Positions 1 through 64,000 of a DNA stretch of 64,000 nt are shown one piece after another. The notes under the pieces were generated by a model. The model was not told the origin of the DNA. It saw only the letters and a program-made list of their open reading frames with translations, and did no database searches. A program made the translations under genes and the position numbers. Each line of letters begins with the position of its first letter. The stretch's first letter is position 1. The stretch is from Podarcis vaucheri (Eukaryota), in assembly GCA_965113315.1 (NCBI GenBank), contig OZ220370.1. The stretch is one strand, 5' to 3'.

Positions 1-1600
1 ATTGCTACAACAAGGAACTTGGCTATATTTTCCTCTCTTCTTAGGGTTGGAGTCTACCATTAAAACCGAAATACAGAATTCCTCTGCATTTCCCAAATGT
101 AGAGAAAGTGTTGGTGAGATAAACTGGGATCTCATATCCCTATAAAATGCAGTATAGGAGAACATGAGCAGATGTTTCGACTGAACCATTTTTGCAAGGG
201 CAAACTCTCAAGTGCCAAAGCAGCCTTGTAAGCTGACTTATACAAAGTCAGAGATATAACTGTTGATGCCAAAACACCCAACCTAGCCATTGGAAATCAC
301 CTTTTGTATCTAGGGGTATTTAATATTTAAATACCAAGCAAGTTGATAATTACTACTAGGTTGCAGACTAAGGTAAAGTGGTATGCAAACTCCTTTTGTC
401 AGGGCTAATGAATTTTGCAAGTTAAGATCTTGAAGTCTGTGTTAACCCAAGTGGCAGCAGATGGGGTAGTGAATAGGCAGCAGTGTTAACACAATTGTTG
501 TTGTTGTTAGCCAAAAACAGAAGTGTTTATCAAGAAAGCCAGGGATAGGTAGCCCAAACCTGCTGAGGTCAAGATAAATATAGGCAAAGCTAGGAACTGA
601 TTGCTATTGTTTTCTAAGAACAAATACCTGCTTCGGTTGTAAGACTACATTGGAGACACATCTTGAAACACAGAAAAGTATTTCTTGGTTTCTCAAAGAA
701 GTGGTTTGTGTTGTCTAAGGATTCATTAATCCCCAGCATTCAATCTTGAACTCCATACATAATCTTGGTATACACTTTGGCTTTGTACACCTTCAAAACT
801 GAAGCTGTATGACGACTGCCTTTTGTATAGTACAACCTCAGTAGTGCAGCAAGACTATTCAGTGCAGACAATACAGTGTTTTGTATCTGATGCGACTGGG
901 ACACAATGGACCAAAAAGTAATTCCAGTATTTAAAACTATTGACTTGCACTATTACGTGCTCACTGATGGCTCATTTATATTTTTCTTTGGAAAAATTAT
1001 CACTTTTTGTTTTATCATAGTTGACTGCCAACTGTTCTGTCTTGCAGTAGCTAGAGAATTTAGACTTCAGTCTTTTCAGATTCACCTAAAGTTGTGAAGG
1101 GTAGTACAGCATGATCTGTATATGAATGAACGAATCTTTATTTGCATCAGCCATTGGCCATCACAACAAAACAACAATACTCTATACATAGAATAGAAAT
1201 AAAAAGTCAATTATATCAAATACATTCTAGGGTTTTGAATCAGTAGTCAAATAGTGGATCTTATTCCAATTGCCCCAGCTAAAAACCTTGTAACCTTTGC
1301 TGTCGCCTGCTCATCTTGATCTGCCAAGAGAAAACACACTGTGGCAGTGGCTGGGTGATCCAGAATGGACAATAAAAGAGGGGTGATAACCTCATCTCTC
1401 AAGTCTTCATAAAGAGTGCAAGCCAGAAGGGCATGCACCACCGATTCAGTACTGCCATCTCCGCAGGGACATGATCTGTATATAGAACCAATGACATTTC
1501 TGTACCAGTCAATATAGGCAAGTGGTACACTTGAGCATATAGTTCAGGAAAGAGATCATTCAAATAAATATTAAAAAACAAAGGGGCTAGAAAACATCTC
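1..1600 (-). mobile_element. Degenerate non-LTR retrotransposon (RTE-X-like LINE) ORF2 3' part
   Basis: Minus-strand translation gives RT motifs in order: FNIYLNDL (~1555-1580), LYTDH/AVL (YADD equivalent, split by a nested insertion), VNYDKTK (~1005-1025), QVNSFKY (~927-947). A C-terminal RVCPCKNGSVETSAHVLLYC motif follows at ~145-210. Frameshifts and stops are present; the 3' end may run off the window. Confidence 0.7.
1124..1469 (-). mobile_element. 5'-truncated LINE 3' end (RTE-X-like) nested in the older LINE
   Basis: 14-bp TSD CATGATCTGTATAT at 1110-1123 and 1470-1483. Encodes PCGDGSTESVVHALLACTLYEDLR on the minus strand and has a (TTCA)n-type tail at ~1124-1134. Confidence 0.8.
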
Positions 1601-1614
1601 TGTTACCCCACATG

Positions 1615-1751
1615 CAGACCCTCCAAGTTTCCCTATTTTCCAGGAACAGCCCTGATTTAGAGAAACCGTCCCGGTTTCTGATTTGATCCCAGAATGTCCC
1701 ACTTTTCCTTGGGATGACCCGACTTTCATTGGAGAAATGTTGGCGGGTATA
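1615..1751. mobile_element. Short MITE (hAT-like non-autonomous DNA transposon)
   Basis: Imperfect terminal inverted repeats CAGACCCTCCAA...TTGGCGGGTATA, flanked on both sides by CACATG. Confidence 0.5.
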
Positions 1752-1847
1752 CACATGCCGTTAAAATGGGGTTCCTAACATCACCCTTGGAATTACATCT
1801 AACCTGCACTTTCGAACTGCTGTATAGCTGCCTTTTTTATTATTATT

Positions 1848-1867
1848 CAGCCACATGGTGGCAGCAG
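1848..1867 (+). promoter_or_regulatory. CSE/CTCF-like promoter motif, gene A1
   Basis: CAGCCACATGGTGGCAGCAG, core ~262 bp upstream of ATG 2113. Matches the CTCF core CCACnAGGTGGCAG and is positionally conserved before all 11 genes. Confidence 0.75.
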
Positions 1868-2112
1868 AGGCATATGCATTGATTGGAACTCAGGATTTTG
1901 TTTTGTGAAAAATCCCTCCGGAAGATCACAGGAATATTTGAAACAAGAAGACAGCTAAGAAGACGGTCTGTGAGAAAATATATAATATTCAGTACAGCAA
2001 AGCCATCAGGACTGCAGCACCAAATTTACTTCCCCAACAGCAGAGATGGTCACTGGATGAGAGTCAGAAAGTGAATATATTGGCCAGAAATTGAAGAGGC
2101 AAACCTTGAACC

Positions 2113-4638
2113 ATGGGAGACTGCTTCAGGAGAAAACAAGGTCTGTATCTTTTCCTTTTCCTTTGTCTTCCTGGAGCATTGTATGTTTCAAGCCATTATT
2201 CTGTGCCTGAAGAAAAGAAAACTGGGTCTTTGGTGGCTAATGTGCTGCAGGATTTGAAATTGGGAACAGGGGAGCTCTCTGCTCGCAGAGCCCAGCTAGT
2301 GTCCAAAAGCGCTAAGCAATATTTCCACCTTGATACCCACTTTGGGAATCTGCTGATAAGCGAAAAAATAGACCGAGAAGCTTTATGTGGCCAGACTGAT
2401 CCTTGCTTATTTCTCTCACAAATTGTGCTGGAAAACCCATTAGAGCTCCACAGTATTGTAGTCAAGATAGAAGATGTGAATGACAATGTTCCCAAATTCT
2501 CAACAAAGGAATTTGATCTGGAAATTCCTGAAAATGTCTCTCCAAATACACATTTCCCACTGGAATCTGCCCAAGATGAGGACCTAGGGAGAAATAGCAT
2601 CCAAAATTACACTCTCAGTCCCAATGAACATTTCCGCCTCGATGTTAAAAGTGATGAGGATGGAAACACGCATGTGGATCTTGTCCTGGAGAAGCCACTG
2701 GACAGGGAGAAGGACTCACACTTTGGACTGACTCTCATGGCTGTGGATGGAGGGGAGCCACAGAGAACAGGCACAGTTCAAATAAATATTGATGTTCTTG
2801 ACATCAATGATAATTCCCCACAGTTTACTCATTCTGAATATAAAGTAAAGTTAAAGGAAAACAGCCCACAGGGCACTCTGGTCTCAAAAGTGGAAGCTAC
2901 AGATTTGGATTTTGGTTCAAATGCACAGATCACCTACTCATTCCACCGGATGCCTGAAAAAATAAACAATTTGTTCCACCTAAATGAAGTCACTGGGGAA
3001 ATCACTCTTTTAGGACAAGTTGATTTTGAAAAAGAAACCAGGTATGACATGAAAATTAGAGCAACAGATGGAGGGGGTCTTTCAGGGCACTGCAAGGTTT
3101 TGGTAGAGATTGAGGATGTGAATGACAATGCACCAGAAGTGTCGGTCATATCCATCACTAGTCCTTTGGCAGAGGATTCTCCCCTGGAGACACTTGTGGC
3201 TCTCTTCACTGTCACAGATCGAGACTCCGGAGACAATGGCAGAACCATGTGCTCTGTGGAGACAAACCTTCCCTTTGTCTTAAAACCCACAATGGATAAC
3301 TATTACCAGCTTGTGGTCCAAAGTCCCTTGGACAGAGAGAAAGTCTCAGAGTATAATATCACCATCACAGCCGTAGACCGAGGCTCCCCCAGGCTCACTT
3401 CAACAAGAATTATTAATGTTCAGATCTCAGATGTCAACGACAACCCTCCAGTATTTGAAAAATCTTCATGTGAAATGCAGATACGGGAAAACAATATTCC
3501 AGGACTGCTCATTGGCTCAGTCCATGCTGCTGATCTGGACACCGAGAAGAATGCCAAGGTCACCTACTCCCTTTTGCCTGGGAAGGTCACTGATGGCCTT
3601 GTGGCCTCTTACATCTCGGTCAACTCTGAAAGCGGAAATCTGTATGCCCTCCGATCTCTGGATTATGAGCAGATCAAAGATTTCAAAGTGACGGTGAGGG
3701 CTACAGATGGAGGGTCTCCTTCCCTCAGCTCAGAAGTTACTGTCCGAGTCGTAATCCTAGACGAAAACGACAACGCTCCCTTCTTCCTCTACCCTCTTCA
3801 GAACAGCACATCCCCCTGCAATGAGCTGGTGCCCAAGTCGGTGGAGGCCGGCTACCTGGTCACCAAGGTGGTGGCTGTGGATGGAGATTCTGGCCAGAAC
3901 TCGTGGCTTTCCTATGAGCTGCTGAAGGCCACAGACCCTGGTCTTTTCAGCATAGGAGCCCAGAATGGGGAAGTGAGAACCAGGAGAGCCCTGAGCGAGC
4001 GAGACACCAGCAAGCAGAGACTCCTGATAGTGGTCAGGGACAACGGGCTCCCTCCCCAGAGCAGCACTGCCATGCTCCATGTCCTTCCCGTGGGTGGCTT
4101 TTCGGATCCTTATATGAAGGCTGTGGAGGTCAGGAAAGAGGAGCACAAAGAAGATGGGACCTTGACCTTGTACTTGGTGATCTGCCTGGCTGCAGTCTCC
4201 TTTGTGTTCCTCGTTTGCATTGTTTCCTTTGCTGCCATCAAGATCTGCAGGAGGGATCCCAGGGAAAGTTTTATCGCTGCCCCTCCTCACTTCCCACCTG
4301 CCAGACCCGACATCCCAGAGAACGGTGGCGATTCTCAGAGCGGGTCTCTTTCCAGGAGTTACCACTACGATGTTTGCTTAACCGGTGGGTCCTTGAGCAG
4401 CGAGTTCAGATTCCTCAGGCCCCTCATTCCTGTTTTTTCTGTGGGAGACCCAAACCTCAGTGTGAACCAGACCCCTCCGTCTGCTTCCCAAGATATTCCT
4501 GATAATTTGGAGAGCAGGAAGCCAATGGAACAGGTGAGAGAGATTAGTGTTTTTAATACAAATATACTCAATGCACTAGAAAAAATTGAAATCGTCTTTT
4601 CATTTACAGTATCTCCATATTATTCTGTGTTGAAATGA
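2113..4638 (+). CDS. PCDHB: Clustered protocadherin beta-like, subfamily A (A1)
   Basis: Signal peptide, six cadherin repeats (DRE, DxNDNxP, AxDxG), a TM helix and beta-type motifs [32 protein letters not shown]. Donor CAG|GTGAGA after 4533, so the ORF past 4533 is probably intron read-through. Confidence 0.95.
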   Translation: MGDCFRRKQGLYLFLFLCLPGALYVSSHYSVPEEKKTGSLVANVLQDLKLGTGELSARRAQLVSKSAKQYFHLDTHFGNLLISEKIDREALCGQTDPCLFLSQIVLENPLELHSIVVKIEDVNDNVPKFSTKEFDLEIPENVSPNTHFPLESAQDEDLGRNSIQNYTLSPNEHFRLDVKSDEDGNTHVDLVLEKPLDREKDSHFGLTLMAVDGGEPQRTGTVQINIDVLDINDNSPQFTHSEYKVKLKENSPQGTLVSKVEATDLDFGSNAQITYSFHRMPEKINNLFHLNEVTGEITLLGQVDFEKETRYDMKIRATDGGGLSGHCKVLVEIEDVNDNAPEVSVISITSPLAEDSPLETLVALFTVTDRDSGDNGRTMCSVETNLPFVLKPTMDNYYQLVVQSPLDREKVSEYNITITAVDRGSPRLTSTRIINVQISDVNDNPPVFEKSSCEMQIRENNIPGLLIGSVHAADLDTEKNAKVTYSLLPGKVTDGLVASYISVNSESGNLYALRSLDYEQIKDFKVTVRATDGGSPSLSSEVTVRVVILDENDNAPFFLYPLQNSTSPCNELVPKSVEAGYLVTKVVAVDGDSGQNSWLSYELLKATDPGLFSIGAQNGEVRTRRALSERDTSKQRLLIVVRDNGLPPQSSTAMLHVLPVGGFSDPYMKAVEVRKEEHKEDGTLTLYLVICLAAVSFVFLVCIVSFAAIKICRRDPRESFIAAPPHFPPARPDIPENGGDSQSGSLSRSYHYDVCLTGGSLSSEFRFLRPLIPVFSVGDPNLSVNQTPPSASQDIPDNLESRKPMEQVREISVFNTNILNALEKIEIVFSFTVSPYYSVLK

Positions 4639-5106
4639 TTCATAGTAGCTTGACTGAAAATTGGATTTGGAGATTTGTGAAGAAAAAAAATTCTCTCAGC
4701 ACCTGCCATCTTTCTAGCTGGTTCACTTCTTCCATTCCCTACGTCCTCTTTCTTCCACCCATCACTTATTCAAGACAATTCTTTCGCATGTATCGTTGAG
4801 CTTTTATGTGAGCCTTTTTGCACATAACTGTTAGTTTACATAGATGCATGTATGAAACTTTATTAGACCAGAGTTCCCAGATACCTATACACAATGTTTA
4901 GACATGCTGTTACATTAAGGGAGATATATAATCCACACTTTTATTGCAGCTGTCATACTTGATGCATATGTAGTGGAACCATTCTAAGCTTTCAGTTGTA
5001 TATTCTTTGAATCTTATGAATCTTTCCTGTCACTAATATGTGTGAGCACCTATTTGGTTTCATTTGAGCAAGAGGACTCTGACCGAAGCGATTGTAAGCC
5101 ACAAGG

Positions 5107-5297
5107 AAACATAGGAACATATTGACTCAGACTACTGGTCCATACAGCTCAGTATTGTCTACAGGCTACAATGACTGACAGTCAGTTTTCAAGGCAGGGG
5201 TTTCTTCTCACCCTGCCTGGAGATGCCAGTGTAGATTTAACCAGGGACCTTCTGTCTACAAAGCAAGTGTTCTACCACTGAACTACAGCCCTTCCCC
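5107..5297 (-). mobile_element. Degenerate tRNA-derived SINE
   Basis: Reverse complement GGGAAGGGCTGTAGTTCAGTGGTAGAACAC...GGTTAAAT has A/B-box-like tRNA structure. Related copies lie at ~18240-18345 and ~29830-30010. Confidence 0.55.
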
Positions 5298-6877
5298 AAG
5301 ATTTTCAGCCGGGTTTCTACCAGTCTCTCCTTTGTTTCCCCGGTAACTGCAGCACTGCCTGCACTGAACCCTCTAAAGATGTGAAAGAATTAGATAAAAT
5401 ATTGCTGTCTCCAAAGAATCACTTCCACAAAATAGGCTGACATCCCTCCAGTCCCCCCCCCCAGGAAAACTGCACAATCCTTGCTCTCCAAGTAAAGTAC
5501 TCTGAAACAAAGATTATCAGGAATGCAGACGAGTACTTGGGCAGTACAGCTGCACAAGACAGCAAAATCTAAACGAAAATTCTAGGCTGTGCTTGATCCC
5601 TAATATGAAGAGTCAAATATGATTGAATAATCTCACCTGCTCACCCACTCCCATCTCGGTGGTCTCTGGTCCTTTCTTGGAAAATATGGAAATGTCTGCT
5701 GCCACAGACGTTATAAGAGGTATGATGATGAAATGCATATCTCCATGAGTTCAGAGCTACATAAACTTGGAAGTCTCTCTCTAAAACATCAGCAGACATG
5801 ACACATTCATCTGACACGCAGGCAAAAGCAAATGAAAGCTTATTTATTCAATAATCACTCCAACCCACTGCAAACCATTCCTCTGGGTTCACTCTACATT
5901 TGGAGGATGGAATGGGATCATGTTACTGGTCGTGACACTGACATCACTGTGTGCTTCTGGTCCATCTGCATCTTCTCCAGCCACAGTGCTGAAGGTCTGA
6001 AAATGGGCACCTGCACGTGGAATGGTGTGCGTGCTTAGGTGCTCCACATGACTTCAGATTTTGCTAGTGCAGGGTTCCTAATCATATGGGGTACCTAGAT
6101 GTGTCCTGCTGTGTAGCTCTGCTGGCTCCACCTCTTGACATCTTTCAAAGGATAGATGGGGAAATATCTTTGACTCATGATTTTTTTCAAATCATCAGTA
6201 GGAATCTGCACAAACTTGTACTTTCCCAGTCTTATTTGAGAAGTGGGCTTTTGGGAGGCCTCTTATTTTGCTTTATTTTTTCCATTTATTGTTATTTTTG
6301 AAATAATAATTGCAGCTGTAGATAAGGAGCCACGTTTTATGGTGTTTTTATTTAGCTTTCCAGCAGTTTTATTTGGCTGTTGCTTTCTCGTATGCAATCA
6401 TATTTATTTTTTCCTGATTGCCTCTTATGTAGACTGCTTAGAGGTGTCTTTTTATATTAAGCAGTGCCATTTTTAATCAATAAACAAACGAGTAAAAATA
6501 ATGATAAGTAATTCCCAGGGGTGTTCTTGAGGGAATGCATAGCTGACCCCCATATTTCCCCCACGATGGGAATGATGTAGTGTGATTCCGAGGTGCATTC
6601 TGTCCCAGGAAAGAAGCCAAGCTCCAATTTGAAGCAGCAGTGAGCCCTCTTTGTTTTTGTGAAACAAAGTCAGACAGACAGACAAACTCTTATTCACCTT
6701 AAAAATGTAAGAAGCCCTCCATCATTGCTGAATATCTGCCTCCCCCCCCCCCCCGATTAATGGTGAAAATGTGTGGAGAGTGATAATCTAGATTTATTTA
6801 TTTTTTTAAAAAAAAAAACTTCTCTGCATATTGTCTGGTGAGAACAGACTAAATAATGGAGTTTCACAGGTGGTGAG

Positions 6878-7135
6878 TGTTATGTACTGAAGTTCTCACC
6901 CTGGGCCAGCAGGGGGATACTGTAGATAGTTCAGGTCCACATATGCAAATAAGGGATCGAAAGTGACGTTCAGTGATTGGATAGTTACAGAAAATGGTTA
7001 CTGTTGCGTTCTAGTGGAGCTCTATATAAGCAGGCTGGCTGAAACTTTCAGTTCAGTTCTGTTCTGGACTGTGAATAAACAAGAGCTGTTTGAAGAATCG
7101 CTGTGTCGTCTGATATGTTCACCCACAACTTAACA
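6878..7135 (+). mobile_element. Solo LTR (258 bp)
   Basis: TGTTA...TAACA termini, 5-bp TSD GTGAG (6873-6877 and 7136-7140), TATATAA at 7023-7029, AATAAA at 7074-7079. Confidence 0.85.
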
Positions 7136-7837
7136 GTGAGAGACTCACCACAGGGAATGGCTGAGACTGTGTCACGTGCAATTGTGCCCCCTGAATGAAG
7201 AGAGCAAGACAGGCACCTGACGAGGCAGGTGGTGGAAGCCTTCCTTCTGATAACCTAGGAGTTTAATGGTTAATACCAATTCTATGAAATGAATGGAGAG
7301 AAAAACGAGCTCCTAAAGGGCAGGGATGATCACTATTCCACATTGTTATTATTCTACAGTCACAAAATAAGAAGAAAATATGAAAGATGTTCTTGTATCT
7401 CTTTTACCTTTCTGCAAAAACACAACATCAAGTAAAGAACAAATGAATATATTTTCAAAAAAAATCAAATAAACAAAAAATCCTTTTCATATTGTGTATA
7501 TTTTGTTTTTCTGCAATTATTACTCCAGTGATCAGTGAAAAAACAACAACAAACCAACATTTATTTATTTTTTAAGATTACTTTGTTTGCTCAGGATATG
7601 CGTCTCTACAAAGATCTAAAATTTATTTTGATGTTCAGGGATGGAGATGCCAGGACTTGCTTCTGAAATGTGAGCGGCTGATGGGTGTTTAGTGATTGTG
7701 AGAAGGTTACACTTTCACAACAGAGTCCACTTTCACAACAGATTTTAAAGATCAGAAGCAGAAGCTTTTTAGATTTGGTTGGAAAGGACAACTGCAATGT
7801 CCTTTGCTTTTCAACTACAGCTTGAAGGAAAGCCTGC

Positions 7838-8744
7838 TATAGTGGATCGCACCAGTGCCACCAAAATGTAGCAGATCCCACTGCTGTATACTAATTATGT
7901 AACGGATCCCACCACTGTATAACAATTGTGGCGGATCCCACTTACATACCCACTCTATAATATATATATTTTCAACCACCACAGGTGATCTTTTTGTGAG
8001 AGGGGGAAATTAGATACTTGGAGACTCAGGCAGAAGTTGAACAAATGAGAAATATTTAACAGAACAAAGTGACTAAAGCAAAGGATGTATCAGCAGATAA
8101 TGTTCTTTCAGTAAACATTCAACCTGTTAATAATAATACTCAATCTAATGGAGGTTACAGGTGTCCAACAAAGCACAACTTCTTTTAAACTTCAGTTGCT
8201 TGCATTCCATTATTATGTTTGAGGTAGGTGTTGTAGGTTTCTAGACTAAATGGTAAATGCTCAGCTTACTTTGAGTTATATAACTTCAGTTTCTTAACTT
8301 AGTTGTTGCATGGGTGTTACAGCTTAATATTTTGGTTCTTAAACAAGGTGGTACTTTCTGTCAGTCTTCCAACATTTTATCAATCACACTCCTGAAATAC
8401 TTCTAGCAGTAAACAGACGCAGGGGATCACTACACCCCTCTTAACTGGCTTGGGATTCTTTTCTATCTAGAAGATCACTCTCCTCCTGAGTGAAATGAGA
8501 CCCAAGTAGTCCATATCTTCCTCACAGCTTCTACTTCTCCTGGCTCAAACTCAGCCCTCCAGTAAGCTCCTCTTAAACCAACTCTCCATCTCCATCTAAC
8601 CACTCCCTCAGAAACGGGTCCTTTTATTCTCCACCCCCTCTGGCTTGCTGTCATGGTAGCCAATCAGAGAGAGGCTCCAGCTCTCTGGTGGAATTCTGAG
8701 GTACTGCACCACCAGACTCTGGTCTGGCTCTGCTGTCCATCACA
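7838..8744 (-). mobile_element. Solo LTR-like element (~907 bp) with tandemly repeated terminus
   Basis: 5-bp TSD CCTGC (7833-7837 and 8745-8749). Termini TATAGTGGA...TCCATCACA are imperfectly inverted. CCAAT at ~8660 and a minus-strand ATAAAA at ~8622-8627. Four ~30-bp repeats at 7838, 7867, 7898 and 7927. Confidence 0.65.
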
Positions 8745-9691
8745 CCTGCCTTTGCTCTGAGCCATCTGCAGATGCTAGAGAACCCAGAAGAAGGGAAAGT
8801 ATTTGTGGCAACTGCTCTTAAAAGGTATCTAGTATGCCAAGCCAGTAGCTGTAGGTATCGTTTTTGATGGTGACTAAAATATTGCTTCCCAGGAACAGCT
8901 CGTGTCTAAAATAGATAGGGAGGAGAATGCTCCTGGCCACAGTTGTCTCCTGAGAACCAAGCAGGCTGGCTAGTGATGATAGGAGTTGTTGTCCAACAGA
9001 TCTGGAGGGTATCAGTTTGGCAAAGTGTGTCAGGATCTCCCAGAGGAAGCTGGGAGCTACAGAATGCATGAACTCCTTGGTTGGCTTCAAAGCTGCAACT
9101 GAACTGCCCAAAGGGCCACTTGTCATTCTTGAGCTGCAGTTTGGCCACCCTTGTAGTAGGAAAACATGAAGCGACTCTACCCACATTCTGCCACCTTCAG
9201 CAAACACAACATTTTGCTGGTTATCTTTAAATTTCTTATGGAGCATCAAGCATAAAGATTTGTATATTTTCCCCTGTTTCTGAAGTTCAGGTGAGAGTGC
9301 CAATCAAAATGTAGCCAAGGCAGCACTTTCCACAAAGAAGAGGGGAGTCTGTGCACCCAGGGGATCCATGTGGTAAGCAGAAGGTTTTTAAAAAGAGAGA
9401 GAAATGGGGGAGGGGGAGTTTCCCCACCCTCCCCCAGTAAAACTGTCCATGAGTACAGTGCATGCCCTCAGTTGTTGCCATACCAGAGCTTGCACAGTAT
9501 ATTTCAAAAAGCCACAGCACAGGCGTCTGTCTGGGAAGTGAGCAGTGGAACCCTGAGGAGCCAGGGGGGGGGGCAATGATATTAGGAAACAGGGGGTGGG
9601 AAGCCAATGAGCACCCAGGAGAGGTGATGCAGCCGGAAGAAGCTACCAAGAGGTAGGAGAGAAGGAAGAGAAGATGAAGATGGTGATGATG

Positions 9692-9936
9692 ATGAAGAAG
9701 AAGAGTTTGGACTTGATATCCCACCTTTCACTCCCCTTAAGGTGTCTCAAAGCAGCTAACAATCTCCTTTTCCCTTCCTCCCCCACAACAAACACTCTGT
9801 GAGGTGAGTGAGGCTGAGAGACTTCAGATAAGTATGACTAGCCCAAGGTCACCCAGCAGCTGCATGTGGAGGAGCGGGGAAGCGAACCCGGTTCACCAGA
9901 TTACGAGTCCACTGCTCTTAACCACTACACCACGCA
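9692..9936 (-). mobile_element. tRNA-derived SINE
   Basis: Minus strand starts GCGTGGTGTAGTGGTTAAGAGCAGTGGACTCGTAATCTGGTGAACCGGGTTCG (Pol III A and B boxes) and ends in a (CTT/CAT)n tail. Confidence 0.75.
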
Positions 9937-10230
9937 GGGTCCCTGTCGATGCAGGAATGACAACAGTTGCCAGGCAGGAGAAGGTGAAAAGTGAACCAGA
10001 AAGTGGATATGGTAGCTGAGGTGTGGCAGGACATGCTCCACAGCCAACTGAAGAAAAGAAATGGGAGACATAGAAGTGGGTGTGGAGGACTGAGCCAGAG
10101 GAGGGAGGAAAAAGACAGCCAGGGAAAGAAAAAATATTTGCTGGAGGCCCAACTTGTATGAATCACATTATGAAAATGCGCCTCCTCTCTGAACAACTGT
10201 ACAGATACCTGCAGCTGAGGATTATACTTC

Positions 10231-10312
10231 ATGCATCTAATGAAGAAGACTTTAGTCCACAAGGACTCATGACATAATAAAACTTGTTAGTGTTTAAGGT
10301 GCCACAAGACTC
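10231..10312 (+). mobile_element. Degenerate Penelope-like pLTR fragment with decayed hammerhead motif
   Basis: ATGCATCTAATGAAG...TCCACAAGGACTCATG...AATAAAACTTGTTAGTGTTTAAGGTGCCAC resembles the intact pLTR at 32284-32355; both core boxes are mutated. Confidence 0.55.
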
Positions 10313-10442
10313 AGCAGCAGGAAAAGTGACAATCATTAATGAGTACCTCAATGGATTTTGATAAGTCAATGATAATACGCAAGAAATATATTAAGCATTG
10401 CAAACCTACAGAACCATTTATGTGAGATGTATCATACTTCAA

Positions 10443-10465
10443 GCACAAGGTGGTGCTATTACACA
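10443..10465 (+). promoter_or_regulatory. CSE/CTCF-like promoter motif, gene B1
   Basis: GCACAAGGTGGTGCTATTACACA, ~294 bp upstream of ATG 10737. Confidence 0.7.
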
Positions 10466-10736
10466 ACACAAAAGAAATAGTCAAGGACCAGAAACTGTTC
10501 TCCAGAAGGCCTGTGTCCGCGAGACAAAGGAATCTCAAGGAGAAAGACAGCACACAATCTTCGTTACAAGCAAATATTTAGAAATTGTGGGTGGAAAAGG
10601 GACCACAACCATTTTTAGATTTAAATACAGGATAAAGGATTTGTCTTGCAAACATACACTGGACAATCAACTGTGGCAGTTGTGTTAGAAAGAATTACCC
10701 TGCATTTCAGATCTGACTGGAGGTGAGGCTGGGGGA

Positions 10737-13181
10737 ATGGAAATACTTCTCAACCTCAGGCAAGTTATGTTTATTTCCTTATATCTCTGTGCATGCATAG
10801 CAATGTGTGAGTCTTTCCGCTATTCAGTGGCAGAGGAAAAGAAAAGTGGGTCTCTGGTGGCAAATGTGCTAAAAGATTTGAGAGTGGATGCAAAGGAGCT
10901 GTCTGCTCGGAGAGCCCGGCTGGTTTCTAAGAGCTCCAAGCAGTATTTCCAGCTGGATCCTCATTCTGGGGATGTGACAGTAAAGGATAAAATAGATCGG
11001 GAGTCCCTGTGTGGTCAGAATGAACCATGTATTCTACTGTCTGAAATTGTGCTGGAAAAGCCATTGCAGCTACACAGAATTGAAGTTCAGATAGAGGATG
11101 TGAATGATAATTCCCCCAAATTCTCTAAAAATCAATTCCTTCTTGAAATACCTGAGCAGACTCCTGTGGATATCAGATTTCCTTTGGAAAGAGCAGAAGA
11201 TCCAGACAAAGGAAAAAATGCTGTTCAGAACTACACCCTTAGTCCTAATGAACATTTTAGGCTGGATGTGCAAAGTCACAGTGATGGTACCAACTATGCA
11301 GAATTGGTGTTAGAGAAACCGCTTGACCGTGAGGAGAATCCACAGATTTCCCTTATTCTGTCAGCAGTTGATGGAGGAATCCCAAAAAGAACTGGAACAG
11401 CACAAATAATCATTGATGTTCTGGATAACAATGATAACTTGCCTCAGTTTCCACAACCTGAGTACAAAGTGAAACTAAAGGAAAATAGCCCATTGGATAC
11501 ACTAGTCACAAAAGTGGAAGCCACTGACAGGGATTTTGGTTCCAATGCTCACATCACTTACTATTTCAGCCAAGTGTCAGAAAATGTGTTGAGATTGTTC
11601 AAGTTAAACAAACACACTGGAGAACTTACTGTTACAGGGACAATTGATTATGAAGAAAGCTCAAATTATGTAATGAAAATCAGAGCTACAGACGGAGGGG
11701 GCCTTTCTGCTTACTGTAAAGTCACTGTAGAGATTGAGGATGAGAACGACAATGCTCCAGAGATTACCATCACATCCATCACCAGTCCCTTACCTGAAGA
11801 CTCTTCCCCAGACACAGTGGTGGCCCTTTTCAGTGTCACAGATGTGGACTCTGGAGACAGTGGCAGAACTGCCTGCACCACTGAAGTCAACCTGCCGTTT
11901 GTGCTCAAACCCACAGAGAACAACTATTACCAGCTGGTGACCCAACAATCACTGGACAGAGAACAAGCCTCTGAGTATAACATCACCATCACAGCCACAG
12001 ACAGGGGCTCTCCCAGACTCACTTCCACAAGAATACTTCATGTTGAAGTATCAGATGTAAATGACAACCCTCCAGTGTTTGAAAAGCCATTATATGAAAT
12101 GAAATTAAGGGAAAACAATATTCCTGGTCTTCTGATCAATTCGGTCCATGCTGTTGATCTGGACACAGCGCAGAATGCCAAAGTGACCTACTCGCTTTTG
12201 CCTGGGAAGGTCAATGATGGCCCCACATCCTCTTACATCTCCATCAACTCTGAAACGGGGAACCTGTATGCCATCCGGTCTCTGGATTATGAGGAAGTAA
12301 AAGATTTCCAGGTGACGGTGAGGGCTGTGGATTCAGGTTCCCCTCCACTGAGCTCAGAAGTTCCCATCCGCGTTCAGGTCGTGGATGAAAATGACAATGC
12401 CCCCTTCATCCTCTACCCTCTCCAGAATGGCACTTCCCCCTCAAATGACCTGGTTCCCCGAGGGGCAGAGACTGGCTACCTGGTCACCAAGGTGGTGGCT
12501 GTGGACAGGGATTCTGCGCAGAACTCTTGGCTTTCCTACCAGCTGCTGAAGGCCACAGAACCGGGTCTGTTCACGGTGGGGGCCCAGAATGGAGAAGTGA
12601 CCACCCTGAGGCCGGTCAGCAACCGAGACAGCTTCAAGCAGAATCTGATTGTGGTGGTCCGAGACAACGGCCATCCTCCCCAGTCCACCTCTGCCACGCT
12701 CAGAATTCTCCTAGTGGACGGCTTTTCTGACCCTTATCTGAAAAGTGTGGCTCTCCCAAAGGAGGAAACAGTGGAGGAGGAAGACCCCAGCCTGACAATG
12801 TATTTGATCATCTGTTTGGCTGCCATCTCAGGCATCTTTCTCATTTCTGTAGTGGCCTTTGTTGTAATCAAGTTGCAGAAACGTGAAAAGTTCATAGGAA
12901 CCTACAACTCTGCAGCCAATTTCCCGGTGGGACCTGATTCCCAGGAGAACTCTGCAGATCCTGGTGCTGGATCTCTATCCCAGGCTTACAACTATGAGGT
13001 GTGCTTAGCTGGTGGGTCTCTGAACAGCGAGTTCAGGTTTCTCAGGCCCCTGTTTCCTGTTTTCTCTGTGGAGCCTCCTAACACTCAGCTGAATCCAAGG
13101 AGTGCCAATGATTCTGAAGGTGTCCCAAGTCATGCAGGTGAAAGTCAACATATCCTCCAGGTGAGAGTACCATTTGAATGA
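10737..13181 (+). CDS. PCDHB: Clustered protocadherin beta-like, subfamily B (B1)
   Basis: Six cadherin repeats and a TM helix with beta signatures [40 protein letters not shown]. Donor CAG|GTGAGA after 13160. Confidence 0.95.
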   Translation: MEILLNLRQVMFISLYLCACIAMCESFRYSVAEEKKSGSLVANVLKDLRVDAKELSARRARLVSKSSKQYFQLDPHSGDVTVKDKIDRESLCGQNEPCILLSEIVLEKPLQLHRIEVQIEDVNDNSPKFSKNQFLLEIPEQTPVDIRFPLERAEDPDKGKNAVQNYTLSPNEHFRLDVQSHSDGTNYAELVLEKPLDREENPQISLILSAVDGGIPKRTGTAQIIIDVLDNNDNLPQFPQPEYKVKLKENSPLDTLVTKVEATDRDFGSNAHITYYFSQVSENVLRLFKLNKHTGELTVTGTIDYEESSNYVMKIRATDGGGLSAYCKVTVEIEDENDNAPEITITSITSPLPEDSSPDTVVALFSVTDVDSGDSGRTACTTEVNLPFVLKPTENNYYQLVTQQSLDREQASEYNITITATDRGSPRLTSTRILHVEVSDVNDNPPVFEKPLYEMKLRENNIPGLLINSVHAVDLDTAQNAKVTYSLLPGKVNDGPTSSYISINSETGNLYAIRSLDYEEVKDFQVTVRAVDSGSPPLSSEVPIRVQVVDENDNAPFILYPLQNGTSPSNDLVPRGAETGYLVTKVVAVDRDSAQNSWLSYQLLKATEPGLFTVGAQNGEVTTLRPVSNRDSFKQNLIVVVRDNGHPPQSTSATLRILLVDGFSDPYLKSVALPKEETVEEEDPSLTMYLIICLAAISGIFLISVVAFVVIKLQKREKFIGTYNSAANFPVGPDSQENSADPGAGSLSQAYNYEVCLAGGSLNSEFRFLRPLFPVFSVEPPNTQLNPRSANDSEGVPSHAGESQHILQVRVPFE

Positions 13182-13209
13182 TTTAATTTCAAATATTTCT
13201 CCCTCTAGT

Positions 13210-14066
13210 TTGATAATAATTTTTATTAAATTTTCAATTTTACATTTTCAAACAAGCATTTAAAATATCCCATGACTTCCCTTCTCCTTCCATGATTCAT
13301 TTTTCATATCATACACCCTGTTTTACTATTAGCATTCAAATAAGTTTTCCACTTTTACCTCCATCAAAACTTATTTACTCTATTGTATTAATCTTAGTGC
13401 TGCCAGCATTAGCAGTCATTTTTCTTATATTCAGAAAATGTTTTCCACTCTTCTTTAATGTATGTTCTTATTGCTCTCTTATTTTATGTGTTAAATCTGC
13501 ATGTTCTGCATATCCTGTCAACTTAAGTTGCCAATCCTCTTTAGATGGGACCTTGCTCACTTTCCATTTTGGGGCTAATAAAGCACATACCCTAATTATT
13601 GCATACATAAATAACCTTTTCTGACACCTAGGAATTTTAGTTTGGGTTTTCCCCAACAAAAAGTACTCTGGTGGTTTTTTGGGGGTTTTTTTTTGGGGGG
13701 GGAAGTAGTTTTAAACATTTTTTTCAATTCATTATAAATCATTTCCCCATATACTTTTACCTTTTTACATGTCCAACACATGTGAAAAAAACTTCCCTCC
13801 GTTTCTTTACACTTCCAACATGTACTACATGTACCACGGACCACAATTGTTGCATACATAAATAACCTTTTCCGACACCTAGGAATTTCAGTCAACAAAA
13901 AGCGTAAAGTAGTTTTAAACATTCCCCCCCAATTTATTATAAATCATATATACTTTTATCTTTTTACATGTCCACCACATGTGAAAAAATATTCCCTCCG
14001 TTTTTCTACACTTCCAACATGTATTTGATTCTGATTTATAAATCTTAGCCAACCTACTCGGAGTTT
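13210..14066 (-). mobile_element. L1 LINE 3' fragment with internal duplication
   Basis: Minus ORFs 13468-13922 encode an L1 ORF2 C-terminus (CWKCKETEGSFFHMCWTC, KWK..VPSKEDW). Part of 13596-13825 is repeated at ~13845-14020. Confidence 0.75.
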
Positions 14067-14789
14067 GAAACTCTTCCGATTTCTATTCTATTCAGTTTTA
14101 CCTGTTTCCTTGTATTCTGTTATTGTTGTTTATTTCCTTGCAGAGAGGGTTGTAAATTGTTGTATCAATATTGTGGTTTGATGTGCCATAGAACATCTTC
14201 ATAACATTTTTAAACCCTCTGTATGGGAGGAGGAAGTATCACACAAAAGGTGAGATGCAGGTTGCTTCCATATGACCTGTTTATTGAATATCCATTCTTA
14301 CTACTTTTTTAAAAAAAGAAATAAACTTATAAAGGGGGGGAGGGGAGGAATGAGGAAAAAGGAACAGCTGTGTATATAAATTGATATGGTATTATTATGC
14401 TAATACTTATGTAGATATTAATAGCCTGCTACATTCTCTGTGTGCAGGACATATGGCATCAAGCAAAAGTTATCATACACTTTCCAAGGCATTTTCCTGT
14501 CACTTTCGTTATTGCAAAATGTTTGATGGGGGGGTGGGGTGGGAGGGCACCATATGCACCCTGAATTTCCTTGTATGAGATTGAAACCCATGCACAACAG
14601 TGTAGAACAACCACGGAAGAAAGCACTGTTTTATGATATCTGCACTCATTCAAATGGAAAAGAGGCATCTTCCTAGGAATAAATAGGTCTTCTCTTAATA
14701 GAGAAACAGTGAATCTGAACCTTTCCTGTTCAGTATAATGTGCACTGCATTCAGCATTATTTACTGGATCTTAGTGGCTTTTCTTTGCT

Positions 14790-14809
14790 CAGCCACACGG
14801 TGGTAGTAC
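14790..14809 (+). promoter_or_regulatory. CSE/CTCF-like promoter motif, gene A2
   Basis: CAGCCACACGGTGGTAGTAC, core ~259 bp upstream of ATG 15052. Confidence 0.7.
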
Positions 14810-15051
14810 AGGCAAAGACATGGACTGGAATTCAGAATTTTGTGAAGGAACTCACAAGAAGCCATGAGCAAAAAGGTGGCTGGAACAAAGGACGGGTGAC
14901 TTTCATACGCAATAAAGAGATAACATAAAGCACAGCAAAGGCATCGACACTGCAGCATGAAATTCCTTTCTACAGCAGCAGAGATTATCATTGGATGATT
15001 GTCAGAAACTTCATATTTTGGCCAGGCATTGAAGAGGCAGATTCTTGAGCC

Positions 15052-17481
15052 ATGGGAGACAGCTACAGAAAGGAACAAGGTCTGTATTTTTTGCTTTTCC
15101 TTTGTCTTCCTGGAGCACTGAGTATTTCACTTCACTATTCTGTGCCTGAAGAAAAGAAAAGGGGGTCTTTGGTGGCTAATGTGCTGGAGGATTTGAAACT
15201 GGGACCAGGGGAGCTCTCTGCTCGCAGAGCCCAGCTGGTTTCTAAGAACACTAAGCAATATTTTCATCTTGATACCAAGACTGGGAATTTGTTGATAAAT
15301 GATAAAATAGACCGAGAAACATTATGTGGCCAGACTGATCCTTGCTTATTACAGTCTGAAATTGTTTTGCAAAATCCCTTAAAGATCTTCAGTATTGAAG
15401 TCAAGATAGAAGATGTGAATGATAATGTCCCCAAATTCTCTAAAAAGGCATTTGATCTGGAAATTCCTGAAAACGTCTCTCCAAATACACATTTCCCCTT
15501 GGAATTTGCCCGAGATGAGGACCTGGGGATAAATAACATCCAAAACTACACTCTAAGTCCCAATGAACATTTCATGCTTAGCATGGAGAACAACAAAACT
15601 GGAAGAAAATATGTGGATCTTGTCCTGGAGAAACCACTGGACAGGGAGAAGGACTCACACTTTGGACTGACTCTCACAGCTGTGGATGGAGGGGAGCCAC
15701 GGAGAACAGGCACAGTTCAAATAAATATTGATGTTCTTGACATCAATGATAATTCCCCAGAATTTACTCATTCAGAATATAAAGTAAGGTTAAAGGAAAA
15801 CAGCCCACGGGGTACTCTGGTCTTCAAAGTGGAAGCTACAGATTTGGATTTTGGCTCAAATTCTCAGATAACGTATTCATTCAACCATGTACCTGAAGAA
15901 ATATATGATCTGTTCCACCTAAATGAAATCACTGGGGAAATCACCCTTTCTGGTCAGCTTGATTATGAAGAAGAAACTAGCTATGACATGAACATCAGGG
16001 CAACAGATGCTGGCGGTCTTTCAGGTCACTGCAAGGTCCTGGTAGAGATTGAAGACATGAATGACAATGTCCCTGAAGTGTCCGTCATATCCATCACTAG
16101 TCCTTTGGCAGAGGATTCTCCCCTGGAGAAACTTGTTGCTCTCTTCACTGTCACAGACCGAGACTCTGGAGACAATGGCAGAACCATGTGCTCTGTGGAG
16201 GCAAACCTTCCTTTTATGTTAAAACCCACTATGAATAACTATTACCAGCTTGTGGTCCAAAGTCCCTTGGACAGAGAGAAGGTCCCGGAATATAATATCA
16301 CCATCACAGCTGTTGACCAGGGCTCCCCCAGGCTCACTTCAACAAGAGTGATTAATGTTCAGATCTCAGATGTCAATGACAACCCTCCAGTATTTGAAAC
16401 GTCTTCATGTGAAATGCAGATACGGGAAAACAATATTCCAGGACTGCTCATTGGCTCAGTCCATGCTGCTGATCTGGACACCGAGAAGAATGCCAAGGTC
16501 ACCTACTCCATTTTGCCTGGGAAGGTCACTGATGGCCTTGTGGCCTCTTACATCTCGGTCAACTCTGAAAGCGGAAATCTGTATGCCCTCCGATCTCTGG
16601 ATTACGAGCAGATCAAAGATTTCAAAGTGACGGTGAGGGCTACAGATGGAGGGTCTCCTCCCCTCAGCTCAGAAGTTACTGTCCGAGTCGTAATCCTAGA
16701 CGAAAACGACAACGCTCCCTTCTTCCTCTACCCTCTTCAGAACAGCACATCCCCCTGCAATGAGCTGGTTCCCAAGTCGGTGGAGGCCGGCTACCTGGTC
16801 ACCAAGGTGGTGGCTGTGGATGGAGATTCTGGCCAGAACTCGTGGCTTTCCTATGAGCTGCTGAAGGCCACAGACCCTGGTCTTTTCAGCATAGGAGCCC
16901 AGAATGGGGAAGTGAGAACCAGGAGAGCCCTGAGCGAGCGAGACACCAGCAAGCAGAGACTCCTGATTGTGGTCAGGGACAACGGGCTCCCTCCCCAGAG
17001 CAGCACTGCCATGCTCCATGTCCTTCCCGTGGGTGGCTTTTCGGATCCTTATATGAAGGCTGTGGAGGTCAGTAAAGAGGAGCACGAAGAAGATGGGACC
17101 TTGACCTTGTACTTGGTGATCTGCCTGGCTGCAGTCTCCTTTGTGTTCCTTGTTTGCATTGTTTCCTTTGCTGCCATCAAGATCTGCAGGAGGGATCCCA
17201 GGGAAAGTTTTATCACTGCCCCTCCTCACTTCCCACCTGCCAGACCCGACATCCCAGAGAACGGTGGCGATTCTCAGAGCGGGTCTCTTTCCAGGAGTTA
17301 CCACTACGATGTGTGCTTAACCGGTGGGTCCTTGAGCAGCGAGTTCAGGTTCCTCAGGCCCCTCATTCCTGTTTTTTCTGTGGGGGACCCAAACCTCAAT
17401 GTGAACCAGACCCCTCCGCCTGCTTCCCAAGATATGCCTGACCAGGTGGGGAAAGAAGAATCAAAAGAAAAGGTGAAATAA
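15052..17481 (+). CDS. PCDHB: Clustered protocadherin beta-like, subfamily A (A2)
   Basis: Same architecture as A1. Weaker donor AAG|GTGAAA after 17472, with a stop two codons later. Confidence 0.95.
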   Translation: MGDSYRKEQGLYFLLFLCLPGALSISLHYSVPEEKKRGSLVANVLEDLKLGPGELSARRAQLVSKNTKQYFHLDTKTGNLLINDKIDRETLCGQTDPCLLQSEIVLQNPLKIFSIEVKIEDVNDNVPKFSKKAFDLEIPENVSPNTHFPLEFARDEDLGINNIQNYTLSPNEHFMLSMENNKTGRKYVDLVLEKPLDREKDSHFGLTLTAVDGGEPRRTGTVQINIDVLDINDNSPEFTHSEYKVRLKENSPRGTLVFKVEATDLDFGSNSQITYSFNHVPEEIYDLFHLNEITGEITLSGQLDYEEETSYDMNIRATDAGGLSGHCKVLVEIEDMNDNVPEVSVISITSPLAEDSPLEKLVALFTVTDRDSGDNGRTMCSVEANLPFMLKPTMNNYYQLVVQSPLDREKVPEYNITITAVDQGSPRLTSTRVINVQISDVNDNPPVFETSSCEMQIRENNIPGLLIGSVHAADLDTEKNAKVTYSILPGKVTDGLVASYISVNSESGNLYALRSLDYEQIKDFKVTVRATDGGSPPLSSEVTVRVVILDENDNAPFFLYPLQNSTSPCNELVPKSVEAGYLVTKVVAVDGDSGQNSWLSYELLKATDPGLFSIGAQNGEVRTRRALSERDTSKQRLLIVVRDNGLPPQSSTAMLHVLPVGGFSDPYMKAVEVSKEEHEEDGTLTLYLVICLAAVSFVFLVCIVSFAAIKICRRDPRESFITAPPHFPPARPDIPENGGDSQSGSLSRSYHYDVCLTGGSLSSEFRFLRPLIPVFSVGDPNLNVNQTPPPASQDMPDQVGKEESKEKVK

Positions 17482-19212
17482 TTTCCAAGTACACCAGTTA
17501 GTCACTTTGCATATGTTCTCGTATTGCTTTTGAAATTTATTGACAATATATTTTACATTTTAGAGCATGTTTCAGTTTAAAAATGATCTGTTTTTTTCAA
17601 GTCGATTTGAAACTTTTTTCCTCATTTCCCTCTGTCTTCATTGCTGGTCCATCGTCTGCATCTGATGTTTCCTCTCTCCTCCTCTCTTCTTCCAACCTTC
17701 CATTTCTCAGGCAGGGCACCTCTTCTCAGCCCGTTGTTCAGTTCAGATTCTTTCCTTCAGCCCTCCTGCAATTTAGGTCCTCTGCTTTTGGACTTTCTGC
17801 ATATTAAAACTCGCTCAGAACATCATAGCCACTGCAGATACACCAATGTGTCCCAGAATATACATACCTCCAAGGTGTGGACGACATACCTGTAGCTGCA
17901 GCTGCTGAAGTACCTGCACACAGGAGCCCTGATTAGAGCAGAATTCCCAGTTACATACATGGCATTATTTAGAGGGTCTTCTTGCTGGTGGCACCCCACC
18001 TGTGGAATTGCCTTCCATGGGAGGATCACTGAGTACCCTTTTCAGGGTTAAAGGCCTTTATCCAGGCCTTTAAACCATCGGCATTTTGAGCAAACAAATC
18101 TGGGCTCTCATAGTTTTCTGTTTTATATTTTGAACTGTTAATATGTTAAGGGCAAGTAGGCTGACTTGTAATCTGCCATTAGTATAAACAATGTGGGAGA
18201 GGGTAACATAAGCAGTATAGAAATCTGTATTTTAATGAGTCAAACCCTTGGTCCAGGTATCTTTTCAGACCTACCTGAGGATGCCAGGGTTTGAACCAGG
18301 CATGCTTTGTATGCAGAGCAGTTTTTTACCACTGAACAACATGCCCTTTGATGTAAGAATCAGGTTCTGGAGTTTATAGTTGCAAAATGGTGCAACAGAC
18401 TGAATTGAAGCCTGGCATTGTAAAGAAGTACCTTTGAGGATGGTGCATACCAAACCTAGGCTAGAATGAGCTGGTTGTGTAATGAGGGACTTTGGTGGCA
18501 AATTGGCAGGTGCTCTGCATTTTCTTAAATCTACATCACTGGGGGGCTTTTTCTGGAAAGGTTTCTTTTTTGGATTGTATCTTTTAGCCCAATGGTTTGC
18601 TGACATAGGTAAATGGGAAAGTCTAGTATGTGCTTTAATGGTAGTGAAACATATTCATAGTTCTTATTTAATATGGGTTTCTTGGCCAATGTTAGCCAAG
18701 AGGATGTCCTCACCCTGAAAAAGATGGTCAAACAGAGAGACTTTTGTGCAGTTTGCAAGTGAGTTCCAGTTGAAGACACTGACAGAGTGTGGCTGAGTGA
18801 GGAACAATAAAGCGATGGGGGAAGGAGATGAAAAAGTCCTATATGTTCATAGCTGTGGCAACTTAGTCAAGGCTGATTTGGCTGAATCACATCCCACCAT
18901 TATAATGAGAAATGAGGAGTGGAGACATTAAGTTCTATGGCTTATACTTTGAAACTTGGCAACATATGTTTTGTATAGTGCCTTCCTGCAAGTGCAGGAC
19001 ATGATTAGACATGGTTAAAATTGTGCTGTAAGATCTACTGAACAGAACACTCAGCCGTGAGTTCCCACCAGACTGGTGTAAGATCAAGCACATCAGAAGT
19101 CTTTACCATTGCTTGGAAGAGACTCTTGTGTTCCCTCCATTCTCCACACCCTCAGCACAAATTAAAGAAGCAACTTGGTCCTATCCCCTGAGCCAACAAA
19201 CATGTGCTAGAG

Positions 19213-19554
19213 CAGTGTTTTTCAACCACTGTTCCGCGGCACACTAGTGTGCCGCGAGATGTTGCCTGGTGTGCCGTGGGAAAAATTGAAAAATTCGAAA
19301 GATTAAAAAAAATGTCAAATTTTCGCCCACTAGGCGGGTGCTGGACTGTGTCCACCCTATTTTCCATCCGTCCTGGGTGGGGATCAGATCGGATGGGATC
19401 GGATGAGAGCGGACAGGCGGTCCGCTCTCATCCGATTCCCCATAGAGAGCAGCGGGGCTCTGACATCTCTCTCTCCGCACACAGTGGTGGTGTGCCTCGT
19501 GATTTTTTTCATGAAACAAGTGTGCCTTTGCCCAAAAAAGGTTGAAAAACACTG
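19213..19554. mobile_element. hAT (Charlie-like) MITE
   Basis: Perfect 15-bp TIR CAGTGTTTTTCAACC/GGTTGAAAAACACTG and 8-bp TSD TGCTAGAG (19205-19212 and 19555-19562). Confidence 0.9.
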
Positions 19555-20625
19555 TGCTAGAGAACCCAGAAGTGGGCAAGAGGGTTGGCGTCTAGGCAGC
19601 ATCCTTGGACCACAGCATAAGATGATGACCTGGGCTGCAATCCTAACCCCACTTACCTAGGAAGAAGCACCATTCAACTGAAGAGTACTTTCCTCTGATT
19701 AGACTTGGTTAGGATTTTGTTGTAAAACACCCCAGAAATACCTGGTGTCTAAAAGAGATAGAAAAAGATTCTGCTAGTCACAGCAACCACCTGAGACTTA
19801 AGTAGTATTGTCTCCCATTGTATTCAGAAACCTGCAGAAATGCCATTGGGGGTTATCAGCTGTCATACATCATAAATCAATTCCACGGGTGCATGTTGAG
19901 ATGTTCAGGATGGAACTGAAGTTTGGTCTGTTCCTATATGACATTTCATTGGAACAAATATCATTTCCTATAAACAACTTCCACACCACATGATGGATCA
20001 CGAAGTATTTAGAAACTTGTCTCTCTTGTGTTCTACAAGATCTGTATTATCTTACGTTATGAGATTTATACATAAAGTATAACTATCAATATAAACATCT
20101 GTATTAAGTATATTTATTATGGCAAGTGTCCTACTGTATTTCTGCCCATGGCTGATCGGAGTGCCATGTGTTGACTGAACTCTGTGTGTGCAGATATGCC
20201 AGGTGTCACAAGGTGGGAGACCCAACAAACTGGGCATAAGATCTGACACAGAGGTTCCTCTCTGGGCCCCAGCTATAGAGAACGTTCAGCTGGGAAAGAG
20301 GGGACTAGAGAAAGAATGGGGAAGGGAAGCAAGAGAGAGAAAGAATAGCGTATTTTTGTGGGGGGCACTGAACTGTTTTACTAATCTGTACAACATTTTA
20401 TACTAGGCTGCTACTTGTATATATCACATTAGGAAGATAGAACCCAGTTCAATGCGTAGTAAGTAACAGTGACTCTTCCTCACATGCCCATGTTTATAGA
20501 TGAATGTGAACTTTATATTGAACTGCACATATTCATCTTCTGTGAGGAAGTGAATGGCCAGAATGGCCAGGGAAACCTTAATAATACAGAATGCTAGCAT
20601 GTCTGGAAGGGCATGTGTGTGTGGC

Positions 20626-20951
20626 CAGTACTGGATTTAGGTATAATCTAAACAAGCTATAGCTTAGGGCCCCACTCTCTTGGGGCCCCCAAAAAAATTA
20701 AAGTAAAAAAACCTGGATGTACATTTCCAAAATATAAGATAAAAAAACAAATAAAATAAAACCTACATGTAGCAACAGTGTTTTGTGTTGTGTACGCTCC
20801 TCCGATACCTATTAGGTCCAGGAATTACCATATAGCATATATTCAACACAAAAAACAGCTACAGTTTATTGTTGACAAAAGACAGCTGGACATATAAAGG
20901 GCCCGTTACCTTCAGTAGCTTAGGGCCTAAACAAACCTAAATCCAGTCCTG
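20626..20951. mobile_element. hAT MITE
   Basis: 17-bp TIR CAG(T/G)ACTGGATTTAGGT with one mismatch and 8-bp TSD TGTGTGGC (20618-20625 and 20952-20959). Confidence 0.85.
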
Positions 20952-21752
20952 TGTGTGGCGTATGCTTTAGAGAAAGAGGTGCAGTTGCCTGTAGGACATG
21001 ACATGAAATGCCCTTTGAAGAATCGAAGAGGAATAGAACATTTACAGATGAATGCAATCTTCATATCGAAATGTGTATATTCATGAATCAGTCATCATGG
21101 CTGGGAACTCTCCTTCATTCCAAGCCTCTCTTTCCCCGCAGATAGACTGTTTTTATTTATTTATCTTTACATTAATAATGTAAAAGTTGTACAAAGTGGT
21201 CTACATAATTCTCCTGTTCCCCATATTACCCTCCCAGCAGTCCTGTGGGTAGTGTAGGTTAGGCTGTGATGGAGGGTTTGGGGAACAGACATTGGGAGGT
21301 TTCAGCAGCCTAAGAAATATAAAATATGACATAATAATTTTGGGAGCAGGAACAATGTTCCAAGGATTGCATTCAACTAAGTGGAATTGAAAGAGATCAA
21401 TGCATGTTAAAAAAACAATAATCATGCCCATAGATTTCAGTGAGTGTATACTGTGAATGCCTTAGATGGAAACAAATCATACAATCCATATTGTGTCTCT
21501 AGCAATTCATGAAACTAAAACACTGTATGGTGATAATACTATAATTTCTCACCAAATCATCATCATCAAAAGAAAAGCTTTATTTCATATCTCAGGTTCT
21601 AAAAAAACTCTTAAAAAGAAAGCAAGCTGGGAATATGGGGTTTATGTTCCATTGGGGTGGCTGTTCTCTTGCATCTCCACACGGATGCTCATGTTTACCA
21701 GCTCTTATTCTGGAAAATCTTTTGGTTTTTGTAACGCCATAACATAGTTCAA

Positions 21753-21774
21753 ACACAAGGTGGTGGTATTGCAC
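21753..21774 (+). promoter_or_regulatory. CSE/CTCF-like promoter motif, gene B2
   Basis: ACACAAGGTGGTGGTATTGCAC, ~261 bp upstream of ATG 22014. Confidence 0.7.
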
Positions 21775-22013
21775 AAGATAAAAGAAGGAAATTGGGGAGC
21801 AGCAGTTGCTCTCCTCAAGAGCTGTAGCCATTAGACAAAGGAATCAGCACAGGAAAAAGAGCAGATCCCTATTGCAAGCCAGTCATCAGAAATTCCAGTA
21901 GGAATAAGCAGGACACAGTGTCACATTCAGAAGAAAAATACAGTTAAGAAGAGACACGCCTTGGAATAGAGAAGAGGACAATGCCTTGCATTTCAGGAGG
22001 AGAGGCTGGGAGA

Positions 22014-24485
22014 ATGGAAATGCACCTCAAGATCAGGCAAGTTTGGTCTTTTTCCCTGTGTCTCTGTGCATGCATAGCAATGTGTGAGTCTTTCCGCTAT
22101 TCAGTGCCAGAGGAGGAGAAAAGTGGGTCTCTGGTAGCGAATGTGCTGAAGGATTTGAGAGTGGATGCAAAGGAGCTGTCTGCTTGGAGAGCCCGGCTGG
22201 TTTCTAAGAGCTCCAAGCAGTATTTCCAGCTGGATCCTCATTCTGGGGATGTGACAGTAAAGGATAAAATAGATCGGGAGTCCCTGTGTGGACAGAATGA
22301 ACCTTGTGTTCTACTGTCTGAAATTGTGCTGGAAAAGCCATTGCAGCTACACAGAATTGAAGTTCAGATAGAGGACGTGAATGATAATTCCCCCAAATTC
22401 TCTAAAAATCAATTTCTTCTTGAAATACCTGAGCAAACTCCTGCGGATATCAGATTTCCTTTGGAAAGTGCAGAAGATACAGATAAGGGAGAAAATACCG
22501 TTCGGAACTACACCCTTAGTCCTAATGAACATTTTAGGCTTCATGTGAAAAGTCACAGTGATGGTAGCAAATACGCAGAACTGGTGTTAGAAAAACCGCT
22601 AGACCGTGAGGTGAATCCACAGATTTCCCTTATTTTGTCAGCAGTTGATGGAGGAATCCCAAAAAGAACTGGAACAGTGCAAATTATTATTGATGTTCTG
22701 GATGCTAATGATAATTTGCCTCATTTTCCACAATCTGAGTACAATGTGAAACTAATGGAAAATAGCCCATTGGATACTCTGGTCACCAAAGTTGAAGCCA
22801 CTGACAGGGATCTTGGTACCAATGCTCACATCACTTATTCATTCAGCCAAGTGCCAGAATATGTCGTCAGATCATTCAAGTTAAACAAATATTCCGGGGA
22901 GCTTACTACTGCAGGAACAATTGATTATGAAGAAAATACAAATTATAAGATCAACATAAGAGCTACAGATGGAGGAGGCCTTTCTGATTACTGTAAAGTC
23001 ATTGTAGAGATTGAGGATGAGAACGACAATGCTCCAGAGATTACCATCACTTCCATCACCAGTCCCTTACCTGAGGACTCTCCCCCAGACACAGTGGTGG
23101 CCCTTTTCAGTGTCACAGATGTGGACTCTGGGGACAGTGGCAGAACTGCCTGCACCACTGAAGTCAACCTGCCATTTGTGCTCAAACCCACCGAGAACAA
23201 CTATTACCAGCTGGTGACCCAACAACCACTGGACAGAGAACAAGCCTCTGAGTATAACATCACCATCACAGCCACGGACAGGGGCTCTCCCAGACTCACT
23301 TCCACAAGAATACTTCATGTGCAAATCTCAGATGTCAATGACAACCCTCCAGTGTTTGAAAAGCCATTCTATGAAATGCAGTTAAGAGAAAACAATATTC
23401 CTGGTCTTCTGATCAATTCGGTCCATGCTGTTGATCTGGACACAGCGCAGAATGCCAAAGTGACCTACTCGCTTTTGCCTGGGAAGGTCAATGATGGCCC
23501 CACATCCTCTTACATCTCCATCAACTCTGAAACGGGGAACCTGTATGCCATCCGGTCTCTGGATTATGAGGAAGTAAAAGATTTCCAGGTGACGGTGAGG
23601 GCTGTGGATTCAGGTTCCCCTCCACTGAGCTCAGAAGTTCCCATCCGCGTTCAGGTCGTGGATGAAAATGACAATGCCCCCTTCATCCTCTACCCTCTCC
23701 AGAATGGCACTTCCCCCTCGAATGACCTGGTTCCCCGAGGGGCAGAGACTGGCTACCTGGTCACCAAGGTGGTGGCTGTGGACAGGGATTCTGGCCAGAA
23801 CTCTTGGCTTTCCTACCAGCTGCTGAAGGCCACAGAGCCGGGTCTGTTCACGGTGGGGGCCCAGAATGGAGAAGTGACCACCCTGAGGCCGGTCAGCAAC
23901 CGAGACAGCTTCAAGCAGAATCTGATTGTGGTGGTCCGAGACAACGGCCATCCTCCCCAGTCCACCTCTGCCACGCTCAGAATCCTCCTAGTGGACGGCT
24001 TCTCTGACCCTTATCTGAAAAGTGTGGCTCTCCCAAAGGAGGAAACAGCGGAGGAGGAAGACCCCAGCCTGACGATGTATTTGATCATCTGCTTGGCTGC
24101 CATCTCAAGCATCTTTCTCATTTCTGTAGTGGCCTTTGTTGTAATCAAGTTGCAGAAACGTGAAAAGTTCATAGGAACCTACAACTCCGCAGCCAATTTC
24201 CCAGTGGGACCTGATTCCCAGGAGAACTCTGCGGATTCTGGTCCTGGATCTCTATCCCAGGCTTACAACTATGAGGTGTGCTTAGCTGGTGGGTCTCTGA
24301 ACAGCGAGTTCAGGTTTCTCAGGCCCCTGTTTCCTGTTTTCTCTGTGGAGCCTCCTAGCACTCAGGTGAATCCAAGGAGTTCCAATGATTCTGAAGGAGT
24401 CCCAAGTCATGCAGGTGAAAGTCAACATATCCTCCAGGTGAGAGTACCATTTGAATGGTTTAAAGACAAATTTCACTCTCTCTAG
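22014..24485 (+). CDS. PCDHB: Clustered protocadherin beta-like, subfamily B (B2)
   Basis: ATG 22014 aligns with the paralog starts; an extra in-frame ATG at 21981 is absent in B4. Donor CAG|GTGAGA after 24437. Confidence 0.95.
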   Translation: MEMHLKIRQVWSFSLCLCACIAMCESFRYSVPEEEKSGSLVANVLKDLRVDAKELSAWRARLVSKSSKQYFQLDPHSGDVTVKDKIDRESLCGQNEPCVLLSEIVLEKPLQLHRIEVQIEDVNDNSPKFSKNQFLLEIPEQTPADIRFPLESAEDTDKGENTVRNYTLSPNEHFRLHVKSHSDGSKYAELVLEKPLDREVNPQISLILSAVDGGIPKRTGTVQIIIDVLDANDNLPHFPQSEYNVKLMENSPLDTLVTKVEATDRDLGTNAHITYSFSQVPEYVVRSFKLNKYSGELTTAGTIDYEENTNYKINIRATDGGGLSDYCKVIVEIEDENDNAPEITITSITSPLPEDSPPDTVVALFSVTDVDSGDSGRTACTTEVNLPFVLKPTENNYYQLVTQQPLDREQASEYNITITATDRGSPRLTSTRILHVQISDVNDNPPVFEKPFYEMQLRENNIPGLLINSVHAVDLDTAQNAKVTYSLLPGKVNDGPTSSYISINSETGNLYAIRSLDYEEVKDFQVTVRAVDSGSPPLSSEVPIRVQVVDENDNAPFILYPLQNGTSPSNDLVPRGAETGYLVTKVVAVDRDSGQNSWLSYQLLKATEPGLFTVGAQNGEVTTLRPVSNRDSFKQNLIVVVRDNGHPPQSTSATLRILLVDGFSDPYLKSVALPKEETAEEEDPSLTMYLIICLAAISSIFLISVVAFVVIKLQKREKFIGTYNSAANFPVGPDSQENSADSGPGSLSQAYNYEVCLAGGSLNSEFRFLRPLFPVFSVEPPSTQVNPRSSNDSEGVPSHAGESQHILQVRVPFEWFKDKFHSL

Positions 24486-24486
24486 T

Positions 24487-25195
24487 TTGATAATAATGTT
24501 TATTAAATCTTCAATTTTACATTTTCAAATAAGCCTTTAAAATATCCCATGACTTCCCTTCTCCTTCCATGATTCATTTTTCATATCCCTGTTTTTCTAT
24601 AAGCATTCAAAAAAATTTCCACGTTTACCTCCATCAAAAATTATTTTATCTATTGAATTTATCTTAGTGATGTCAGTGTTTTAAGCTGTATACAGTCATT
24701 TTTCATATATTCCGTAAATGTTTTCCACTCTTCTTTAAATGTATGTTCGTCTTGCTCTCTTATTCTATGTGCTAAATCTGAACGTTCTGCATTTTCTGTC
24801 AACTTAAGTTGCCAATCCTCTTTAGTTGGGACCTTGCTCACTTTCCATTTTGGGGCTAAGAAAGCGCAGACCCCAATTGTTGCATACATAAATAACCTTT
24901 TCTGGCACATAGGAATTTTAGTTTGGGGTTTTCCCAACAAAAAGGACTCTGGTGTGTGTGTGTTTTTTGGAAAGTAGTTTTAAACATTGTTTTCAATTTA
25001 TTATATATCATTTCCCCATATACTTTTGCCTTTTTACATGTCCACCACATGTGAAAAAAAAGTTCCCTCCGTTTCTTTACACTTCCAACACGTATCTAAT
25101 TCTGTTTTATAAATCTTAGCCAACCTACTCTTGAGTTAAATACCAACTATTAATGATTTTCAAATTATTATCTTTCCATTAATAACCTCTTCTCT
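24487..25195 (-). mobile_element. L1 LINE 3' fragment (paralogous copy of 13210-14066)
   Basis: Minus ORFs 24659-25050 are an L1 ORF2 C-terminus (MWWTCKK..., KEEWKTFTEY). Same junction right after the B-gene end as the 13.2-kb copy. Confidence 0.75.
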
Positions 25196-25504
25196 CTCTA
25201 GTTTGGTCCCCCTATATATGTGAGGCACAAGTCTGAATTCAGCTCAGTGCAGGAACTCTGAATGCACACTTGAAATTCTTCCCATATTTTTCCTGTTCAG
25301 TTTCCCTGTGTCGTTGTATTCTGATGTTGTTGTTTCTGCCCTTGCATAGAGGGATATACACTTTCATATTAATATTTTTGTGATTTGATGTGTTATAGAA
25401 TAACTTCATAACCTCTTTAAACTCTCTGTATGGGAGGGGGGTGTCACACAAAAGCTGAGATGCAGGTTGCTTCCATAATCAGGTCCTCCCATAAAGAAGG
25501 CACT

Positions 25505-25978
25505 TGTTGCGGTGAGACCTGGCAACCAAACCCTGCATTGTGGGTGGGTATGATTGGTTAGCCACAACACCCAATTGGTAGGTTCCTTGATGCTGGGTTT
25601 AATCATGCCAATGGGATGCAGGCTAAATGGATCAAAGGACCTATATATACGTATGCACATGACCCAGAGCTTTCTCTTTCGGTGTGTTCATTGGAACACC
25701 CGCCCACCTCTCCCTACTCTTAGGGATTGTGCGCTTGACTTTGCTATGCCGTTGTGTGTCGTCTGTCGTTGGGACAGGGGCACGGCAGGAATTTCCCCAC
25801 TTGGCTGATTGGCTGTTGCCATTTGGGTTTCGCCTGCCACTAGTCGAACCAAAGCCTATGCAACCACTCACTTGCTGTAATCAATAAAGTTGTGGCCTAA
25901 ATTCTGCCAAAAACCAAACCAAAATTTGAGTGTTGTCTGAATTTATGTAAGGGGGAGGTTTGAAGGTCTGAACACGCA
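25505..25978 (+). mobile_element. Solo LTR-like element (474 bp)
   Basis: TG...CA termini with imperfect inverted ends, several CCAAT/ATTGG boxes, TATATATA at ~25642 and AATAAA at ~25882. Absent from the paralogous site at ~14272. No clear TSD. Confidence 0.65.
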
Positions 25979-26507
25979 GTGACCTGTTTATTAATCATTC
26001 ATTATTACTACTTAAAAGAAAGAAAGTTATAAAGGGGGGAGGGGGCAGAAGTGAGGAAAAAAGAACACAGCTGTATATAAATTGGTATAGTGTTGTTATC
26101 CTAATACTTATGTAGATATTAATAGCCTGCTACATTCTCTGTGTGAAGGCCATATGGCATCAAGCAAAATTTATCATACACTTTCCAAGGTATTTTCCTG
26201 TCACTTTCGTTATTGCAAACTGTTTGATTGAGGTTGGAGGGAGGGAGATTGTTCCACAAGAGCACCATAAGTGCTGTGCATCCTGAATTTCCCAGTACTA
26301 GATTGACCCCCCCATTCACAACAGTGTAGAAGAACTATAGAAGGTAATGCATTGTTTTGTGATATCTGCACTCATTCAAATGGAAAAGAGGCATCTTCCT
26401 AGTAATAAAACAGTCTTTTATGAACAGAGAAACTGAAGCTTTCCTGTTCTGTATAATGTGCACTGCATTCAGTTTTATTTACAGGATCTTAGTGGCTTTT
26501 CTTTGCT

Positions 26508-26527
26508 CAGCCACACGGTGGTAGTAC
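26508..26527 (+). promoter_or_regulatory. CSE/CTCF-like promoter motif, gene A3
   Basis: CAGCCACACGGTGGTAGTAC, core ~246 bp upstream of ATG 26757. Confidence 0.7.
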
Positions 26528-26756
26528 AGGCAAAGACATGAACTGGAATTCAGAATTTTGTGAAGGAACTCACAGGAAGCCATGAGCAAAAAGGTGGCTG
26601 GAACAAAGGACGGGTGACTTTCATATGTGATAAAGAGATAACATACAGCACAGCAAAGGCATCAACACGGCAGCATCAAATTCATTTCTACAGCAGCAGA
26701 GATTATCATTGGAACTGTGTCAGAAACTTCATCTTTTGGCCAGAGATTCTTGAGCC

Positions 26757-29213
26757 ATGGGAGACGGCTACAGAAAGGAACAAGGTCTGTATTTTTTGCT
26801 TTTCCTTTGTCTTCCTGGAGCACTGAGTATATCACTTCATTATTCTGTGCCTGAAGAAAAGAAAAGGGGGTCTTTGGTGGCTAATGTGCTGGAGGATTTG
26901 AAACTGGGAACAGGGGAGCTCTCTGCTCGCAGAGCCCAGCTGGTTTCTAAGAACAGTAAGCAATATTTTCGTCTTGATACCAAGACTGGGAATTTGTTGA
27001 TAAATGATAAAATAGACCGAGAAACATTATGTGGCCAGACTGATCCTTGCTTGTTACACACTGAAATTGTGTTGCAAAATCCCTTAAAGATCTTCAGTAT
27101 TGAAGTCAAGATAGAAGATGTGAATGATAATGTCCCCAAATTCTCTAAAAAGGCATTTGATCTGGAAATTCCTGAAAATGTCTCTCCAAATACACATTTC
27201 CCCTTGGAATCTGCCCGAGATGAGGACCTGGGGATAAATAACATCCAAAACTACACTCTCAGTCCCAATGAACATTTCCGGCTTGATGTTAAAAGTGAAG
27301 AGGATGGAAACAAGTATGTGGATCTTGTTCTGGAGAAGCCACTGGACAGGGAGAAGGACTCACACTATGGATTGACTCTTACAGCTGTGGATGGAGGGAA
27401 GCCACAGAGAACAGGGACAGTTCAAATAAATATTGATGTTCTTGACATCAATGACAATTCCCCACAGTTTACTCATTCTGAATATAAAGTAAGGTTAAAG
27501 GAAAACAGTCCACAGGGCACTTTGGTCTTCAGATTGGAAGCTACGGATTTGGATTTTGGTTCAAATGCACAGATCATCTACTTATTCTACAGAGTGCCTG
27601 AAGAAATATATGATCTGTTCCACCTAAATGAAAACACTGGGGAAATGACTCTTTCTGGTCAGCTTGATTATGAAAAAGAAACCAGTTACAGCATGAGCAT
27701 CAGAGCAACAGATGGAGGGGGCCTTTCAGGGCACTGCAAGGTCCTGGTAGAGATTGAGGATGTGAATGACAATGTCCCTGAAGTGTCCATCATATCCATC
27801 ACTAGTCCTTTGGCAGAGGATTCTCCCCTGGAGACACTTGTGGCTCTCTTCACTGTCACAGACCGAGACTCTGGAGACAATGGCAGAACCATGTGCTCTG
27901 TGGAGGCAAACCTTCCTTTTATGTTAAAATCCACTATGAATAACTATTACCAGCTTGTGGTCCAAAGTCCCTTGGACAGAGAGAAGGTCTCAGAGTATAA
28001 TGTCACCATCACAGCCGTTGACCAGGGCTCCCCCAGGCTCAGTTCAACAAGAGTGATTAACATTGAGATCTCAGACGTCAATGACAACCCTCCAGTATTT
28101 GAAAAGTCTTCATGTGAAATGCAGATACGGGAAAACAATATTCCAGGACTGCTCATTGGCTCAGTCCATGCTGCTGATCTGGACACCGAGAAGAATGCCA
28201 AGGTCACCTACTCCCTTTTGCCTGGGAAGGTCACTGATGGCCTTGTGGCCTCTTACATCTCAGTCAACTCTGAAAGTGGAAATCTGTATGCCCTCCGATC
28301 TCTGGATTATGAGCAGATCAAAGATTTCAAAGTGATGGTGAGGGCTACAGATGGAGGGTCTCCTCCCCTCAGCTCAGAAGTTACTGTCCGAGTCGTAATC
28401 CTAGACGAAAATGACAACGCTCCCTTCTTCCTCTACCCTCTTCAGAACAGCACATCCCCCTGCAATGAGCTGGTGCCCAAGTCGGTGGAGGCCGGCTACC
28501 TGGTCACCAAGGTGGTGGCTGTGGATGGAGATTCTGGCCAGAACTCGTGGCTTTCCTATGAGCTGCTGAAGGCCACAGACCCTGGTCTTTTCAGCATAGG
28601 AGCCCAGAATGGGGAAGTGAGAACCAGGAGAGCCCTGAGCGAGCGAGACACCAGCAAGCAGAGACTCCTGATAGTGGTCAGGGACAACGGGCTCCCTCCC
28701 CAGAGCAGCACTGCCATGCTCCAGGTCCTTCCCGTGGGTGGCTTTTCGGATCCTTATATGAAGGCTGTGGAGGTCAGTAAAGAGGAGCACGAAGAAGATG
28801 GGACCTTGACCTTGTACTTGGTGATCTGCCTGGCTGCAGTCTCCTTTGTGTTCCTCGTTTGCATTGTTTCCTTTGCTGCCATCAAGATCTGCAGGAGGGA
28901 TCCCAGGGAAAGTTTTATCACTGCCCCTCCTCACTTGCCACCTGCCAGACCCGACATCCCAGAGAACGGTGGCGATTCTCAGAGCGGGTCTCTTTCCAGG
29001 AGTTACCACTACGATGTTTGCTTAACCGGTGGGTCCTTGAGCAGCGAGTTCAGATTCCTCAGGCCCCTCATTCCTGTTTATTCTGTGGGAGACCCAAACC
29101 TCAGTGTGAACCAGGCCCCTCCGTCTGCTTCCCAAAATATTCCTAATCTGGTGGAAGAAAAAGAATCAGAGAAAAAGGTGAGGGATTATGCCAGTGAGTT
29201 AATTTGTGATTAA
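26757..29213 (+). CDS. PCDHB: Clustered protocadherin beta-like, subfamily A (A3)
   Basis: Full architecture; donor AAG|GTGAGG after 29177. Confidence 0.95.
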   Translation: MGDGYRKEQGLYFLLFLCLPGALSISLHYSVPEEKKRGSLVANVLEDLKLGTGELSARRAQLVSKNSKQYFRLDTKTGNLLINDKIDRETLCGQTDPCLLHTEIVLQNPLKIFSIEVKIEDVNDNVPKFSKKAFDLEIPENVSPNTHFPLESARDEDLGINNIQNYTLSPNEHFRLDVKSEEDGNKYVDLVLEKPLDREKDSHYGLTLTAVDGGKPQRTGTVQINIDVLDINDNSPQFTHSEYKVRLKENSPQGTLVFRLEATDLDFGSNAQIIYLFYRVPEEIYDLFHLNENTGEMTLSGQLDYEKETSYSMSIRATDGGGLSGHCKVLVEIEDVNDNVPEVSIISITSPLAEDSPLETLVALFTVTDRDSGDNGRTMCSVEANLPFMLKSTMNNYYQLVVQSPLDREKVSEYNVTITAVDQGSPRLSSTRVINIEISDVNDNPPVFEKSSCEMQIRENNIPGLLIGSVHAADLDTEKNAKVTYSLLPGKVTDGLVASYISVNSESGNLYALRSLDYEQIKDFKVMVRATDGGSPPLSSEVTVRVVILDENDNAPFFLYPLQNSTSPCNELVPKSVEAGYLVTKVVAVDGDSGQNSWLSYELLKATDPGLFSIGAQNGEVRTRRALSERDTSKQRLLIVVRDNGLPPQSSTAMLQVLPVGGFSDPYMKAVEVSKEEHEEDGTLTLYLVICLAAVSFVFLVCIVSFAAIKICRRDPRESFITAPPHLPPARPDIPENGGDSQSGSLSRSYHYDVCLTGGSLSSEFRFLRPLIPVYSVGDPNLSVNQAPPSASQNIPNLVEEKESEKKVRDYASELICD

Positions 29214-31019
29214 TAATGCCTTTTGCTTGGTTATTAATAACATCAGATGTTCTTCTTCCATTGTTCTTTGTTGATAAAATATACAGTGACTAGAGAGACC
29301 GGGCTTCAGTTTTTAATTTTATTTCAAATCCATGTCAGAATTGTTTCCTTCTTACTCTACATCCTATTCTTCTTCTGTTCCTTTGTTCCCTTATTGTTGA
29401 GTCTTCTCTGTATTAAACTTAGATTGAAATGCTATGTACTAATCACAGTTGCTGCATATACAGCTGTGTGTACTAGAATATACCCCTAATGTGTCTAAGA
29501 CAGTTTACATGCACACAGGGGCCCTTTATGAGACAGAATTCCTGGTTATATAAATTGTTTATAGGGACTCTTGGTAGTTGCACCCCATTTGCGGAGTGGC
29601 CTCCCAAGGGAGACTTGCCCAGAACCATCTTTCTGGCCTTTTTGGTGCTGGATTCAGAGCTTTTTTTATTGACCCAGACTTTTAAAACAGTTTTCATTTC
29701 AAACAAACAAAATCTGGACTCTCATTGTGTTCTGTTTTGCCATTTGAACTGCTAATATGTTAAGGGTTAGTTGGCTGAATCACATGGTGTCATTATAATA
29801 ATTAATTGGGGCAGTGGAATGACAATAAGAATTAGCAGAGTGAACTGCCTTGTACTGATGCAGACCAGTGGTGCTCTATCGCAGTATTGTCTACACTGAC
29901 TGGCAGTTGCTCCCCAGGATTTCGGACAGGGATCTCTGCCGACCTACCTAAGGACACAAGGGATTGAACCTGGGACTAACTGCAAAGCTGATGGTCTACC
30001 CCTGAGCCATGTGAGGAGTAGGTCCTACAGTGTTTAGTTGGAAAATGGCCTTACAGAAACTTGGAAGTGTAGGAAATATATGTCTGAGGAAAGTCTATGC
30101 TAAATTTGGGATAGAAAGGATAAGAAATGGCTCATATTTAAGAAATTAGCTCTTTGACAAGGAACTTGAATGACGTGTTGACAGGTGCTATGCATTTTTC
30201 TTCCATAGACTTTGCTGGGACCCACACTCCCCAGAATATTTCTATATTTGTACTGTATCGTGCTTAATAGCAGGGTAACATATTTGTAGTTGTTATTAAA
30301 ATGCATTGTTATGGCCAATGCTAGTCAACGGGATTTCATAAGGGTGTCTCCCACACATGCTCAGTTTGTGCCTGCTGTGAGAAAAAGTAAAGCAGAGGAG
30401 GACTGAGGAGAATGTTGGGTGGAGAGAGACTGAATGCTGGTTAAAGAGAGTAAATGGGAAAATTACAGTTAAGCATGTGCGTCTGTTAGGAGCAAAAATG
30501 AAGGGGGACCAAAGGAGATGAGAAAGATTTATAGGTAAGGGTCATAGCTATGGCACTTTGGTTAAGGATGATTTTGCTAAATCACCTTCCACCATTATGA
30601 TGAGAAATGGGTGTGGGCAATAAGTTCCATGACTCATCATTTGGAAATGGTTCAATGAATTGGCTGGAAACTTGGCAGTGTGTTTTATTTTCCATCCAGC
30701 ATTTATATAAGGGAAGGATCTCCAGAAATGGTGGAAGAAGCAACAGAGAAAATGGAAAAAGAGAAATGGGAGCCACAACCAGGAGTGTGGAAGATGAAGC
30801 CAAAGAATGAATTTGGCATAGGGAAGGGGAGTGAGGTTTTGTGGGGGGCATGAAACCGCTTTACTAATCCATGCAGCATTTTGTTATGGGCTCCTACTTG
30901 TATGAACATGGAACCCAATTCAATTAGTAAAAGTGACTCTCACGCTCGAAAGTATACATTGGGACTGGGAATTCTACTTTATTCCAAGCCTCTCTTTACC
31001 TCTTAAACAGAAATATTAA

Positions 31020-31579
<560 letters not shown>

Positions 31580-31756
31580 TTTGATAATAATGTTTATTAA
31601 ATCTTCAATTTTACATTTTCAAATAAGCCTTTAAAATATCCCATGACTTCCCTTCTCCTTCCATGATTCATTTTTCATATCCAAATTTTACTATAAGCAT
31701 TCAAATAAAAAAATTCCTTCCAGTAGCACCTTAAAGACCAACTAAGTTAGTTCTTG

Positions 31757-31794
31757 GTATGAGCTTTCGTGTGCATGCACACTTATTCAGATAC
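31757..31794 (-). ncRNA. Hammerhead copy with core mutation (CUGAAUA)
   Basis: Reverse complement of 32284-32321 except at position 31785, which changes core G8 to U. Confidence 0.6.
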
Positions 31795-32283
31795 ACTGAA
31801 ACAGAAGTTGCCAGATCCTTCTATATAGTGAGAAGGTGGGGAGGGGTATTACTCAGAAGGGTGGTGGGAATGGGAGATAGGCAGATAGCTGAGATGAGCC
31901 TGTTGGCGACTCTTAACGACTGCAATAGGTCTTACAGGAAAAGGCAAGGGGTGAGAAGGTGAAAAATGGCTTAGTCATGTATAATGAGATAAGAATCCAG
32001 TGTCTCTGTTCAGACCAGGTCTCTCCATGGTTTTAAGTTTGGTAATGACTTGCAATTCAGCAGCTTCTCTTTCCAGTCTATTTCTGAAATTCCTTTGTAG
32101 TAAAACAGCCATTTTTCACCTTCTCACCCCTTGCCTTTTCCTGTAAGACCTATTGCAGTCGTTAAGAGTCGCCAACAGGCTCATCTCAGCTATCTGCCTA
32201 TCTCCCATTCCCACCACCCTTCTGAGTAATACCCCTCCCCACCTTCTCACTATATAGAAGGATCTGGCAACTTCTGTTTCAGT

Positions 32284-32321
32284 GTATCTGAAGAAGTGTG
32301 CATGCACACGAAAGCTCATAC
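32284..32321 (+). ncRNA. Minimal type I hammerhead ribozyme (Penelope-associated)
   Basis: GTAT-CTGAAGA-A-GTGTGC-AT-GCACAC-GAAA-GCTC-ATAC: stem I GTAT/ATAC, CUGANGA box, stem II hairpin, GAAA box, palindromic AGCT in place of stem III, CUC cleavage triplet. Confidence 0.75.
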
Positions 32322-32429
32322 CAAGAACTAACTTAGTTGGTCTTTAAGGTGCTACTGGAAGGAATTTTTTTATTTTGACTATGGCAGACCAACATGGCTA
32401 CCTATCTGTAACTGGAACCATTCAAATAA

Positions 32430-33000
32430 GTTTTCCACTTTTACCTCCATCAAAAATTATTTTCTCTATCAAATTTATCTTAGTGCTGCCAGTGTTTTCA
32501 CCTGTATAAAGACATTTTTCATATATTCAATAAATGTTTTCCACTCTTTTTTAAATGTATGTTCTTCTTGCTCTCTTATTCTCTGTGTTAAATCTGCATG
32601 TTCTGCATATCCTGTCAACTTAAGTTGCTGATCCTCTTTAGTTGGGACCTAGCACATTTTCCGTTTTGGGGCTAAAAGAGCACAGACCACAATTGTTGCA
32701 TACATAAATAACCTTTTCTCACACCCAGGAATTTTAGTTTGGGTTTTTCCCAACGAAAATGACACTGGTGTGTGTGTGTGTGTTAAAGTAGTTTTAAACC
32801 TTTTTTTCAATTTTCAATTTCCCCATATACTTTTACCTTTTTACATGTCCACCACATGTGAAAAAAGTTCCCTCCGTTTCTTTACACTTCCAACATTTAT
32901 CTGTTTCTGTTTTATAAATCTTAGCCAACCTATTCTGAGTTAAGTACCAACTATTAATGATTTTCAAATAATTATATTTCAATTAATAACCGTTTCTCTC
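32430..33000 (-). mobile_element. L1 LINE 3' fragment (third paralogous copy; continues from 31581-31697, interrupted by Penelope)
   Basis: Colinear with ~24615-25195. Confidence 0.7.
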
Positions 33001-33308
33001 TCTAGTTTGGTCCCCCTATATCTGTGAGGCGCAAGCCTGAATTCAGATGAGTGCAGGAAATCTGAATGCGCACTTGAAATTCTTCCCACATTTTTCCTGT
33101 TCAGTTTCCCTGTGTCGTTGTATTCTGATGTTGTTGTTTCTGCCCTTGCATAGAGGGATATAAACTTTCATATTAATATTCTTGTGATTTGATGTGCTAT
33201 AGAATAACTTCATAACCTCTTTAAACTCTCTTTATGGGAAGGGGGTGTCACACAAAAGCTGAGATGCAGGTTGCTTCCATAATCAGGTCCTCCCATAAAG
33301 AAGGCACT

Positions 33309-33782
33309 TGTTGCGGTGAGACCTGGCAACCAAACCCTGCATTGTGGGTGGGTATGATTGGTTAGCCACAACACCCAATTGGTAGGTTCCTTGATGCTGG
33401 GTTTAATCAGGCCAATGGGATGCAGGCTAAATGGATCAAGGGACCTATATATTCGTATGCACATGACCCAGAGCTTTATCTTTCGGTGCGTGCATTGGAA
33501 CACCCGCCCATCTCTCCCTACTCTTAGGGATTGTGCGCTTGACTTTGCTATGCCGTTGTGTGTCGTCTGTCGTTGGGACAGGGGCACGGCAGGAATTTTC
33601 CCACTTGGCTGATTGGCTGTTGCCATTTGGGTTTCGCCTGCCACTAGTCGAACCAAAGCCTATGCAACCACTCACTTGCTGTAATCAATAAAGTTGTGCC
33701 CTAAATTCTGCCAAAAACCAAACCAAAATTTGAGTCTTGTCTGAATTTATGTAAGGGGGAGGTTTGAAGGTCTGAACACGCA
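33309..33782 (+). mobile_element. Solo LTR-like element (duplicate of 25505-25978)
   Basis: Same 474-bp length, near-identical sequence and same flanks, so it was copied by segmental duplication. Confidence 0.65.
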
Positions 33783-34331
33783 GTGACCTGTTTATTGATC
33801 ATTCATTCTTACTACTTAAAAGAAAGAAAGAAAGAAATTAATAAAAGGGGGAGGGGCGAGAAGTGAGGAGAAAAGAAAAGCTGTGTATATAAATTGATAT
33901 GGTGTTATTATCCTAATACTTATGTAGATATTAATAGCCTACTACATTCCCTGTGTGAAAGCCATATGGCACTTGAATCAAGCAATAGTAACCCTACATT
34001 TTCCAAGGTGTTTTCCTGTCAATTTCTTTATTGCAAAATATTTGATTGAGGTGGGAATGAGGGAGATAGTTCCACAAGAGCACCATATGTGCTGTGCACC
34101 TTGAATATCCGTATATTAGATTGACTCCCATGCACAACAGTGTTCAGGAACTATGGAAAGTAATCCATTGTTTTGTGATATTTGCATTCATTCATATGGA
34201 AAAGAGGCATCTTCCTAGTAATAAAACAGTCTTCTATGGACAGAGAAACTGTGAATCTGAACTTTTCCTCTTCAGTATAATGTGCACTGCATTCAGTGTT
34301 ATTTACTGAATCTTGGTGCCTTTTCTTTGCT

Positions 34332-34351
34332 CAGCCACATGGTGGTAGTAC
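34332..34351 (+). promoter_or_regulatory. CSE/CTCF-like promoter motif, gene A4
   Basis: CAGCCACATGGTGGTAGTAC, core ~246 bp upstream of ATG 34581. Confidence 0.7.
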
Positions 34352-34580
34352 AGGCAAAGACATGAACTGGAATTCAGAATTTTGTGAAGGAACTCACAGG
34401 AAGCCATGAGCAAAAAGGTGGCTGGAACAAAGGACGGGTGACTTTCATTTGCCATAAAGAGATAACATACAGCACAGCAAAGCCATCAACACGGCAGCAT
34501 CAAATTCATTTCTACAGCAGCAGAGATTATCATTGGATGACTGTCAGAAACTTCATCTTTTGGCCAGAGATTCTTGAGCC

Positions 34581-37037
34581 ATGGGAGACGGCTACAGAAA
34601 GGAACAAGGTCTGTATTTTTTGCTTTTCCTTTGCCTTCCTGGAACACTGAGTATTTCACTTCACTATTCTGTGCCTGAAGAAAAGAAAAGGGGGTCTTTG
34701 GTGGCTAATGTGCTGGAGGATTTGAAACTGGGAACAGGGGAGCTCTCTGCTCGCAGAGCCCAGCTGGTTTCTAAGAACAGTAAGCAATATTTTCGTCTTG
34801 ATACCGAGACTGGGAATTTGTTGATAAATGATAAAATAGACCGAGAAACATTATGTGGCCAGACTGATCCTTGCTTGTTACACACTGAAATTGTGTTGCA
34901 AAATCCCTTAAAGATCTACAGCATTGAAATCAAGATAGAAGATGTGAATGATAATGTCCCCAAATTCTCTAAGAAGGCATTTGATCTGGAAATTCCTGAA
35001 AATTTCTCACCAAATACACATTTCCCTTTGGAATCTGCCCAAGATGAGGACCTGGGGATAAATAACATCCAAAACTATACTCTCAGTCCCAGTGAACATT
35101 TCCGGCTCGATGTTAAAAGTGAAGAGGATGGAACCAAGTATGTGGATCTTGTCCTGGAGAAGCCACTGGACAGGGAGAAGGACCCACACTTTGGATTGAC
35201 TCTCACAGCTGTGGATGGAGGGAAGCCACAGAGAACAGGGACAGTTCAAATAAATATTGATGTTCTTGACATCAATGATAATTCCCCACAGTTTACTCAT
35301 TCTGAATATAAAGTAAGGTTAAAGGAAAACAGTCCTCAGGACACCCTGGTCTCCAAAGTGGAAGCTACAGATTTGGATTTCAGTTCAAATGCACAGATCA
35401 CCTACTCATTCCACCGGGTACCTGAAAAAATATATGATTTGTTCCACCTAAATGAAAACACTGGGGAAATCACTCTTTCTGGTCAGCTTGATTATGAAAA
35501 AGAAACCAGTTACAGCATGAACATCAGAGCAACAGATGGAGGGGGTCTTTTGGGACATTGCAAGGTCCTAGTAGAGATTGAAGACGTGAATGATAATGTC
35601 CCTGAAGTGTCCATCATATCCATCACGAGTCCTTTGGCAGAGGATTCTCCCCTGGAGACACTTGTTGCTCTCTTCACTGTCACAGATCAAGACTCCGGAG
35701 ACAATGGCAGAACCATGTGTTCTGTGGAGGTAAATCTTCCTTTTATGTTAAAATCCACTATGAATAACTATTACCAGCTTGTGGTCCAAAGTCCCCTGGA
35801 CAGAGAGAAGGTCTCAGAGTATAATGTCACCATCACAGCCACTGACCGAGGCTCCCCCAGGCTCAGTTCAACAAGAGTGATTAATGTTCAGATCTCAGAT
35901 GTCAATGACAACCCTCCAGTATTTGAAAAGTCTTCATGTGAAATGCAGATACGGGAAAACAATATTCCAGGACTGCTCATTGGCTCAGTCCATGCTGCTG
36001 ATCTGGACACCGAGAAGAATGCCAAGGTCACCTACTCCCTTTTGCCTGGGAAGGTCACTGATGGCCTTGTGGCCTCTTACATCTCGGTCAACTCCGAAAG
36101 TGGAAATCTGTATGCCCTCCGATCTCTGGATTACGAGCAGATCAAAGATTTCAAAGTGACGGTGAGGGCTACAGATGGAGGGTCTCCTCCCCTCAGCTCA
36201 GAAGTTACTGTCCGAGTCGTAATCCTAGACGAAAACGACAACGCTCCCTTCTTCCTCTACCCTCTTCAGAACAGCACATCCCCCTGCAATGAGCTGGTGC
36301 CCAAGTCGGTGGAGGCCGGCTACCTGGTCACCAAGGTGGTGGCTGTGGATGGAGATTCTGGCCAGAACTCGTGGCTTTCCTATGAGCTGCTGAAGGCCAC
36401 AGACCCTGGTCTTTTCAGCATAGGAGCCCAGAATGGGGAAGTGAGAACCAGGAGAGCCCTGAGCGAGCGAGACACCAGCAAGCAGAGACTCCTGATAGTG
36501 GTCAGGGACAACGGGCTCCCTCCCCAGAGCAGCACTGCCATGCTCCATGTCCTTCCCGTGGGTGGCTTTTCGGATCCTTATAGGAAGGCTGTGGAGGTCA
36601 GGAAAGAGGAGCACGAAGAAGATGGGACCTTGACCTTGTACTTGGTGATCTGCCTGGCTGCAGTCTCCTTTGTGTTCCTCGTTTGCATTGTTTCCTTTGC
36701 TGCCATCAAGATCTGCAGGAGGGATCCCAGGGAAAGTTTTATCGCTGCCCCTCCTCACTTCCCACCTGCCAGACCCGACATCCCAGAGAACGGTGGCGAT
36801 TCTCAGAGCGGGTCTCTTTCCAGGAGTTACCACTACGATGTTTGCTTAACCGGTGGGTCCTTGAGCAGCGAGTTCAGATTCCTCAGGCCCCTCATTCCTG
36901 TTTTTTCTGTGGGGGACCCAAACCTCAATGTGAACCAGACCCCTCCGTCTGCTTCCCAAGATATTCCTAATCTGGTGGAAGAAAAAGAATCAGAGAAAAA
37001 GGTGAGGGATTATGCCAGTGAGTTAACTTGTGATTAA
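34581..37037 (+). CDS. PCDHB: Clustered protocadherin beta-like, subfamily A (A4)
   Basis: Full architecture and closest to A3; donor AAG|GTGAGG after 37001. Confidence 0.95.
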   Translation: MGDGYRKEQGLYFLLFLCLPGTLSISLHYSVPEEKKRGSLVANVLEDLKLGTGELSARRAQLVSKNSKQYFRLDTETGNLLINDKIDRETLCGQTDPCLLHTEIVLQNPLKIYSIEIKIEDVNDNVPKFSKKAFDLEIPENFSPNTHFPLESAQDEDLGINNIQNYTLSPSEHFRLDVKSEEDGTKYVDLVLEKPLDREKDPHFGLTLTAVDGGKPQRTGTVQINIDVLDINDNSPQFTHSEYKVRLKENSPQDTLVSKVEATDLDFSSNAQITYSFHRVPEKIYDLFHLNENTGEITLSGQLDYEKETSYSMNIRATDGGGLLGHCKVLVEIEDVNDNVPEVSIISITSPLAEDSPLETLVALFTVTDQDSGDNGRTMCSVEVNLPFMLKSTMNNYYQLVVQSPLDREKVSEYNVTITATDRGSPRLSSTRVINVQISDVNDNPPVFEKSSCEMQIRENNIPGLLIGSVHAADLDTEKNAKVTYSLLPGKVTDGLVASYISVNSESGNLYALRSLDYEQIKDFKVTVRATDGGSPPLSSEVTVRVVILDENDNAPFFLYPLQNSTSPCNELVPKSVEAGYLVTKVVAVDGDSGQNSWLSYELLKATDPGLFSIGAQNGEVRTRRALSERDTSKQRLLIVVRDNGLPPQSSTAMLHVLPVGGFSDPYRKAVEVRKEEHEEDGTLTLYLVICLAAVSFVFLVCIVSFAAIKICRRDPRESFIAAPPHFPPARPDIPENGGDSQSGSLSRSYHYDVCLTGGSLSSEFRFLRPLIPVFSVGDPNLNVNQTPPSASQDIPNLVEEKESEKKVRDYASELTCD

Positions 37038-37592
37038 TAATGCCTTTTGCTTGGTTATTAATAACATCAGATGTTCTTCTTCCATTGCTCTTTGCTGATA
37101 AAATATACAGTGACTAGAGAGATAAGGCTTCAGTTTTTAATTTTATTTCAAATCCATGTCACAATTGCTTCCGCTTACTCTACATCCTATTCTTCTTCTG
37201 TTCCTTTGTTCCCTTATTGTTGAGTCTTCTCTGTATTAAACTTAGCTCGAAATGCTATGTACTAATCACAGTTGCTGCATATACAGCTGTGTGTACTAGA
37301 ATATACCCCTAATGTGTCTAAGACAGCTTACATGCACACAGGGGCCCTTTATGAGACGGACTTCCCGGTTATATAAATTGTTTATAGGGACTCTTGGTAG
37401 TTGCACCCCATTTGCGGAGTGGCCTCCCAAGGGAGACTTGCCCAGAACCATCTTTCTGGCCTCTTTGGTGCTGGATTGAGAGCTTTTTATTGACCCAGAC
37501 TTTTAAAACAGTTTTCATTTCAAACAAACTAAATCTGGACTCTCATTGTGTTCTGTTTTGCCATTTGAACTGCTAATATGTTAAGGGTTAGG

Positions 37593-38070
37593 ATGCCCCG
37601 TCCATCCGTCTGGATTTCCCAAGCCACTCTGGGCTGCTTACAGAATATTTTAAAACATAAAAAACATCAAACATTAAAAACCTCCCAAAACAGGGCTGCT
37701 TTCAGAAGTTGTGTAGTTCTTTATCTCCTTGACATCTGAAGGGAGGGCATTACACAGGCAGGGTGCCACTGCCAAGAAGGCCCTCTGCCTGGTTCCCTGT
37801 AACTTCAGTTCTCGCAGTGAGGGAACCAGCAGAAGACCCTCAGGAGGACCTCTTTGTCTGGGCTGAGCAATGGGGGAGGAGACGCTCCTTCACGTATACT
37901 GGGCCAAGGTTATTTAAGGCCTTAAAGGTCAGCACCAACACTTTGATTTGTGCTCAGAAACACACTGGGAGCCAGTGAAGATCCTTTAGGACAAGAGTTG
38001 TATTATTCCGGCGGCCACCCCCAGTCACCAGTCTAGCTGCCACATCCTGGATTAGTTGTAGTTTCCAAGA
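37593..38070 (-). mobile_element. L2-like LINE 3' fragment
   Basis: Longer paralog of 31036-31306; family assignment is from recall. Confidence 0.55.
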
Positions 38071-39663
38071 TATGATGTATAAATGGGGTGGAGACTACAC
38101 ATTGGGAAGGTTGCAGCAGCCTGAAAAAATGTAAACATAATAATTCTGAGAGCAGGATTGAAGTTCCAATGCTTGTATTCAACTACTTCATACTCAGAGT
38201 AGACCCGTGGGAATCATTGATTTAAATGAGTGTACTCCAAGTATGACTTAGCTGCATATAAATCCTACAACCCACATATGGTTCCCATTTTAAGGTTTTT
38301 CTGATCAGCAGCGAGCAGGCATGCCAACTCTATAGGGCCGAGGTGTCTTCTGTCCCTCAAAATCTGTTGACAGGGGGCTAGACCCCCTCAATGTTTAGGC
38401 GGCAGAGGAAGTTGAGTGTGGAGCCGAGCATGGCGTAAATTCCTCCTGAGTGTGAGAGAGGTGGAGCTGCCGGCTATTGAAGCCACATTACATTTAGCTC
38501 CGTGTTTCAACTCCTCCTGATGATGCAACGTTGTGCACGAGCTGCACATATGACGTCACACACGAACAATGTGCACCCGTTGCATGATATTACATGCGCT
38601 TCATGTGTCATGTGCATGATGTCACACACACGCATGATGCAAGAAGTTTTGGGTGCAAGAAGGCAGGTTGCAGAAGAGCAATGGCCAAGGACACAGGAAC
38701 AAGAAGGGATAAAAACTGAAAGAGGAGCAGGGGCAGTTTTAATCAACAGAACGGTTTGAGTAAAGCATGGATTGAGGGACGCTGAAAAATCGTGGTTTTA
38801 TGCAACAGCAGACATTTGAATAAAGCAGGAATGGGGGAAAACTGAGAGGGGGAGAGTAGTGATTTTAAACAATGGCAGAGGTTTGAGTAGCCTGAGCAGG
38901 CATGACCCTGAAGGTGGGCGAAGTGGTGGTTTAAACCAGGGTTTGACTACAGTGAGAAGGGAGTTGGGAAGGCTCTGTTGTGTTAGCTTTTTGCTGTTAG
39001 ATTCTGTCTTGTCCCCTCTGTTGGTGGTTTCATTATTGGAGAGAAGGTGAAAAAGATGCACAATAGCTGGAAGAAGATGTAGCAAGTTAGCAAGGGAGTG
39101 GTTTGTGTGAAGGGGGTGTTGCACAAAAGTAGGGGGGAGGCATGGATATGGGGAGAAGGTAAAAAGTGGAGTACAAAGCTGGCTACAAATTGGGACTGCA
39201 GAAGAGGAGTGACCCCAGAAATGGAGTTGGAAGGTGAAAGGCAAGCTTAATAGTTGCATTAAGAAGGGGAAGCTCTTGGGGGTTAATGTTGGGGGAATGT
39301 AAGGGCCTTGGCAAGCAGAATGAGCAAGGAGCACAACCCCTGGTATATAACACAGGCGAAGGGGATATGCATTCTGAAATATTGTAATCTTTGCCAGTTG
39401 GTTGTGCACAGGATTTTTTCAGGTGGGCAGGGGTAAGGAAAACACTTAAAGGAGGAAATAGGTAACATCTCACAAAAACGGGGTCTGTACATATTGCTTC
39501 CTATCTCAGGTTCTATAAGTTCTAAAAAGAAAGCAAACTGGGAATATGGGGTTTATGTTCCATTGGGGTAGCTGTTCTCTTGCATCTCCACCCGGATGCT
39601 CATGTTTACCAGCTCTTATTCTGGAAAATCTTTTGGTTTTCATAACGCCATAACATAGTTCAA

Positions 39664-39685
39664 ACACAAGGTGGTGGTATTGCAC
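39664..39685 (+). promoter_or_regulatory. CSE/CTCF-like promoter motif, gene B4
   Basis: ACACAAGGTGGTGGTATTGCAC, ~261 bp upstream of ATG 39925. The promoter is near-identical to that of B2. Confidence 0.7.
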
Positions 39686-39924
39686 AAGATAAAAGAAGGA
39701 AATTGGGGAGCAGCAGTTGCTCTCCTCAAGAGCTGTAGCCATTAGACAAAGGAATCAGCACAGGAAAAACAGCAGACCCCTATTGCAAGCCAGTCTTCAG
39801 AAATTCCAGTAGGAATAAGCAGGACACAGTGTCACATTCAGAAGAAAAATACAGCTAAGAAGATAGACGCCTTGGAATAGACAAGAGGACAAAGCCTTGC
39901 ATTTCAGGAGGAGAGGCTGGGAGA

Positions 39925-42444
39925 ATGGAATTGCATCTCAAGATCAGGCAAGTTTGGTCTTTTTCCCTGTGTCTCTGTGCATGCATAGCTATGTGTGAGT
40001 CTTTCCACTATTCAGTGGCAGAGGAGGAGAAAAGTGGGTCTCTGGTAGCGAATGTGCTGAAGGATTTGAGAGTGGATGCAAAGGAGCTGTCTGCTCGGAG
40101 AGCCCGGCTGGTTTCTAAGAGCTCCAAGCAGTATTTCCAGCTGGATCCTCATTCTGGGGATGTGACAGTAAAGGATAAAATAGATCGGGAGTCCCTGTGT
40201 GGTCAGAATGAACCATGTATTCTACTGTCTGAAATTGTGCTGGAAAAGCCATTGCAGCTACACAGAATTGAAGTTCAGATAGAGGACGTGAATGATAATT
40301 CCCCCAAATTCTCTAAAAATCAATTCCTTCTTGAAATACCTGAGCAGACTCCTGTGGATATCAGATTTCCTTTGGAGAAAGCTCAAGATTCAGACAAAGG
40401 AAAAAATGCTGTTCAGAACTACACCCTTAGTCCTAATGAACATTTTAGGCTGGATGTGAAAAGTCACAGTGATGGTAGCAAATATTCAGAACTGGTGTTA
40501 GAGAAACCGCTAGACCGTGAGGTGAATCCACACATTTATCTTACTCTGTCAGCTATCGATGGGGGGATCCCAAAAAGAACTGGAACAACACAGCTTCTCA
40601 TAGATATTCTGGATGCTAATGATAATGTACCTCATTTTCCACAATCTGAGTACAAAGTGAAACTAATGGAAAACAGCCCATTGGATACATTGGTTGCAAA
40701 AGTGGAAGCCACTGACAGGGATTCTGGTACCAATGCTCACATCACTTATTCCTTCAGTGAAGTTCCAGAAGATGTGTTGAGATCATTCAAGTTAAACAAA
40801 CACACTGGGGAACTCACTGTTGTAGGGATGACTGACTATGAAGAAATCACCAGCTATGAGATGCACATCAAAGCCTCAGATGGAGGAGGGCTTTCAGCTT
40901 ACTGCAAAGTCATTGTAGACATTGAAGATGAGAACGACAATGCCCCAGAGATATCAATCACTTCCATCACCAGTCCCTTACCTGAGGACTCTCCCTCAGA
41001 GACAGTGGTGGCCCTCTTCAGTGTCACAGATGTGGACTCTGGGGACAGTGGCAGAACTGCCTGCACCACTGAAGTTAACCTGCCATTTGTACTAAAACTG
41101 ACGGAGAACAACTATTACCAGCTGGTGACCCAGCAACCACTGGACAGAGAAAAAGTCAGTGAATATAACATCACCATCACAGCCACTGACAAAGGCTCTC
41201 CCAGACTCACTTCCACAAGAATACTTCATGTGCAAATCTCAGATGTCAATGACAACCCTCCAGTGTTTGAAAAGCCATTCTATGAAATGCAGTTAAGAGA
41301 AAACAATATTCCTGGTCTTCTGATCAATTCGGTCCATGCAGTTGATCTGGACACAGCGCAGAATGCCAAAGTGACCTACTCACTTTTGCCTGGGAAGGTC
41401 AATGATGGCCCCACATCCTCTTACATCTCCATCAACTCTGAAACGGGGAACCTGTATGCCATCCGGTCTCTGGATTATGAGGAAGTAGAAGATTTCCAGG
41501 TGACGGTGAGGGCTGTGGATTCAGGTTCCCCTCCACTGAGCTCAGAGGTTCCCATCCGCGTTCAGGTCATGGATGAAAATGACAATGCCCCCTTCATCCT
41601 CTACCCTCTCCAGAATGGCACTTCCCCCCCGAATGACCTGGTTCCCCGAGGGGCAGAGACTGGCTACCTGGTCACCAAGGTGGTGGCTGTGGACAGGGAT
41701 TCTGCGCAGAACTCTTGGCTTTCCTACCAGCTGCTGAAGGCCACAGAGCCGGGTCTGTTCACGGTGGGGGCCCAGAATGGAGAAGTGACCACCCTGAGGC
41801 CGGTCAGCAACCGAGACAGCTTCAAGCAGAATCTGATTGTGGTGGTCCGAGACAACGGCCATCCTCCCCAGTCCACCTCTGCCACGCTCAGAATCCTCCT
41901 AGTGGACGGCTTCTCTGACCCTTATCTGAAAAGTGTGGCTCTCCCAAAGGAGGAAACAGTGGAGGAGGAAGACCCCAGCCTGACGATGTATTTGATCATC
42001 TGCTTGGCTGCCATCTCAAGCATCTTTCTCATTTCTGCGGTGGCGTTTATTGTAATCAAGTTGCAGAAACGTGAAAAGTTCATAGGAACCTACAACTCTG
42101 GAGCCAATTTCCCGGTGGGACCTGATTCCCAGGAGAACTCTGTGGATTCTGGTGCTGGATCTCTATCCCAGGCTTACAACTATGAGGTGTGCTTAGCTGG
42201 TGGGTCTCTGAACAGCGAGTTCAGGTTTCTCAGGCCCCTGTTTCCTGTTTTCTCTGTGGAGCCTCCTAACACTCAGGTGAATCCAAGGAGTTCCAATGAT
42301 TCTGAAGGTGTCCCATGTCATGCAGGTGAAAGTCAACATATCCTCCAGGTGAGAATATACTTTTCTTCATTTTTAACATTGCAAGGTATGCTAATGATTA
42401 TTTCCCTGTCTGTACTACAGTCTAGTTATTACGGAGGCATTTAA
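39925..42444 (+). CDS. PCDHB: Clustered protocadherin beta-like, subfamily B (B4)
   Basis: Full architecture; donor CAG|GTGAGA after 42348. Confidence 0.95.
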   Translation: MELHLKIRQVWSFSLCLCACIAMCESFHYSVAEEEKSGSLVANVLKDLRVDAKELSARRARLVSKSSKQYFQLDPHSGDVTVKDKIDRESLCGQNEPCILLSEIVLEKPLQLHRIEVQIEDVNDNSPKFSKNQFLLEIPEQTPVDIRFPLEKAQDSDKGKNAVQNYTLSPNEHFRLDVKSHSDGSKYSELVLEKPLDREVNPHIYLTLSAIDGGIPKRTGTTQLLIDILDANDNVPHFPQSEYKVKLMENSPLDTLVAKVEATDRDSGTNAHITYSFSEVPEDVLRSFKLNKHTGELTVVGMTDYEEITSYEMHIKASDGGGLSAYCKVIVDIEDENDNAPEISITSITSPLPEDSPSETVVALFSVTDVDSGDSGRTACTTEVNLPFVLKLTENNYYQLVTQQPLDREKVSEYNITITATDKGSPRLTSTRILHVQISDVNDNPPVFEKPFYEMQLRENNIPGLLINSVHAVDLDTAQNAKVTYSLLPGKVNDGPTSSYISINSETGNLYAIRSLDYEEVEDFQVTVRAVDSGSPPLSSEVPIRVQVMDENDNAPFILYPLQNGTSPPNDLVPRGAETGYLVTKVVAVDRDSAQNSWLSYQLLKATEPGLFTVGAQNGEVTTLRPVSNRDSFKQNLIVVVRDNGHPPQSTSATLRILLVDGFSDPYLKSVALPKEETVEEEDPSLTMYLIICLAAISSIFLISAVAFIVIKLQKREKFIGTYNSGANFPVGPDSQENSVDSGAGSLSQAYNYEVCLAGGSLNSEFRFLRPLFPVFSVEPPNTQVNPRSSNDSEGVPCHAGESQHILQVRIYFSSFLTLQGMLMIISLSVLQSSYYGGI

Positions 42445-42644
42445 GCATGAGCACAATGAATTGTAAATGGGGGGAATATTACTCTCTCTTTTTTTTCATT
42501 CATCCATTGAATTTTCTTAATGATCTTATGTATATATTAGCTGCTGACAATTAAACCACATAACAGATTATTAGGAATAAAATGGAGATTTCCACACAAG
42601 TGTATCTCTTGTATAAGTGCAAAATTGGTTTTATTTTTATTTAA

Positions 42645-42658
42645 CCACAAGGTGGCAG
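42645..42658 (+). promoter_or_regulatory. CSE/CTCF-like promoter motif, gene A5
   Basis: CCACAAGGTGGCAG, a near-consensus CTCF core 250 bp upstream of ATG 42895. Confidence 0.75.
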
Positions 42659-42894
42659 AATTGGCCAACATTTTCATGGACACTGAGAATATTGTATTGT
42701 TGCGTTTATTGAAACATTGAAGAGGCAGTATAGCAATGATACGGGAGGTAGATGCTGGTGTGAAGATATGAGGCTCAGGAGAATGAAATACAATAAAAAT
42801 TGCAGCACAAAGATTATTCATCAAGCTGCAAAGATGATCAGAGGATGAAAGAAGCTTTGGTCAGTGCTTTAACACTCTGGAAGAGGTGGAAACC

Positions 42895-45294
42895 ATGAAC
42901 GATAGCTTCAGAAAGATGAGAGGTCTGTATCTTTTGCTTTTTCTCTTTGTGTTGAAAACAGTCTGCATTTCATTTCGCTATTCTGTACCTGAAGAAAAGA
43001 AAAAGGGGTTTTTGGTGGCTAATGTGCTGGAGGATTTGAAACTGGGAAAAGGGGAGCTCTCTGTTCGCAGAGCCCAGCTAGTGTCCAAAAGCACAAAGCA
43101 ATATTTCCACCTTGATACTCACTCTGGGAATTTGCTGATAAATGATAAAATAGACAGAGAAGCTTTATGTGGCCAGACTGATCCTTGTATGCTGCTCTCT
43201 GAAATTGTGCTTCAAAACCCCTTAAATATCTACAGTATAGAAATGAAGATAGAAGATGTGAATGACAATACTCCCAAATTCTCTAAAGATAAATTTGATC
43301 TGGAAATTCCAGAGATGGTTCCTACAAACACACAGTTTCTCTTGGAATCTGCCCAAGATGAGGACTTAGGAGAAAACAGTATCCAAAACTACACACTCAG
43401 TCCCAATGAGCATTTTCGACTATATGTGGAAAGCAACAAGGATGGAAGGAAATATGTGCATCTTGTTCTGGAGAAGCCATTGGACAGGGAGAAGGAGCCA
43501 CACTTTGGATTGACCCTCATGGCTGTAGATGGAGGGGTCCCACAGAGAACAGGAACAGTTAAAATAAATATTGATGTTCTTGACAATAATGACAACTTTC
43601 CTCTGTTTACCCAGCCTGAATACAAAGCTAGGTTAAAAGAAAACAGCCCACAGGGCACTCTGGTCTTCAAAGTAGAAGCTACAGATTTGGATTTTGGTTC
43701 GAATGCACAGATCACCTACTCATTCCACCAGGCACCGGAAAAAATATACAGTTTCTTTTATTTAAATGAAATCACGGGGGAAATCACTCTTTCTGGTCAG
43801 CTTGATTATGAAAAAGAAACCAGGTATGACATGAACATTAGAGCAACAGATGGAGGAGGTCTTTCAGGTCACTGCAAGGTCCTGGTAGAGATTGAGGATG
43901 TGAATGACAATGTCCCTGAAGTGTCCATCATATCCATCACTAGTCCTCTGGCAGAGGATTCTCCCCTGGAGACACTTGTGGCTCTCTTCACTGTCACAGA
44001 CCGAGACTCCGGAGACAATGGCAGAACCATGTGCTCTGTGGAGGCAAACCTTCCTTTTATGTTAAAATCCACTATGAATAACTATTACCAGCTTGTGGTC
44101 CAAAGTCCCTTGGACAGAGAGAAGGTCTCAGAGTATAATGTCACCATCACAGCCACTGACCGAGGCTCCCCCAGGCTCACTTCAACAAGAGTGATTAACA
44201 TTGAGATCACAGATGTCAATGACAACCCTCCAGTATTTGAAACGTCTTCATGTGAAATGCAGATACGGGAAAACAATATTCCAGGACTGCTCATTGGCTC
44301 AGTCCATGCTGCTGATCTGGACACCGAGAAGAATGCCAAGGTCACCTACTCCCTTTTGCCTGGGAAGGTCACTGATGGCCTTGTGGCATCTTACATCTCA
44401 GTCAACTCTGAAAGCGGAAATCTGTATGCCCTCCGATCTCTGGATTACGAGCAGATCAAAGATTTCAAAGTGACGGTGAGGGCTACAGATGGAGGGTCTC
44501 CTTCCCTCAGCTCAGAAGTTAGTGTCCGAGTCGTAATCCTAGACGAAAACGACAACGCTCCCTTCTTCCTCTACCCTCTTCAGAACAGCACATCCCCCTG
44601 CAATGAGCTGGTCCCCAAGTCGGTGGAGGCCGGCTACCTGGTCACCAAGGTGGTGGCTGTGGATGGAGATTCTGGCCAGAACTCGTGGCTTTCCTATGAG
44701 CTGCTGAAGGCCACAGACCCTGGTCTTTTCAGCATAGGAGCCCAGAATGGGGAAGTGAGAACCAGGAGAGCCCTGAGCGAGCGAGATACCAGCAAGCAGA
44801 GACTCCTGATAGTGGTCAGGGACAACGGGCTCCCTCCCCAGAGCAGCACTGCCATGCTCCATGTCCTTCCCGTGGGTGGCTTTTCGGATCCTTATATGAA
44901 GGCTGTGGAGGTCAGTAAAGAGGAGCACGAAGAAGATGGAACCTTGACCTTGTACTTGGTGATCTGCCTGGCTGCAGTCTCCTTTGTGTTCCTCGTTTGC
45001 ATTGTTTCCTTTGCTGCCATCAAGATCTGCAGGAGGGATCCCAGGGAAAGTTTTATTGCTGCCCCTCCTCACTTCCCACCTGCCAGACCCGACATCCCAG
45101 AGAACGGTGGCGATTCTCAGAGCGGGTCTCTTTCCAGGAGTTACCACTATGATGTTTGCTTAACCGGTGGGTCCTTGAGCAGCGAGTTCAGATTCCTCAG
45201 GCCCCTCATTCCTGTTTTTTCTGTGGGGGACCCAAACCTCAGTGTGAACCAGGCCCCTCCGTCTGCTTCCCAAGATATTTCCGATGCTTTGTAG
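42895..45294 (+). CDS. PCDHB: Clustered protocadherin beta-like, subfamily A (A5), with a stop 7 codons before the donor
   Basis: ATG 42895 (ACCATG). Full ectodomain and TM. TAG at 45292-45294 where A1 has GAG. Donor CAG|GTGAGA still present after 45315. Confidence 0.9.
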   Translation: MNDSFRKMRGLYLLLFLFVLKTVCISFRYSVPEEKKKGFLVANVLEDLKLGKGELSVRRAQLVSKSTKQYFHLDTHSGNLLINDKIDREALCGQTDPCMLLSEIVLQNPLNIYSIEMKIEDVNDNTPKFSKDKFDLEIPEMVPTNTQFLLESAQDEDLGENSIQNYTLSPNEHFRLYVESNKDGRKYVHLVLEKPLDREKEPHFGLTLMAVDGGVPQRTGTVKINIDVLDNNDNFPLFTQPEYKARLKENSPQGTLVFKVEATDLDFGSNAQITYSFHQAPEKIYSFFYLNEITGEITLSGQLDYEKETRYDMNIRATDGGGLSGHCKVLVEIEDVNDNVPEVSIISITSPLAEDSPLETLVALFTVTDRDSGDNGRTMCSVEANLPFMLKSTMNNYYQLVVQSPLDREKVSEYNVTITATDRGSPRLTSTRVINIEITDVNDNPPVFETSSCEMQIRENNIPGLLIGSVHAADLDTEKNAKVTYSLLPGKVTDGLVASYISVNSESGNLYALRSLDYEQIKDFKVTVRATDGGSPSLSSEVSVRVVILDENDNAPFFLYPLQNSTSPCNELVPKSVEAGYLVTKVVAVDGDSGQNSWLSYELLKATDPGLFSIGAQNGEVRTRRALSERDTSKQRLLIVVRDNGLPPQSSTAMLHVLPVGGFSDPYMKAVEVSKEEHEEDGTLTLYLVICLAAVSFVFLVCIVSFAAIKICRRDPRESFIAAPPHFPPARPDIPENGGDSQSGSLSRSYHYDVCLTGGSLSSEFRFLRPLIPVFSVGDPNLSVNQAPPSASQDISDAL

Positions 45295-46276
45295 AGCAGG
45301 AAGCCAGCGGAACAGGTGAGATAATTTTAAAGAACCTTTTGCTGAATATAGAGGGGGGGAGGGAAAGATTCAAATATGATTTCTGCAATGATATTCTGTG
45401 AAACACCTGAACAACCTGGCTGTACTATTTGGTAAAGTGAGACGTCTATATGTGAGAGCTGGTTAGGGCTGAGTGGGGTTTTGATTGCAGTTACCCTCAC
45501 ACATCCATTGTGGATCAGTGATGGTTCTTTGCCTGTAGTTATTCCACTGCTGCAGGTCTTAACTGTCCCATTGCACCTGTTTCAGGATCCTTCTCTTTCC
45601 TTTCAGGCATCCTTGTGCCCTTATTAGGGGGGTTGCACTCAGAGACCTTGTTTCAAATCCCTGTTGAGCCATTAACTCACTGGGTGGCCTCTGAAATCTA
45701 TTGTATCTCAGTCTTAGTCCATCAAGGCATTGAAAACTTGGAGAGCGACTTCTAATCAGACATTACGGGCGTAGATAAACCAGTGGTAGGATTTTGTGTT
45801 ATGACCTTTCGGGAGGGAAAAAGGAATAAAAATGTAACAACCTGCAAGGGTGATGGTGGAGGATAGGAACCATAAGCACAAAAGTATAAATGTATGGAAG
45901 CCGGTCAAATATTGAGTAAGTCTCAAATCCCCGCTGGCAACACCTTCAGATCCTGCAACATTTTAAAGTAACCCAATGTAGAGATAATGGGGTGACTTGA
46001 CTCCACCACAAGCTATTGCTTCGCTCCCACCGGATATCCCTTCCCTGAATGCTTTGCATTATGGAGGTGTTTTACATGAGGCCACCTTCCTTTATCCTTT
46101 TCACATCATCTCTCTGGCTCCCCTCTCCCACTGCCTCTGTCTACTCTTGGTCCAGGTTTCTCTTCTCTTCTCCCAACAGCACATATCTTCCTTTTCAGTT
46201 TATACTCACCCAGATTCCTTAAAAGTGCAGGCTGAAATGGAGGCCACATCCGCACCATATATTTATAGCACATCTA

Positions 46277-46895
46277 TTTTTTTTTAGAGAATATTTATTG
46301 AGATTATACAAAAAATTACACATAAAGGAAAAAACAAACAAAAACTAACAAACACAAGCTAACAAGAAAGTTGACAAAAAGGCAACCTAGAAAGAAGGAA
46401 AAAAAGAACTAGGGGAAAAAAAGATATTTTAAAAAAGAATAAATCCATTTTTCAGCATCTTTGATCTCATTTGCTTATTTCCTTGACCTCCTCACACCTC
46501 CCCTTTTGTATTCCCGTTTTCCAAGTCTTTTCAGCAAATCCTTACCCTCTTTCATTTAACTTTGCTCTATACTTAACCTATTATAACTATACATTTTCAT
46601 CCACATAACTATCTATATTTACCTATTCTTATTAACCTTATTACCAAAACCACTTCTTTTCAGTCCAACATCATTTTAACATTCATTAATTTTACAGTAT
46701 TTCTGCAGATAGTCTTTAAATTTCTTCCAATCTTCCTCCACCATTTCTTCTCCCTGGTCTCGGATTTTGCCTGTCATTTCTGCCAATTCCATGTAGTCCA
46801 TCACCTTCATCTGCCATTCTTCCAGAGTGAGTAAATCTTGTGTCTTCCAGTACTTTGCAATAAGTATTATTGCTGCTGTTGTAGCATACATAAAG
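46277..46895 (-). mobile_element. 5'-truncated L1 LINE
   Basis: 18-bp TSD ATATTTATAGCACATCTA (46259-46276 and 46896-46913), poly(T) at 46277-46285, and ORF2 C-terminus MYATTAAIILIAKYWK...EEDWKKFKDY. Confidence 0.9.
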
Positions 46896-48488
46896 ATATT
46901 TATAGCACATCTAAAGCTTTATGAGAGATAAACTGCAGTTCCTATTATTATTTGGAGGAAGCCTTGTGCTTTAAATGTATGGTTAGGATGTGTTCAGAGT
47001 TTTAGTTGAGGTTTTGAGTTAAGATTGCAAGTACTGATTCAAATAATTAAACAGGGTGATTTGTTTGTGTGTGTTTAAATTGCTTGTCTCTATTACTAAT
47101 CATATGTTTTATCCCCCAAATCTGATATGGTATATGCAGAAGAGGAGTAACAGAAAGCAAGACAACAGTGTGTTGTATCTAACACGTTCAGTGATCTTAA
47201 TCACATCTTAGAACAAGAGCTTAATGTGTAAATGTGGAATATTTTAAAGATATGGAACAGGTTGTTGGCTGAATAGCTTTCATGTTTAAACAAATGCTGA
47301 AAATATATGAATTCTAATAGAGCAAATGCAGGAATCATACAGGGAAAATATACCACCTGATATTGATCTCTGTTTGACAACTTTTCTGGAACTTTGTTGA
47401 AACATATTTAATTAATTAATCTGTCTCACAGTTGGTCTTTCTTGCTCTAGCAGTATATTTCTTCACTCAAAACCCAACCCCTCACACCATTCAGCGCATA
47501 GCATGCTATTTGTAAACAGCTGCAGGTCACAGTTGCAACCTGTAAGTTCACTCATGTTCCCAAAAGCCATGTAAAGACGATATAGAGTCTCAAATTTTGC
47601 GCTTCTTACACCTTAGCCTGTGTGTACCAATACTTAGCATTTGTCTTTCAGCTCCAATACTCTCCTTCAGCAGGTGTGGGGCGGTACTAAAGCTGACAAC
47701 AATATGGGGGGGGCACTCAGGTGCTGCTACTCACTTGACTTCCTGGCACTTTATTTGTATGCTTTTATTTCGGTTTGGGAGAATGGTGATCAAGGCTGAC
47801 AGATGATGCAGGATGTGGAGAAGGAGTTGAGACTGAGGCAGGCAGGAAGTGGGGCAGCCAGGTGCTTAGGGGCCTTTTCGGGGGAAGAAGTCTACTGTCA
47901 TAGGGTTAGGTATAGGCGCTGGGAGCTGCAAATATTAGGGGCAGCATTACAAAATGTTAGATGCTTTATTCAGCTCCGAAGTCTGCAGGGCAACTGAAAG
48001 TGCAGATACATATTTATGGAAAGTGAGTATTGCAGAGTTATACAGTACATCAGCCCAAGAATAAGGAAAGAGGACTCAAGATTTTAGGGTTAAATAAGGG
48101 CTGGAGCTGTATTATTTTGTAAGACTGCAGTGAGATACATTCTTTTTCATGGTAGTTGCCCAGGGCAGGTATTTTTTTTTAACACCACTTGGGTGAGATG
48201 GTGGAGACACTAGTCAAGGAGACCCCATCCTGCTCCTCCCTGCCCACAGAGCCAAAGACTTGCCAAGGCAGACCAGATCAGAGTCACCTTCTCTGAGCTC
48301 AACTAGTTTTGTGTAACTGAGCAGAGGATTCTGACTTTTCAAGCCCAAGACCCCTGAAAGGCTTGTCAGAAGAAGGCCCCTTTACTCATCTAAATAACCC
48401 AAATGGTGACTTAGGGTGTTCACCAAGTTACATCTCTTTACTTCCTCTCCCATCATTATTAGCAAGCCACTCCCTTTTTAGTTAGATA

Positions 48489-48835
48489 AAGGTAAAGGGA
48501 CCCCTGACCATTACGTCCAGTCGCGGACGACTCTGGGGTTGGGGTGCTCATCTCGCTTTATTGGCCGAGGGAGCTGGCATACAACTTCCAGGTCATGTGG
48601 CCAGCATGACTAAGCCACTTCTGGCGAACCAGAGCAGCGCATGGAAACACCGTTTACCTTCCTGCCAGAGCGGTACCTATTTATCTACTTGCACTTTGAC
48701 GTGCTTTCGAACTGCTAGGTTGGCAGGAGCAGGGACCGAGCAACGGGAGCTCACCCTGTTGTGGGGATTCGAACTGCCGACCTTCTGATCAGCAAGCCCT
48801 AGGCTCTGTGGTTTAACCCACAGCGCCACCCATGT
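48489..48835 (-). mobile_element. Sauria SINE-type element
   Basis: (ACCTTT)n tail on the minus strand, tRNA-like 5' end GGTGGCGCTGTGGGTTAAACC, and 16-bp TSD CCTTTTTAGTTAGATA (48473-48488 and 48836-48851). Confidence 0.85.
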
Positions 48836-48960
48836 CCTTTTTAGTTAGATAGCCAAATGTAATTAACACCAGTCCCATTCATCAAGGCAGGCCGCCTTCC
48901 ACCATTGCAATTCAGACTAGGTGTGGTGGGAAATAAAAAGCCTTTTCTCCAGAGCCAATT

Positions 48961-48961
<1 letters not shown>

Positions 48962-48995
<34 letters not shown>
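48962..48995. repeat. (GT)n microsatellite
   Basis: Uninterrupted GT run of about 17 units. Confidence 0.95.
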
Positions 48996-48997
<2 letters not shown>

Positions 48998-49576
48998 TAC
49001 CTGGCCAAAGTGGTGGTGGGCTTACTAGCGGAGACCAAGTGAGAGCTCCAGCTGCTCTATTTCTCCTTGTCATTGCATCATCAGCAACAGGCACTTCTAG
49101 AACTCAACCAGAGATTCATAGCAAAGCAGCATGGCTTGAGCGAGAAGGTTAAAGGCCATCTTAAATGAAGTAATGAGAGACCCTTGCCAGGGTCACTTCC
49201 ACAAGGGGATGCTGGAGACATTTTACTAATGGAATTTCAGTTCCTGAATCTCTGTGAATGGAACTGTGAACTTTCTGATGATAGGTCTAGATGAGGGCTG
49301 GACATCTTCGTGGTTTCCCCTGGGCATCCTAAACATTATCAGATGAAGAAGGACCTTAAAGATCAGTGTTCATCTTTCATTTCTTTTTCCTTGGCCTCCC
49401 TGCATACCTTTTTGCCATGAGGAAATAGTCATGCCCATGTTGTTCCCTTCATATTCTAAACAGCTCACTGAGTTTTATGGTGAAGAAATGTGTTTGTGTG
49501 TATGTATGAGTATAATTATTTACCGTTTATAAAATGTAAACGTAACAGGCATTAAATATCAAATGATATTCTATGC

Positions 49577-49960
49577 TAGGGGTTTCCAAACTGTTGCCTG
49601 TAGACCACCAGTGGTCTGCAAGCTTTATTCAGGCCATCCGTGGAGAGCAGCACCTGTGAATGGTGGGTTTAGCGCATTAGCTTCCCATTGTACTTTTATT
49701 GCTTATTTTACTTCTTGTGTTGAATTTTGCTTTACAGTATTTTGTATTTGGTCTATGGAATTCAGATGGTAATATAATAAAACACAATATAGGAAATAAA
49801 AAAGCAATAAAAATACAACACTATATACAAATACAATCTAGCAACAGCTCATTACAGTTGCTACAACAGTCTAAAAAATCATTAGGTGGTCCACCAAGAC
49901 ACTCAGCTATTTGGCAGTGATCAGTCTTGGTGCAGGGGGCAGAAAGAGTTTGAGAAGAAC
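49577..49960. mobile_element. Degenerate hAT-like MITE
   Basis: Starts with TAGGGGTTTCCAAACT and ends near AGTTTGAGAAG, giving decayed inverted termini. No clear TSD. Confidence 0.35.
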
Positions 49961-50018
49961 CGTTCTGTGCTTATCAACAATGTCTGAGTGCTCTTACAGC
50001 TGCTGCATTTAACTTCTA

Positions 50019-50040
50019 ACACAAGGTGGTGCAATTGCAC
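50019..50040 (+). promoter_or_regulatory. CSE/CTCF-like promoter motif, gene B5
   Basis: ACACAAGGTGGTGCAATTGCAC, ~279 bp upstream of ATG 50298. Confidence 0.7.
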
Positions 50041-50297
50041 AGGCAGCAGAAATCAGAACTGCTGCGCGGTGCCAGAAAGCTGTGACCATTAGAAAAAAGG
50101 AATCTGAAAAAAGGGTAGCAGCTCTTGATTGCAACAAAATCTGCAGAATCTGTAGGAGGCAAGCACTGTTGCATCTACTTCATGAAACAAGGACAACAAA
50201 GGGACCTTATAACAGAGAAAAGGGCAATTCTGGCAACTGCTTTACAAAGAGGCACCTTGGATTCCAATCTGCCTTGAGAACAAAGCTGGGAAAGAAA

Positions 50298-52745
50298 ATG
50301 AAAATCCTCCATTATAGCAGGCAAGTTTGTCTCTTCTTTATCTGTCTCTGTACCTGTGGTGTGGTGTGTGAGTCCTTCCGCTATTCAGTGCCCGAGGAAA
50401 AGAAAAGTGGGTCTCTGGTGGCTAATCTGCTGAAAGATTTGAAAATGGAAGTAAAGGAGCTGTCTGCTCGGAGAGCACAGCTGCTTTCTAAGACTGCCAA
50501 GCAGTATTTTGAGCTGGATCCCCAATCTGGGGATGTGATAATAAAAGATAAAACAGACCGAGAGTCCCTGTGTGGTCAGAATGACCCTTGTGTTCTGCTT
50601 TGTGAAATGGTGCTGGAAAAGCCATGGCAGCTGCACAGAATTGAGATTGAAATAGAGGATGTGAATGATAATTCCCCCATATTCTCTGAAAAACAATTTG
50701 TCTTGGAAATACCTGAGCAGACACCCACAAATACCCGATTCCTTTTGGAAAAAGCTGAAGATTCAGACAGAGGTGAAAATACTATTCAGAACTATACTCT
50801 TAGTCCAAATGAACATTTTAGGCTGGAGGTGGAAAGTCACACTGATGGTGGCAAATATGCAGAACTGGTGTTAGAAAAGCCTTTGGACCGTGAGGAGAAG
50901 CCACAGATTACATTAATGCTATCAGCTGTTGATGGAGGGATCCCAAGAAGGAGCGGAAGTACACAAATTATTGTTCAAGTTCTGGACACCAATGACAATG
51001 CCCCTCACTTTAATAAATCTGTATATAATGTGCAACTACTGGAAAACATTCCACCAGGTACTCTGGTCACCAAAGTTGAAGCCACTGACAGGGATCTTGG
51101 TTCCTACGCACATATCACTTATTCATTCAGGCAAGTCTCAGAAAATGTGTTGAGAAAGTTCAAGTTAAACAAACACTCCGGGGAACTTACTACTGCAGCA
51201 ACAATTGATTATGAAGAAAACACAAATTACCAGATGAACATCAGAGCTACAGATGGAGGAGGCCTTTCTGCTTACTGCAAAGTCATTGTAGAGATTGAGG
51301 ATGAGAACGACAATGCTCCAGAGATTACCATCACTTCCATCACCAGTCCCTTACCTGAAGACTCTCCCCCAGACACAGTGGTGGCCCTCTTCAGTGTCAC
51401 CGACGTGGACTCTGGAGACAGTGGCAGAACTGCCTGCACCACTGAAGTCAACCTGCCATTTGTGCTCAAACCCACGGAGAACAACTATTACCAGCTGGTG
51501 ACCCAACAACCGCTGGACAGAGAACAAGCCTCTGAGTATAACATCACCATCACAGCCACAGACAGGGGCTCTCCCAGACTCACTTCCACAAGAATACTTC
51601 ATGTTGAAGTGTCAGATGTCAATGACAACCCTCCAGTCTTTGAAAAGCCATTCTATGAAATGCAGTTAAGAGAAAACAATATTCCTGGTCTTCTGATCAA
51701 TTCGGTCCATGCTGTTGATCTGGACACAGCGCAGAATGCCAAAGTGACCTACTCGCTTTTGCCTGGGAAGGTCAATGATGGCCCCACATCCTCTTACATC
51801 TCCATCAATTCTGAAACGGGGAACCTGTATGCCATCCGGTCTCTGGATTATGAGGAAGTACAAGATTTCCAGGTGACGGTGAGGGCTGTGGATTCAGGTT
51901 CCCCTCCACTGAGCTCAGAAGTTCCCATCCGCGTTCAGGTCGTGGATGAAAATGACAATGCCCCCTTCATCCTCTACCCTCTCCAGAATGGCACTTCCCC
52001 CTCGAATGACCTGGTTCCCCGAGGGGCAGAGACTGGCTACCTGGTCACCAAGGTGGTGGCTGTGGACAGGGATTCTGCGCAGAACTCTTGGCTTTCCTAC
52101 CAGCTGCTGAAGGCCACAGAGCCGGGTCTGTTCACGGTGGGGGCCCAGAATGGAGAAGTGACCACCCTGAGGCCGGTCAGCAACCGAGACAGCTTCAAGC
52201 AGAATCTGATTGTGGTGGTCCGAGACAACGGCCATCCTCCCCAGTCCACCTCTGCCACGCTCAGAATCCTCCTAGTGGACGGCTTCTCTGACCCTTATCT
52301 GAAAAGTGTGGCTCTCCCAAAGGAGGAAACAGTGGAGGAGGAAGACCCCAGCCTGACGATGTATTTGATCATCTGCTTGGCTGCCATCTCAAGCATCTTT
52401 CTCATTTCTGTAGTGGCCTTTGTTGTAATCAAGTTGCAGAAACGTGAAAAGTTCACAGGAACCTACAACTCTGGAGCCAATTTCCCGGTGGGACCTGATT
52501 CCCAGGAGATCTCTGCGGATTCTGGCGCTGGATCTCTATCCCAGGCTTACAACTATGAGGTGTGCTTAGCTGGTGGGTCTCTGAACAGCGAGTTCAGGTT
52601 TCTCAGGCCCCTGTTTCCTGTTTTCTCTGTGGAGCCTCCTAACACTCAGCTGAATCCAAGGAGTTCCAGTGGGTCCCAAGAAGTCCCTTGTAATGAAGAA
52701 GAAACGCATCTGAGATGTCAGGTGAGGATAATTAGTATAATATGA
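50298..52745 (+). CDS. PCDHB: Clustered protocadherin beta-like, subfamily B (B5, divergent N-terminal half)
   Basis: ATG 50298 aligns with paralogs (the ORF-track start at 50082 is GTG). Donor CAG|GTGAGG after 52721; AATAAA ~15 nt after the stop. Confidence 0.95.
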   Translation: MKILHYSRQVCLFFICLCTCGVVCESFRYSVPEEKKSGSLVANLLKDLKMEVKELSARRAQLLSKTAKQYFELDPQSGDVIIKDKTDRESLCGQNDPCVLLCEMVLEKPWQLHRIEIEIEDVNDNSPIFSEKQFVLEIPEQTPTNTRFLLEKAEDSDRGENTIQNYTLSPNEHFRLEVESHTDGGKYAELVLEKPLDREEKPQITLMLSAVDGGIPRRSGSTQIIVQVLDTNDNAPHFNKSVYNVQLLENIPPGTLVTKVEATDRDLGSYAHITYSFRQVSENVLRKFKLNKHSGELTTAATIDYEENTNYQMNIRATDGGGLSAYCKVIVEIEDENDNAPEITITSITSPLPEDSPPDTVVALFSVTDVDSGDSGRTACTTEVNLPFVLKPTENNYYQLVTQQPLDREQASEYNITITATDRGSPRLTSTRILHVEVSDVNDNPPVFEKPFYEMQLRENNIPGLLINSVHAVDLDTAQNAKVTYSLLPGKVNDGPTSSYISINSETGNLYAIRSLDYEEVQDFQVTVRAVDSGSPPLSSEVPIRVQVVDENDNAPFILYPLQNGTSPSNDLVPRGAETGYLVTKVVAVDRDSAQNSWLSYQLLKATEPGLFTVGAQNGEVTTLRPVSNRDSFKQNLIVVVRDNGHPPQSTSATLRILLVDGFSDPYLKSVALPKEETVEEEDPSLTMYLIICLAAISSIFLISVVAFVVIKLQKREKFTGTYNSGANFPVGPDSQEISADSGAGSLSQAYNYEVCLAGGSLNSEFRFLRPLFPVFSVEPPNTQLNPRSSSGSQEVPCNEEETHLRCQVRIISII

Positions 52746-53024
52746 TTTTATTCTGAATGAATAAAAATAATTATATTCAATCAATGATACTTGGTTGATG
52801 ACTTATGCTCACTAAAAGAACAGTATACGCGGAAATGTAAGTAAGGTTTGAAATGTAATGTACGTATCAAATTATTCTTTTCCTATTTATAGGCATGATT
52901 AAGAAAATTATGATCGCATGTACACATGAGCTAACAGTTGAATGAGCATGAATCTAAACTCAATTTTCACTGGCCTGCTGTTAAATGGACTTTATAGGCT
53001 ATTAACAAATTTTTCTTAGATGAA

Positions 53025-53038
53025 CCACAAGGTGGCAA
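53025..53038 (+). promoter_or_regulatory. CSE/CTCF-like promoter motif, gene A6
   Basis: CCACAAGGTGGCAA, 269 bp upstream of ATG 53294. Confidence 0.75.
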
Positions 53039-53293
53039 TATTGGCAAGCACATTATTTTCACAATATTGCTTTGTAGCAGCACTGAGGGGAAGCTATGAA
53101 CAGAGAAAACTGAAGTAGAGAGGTGCAGACTCATTTTCTAGAAAGGAAATACAAAATTCAAGGGAGCAAGCATTGACCACGACAGGAGGAAAAAGAAACA
53201 ATTTACACAACAGCACAGGGAGCCACAGGAGAAAACTGAAAAATTGGTCTTTTGGCCGGAACCTATATATCTTACCAAGAAGGGAAAGAAACC

Positions 53294-55726
53294 ATGGAAG
53301 ACTGCATCAGGAACAGGCAAGGTCTGTATCTCTTCCTCTTATTCTCTGTGTCTAGAGTGATGTGTATCTCAATACGCTATTCTGTGCCTGAAGAAAAGAA
53401 AAGTGGATTTCTGGTGGCTAATGTGCTGAAGGATTTGAAACTGGGAACAGGGGAGCTGTCTGCTCGCAGAGCCCAGCTAGTGTCCGAAAGCACACAGCAA
53501 TATTTCCACCTTGATACCCACTCTGGGAATCTGCTGATAAATGATAAAGTAGACAGGGAAGCTTTGTGTGGTGAGACTGATCCTTGCTTGCTGCTCTCTG
53601 AAATTGTGCTCCAAAACCCCTTAAAAATCTACAGTATAGAGATAGAGATAAAAGATGTAAATGACAATACTCCCAAATTCTCAAAAAAGGAATTCAAGCT
53701 ATATATTCCAGAGAATGTCCCTATCAACACCCAATTCCCTTTGGAATCTGCACAAGATACAGATTTGGATAAAAATAACGTCCAAAACTACACTCTCAGT
53801 TCCAATGAGCATTTCTGGCTCCAAGTAAAAAGTGATGAAAGTGGAAACAAATATTTGGACCTTATTTTGGTGAAACCTCTAGATAGGGAAGAAGCATCAG
53901 AGTTTGGACTGACTCTCACAGCTGTGGATGGAGGGGAGCCACAGAGAACAGGCACAGTTCAGATAAATATCAAGGTTTTGGACATCAATGATAATTTCCC
54001 CCAGTTTACTCATTCTGAATATAAAGTAAGGTTAAAGGAAAACAGCCCTAGAGACACCCTGGTCTCCAAAGTAGAAGCCAGAGATTCAGATTTTGGTTCA
54101 AATGCACGAATAACGTACTCATTTGATCGGGTACCTGAAAAAATACACCGTTGCTTCCACTTAAATGATCTCACTGGGGAAATAACTGTTTTGGGACAAA
54201 TTGATTATGAAAAAGAAACCAGTTACAGCATGAGCATCAGAGCAACAGATGGAGGGGATCTTTCAGGTCACTGCAAGGTCCTGGTAGAGATTGAAGACGT
54301 GAATGACAATGTCCCCGAAGTATCCATCATATCCATCACTAGTCCTTTGGCAGAAGATTCTCCCCTGGAGACACTTGTGGCTCTCTTCAGTGTCACAGAC
54401 CGAGACTCCGGAGAAAACGGCAGAACTGTGTGTTCTGTGGAGGTAAACCTTCCCTTTGTTTTAAAACCCACTATGAATAACTATTACCAGCTTGTGGTCC
54501 AAAGTCCCTTGGACAGAGAGAAGGTCTCAGAGTATAATGTCACCATCACAGCCACTGACCAAGGCTCCCCCAGGCTCACTTCAACAAGAATTATTAACGT
54601 TGAGATCTCAGATGTCAATGACAACCCTCCAGTATTTGAAACGTCTTCATGTGAAATGCAGATACGGGAAAACAATATTCCAGGACTGCTCATTGGCTCA
54701 GTCCATGCTGCTGATCTGGACACTGAGAAGAATGCCAAGGTCACCTACTCCCTTTTGCCTGGGAAGGTCACTGATGGCCTTGTGGCCTCTTACATCTCAG
54801 TCAACTCTGAAAGCGGAAATCTGTATGCCCTCCGATCTCTGGATTATGAGCAGATCAAAGATTTCAAAGTGACGGTGAGGGCTACAGATGGAGGGTCTCC
54901 TCCTCTCAGCTCAGAAGTTACTGTCCGAGTCGTAATCCTAGACGAAAACGACAACGCTCCCTTCTTCCTCTACCCTCTTCAGAACAGCACATCCCCCTGC
55001 AATGAGCTGGTCCCCAAGTCGGTGGAGGCCGGCTACCTGGTCACCAAGGTGGTGGCTGTGGATGGAGATTCTGGCCAGAACTCGTGGCTTTCCTATGAGC
55101 TGCTGAAGGCCACAGACCCTGGTCTTTTCAGCATAGGAGCCCAGAATGGGGAAGTGAGAACCAGGAGAGCCCTGAGCGAGCGAGACACCAGCAAGCAGAG
55201 ACTCCTGATAGTGGTCAGGGACAACGGGCTCCCTCCCCAGAGCAGCACTGCCATGCTCCATGTCCTTCCCGTGGGTGGCTTTTCGGATCCTTATATGAAG
55301 GCTGTGGAGGTCAGTAAAGAGGAGCACGAAGAAGATGGAACCTTGACCTTGTACTTGGTGATCTGCCTGGCTGCAGTCTCCTTTGTGTTCCTCGTTTGCA
55401 TTGTTTCCTTTGCTGCCATCAAGATCTGCAGGAGGGATCCCAGGGAAAGTTTTATCGCTGCCCCTCCTCACTTCCCACCTGCCAGACCCGACATCCCAGA
55501 GAACTGTGGCGATTCTCAGAGCGGGTCTCTTTCCAGGAGTTACCACTACGATGTTTGCTTAACCGGTGGGTCCTTGAGCAGCGAGTTCAGGTTCCTCAGG
55601 CCCCTCATTCCTGTTTTTTCTGTGGGGGACCCAAACCTCAATGTGAACCAGGCCCCTCCGTCTGCTTCCCAAGATATTCCTGACCAGGCGGGGAAAACCG
55701 AATCAGGGAAAGAGGTGAGCAATTAG
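53294..55726 (+). CDS. PCDHB: Clustered protocadherin beta-like, subfamily A (A6)
   Basis: ATG 53294 (ACCATGG). Full architecture; donor GAG|GTGAGC after 55714. Confidence 0.95.
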   Translation: MEDCIRNRQGLYLFLLFSVSRVMCISIRYSVPEEKKSGFLVANVLKDLKLGTGELSARRAQLVSESTQQYFHLDTHSGNLLINDKVDREALCGETDPCLLLSEIVLQNPLKIYSIEIEIKDVNDNTPKFSKKEFKLYIPENVPINTQFPLESAQDTDLDKNNVQNYTLSSNEHFWLQVKSDESGNKYLDLILVKPLDREEASEFGLTLTAVDGGEPQRTGTVQINIKVLDINDNFPQFTHSEYKVRLKENSPRDTLVSKVEARDSDFGSNARITYSFDRVPEKIHRCFHLNDLTGEITVLGQIDYEKETSYSMSIRATDGGDLSGHCKVLVEIEDVNDNVPEVSIISITSPLAEDSPLETLVALFSVTDRDSGENGRTVCSVEVNLPFVLKPTMNNYYQLVVQSPLDREKVSEYNVTITATDQGSPRLTSTRIINVEISDVNDNPPVFETSSCEMQIRENNIPGLLIGSVHAADLDTEKNAKVTYSLLPGKVTDGLVASYISVNSESGNLYALRSLDYEQIKDFKVTVRATDGGSPPLSSEVTVRVVILDENDNAPFFLYPLQNSTSPCNELVPKSVEAGYLVTKVVAVDGDSGQNSWLSYELLKATDPGLFSIGAQNGEVRTRRALSERDTSKQRLLIVVRDNGLPPQSSTAMLHVLPVGGFSDPYMKAVEVSKEEHEEDGTLTLYLVICLAAVSFVFLVCIVSFAAIKICRRDPRESFIAAPPHFPPARPDIPENCGDSQSGSLSRSYHYDVCLTGGSLSSEFRFLRPLIPVFSVGDPNLNVNQAPPSASQDIPDQAGKTESGKEVSN

Positions 55727-56326
55727 TAATTATAGTCGAAGAAAGCATATTACATCATAAGTCACTTTTCTTATCTGTATCTTCACATCATCCTATTTTG
55801 GTTAATTCTTTATGTTGCATTTTGTAAATTTTGAAATGCCACTTTTATAGCCATTTAATAATATTTGTTCTTGCCTTTCTTTTTTAGCCCACCTACTCTC
55901 TTCACTTGGAGCCATTTTAGTTCCCTTGAACCTTTCTTTGATCTTCTGTTATTTTTATTTTTCAGGGCATTGGGTGTTTTTTTTTACTTCTCTGTAGAAC
56001 AGGGGGTTGGGGACCTTCCAGTCAAGGACCACATTCTTCTCTGGCCAAGCCTCCAAGGGCGAAGTGGGTAGGACTAATATCCAAATACGTAGGACCAAGT
56101 GACCCAGAACCCAATGATTTCTCAATTTCTCTCCTGATCCCACCTTTTCTGAATGCTTACAAGCTTCTCTTAAACTTTAAAAACTCTTGCCTTGTTTACC
56201 AGGAAAGTGCAGAAACATCTCTCTCAATCCTAAAACTGTGCCAGGAATTCAGAATTATTTTTTTAAGTGTTTCAGTTCTTCCATACTGTCAATATCTGAA
56301 ATTTAATTGGTTAACCTCACTGCCTA

Positions 56327-56682
56327 AAAGGGAGGTAAAGGGCCTGCTGACCATTAGGTCCGGTCGTGGCCGACTCTGGGGTTGCGGCGCTCATCTCGTT
56401 TTATTGGCCGAGGGAGCCGGTGTACAGCTTCCAGGTCATGTGGCCAGCAGGACTAAGCCGCTTCTGGTGAACCAGAGGAGTGGACGGAAAAGCCGTTTAC
56501 CTTCCTGCCGGAGCAGTACCTATTAATCCACTTGCACTTTGACGTGCTTTCGAACTGCTAGGTTGGCAGGAGCATGGACCGAGCAATGGGAGCTCACCCC
56601 GTGGTGGGGATTCGAACTGCCGACCTTCTGATTGGCAAGCCCTAGGCTCTGTGGTTTGAACCACAGCACCACCCGCGTCCCG
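56327..56682 (-). mobile_element. Sauria SINE-type element
   Basis: Same family as 48489-48835; 15-bp TSD TAACC(T/C)CACTGCCTA (56312-56326 and 56683-56697). Confidence 0.85.
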
Positions 56683-58299
56683 TAACCCCACTGCCTACTT
56701 GATATCAAAGAACATATTTAATTTATATCTGGTTAATGAAGAAGCTGACCACATTTAATAACCTGATATGAAAAGGAAAACATTATATTTAGGTATTAAG
56801 ATATAAAGGAAGTTTCTAGATTGCACTTTTTAACCAGATTAATTTATGAATTAATGCTATGTTTCTGTAATTGATTTAAGCTTCTGCATGTTACTAGCAG
56901 TGCTTGGAAAATTCTACTTTATCCTGTCCAAAAAGGGATTAGTTCTAGTTCCAGTTTGTCCCTTTACAAAATGAATTTGTCCAGTTCAAGTCTCAATTTA
57001 GTCTCAACATGTTTTCAGCATTCATAATGTCACAAGCTGCTGTTCTTAAGTAAAAGGTTCAAAAGTACATCACACAGGTAATAAGTTGCCTGACAGACAG
57101 AATGTCAAAGGGTGAAGCTTTATCCATAATTGTATTTCCATAAAAGAAAAGGCTTGCCTTAATCAATATTTGTAAGATAGACATACTGTATACTAAAGGT
57201 GCTAGCCATAATTTGCTTTATTCCCATTGCTGTACCTCTCACTGCAGGCTGTTCCTGTTGAAAGATAGCAAAGATAGAGAGAATGCCTCCCGATTCCTTA
57301 CTTCTGATTGCTTAGCAACGTAACAAAGTGACCTTAGCAATTGCAGCACCTCCATATCTGCCTAATAAACCCTAGAACATTCCCTCAACATTTTGCTTTA
57401 TAGATGACTAAGTTACTGACTTCTTCTTTTATAAAAAAAACTAAAAACAAAGTAGCAGTCTAAGACTCAGGACTTTAAGCAGTTCTGCTCCAACTCCAGC
57501 CACCTTGTTAATGACACAATCAAGTGTGTGAAAATCTCACCCAAATCACCCATGAACACCTCGGAATTTGTGCTTCATGCACAGCCAACATACAGCTCTA
57601 GTGGTTAGTCATTCTCTCTTAATTTCTAAGTAGTTTTTTTGATGGTAGGGTTCCAGTCACATATGCCTCTAGGATGTTTGAATCTAGATAGCACATGAAG
57701 GGGTTAAACCGTAGATTAAGCTGTCCTGCCAGGCAGTCATCACTGCTCCCCTGGAGAGGAAATGGGTCAATAAACCTTAGTTGTAAGGAGGTCATTCTAC
57801 CCTCATGGTTTTAACCATCCTTTTTTGTTTCATACCAGAACAGAGGCTCAAACTAGTTTTTTTTGTCTATCAATATTTAGAAACTTTTACCTTTTATAGC
57901 TAAGCAATGTTTTAACTGATTGTGCATCTTTTCTGGCTGCTGTATGGAAAAACACATGAATCTGACCTTTGAAGAGTTTTGCTAGTAAACCATGTTATGG
58001 CTTGCAAAACATGTGGTTGATATGCTAGGGAAATGGGATACAGTGAAAAGAACTTTGAAAACTGGGCATTTGGGGACTTACTTGAAGGGCACATTTTAAG
58101 GTTTTCCTTAAATTTCCATTTTTTTTCCTCTGCTGCTTGTTGTGTGATGTTAAATCTCTGCTGAGGTTCTCTCACCAAAGAGTCCTTGCCCAAAACTGGG
58201 GTCTTGGCTTCTAGGATTCCAACATTTTTAAAGGATGTTTAGCTGTTTCTGAAAAGTTGATGTGGTACAGGCATTTTCCTGGGCAACCTCCCCCAGAAT

Positions 58300-59700
58300 G
58301 CTTTACTCTGCAGAAGGACCCAATCCCTTCTGAGAGCAAAATGAAGTCAAAGTAGAAGCCTTTAGCTTCCTATACAATGAAGTTGGGGTCACTTTGACAC
58401 CTGCCCCATGACAATTTTAAATTCAATTGAAAGCTCTCCCAAGACAATGGTGGTAATCCATGGAGGCTCATTCTGACCATTACCAATGGCTCCCAGGTGG
58501 TCTTTTTGGAGAACCAGTGCTATGATGTGTTTAGAACAGCACACTGCAGCATAATGCCCCCTTTTCTGATAATGTCTGACTGTCTTCTTGCTGTAGGGTG
58601 ACTTGCCACACAAAGGGCAGTCTTTGGGTTACCTGCTGTATTGCTTCCCTTTGCCAGGTTAACATCACATGAGTTAGTTTGTAGTGTCTAGGTCTGCAAC
58701 TTCCTGCTGACTCCCAAGTTTTCTTTCTTTGACCATCCTGCTTGCAAGAGTGGAATTAGACCGGCTCAAAAATTACTTTGCAATGAGGTAGAAAGTGCTT
58801 CTCTAGCTCTTCTTTGTCTGTTTTAAAACAGTTTCATCTGGACATTTGTGAGTCTCCTTGGGAGGATTATATTCCCTACTGCTGGCTCCATAGTGCACAA
58901 AAGAGTGTTTACTTGCTGTTCCTGTGTCCAGATGTCTGGAAGAACCTTTGGAATCTGCTTATCTAAAGTGGCCAGCCTTCAGGGTGCTGGAAATCAAATT
59001 ATTTGTGCAATGTGGAAATCAACCAGGGATGGAGTAGCCGTGTTCAGAGGGGTCATAGATGGCTTGGACTCACCTTTATGGGTCATTGTAGACTCTCTTA
59101 GTTCCAGGTCTCGCCGCTCCCTCTGTTTTCTTTCCTCCTTTTCTGGAGTGATACCCCGTCAGTAGCTGCACCAGCAGAGCCTTCCTGCAGGTACTCTCAG
59201 TTTCCAGGCCTCTCTTTTGCCTGTTATTTTGAGAGATAAACACTGTGGCTGCAGTAGGTGGGCCTCCTAGTATTCTCTGAGTGTTAACCTGTGACTACCT
59301 TTCTGTTTTGTGAGGCTGTCAGAACACTGCAGGGAACATAGATAGTCTCCATTCTGACACCATGTGGGATTGACAGAGCGCCAGGTAAAGCATGACTAAC
59401 TTAAATTTCCTGCTTGCGACCTCTACCCTCCTTGCACGGTGCCACCCATATATACAGCTAACACCACCATATCTATTGGGACTGGTAGGGCAGAAGGAAG
59501 GGAGACCACAGTAGGTGGAGCCAGAACTAATGATAGCAAGATCCAAACTCCATTCTGAGGTCTGCAAGGGCAACACTGAAACTAAGTGGGGAGAATGTGA
59601 GGAGCAGTGCCACCTCCAGAACTGGTAGTATGTAAGAATCAAGACAGAGAGGTGGATGGGGCAGTACCCCATTTGCCTTAACATGCCAGCCTCCATTATT
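58300..59700 (-). mobile_element. Highly degenerate CR1-like LINE ORF2 relic
   Basis: Scattered minus-strand motifs in the expected order: LTYYQ (~59625), SLDLAI (~59540), EPPWIT (~58460). Confidence 0.35.
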
Positions 59701-60013
59701 GGCAACTGTTTGTATTTTTCAGATATTGTCTGTGAAATGTATCCAGAGGTTAGTTTACATTATCTGGCTTTAGTTGAATGATGGCCTGAGCTGTGTACAA
59801 AATTCCATGTTCATATAATGAATTTGTATACACATTCCGTACCTTCCAGTTAATATGGGGTCTATGTTATTTATTCACCTTCACAAACAGGCTCACATTA
59901 ACTGCAAACCCCAAGATCTGCATCCATATCTTTCTCTATAAGGAACTTTGGATAGATATTAATAGTAAGGGGTGGGGACCAGCTGACAAAGATTGCAGTT
60001 ATATGTATTTCAA

Positions 60014-60035
60014 ACACAAGATGGTGCCATTGCAC
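60014..60035 (+). promoter_or_regulatory. CSE/CTCF-like promoter motif, gene B6
   Basis: ACACAAGATGGTGCCATTGCAC, ~232 bp upstream of ATG 60246. Confidence 0.7.
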
Positions 60036-60245
60036 AGCACATATTCTTAAAAGATTAATCTTTGGAAAGCATAGACAAGGGCAAAACAATCTGGAAGCAA
60101 AAGAGATACAGCTCTTCATTGCAAAAAAATCAGGAGGAGGGAGACAGCAGTATGCATTTTCAAGAATAAATACAGCAAAGGGATACAGCTAAGTACAACA
60201 ACATATTTTTCTGTTGTTCAATCTGTCTTGAGTGAATCTGGAACA

Positions 60246-62714
60246 ATGGAAATGAATAACAGGAACAGGCAAGTGACTTTTTTCTTTCTGTCTCTCTGCA
60301 TGTATGGGGCAATATGCAATTCCATCCAATATTCAGTGCCAGAGGAAAGGAAAACAGGGTCCTTGGTGGCTAATGTGCTGAAAGATTTGAAAGTGGATGC
60401 AAAGGAGCTGTCTGCTCGGAGAGCCCGGCTGGTTTCTAAGAGCAGCAAGCAGTATTTCCAGCTGGATCCTCATTCTGGCAACATGATATTAAAGGATAGA
60501 ATAGATCGAGAGGCTCTCTGTGGTCAGAATGACCATTGTGTTCTGCTCTCTGAAATTGTGCTAGAAGATCCATTGAAGCTATATAGAATTGAAGTTCAAA
60601 TAGAGGATGTGAATGATAATTCCCCCAAATTCTCGAAAGATCAATTTATTTTTGAAATACCTGAGCAAACTCACATAAATACTGTATTCCCTTTGGAGAG
60701 AGCTCAAGATTCAGACAAAGGAAAAAATACTGTTCAGAATTACACACTTAGTCCTAATAAGTATTTTAGGTTGGATGTGCAGAGTCACAGTGATGGTACC
60801 AACTATGCAGAACTGGTGTTAGAGAAACCGCTAGACCGTGAGGTGAATCCACAGATTTCCCTTATTCTGTCAGCAGTTGATGGAGGGACCCCAAAAAGAA
60901 CTGGAACAGCACAAATAATCATTGATGTTCTGGACATCAATGATAATGCTCCTCTATTTAATAAATCTGTGTACCAGGAAAAACTGATGGAAAACAGCCC
61001 ATTGGGTACATTAGTCACAAGAGTTGAAGCCAGAGACAAGGATATTGGTTCCAATGCTGAAATCACTTACTCATTTAGCCAAGTGCCAGAAAATGTGTTG
61101 AGATCATTCAGGTTAAATAAAAATACTGGGGAACTTACTATCTCAGGTATAATTGATTATGAAGAAAACACAAATTATGAGATGAACATCAGAGCTACAG
61201 ACGGAGGGGGCCTTTCTGCTTACTGTAAAGTCATTGTAGAGATTGAGGATGAGAACGACAATGCTCCAGAGATTACCATCACTTCCATCACCAGTCCCTT
61301 ACCTGAAGACTCTTCCCCAGACACAGTGGTGGCCCTCTTCAGTGTCACAGATGTGGACTCTGGAGACAGTGGCAGAACTGCCTGCACCACTGAAGTTAAC
61401 CTGCCATTTGTGCTCAAACCCACAGAGAACAACTATTACCAGCTGGTAACCCAACAACCACTGGACAGAGAAAAAGCCTCTGAGTATAACATCACCATTA
61501 CAGCCATGGACAGAGGCTCTCCCAGACTCACTTCCACAAGAATACTTCATGTGCAAATCTCAGATGTCAATGACAACCCTCCAGTGTTTGAAAAGCCATT
61601 CTATGAAATGCTGTTAAGAGAAAACAATATTCCAGGTCTTCTGATCAATTCGGTCCATGCTGTTGATCTGGACACAGCGCAGAATGCCAAAGTGACCTAC
61701 TCGCTTTTGCCTGGGAAGGTCAATGATGGCCCCACATCCTCTTACATCTCCATCAACTCTGAAACGGGGAACCTGTATGCCATCCGGTCTCTGGATTATG
61801 AGGAAGTGAAAGATTTCCAGGTGAGGGTGAGGGCTGTGGATTCAGGTTCCCCTCCACTGAGCTCCGAAGTTCCCATCTGCGTTCAGGTCGTGGATGAAAA
61901 TGACAATGCCCCCTTCATCCTCTACCCTCTCCAGAATGGCACTTCCCCCTCGAATGACCTGGTTCCCCGAGGGGCAGAGACTGGCTACCTGGTCACCAAG
62001 GTGGTGGCTGTGGACAGGGATTCTGCGCAGAACTCTTGGCTTTCCTATCAGCTGCTGAAGGCCACAGAGCCGGGTCTGTTCACGGTGGGGGCCCAGAATG
62101 GAGAAGTGACCACCCTGAGGCCGGTCAGCAACCGAGACAGCTTCAAGCAGAATCTGATTGTGGTGGTCCGAGACAACGGCCATCCTCCCCAGTCCACCTC
62201 TGCCACGCTCAGAATCCTCCTAGTGGACGGCTTCTCTGACCCTTATCTGAAAAGTGTGGCTCTCCCAAAGGAGGAAACGGTGGAGGAGGAAGACCCCAGC
62301 CTGACGATGTATTTGATCATCTGCTTGGCTGCCATCTCAAGCATCTTTCTCATTTCTGTAGTGGCATTTGTTGTAATCAAGTTGCAGAAACGTGAAAAGT
62401 TTATAGGAACCTACAACTCTGCAGCCAATTTCCCGGTGGGACCTGATTCCCAGGAGAACTCTGCGGATTCTGGTGCTGGATCTCTATCCCAGGCTTACAA
62501 CTATGAGGTGTGCTTAGCTGGTGGGTCTCTGAACAGCGAGTTCCGGTTTCTCAGGCCCCTATTTCCTGTTTTCTCTGTGGAGCCTCCTAACACTCAGGTG
62601 AATCCAAGGAGTTCCAATGATTCTGAAGGTGTCCCCAGACATGCAGGTGAAAGTCAACATGTGGTTCAGGTGAGAACACTGCTGGGAATTTCTTTTCTAA
62701 TATTTAATTTTTAA
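60246..62714 (+). CDS. PCDHB: Clustered protocadherin beta-like, subfamily B (B6)
   Basis: ATG 60246 aligns with paralogs. Full architecture; donor CAG|GTGAGA after 62669. Confidence 0.95.
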   Translation: MEMNNRNRQVTFFFLSLCMYGAICNSIQYSVPEERKTGSLVANVLKDLKVDAKELSARRARLVSKSSKQYFQLDPHSGNMILKDRIDREALCGQNDHCVLLSEIVLEDPLKLYRIEVQIEDVNDNSPKFSKDQFIFEIPEQTHINTVFPLERAQDSDKGKNTVQNYTLSPNKYFRLDVQSHSDGTNYAELVLEKPLDREVNPQISLILSAVDGGTPKRTGTAQIIIDVLDINDNAPLFNKSVYQEKLMENSPLGTLVTRVEARDKDIGSNAEITYSFSQVPENVLRSFRLNKNTGELTISGIIDYEENTNYEMNIRATDGGGLSAYCKVIVEIEDENDNAPEITITSITSPLPEDSSPDTVVALFSVTDVDSGDSGRTACTTEVNLPFVLKPTENNYYQLVTQQPLDREKASEYNITITAMDRGSPRLTSTRILHVQISDVNDNPPVFEKPFYEMLLRENNIPGLLINSVHAVDLDTAQNAKVTYSLLPGKVNDGPTSSYISINSETGNLYAIRSLDYEEVKDFQVRVRAVDSGSPPLSSEVPICVQVVDENDNAPFILYPLQNGTSPSNDLVPRGAETGYLVTKVVAVDRDSAQNSWLSYQLLKATEPGLFTVGAQNGEVTTLRPVSNRDSFKQNLIVVVRDNGHPPQSTSATLRILLVDGFSDPYLKSVALPKEETVEEEDPSLTMYLIICLAAISSIFLISVVAFVVIKLQKREKFIGTYNSAANFPVGPDSQENSADSGAGSLSQAYNYEVCLAGGSLNSEFRFLRPLFPVFSVEPPNTQVNPRSSNDSEGVPRHAGESQHVVQVRTLLGISFLIFNF

Positions 62715-62776
62715 GGATGGGATTCAACAAAGTGCTAAGTGAGGTATGCTTGTGTGGAATGAGGTTCATTCACACA

Positions 62777-63150
62777 ATGAATGAATGAATGAATCTTCAT
62801 TTGCGTCAGCCATCGGCCATAGCAATAAAACAATACGATACAGTGGTACCTCGGGTTACAAACACTTCAGGTTACAATCACCTCAGTTTACAAACTCCGC
62901 TAACCCAGAAGTAGTACCTAAGGTTCTGAACTTTGCCCCAGTATGAGAACGGAAACCGTGCGCCGGCAGCACGACGGCAGCAGGAGGCCCCATTAGCGAA
63001 AGCGCGCCTCAGGTTAAGAACTGTTTCGGGTTAAGAACGGACCTCCAGAACGAATTTAGTTCGTAATCTGAGGTACCACTGTATACAAAGAATAGAAATG
63101 AAAAGTCAATTATATAAAATACATTTTAGGGGTTTGGATCAATAGTCAAA
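62777..63150 (-). mobile_element. LINE 3' tail fragment (same family as 1124-1250), interrupted by a MITE
   Basis: ATGAATGAATGAATCTTCATTTGCGTCAGCCATCGGCCAT...AGTCAAA is colinear with 1122-1250. Confidence 0.7.
62841..63081. mobile_element. Tc1/mariner (Tigger-like) MITE
   Basis: TIR CAGTGGTACCTC/GAGGTACCACTG with a TA target duplication (62839-62840 and 63082-63083). Confidence 0.9.
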
Positions 63151-64000
63151 ACACTCACACAATATACTTCCCTCCTTTTGTTGCACTGCACATTCCCCAA
63201 ACTTTCAGACCAGATTTAATATTACATATATGGGAAAGACAAAAACCAGTTTACATGTCATTTGTGAAAATGGATTTCAGTATTTCGTTGCAGATTCTTC
63301 AAACTCAATGTCTGTCCATTGAGTACCAAACTTCATTAATCACATTTACCCAGAAATTAATTCTTTCCACTTCTGAAAATAACTCTGAGTTAGGGTATTT
63401 TACCTAAGGGAAGCCTTTTTGAAATGAGAGAATGCTTTAAGTTGGAGGCTTAATTTGCAAATCAATTGGGTTTTGCTATATAGGGCTTAAATAGAGTGGT
63501 AAATTGAGAATCCAATATATTCATCACTACATAGTAAATATTATTTCAGAGAAATGTAAGACAGATTGTGAATTAATGAAACTGGAATACATTATTGGCA
63601 ATGAGACTTTTCATGAATATATTCTGAATGCTCTGTGTAAATTATGTTCTTGCTAAAGGGGAGGAGAATATACGGTGAGTGGAAGAATGATAATTATGGG
63701 AGGTTATTGAAGATATGTCATTCCTTGGTGTGAATATGGGGATTAGAACAATACAATAAATCTTCCGGAAGGAAGTCCCAATTTCCAACAGCACCATGGA
63801 AGACTAAAACTGGCTGAACAGAAACTGGGTAAGAGAACCATTTGGGAAACAAAATATATATATATATTTAAATGGTGAGAGTTATGAAGATAAAACTCAT
63901 TATTAAAGTATGGTGTAAGACTCAAAAGAATCATGAAGACAATTATGAGGAGTCATTCGTTTGGTGCTAAGGTGCGCAGTAACTAGAGCAGTAACTTCAC

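What the first reader, a model, noticed from the sequence alone, without database searches (positions are those of the whole stretch)
2113..62714. Strict A/B alternation of two subfamilies over 12 consecutive positions
Seen: order A1-B1-A2-B2-A3-B3(relic)-A4-B4-A5-B5-A6-B6 with no exception. Spacers share non-coding blocks (e.g. ~18380-18960 with ~30020-30680; ~21100-21140 with ~30965-31000; ~21290-21350 with ~38100-38160), and the same L1 follows B1, B2 and B3. Inference: the array grew by repeated duplication of a two-gene cassette. Alternation persists even among older, diverged pairs (A5/B5/A6/B6), so the pair may be a functional or regulatory unit.
Basis: partly seen in the sequence, partly recalled or inferred. 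Interest (0 to 1): 0.7.

Follow-up and report, generated by a model that had tools for sequence, protein, structure and literature searches.

The report
Lizard beta-protocadherins share a hidden tail
The alternating genes are a lizard's beta-protocadherin nerve-recognition genes, whose A-B order is likely a by-product of gene duplication, but just past them lies a shared end exon that the papers read say beta genes lack, joined to them in RNA-type contigs of a related lizard, matched in bird gene models, and likely recycled from a piece of an old protocadherin exon.

Summary
The alternation is real (p=0.002). The window is the protocadherin-beta subcluster of a lacertid lizard, whose full order is B-B-A-B-A-B-A-B-A-b-A-B-A-B-A-B.

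Cassette duplication is shown for the central B1-to-B4 block only. The A-B pair is not a functional unit: each gene has its own CTCF-like promoter site, B3 is deleted, and anole beta3-10 are eight A genes in a row. The gamma genes downstream alternate too. Crossover and conversion restricted to same-subfamily paralogs likely suffice.

The unexpected result lies 1.2 kb beyond the window: a single-copy terminal exon of 39 codons. All 15 intact beta exons end in a matching phase-0 donor. Contigs of two RNA-type runs of a relative join B exons to it. It ends 123 of 311 squamate database proteins (A and B) and, as a homolog, 41 of 120 bird beta proteins. The papers read, including the anole study, say beta lacks constant exons. 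The peptide matches only the start of EC6 of variable exons, so it is likely an exonized relic.

A-type joins were not seen directly in RNA; turtles, crocodiles, mammals and coelacanth are untested. No earlier scan note reports this.

The parts
2113..4533 (+). A1, Pcdh-beta variable exon (subfamily A), ATG to phase-0 donor
10737..13160 (+). B1, Pcdh-beta variable exon (subfamily B)
13333..14065 (-). L1-like 3' fragment after B1 (copies after B2 ~24600-25180 and after b3 ~32420-32980): one insertion, duplicated with the cassette (inferred)
15052..17472 (+). A2 variable exon
22020..24437 (+). B2 variable exon
26757..29177 (+). A3 variable exon
31301..31531 (+). b3 relic: only the cytoplasmic end and donor remain; promoter and about 2.2 kb of exon deleted at a 6-bp microhomology (31301-31306)
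34581..37001 (+). A4 variable exon (94% over 5.2 kb with the B2-tail/spacer/A3 block)
39925..42348 (+). B4 variable exon
42895..45315 (+). A5 variable exon; TAG at 45292-45294, 7 codons before its intact donor (the Podarcis ortholog P0005 reads through into the tail)
50298..52721 (+). B5 variable exon
53294..55714 (+). A6 variable exon
60252..62669 (+). B6 variable exon, last of the beta subcluster
1852..1863 (+). CTCF-like promoter motif of A1; one such motif lies 220-295 bp before every intact ATG (also 10444, 14794, 21754, 26512, 34336, 39665, 42646, 50020, 53026, 60015)
   Evidence: pattern derived from these promoters; CTCF likeness recalled, binding untested
62670..64000 (+). 5' part of the 2514-nt intron from the B6 donor to the shared beta terminal exon. 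The exon itself lies just OUTSIDE the window (G000:C27:6699184 onward; L009:1184; extended window coordinates 65184-65303): pyrimidine tract + CAG acceptor, phase 0, 39 codons + TAG, ~2.3 kb 3' UTR, AATAAA at extended coordinate 67571

Best explanation
This is the protocadherin-beta subcluster of a lacertid lizard: two old subfamilies of variable exons, each with its own promoter motif, whose alternation is likely kept mechanically by crossover between same-subfamily copies, and which carry donors that B-type exons use, and A-type exons likely use, to splice to one shared 39-codon terminal exon likely recycled from an EC6 fragment. How it works: (1) SHOWN: A and B are sister clades present from geckos to snakes. 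Within a subfamily EC5-cytoplasm is homogenized while EC2-3 stay diverse; between subfamilies nothing is homogenized. (2) INFERRED: at ~72% DNA identity A and B are too different to recombine, so unequal crossover and gene conversion occur A-A or B-B. In a B-A-B array such a crossover adds or removes whole A-B periods, so alternation persists without selection until a single-gene loss (like b3) creates a same-type neighbour pair, after which runs grow, as in anoles. (3) INFERRED from mammalian alpha/gamma biology (PMC7811963, passages): each neuron picks promoters independently, and the chosen exon splices to the first downstream constant acceptor. (4) SHOWN for B exons in a relative and modelled in databases for A: that acceptor is a beta-specific terminal exon with its own poly(A) signal, giving the isoforms a common short cytoplasmic tail. 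(5) INFERRED: the exon is the exonized EC5/EC6-boundary piece of a dead variable exon (beta-B or gamma-a; not resolved), already present in the lizard-bird ancestor.
For: Identity and position: 12 alpha exons, alphaC1/C2 and an alpha constant exon 1 lie upstream; 42 gamma ORFs (5 C-type) and three gamma constant exons lie downstream. Database names are 'protocadherin beta', and the tree places A+B as sisters (0.999) in a beta clade (0.97) apart from gamma. Conversion: synonymous difference EC2 0.36 (A) and 0.40 (B) vs EC6 0.025 and 0.032, but 0.45-0.72 between A and B. Mechanics: the same locus alternates again in gamma-a/gamma-b and between gamma-b clades (X-Y four times, then X-Z). A toy neutral model gives 100% alternation with no single-gene loss and long runs as loss rises. 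Order varies among squamates. Constant exon: 15 of 15 intact exons plus the relic have a phase-0 AG|GTRA-type donor at the same place; the exon is single copy. Contig depth is 101 (X1) and 34 (X8) from the acceptor to the poly(A) signal, against 0-7 in repeat-free intron bins and beyond; contigs join two kinds of B-exon ends to it (X1 both, X8 one); 9 contigs overlap its first bases in X1. 123 of 311 squamate proteins end in it (64 A, 58 B, 1 fused), as do 41 of 120 bird beta proteins by pattern, and a bird-tail profile scores all 21 distinct lizard tails at 25-54 bits. Origin: the lizard-tail profile hits only the EC6 start (22.6 bits, shuffled maximum 5.9), and so does the independent bird profile (14.5 vs 6.5). 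In 764 kb of six-frame translation the joint profile gives 46 hits of 12 bits or more in long ORFs, and nothing above 8.2 bits in any short segment other than the exon itself, including the segments holding the alpha and gamma constant exons.
Against: No A-type junction was seen directly: the laid stretch held only the end of B6, and 440 loose ends were not shown. The two raw-read RNA runs (X21, X23) covered the exon thinly and showed 0 reads for the listed joint. X1 and X8 are only guessed to be RNA and come from a relative about 97% alike. Database tails are automatic gene models, and many models lack the tail (131 of 234 cluster representatives; only 1 of 30 snake proteins has it). EC6 homology rests on ~30-36 gapless residues at modest scores, with no DNA-level similarity. 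Cassette spacer homology is absent for the outer pairs, and snakes, Zootoca and a gecko also show A-B neighbours, so some selection for keeping both types near each other cannot be excluded. The toy model's parameters are assumed. Locus-tag order is taken as gene order, and tags were only partly retrieved.
Confidence: 0.75

Rival explanations
1. The A-B pair is a selected functional or regulatory unit (co-chosen promoters or an obligatory A/B cis-dimer).
For: Alternation spans 15 positions including old pairs. B-to-A gaps are short, 0.55-0.7 kb in three old pairs. Fused models show B-A or A-B neighbours in Zootoca, rattlesnakes, a gecko and Phrynosoma, and both subfamilies are kept across squamates.
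Against: Eight A genes in a row in anole, five consecutive A tags in Phrynosoma, B-B in this genome and in Gekko kuhli. Loss of B3 is tolerated. One promoter motif per gene. Neutral crossover suffices in the toy model.
Confidence: 0.1
2. The shared tail is a minor or cryptic splice product or an annotation artefact; lizard beta genes are mainly single-exon, as in mammals.
For: The anole paper and two reviews state that beta lacks constant exons. Many database models lack the tail, raw reads laid here gave no joint, and A5 has a stop before its donor.
Against: Donors are conserved in phase in 16 of 16 exons, while the stops after them fall at variable positions. Exon depth is far above repeat-free intron depth, with joints in two studies. 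The 39-residue length and ends are conserved between lizards and most bird tails. The anole paper tested splicing by RT-PCR only for delta, alpha and gamma.
Confidence: 0.07
3. The exon is real but is a shrunken remnant of an ancient gamma- or alpha-type constant region, or arose de novo, and its EC6 likeness is chance.
For: One published scenario derives beta from a whole gamma-cluster duplication whose constant exons decayed. The tail has an N-x-W motif near its end, loosely like constant exon 1.
Against: Tail profiles do not score the segments holding the alpha or gamma constant exons. Two independently built profiles and a whole-genome search all pick the EC6 start.
Confidence: 0.12

Closest known systems
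Pcdh-beta subcluster of green anole (PMC2764143, parts 1-4 of 5 read: whole main text and methods) and of mammals (PMC7811963 and PMC7339444, passages)
   Same: 15 intact genes between alphaC2/alpha constant exons and the first gamma exon; EC1-6, TM and short variable cytoplasmic domain per exon; promoter motif before each gene.
   Different: Described as one paralog subgroup without a constant region. Here there are two interleaved subfamilies, strong 3' homogenization, and a shared terminal exon, which database models show in anole as well.
Interspersed gamma-a/gamma-b variable exons of mammals, anole and coelacanth (PMC2764143)
   Same: Two subgroups interleaved, attributed to duplication as a contiguous block. 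The same pattern lies downstream in this genome.
   Different: That paper calls interspersion a feature unique to the gamma subcluster; here it occurs in beta and also between gamma-b clades.
Alpha and gamma variable-exon/constant-exon splicing (PMC7811963, passages)
   Same: Donors on large variable exons joined to a common downstream acceptor that gives a shared cytoplasmic end.
   Different: One exon of 39 codons instead of three; no detectable homology to alpha/gamma constant exons; homologous to the start of EC6.
Gene conversion of EC5-EC6 in clustered Pcdhs (PMC4978886, passages; PMC2764143)
   Same: Lowest synonymous divergence in EC5-6, highest in EC2-3.
   Different: Ratio about 12-14 here (uncorrected pairwise measure) against 2.52 reported for anole beta (per-branch dS, so not strictly comparable), and it respects subfamily across interleaved neighbours.

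Membership tests
Clustered protocadherin variable exon | One ~2.4-kb exon with signal peptide, six cadherin repeats, TM and short cytoplasmic part | tested here: met
Pcdh-beta subcluster | Position between the alpha constant region and the first gamma variable exon | tested here: met
Pcdh-beta subcluster | Phylogenetic grouping with beta, apart from gamma-a, gamma-b, alpha and C-type | tested here: met
   (support 0.97; the mammal-like members of that tree are unnamed proteins). Among EC1-4-sized solved structures beta6/beta8 score best for A2 and B2, though a longer gamma-A9 chain scored slightly higher for B2. Orthologs are named beta, including the anole TPA genes.
Pcdh-beta subcluster (textbook definition) | Single-exon genes, no constant exon | tested here: not met
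   Filed as orthologous to beta but a variant of the textbook architecture.
Pcdh-beta subcluster (anole description) | A single paralog subgroup | tested here: not met
Clustered Pcdh alternate promoter | A conserved CTCF-type element before each gene | tested here: inconclusive
   One motif per intact gene, 15 matches in 96 kb (+ strand), none before the relic. The pattern was derived from these promoters; likeness to the CTCF consensus is recalled; binding untested.
Clustered Pcdh alternate promoter | Stochastic, independent promoter choice in single neurons | not testable with these tools
   needs single-neuron isoform data
Alpha/gamma-type constant region | Three exons with homology to alpha or gamma constant domains | tested here: not met
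   one exon; no profile score on the segments holding them; no Pfam family
Co-regulated gene pair / cassette | Conserved adjacency across species and a shared control element | tested here: not met

The most novel reading that the evidence does not exclude
The beta subcluster became a separate cluster when a fragment of a dead variable exon at the beta/gamma border turned into a terminal exon with its own poly(A) site, intercepting all upstream variable exons before they reach the gamma constant region. Reptiles and birds keep this third constant region, and the single-exon beta genes of mammals are a secondary loss.
Probability: 0.3. Interest if true: 0.8.

Novelty: new variant of a known kind. 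Interest (0 to 1): 0.62.

Why it matters
'Beta has no constant exon' is repeated in the papers read and is used to frame how the beta cluster arose. A 2020 review lists two scenarios and says further research is needed. A beta-specific shared tail in lizards, a snake and birds changes that picture, offers a third scenario (capture by an exonized relic), and is directly testable in chicken. It would also be a clear case of an extracellular-domain fragment reused as a cytoplasmic tail. The alternation itself is ordinary in kind, but this locus shows it repeatedly and shows how a recombination barrier between subfamilies can both order an array and keep two homogenized cis/cytoplasmic types apart. 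The tail already sits in automatic database models, so it is unnoticed in the papers searched rather than unseen by machines.

Tried and rejected
Shared 348-bp block after A5 and A6 as cassette evidence: rejected, it is a high-copy transposon. Window genes as gamma-a/gamma-b: rejected by position and tree. Splicing to gamma constant exons as the main route: not needed, since a nearer acceptor is used; rare read-through was not tested. A/B chimeric genes: none seen; the segment profiles agree within each unfused protein among the 46 proteins printed, apart from near-ties in EC5. DNA-level relic of a variable exon around the terminal exon: none beyond the coding stretch. Tail among the 100 new 50%-cluster representatives: none carried it, uninformative because representatives are arbitrary. 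No RNA holder was on record in the run search. Pfam gives no family for the tail or the L1-like fragment. Literature: ten searches (listings only, except the four papers named) found no description of a beta constant exon or of two beta subfamilies. Wu 2001, Wu 2005, the two Noonan 2004 papers and Wang 2002 were not held, so they may already mention donors at beta exon ends; subscription journals were not searched, and the anole supplement and figures were not seen. Earlier scan notes held nothing on this. No structure or complex prediction was run.

Full report
Observation. Strict alternation of six and six has chance 0.0022. The three spacer blocks and the L1-like fragment after B1, B2 and b3 are real. 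The closest database proteins are 'protocadherin beta-16-like' of Podarcis, Zootoca and Lacerta at up to 97% in the searched region, so the animal is a lacertid lizard.

Context. The window is G000:C27:6634001-6698000. Upstream lie twelve alpha exons, alphaC1 and C2 and an alpha constant exon 1; downstream lie 42 gamma ORFs and the three gamma constant exons. The array is therefore the beta subcluster: 15 intact genes plus the relic, in the order B-B-A-B-[A-B-A-B-A-b-A-B-A-B-A-B]. In a tree of 95 sequences A and B are sister clades (0.999), each with gecko, skink, anguid, iguanian, snake and amphisbaenian members, inside a beta clade (0.97) with bird, turtle and mammal-like proteins (a selection of the proteins held, fused models left out).

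How the order arose. Colinear spacer homology covers B1-A2-B2-A3-b3-A4-B4, including a 5.2-kb block at 94%, so cassette duplication is shown there. The outer spacers share little beyond subfamily-specific promoter regions and repeats; the one long block shared after A5 and A6 is a transposon. b3 lost its promoter and most of its exon at a 6-bp microhomology. Synonymous difference falls from 0.36-0.40 in EC2-3 to about 0.03 in EC6 within each subfamily, but stays at 0.45-0.72 between them: gene conversion jumps over neighbours and stays within type. I infer that crossover is limited in the same way, which in a B-A-B array adds or removes whole periods. A toy model with assumed parameters gave pure alternation in all 500 runs without single-gene loss; at 5% loss per event over 60 events, 62% were still mostly alternating and 20% had a run of five or more. 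The same locus alternates again in gamma-a/gamma-b and between gamma-b clades. Interspersed gamma subgroups are published and attributed to block duplication.

Is the pair functional? Of 15 anole beta genes 11 were retrieved, and all are A, including beta3-10 in a row. Phrynosoma tags 017123-017127 are all A, and a Gekko kuhli fused model is B-B (tag order taken as gene order, tags only partly seen). Against my reading, fused models show A-B or B-A neighbours in rattlesnakes, Zootoca, a gecko and once in Phrynosoma, so interleaving is old and often kept. Each intact gene has one CTCF-like motif 220-295 bp before its ATG; the pattern, derived from those promoters, matches 15 times on the + strand of 96 kb. 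Co-expression could not be tested.

The shared terminal exon. All 15 intact exons and the relic end in a phase-0 donor at the same position. Many squamate database models continue from there into one 39-residue tail: 123 of 311 proteins held, 64 A, 58 B and 1 fused; 103 of 234 cluster representatives; 1 of 30 snake proteins, in a variant form that the pattern missed. The tail is encoded once in the genome, 2514 nt after the B6 donor and 1.2 kb beyond the window's end, behind a pyrimidine tract and CAG, followed by a stop and an AATAAA 2.3 kb on. In contigs of two runs from different studies (a relative about 97% alike; RNA status is the tool's guess) depth is 101 and 34 from acceptor to poly(A) signal, against 0-7 in repeat-free intron bins. 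Contigs carry the last bases of B-type exons joined to the acceptor, two kinds in X1 and one in X8. Two raw-read RNA runs covered the exon thinly and showed no read for that joint, and no A-type joint was displayed, so A rests on donors and database models. Birds have a homolog: 41 of 120 bird beta proteins end in such a tail, including chicken, ostrich, rhea and passerines, and a profile of 27 bird tails scores all 21 distinct lizard tails at 25-54 bits.

Origin of the exon. The lizard-tail profile hits Pcdh ORFs only at the EC6 start, gapless over 30 residues (22.6 bits; best of 20 shuffles 5.9). The independent bird profile does the same (14.5 bits; best of 15 shuffles 6.5). A whole-genome search returned the exon and 17 weak matches, all in long ORFs on the cluster contig; 16 are at EC6 starts of mapped beta and gamma exons and one ORF further upstream was not examined. 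The segments holding alpha and gamma constant exons do not score. The donor type is unresolved (beta-B and gamma-a tie at 23 bits in the joint profile), and no DNA-level similarity remains. I infer exonization of a variable-exon relic at the beta/gamma border before lizards and birds split.

Comparison with what is known. The anole paper (whole main text read) describes beta as one subgroup without a constant region, calls interspersion unique to gamma, and checked splicing only for delta, alpha and gamma. Two reviews and the Xenopus paper (passages) repeat that beta lacks constant exons, and one calls the origin of beta unresolved. Ten full-text searches found no account of a beta constant exon, but five primary papers were not held and subscription journals were not searched. 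The scan's earlier notes hold nothing on it.

Verdict. Observation confirmed; cassette duplication partly shown; functional pair not supported. The alternation alone would score about 0.25. The beta-specific constant exon shared by lizards and birds, with a probable EC6 origin, makes this a new variant of a known kind. Interest 0.62.

Noticed in passing
window 45292-45294: A5 has a TAG 7 codons before its intact donor, so it would make a tail-less, mammal-style beta protein; the Podarcis ortholog reads through. Could be a fixed change, an allele or an assembly error.
   Followed up: partly
window 31703-32375: A 673-bp element with 269-bp terminal inverted repeats at 99.6%, inserted after b3; likely a young non-autonomous DNA transposon.
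   Followed up: no
G000:C27 about 6828000-6942000 (window +194 kb to +308 kb): Gamma-b genes alternate between clades (X-Y four times, then X-Z), interrupted by single gamma-a genes.
   Followed up: partly
P0503/P0515/P0526, P0506/P0512/P0525/P0529, P0461/P0463: Bird beta tails differ between proteins of one species, suggesting several copies of the terminal exon in birds, unlike the single copy in this lizard.
   Followed up: no
P0359, P0384, P0392 vs P0415-P0533: Birds also have two deeply split beta types, separate from the squamate A/B split; their order and use of the tail were not checked.
   Followed up: partly
window spacers B4>A5 (546 bp), B5>A6 (572 bp), upstream B>A (700 bp): In three old pairs the B-to-A gaps are much shorter than A-to-B gaps (2.9-6.5 kb between intact genes), placing A promoters just behind B donors.
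   Followed up: no
G000:C27:6300982-6301092: A 1015-aa open frame far upstream with a weak match to the tail; possibly the delta-subcluster gene.
   Followed up: no
window 13594-14065: Internal tandem duplication within the L1-like copy after B1 (13594-13824 repeated at 13845-14023).
   Followed up: no
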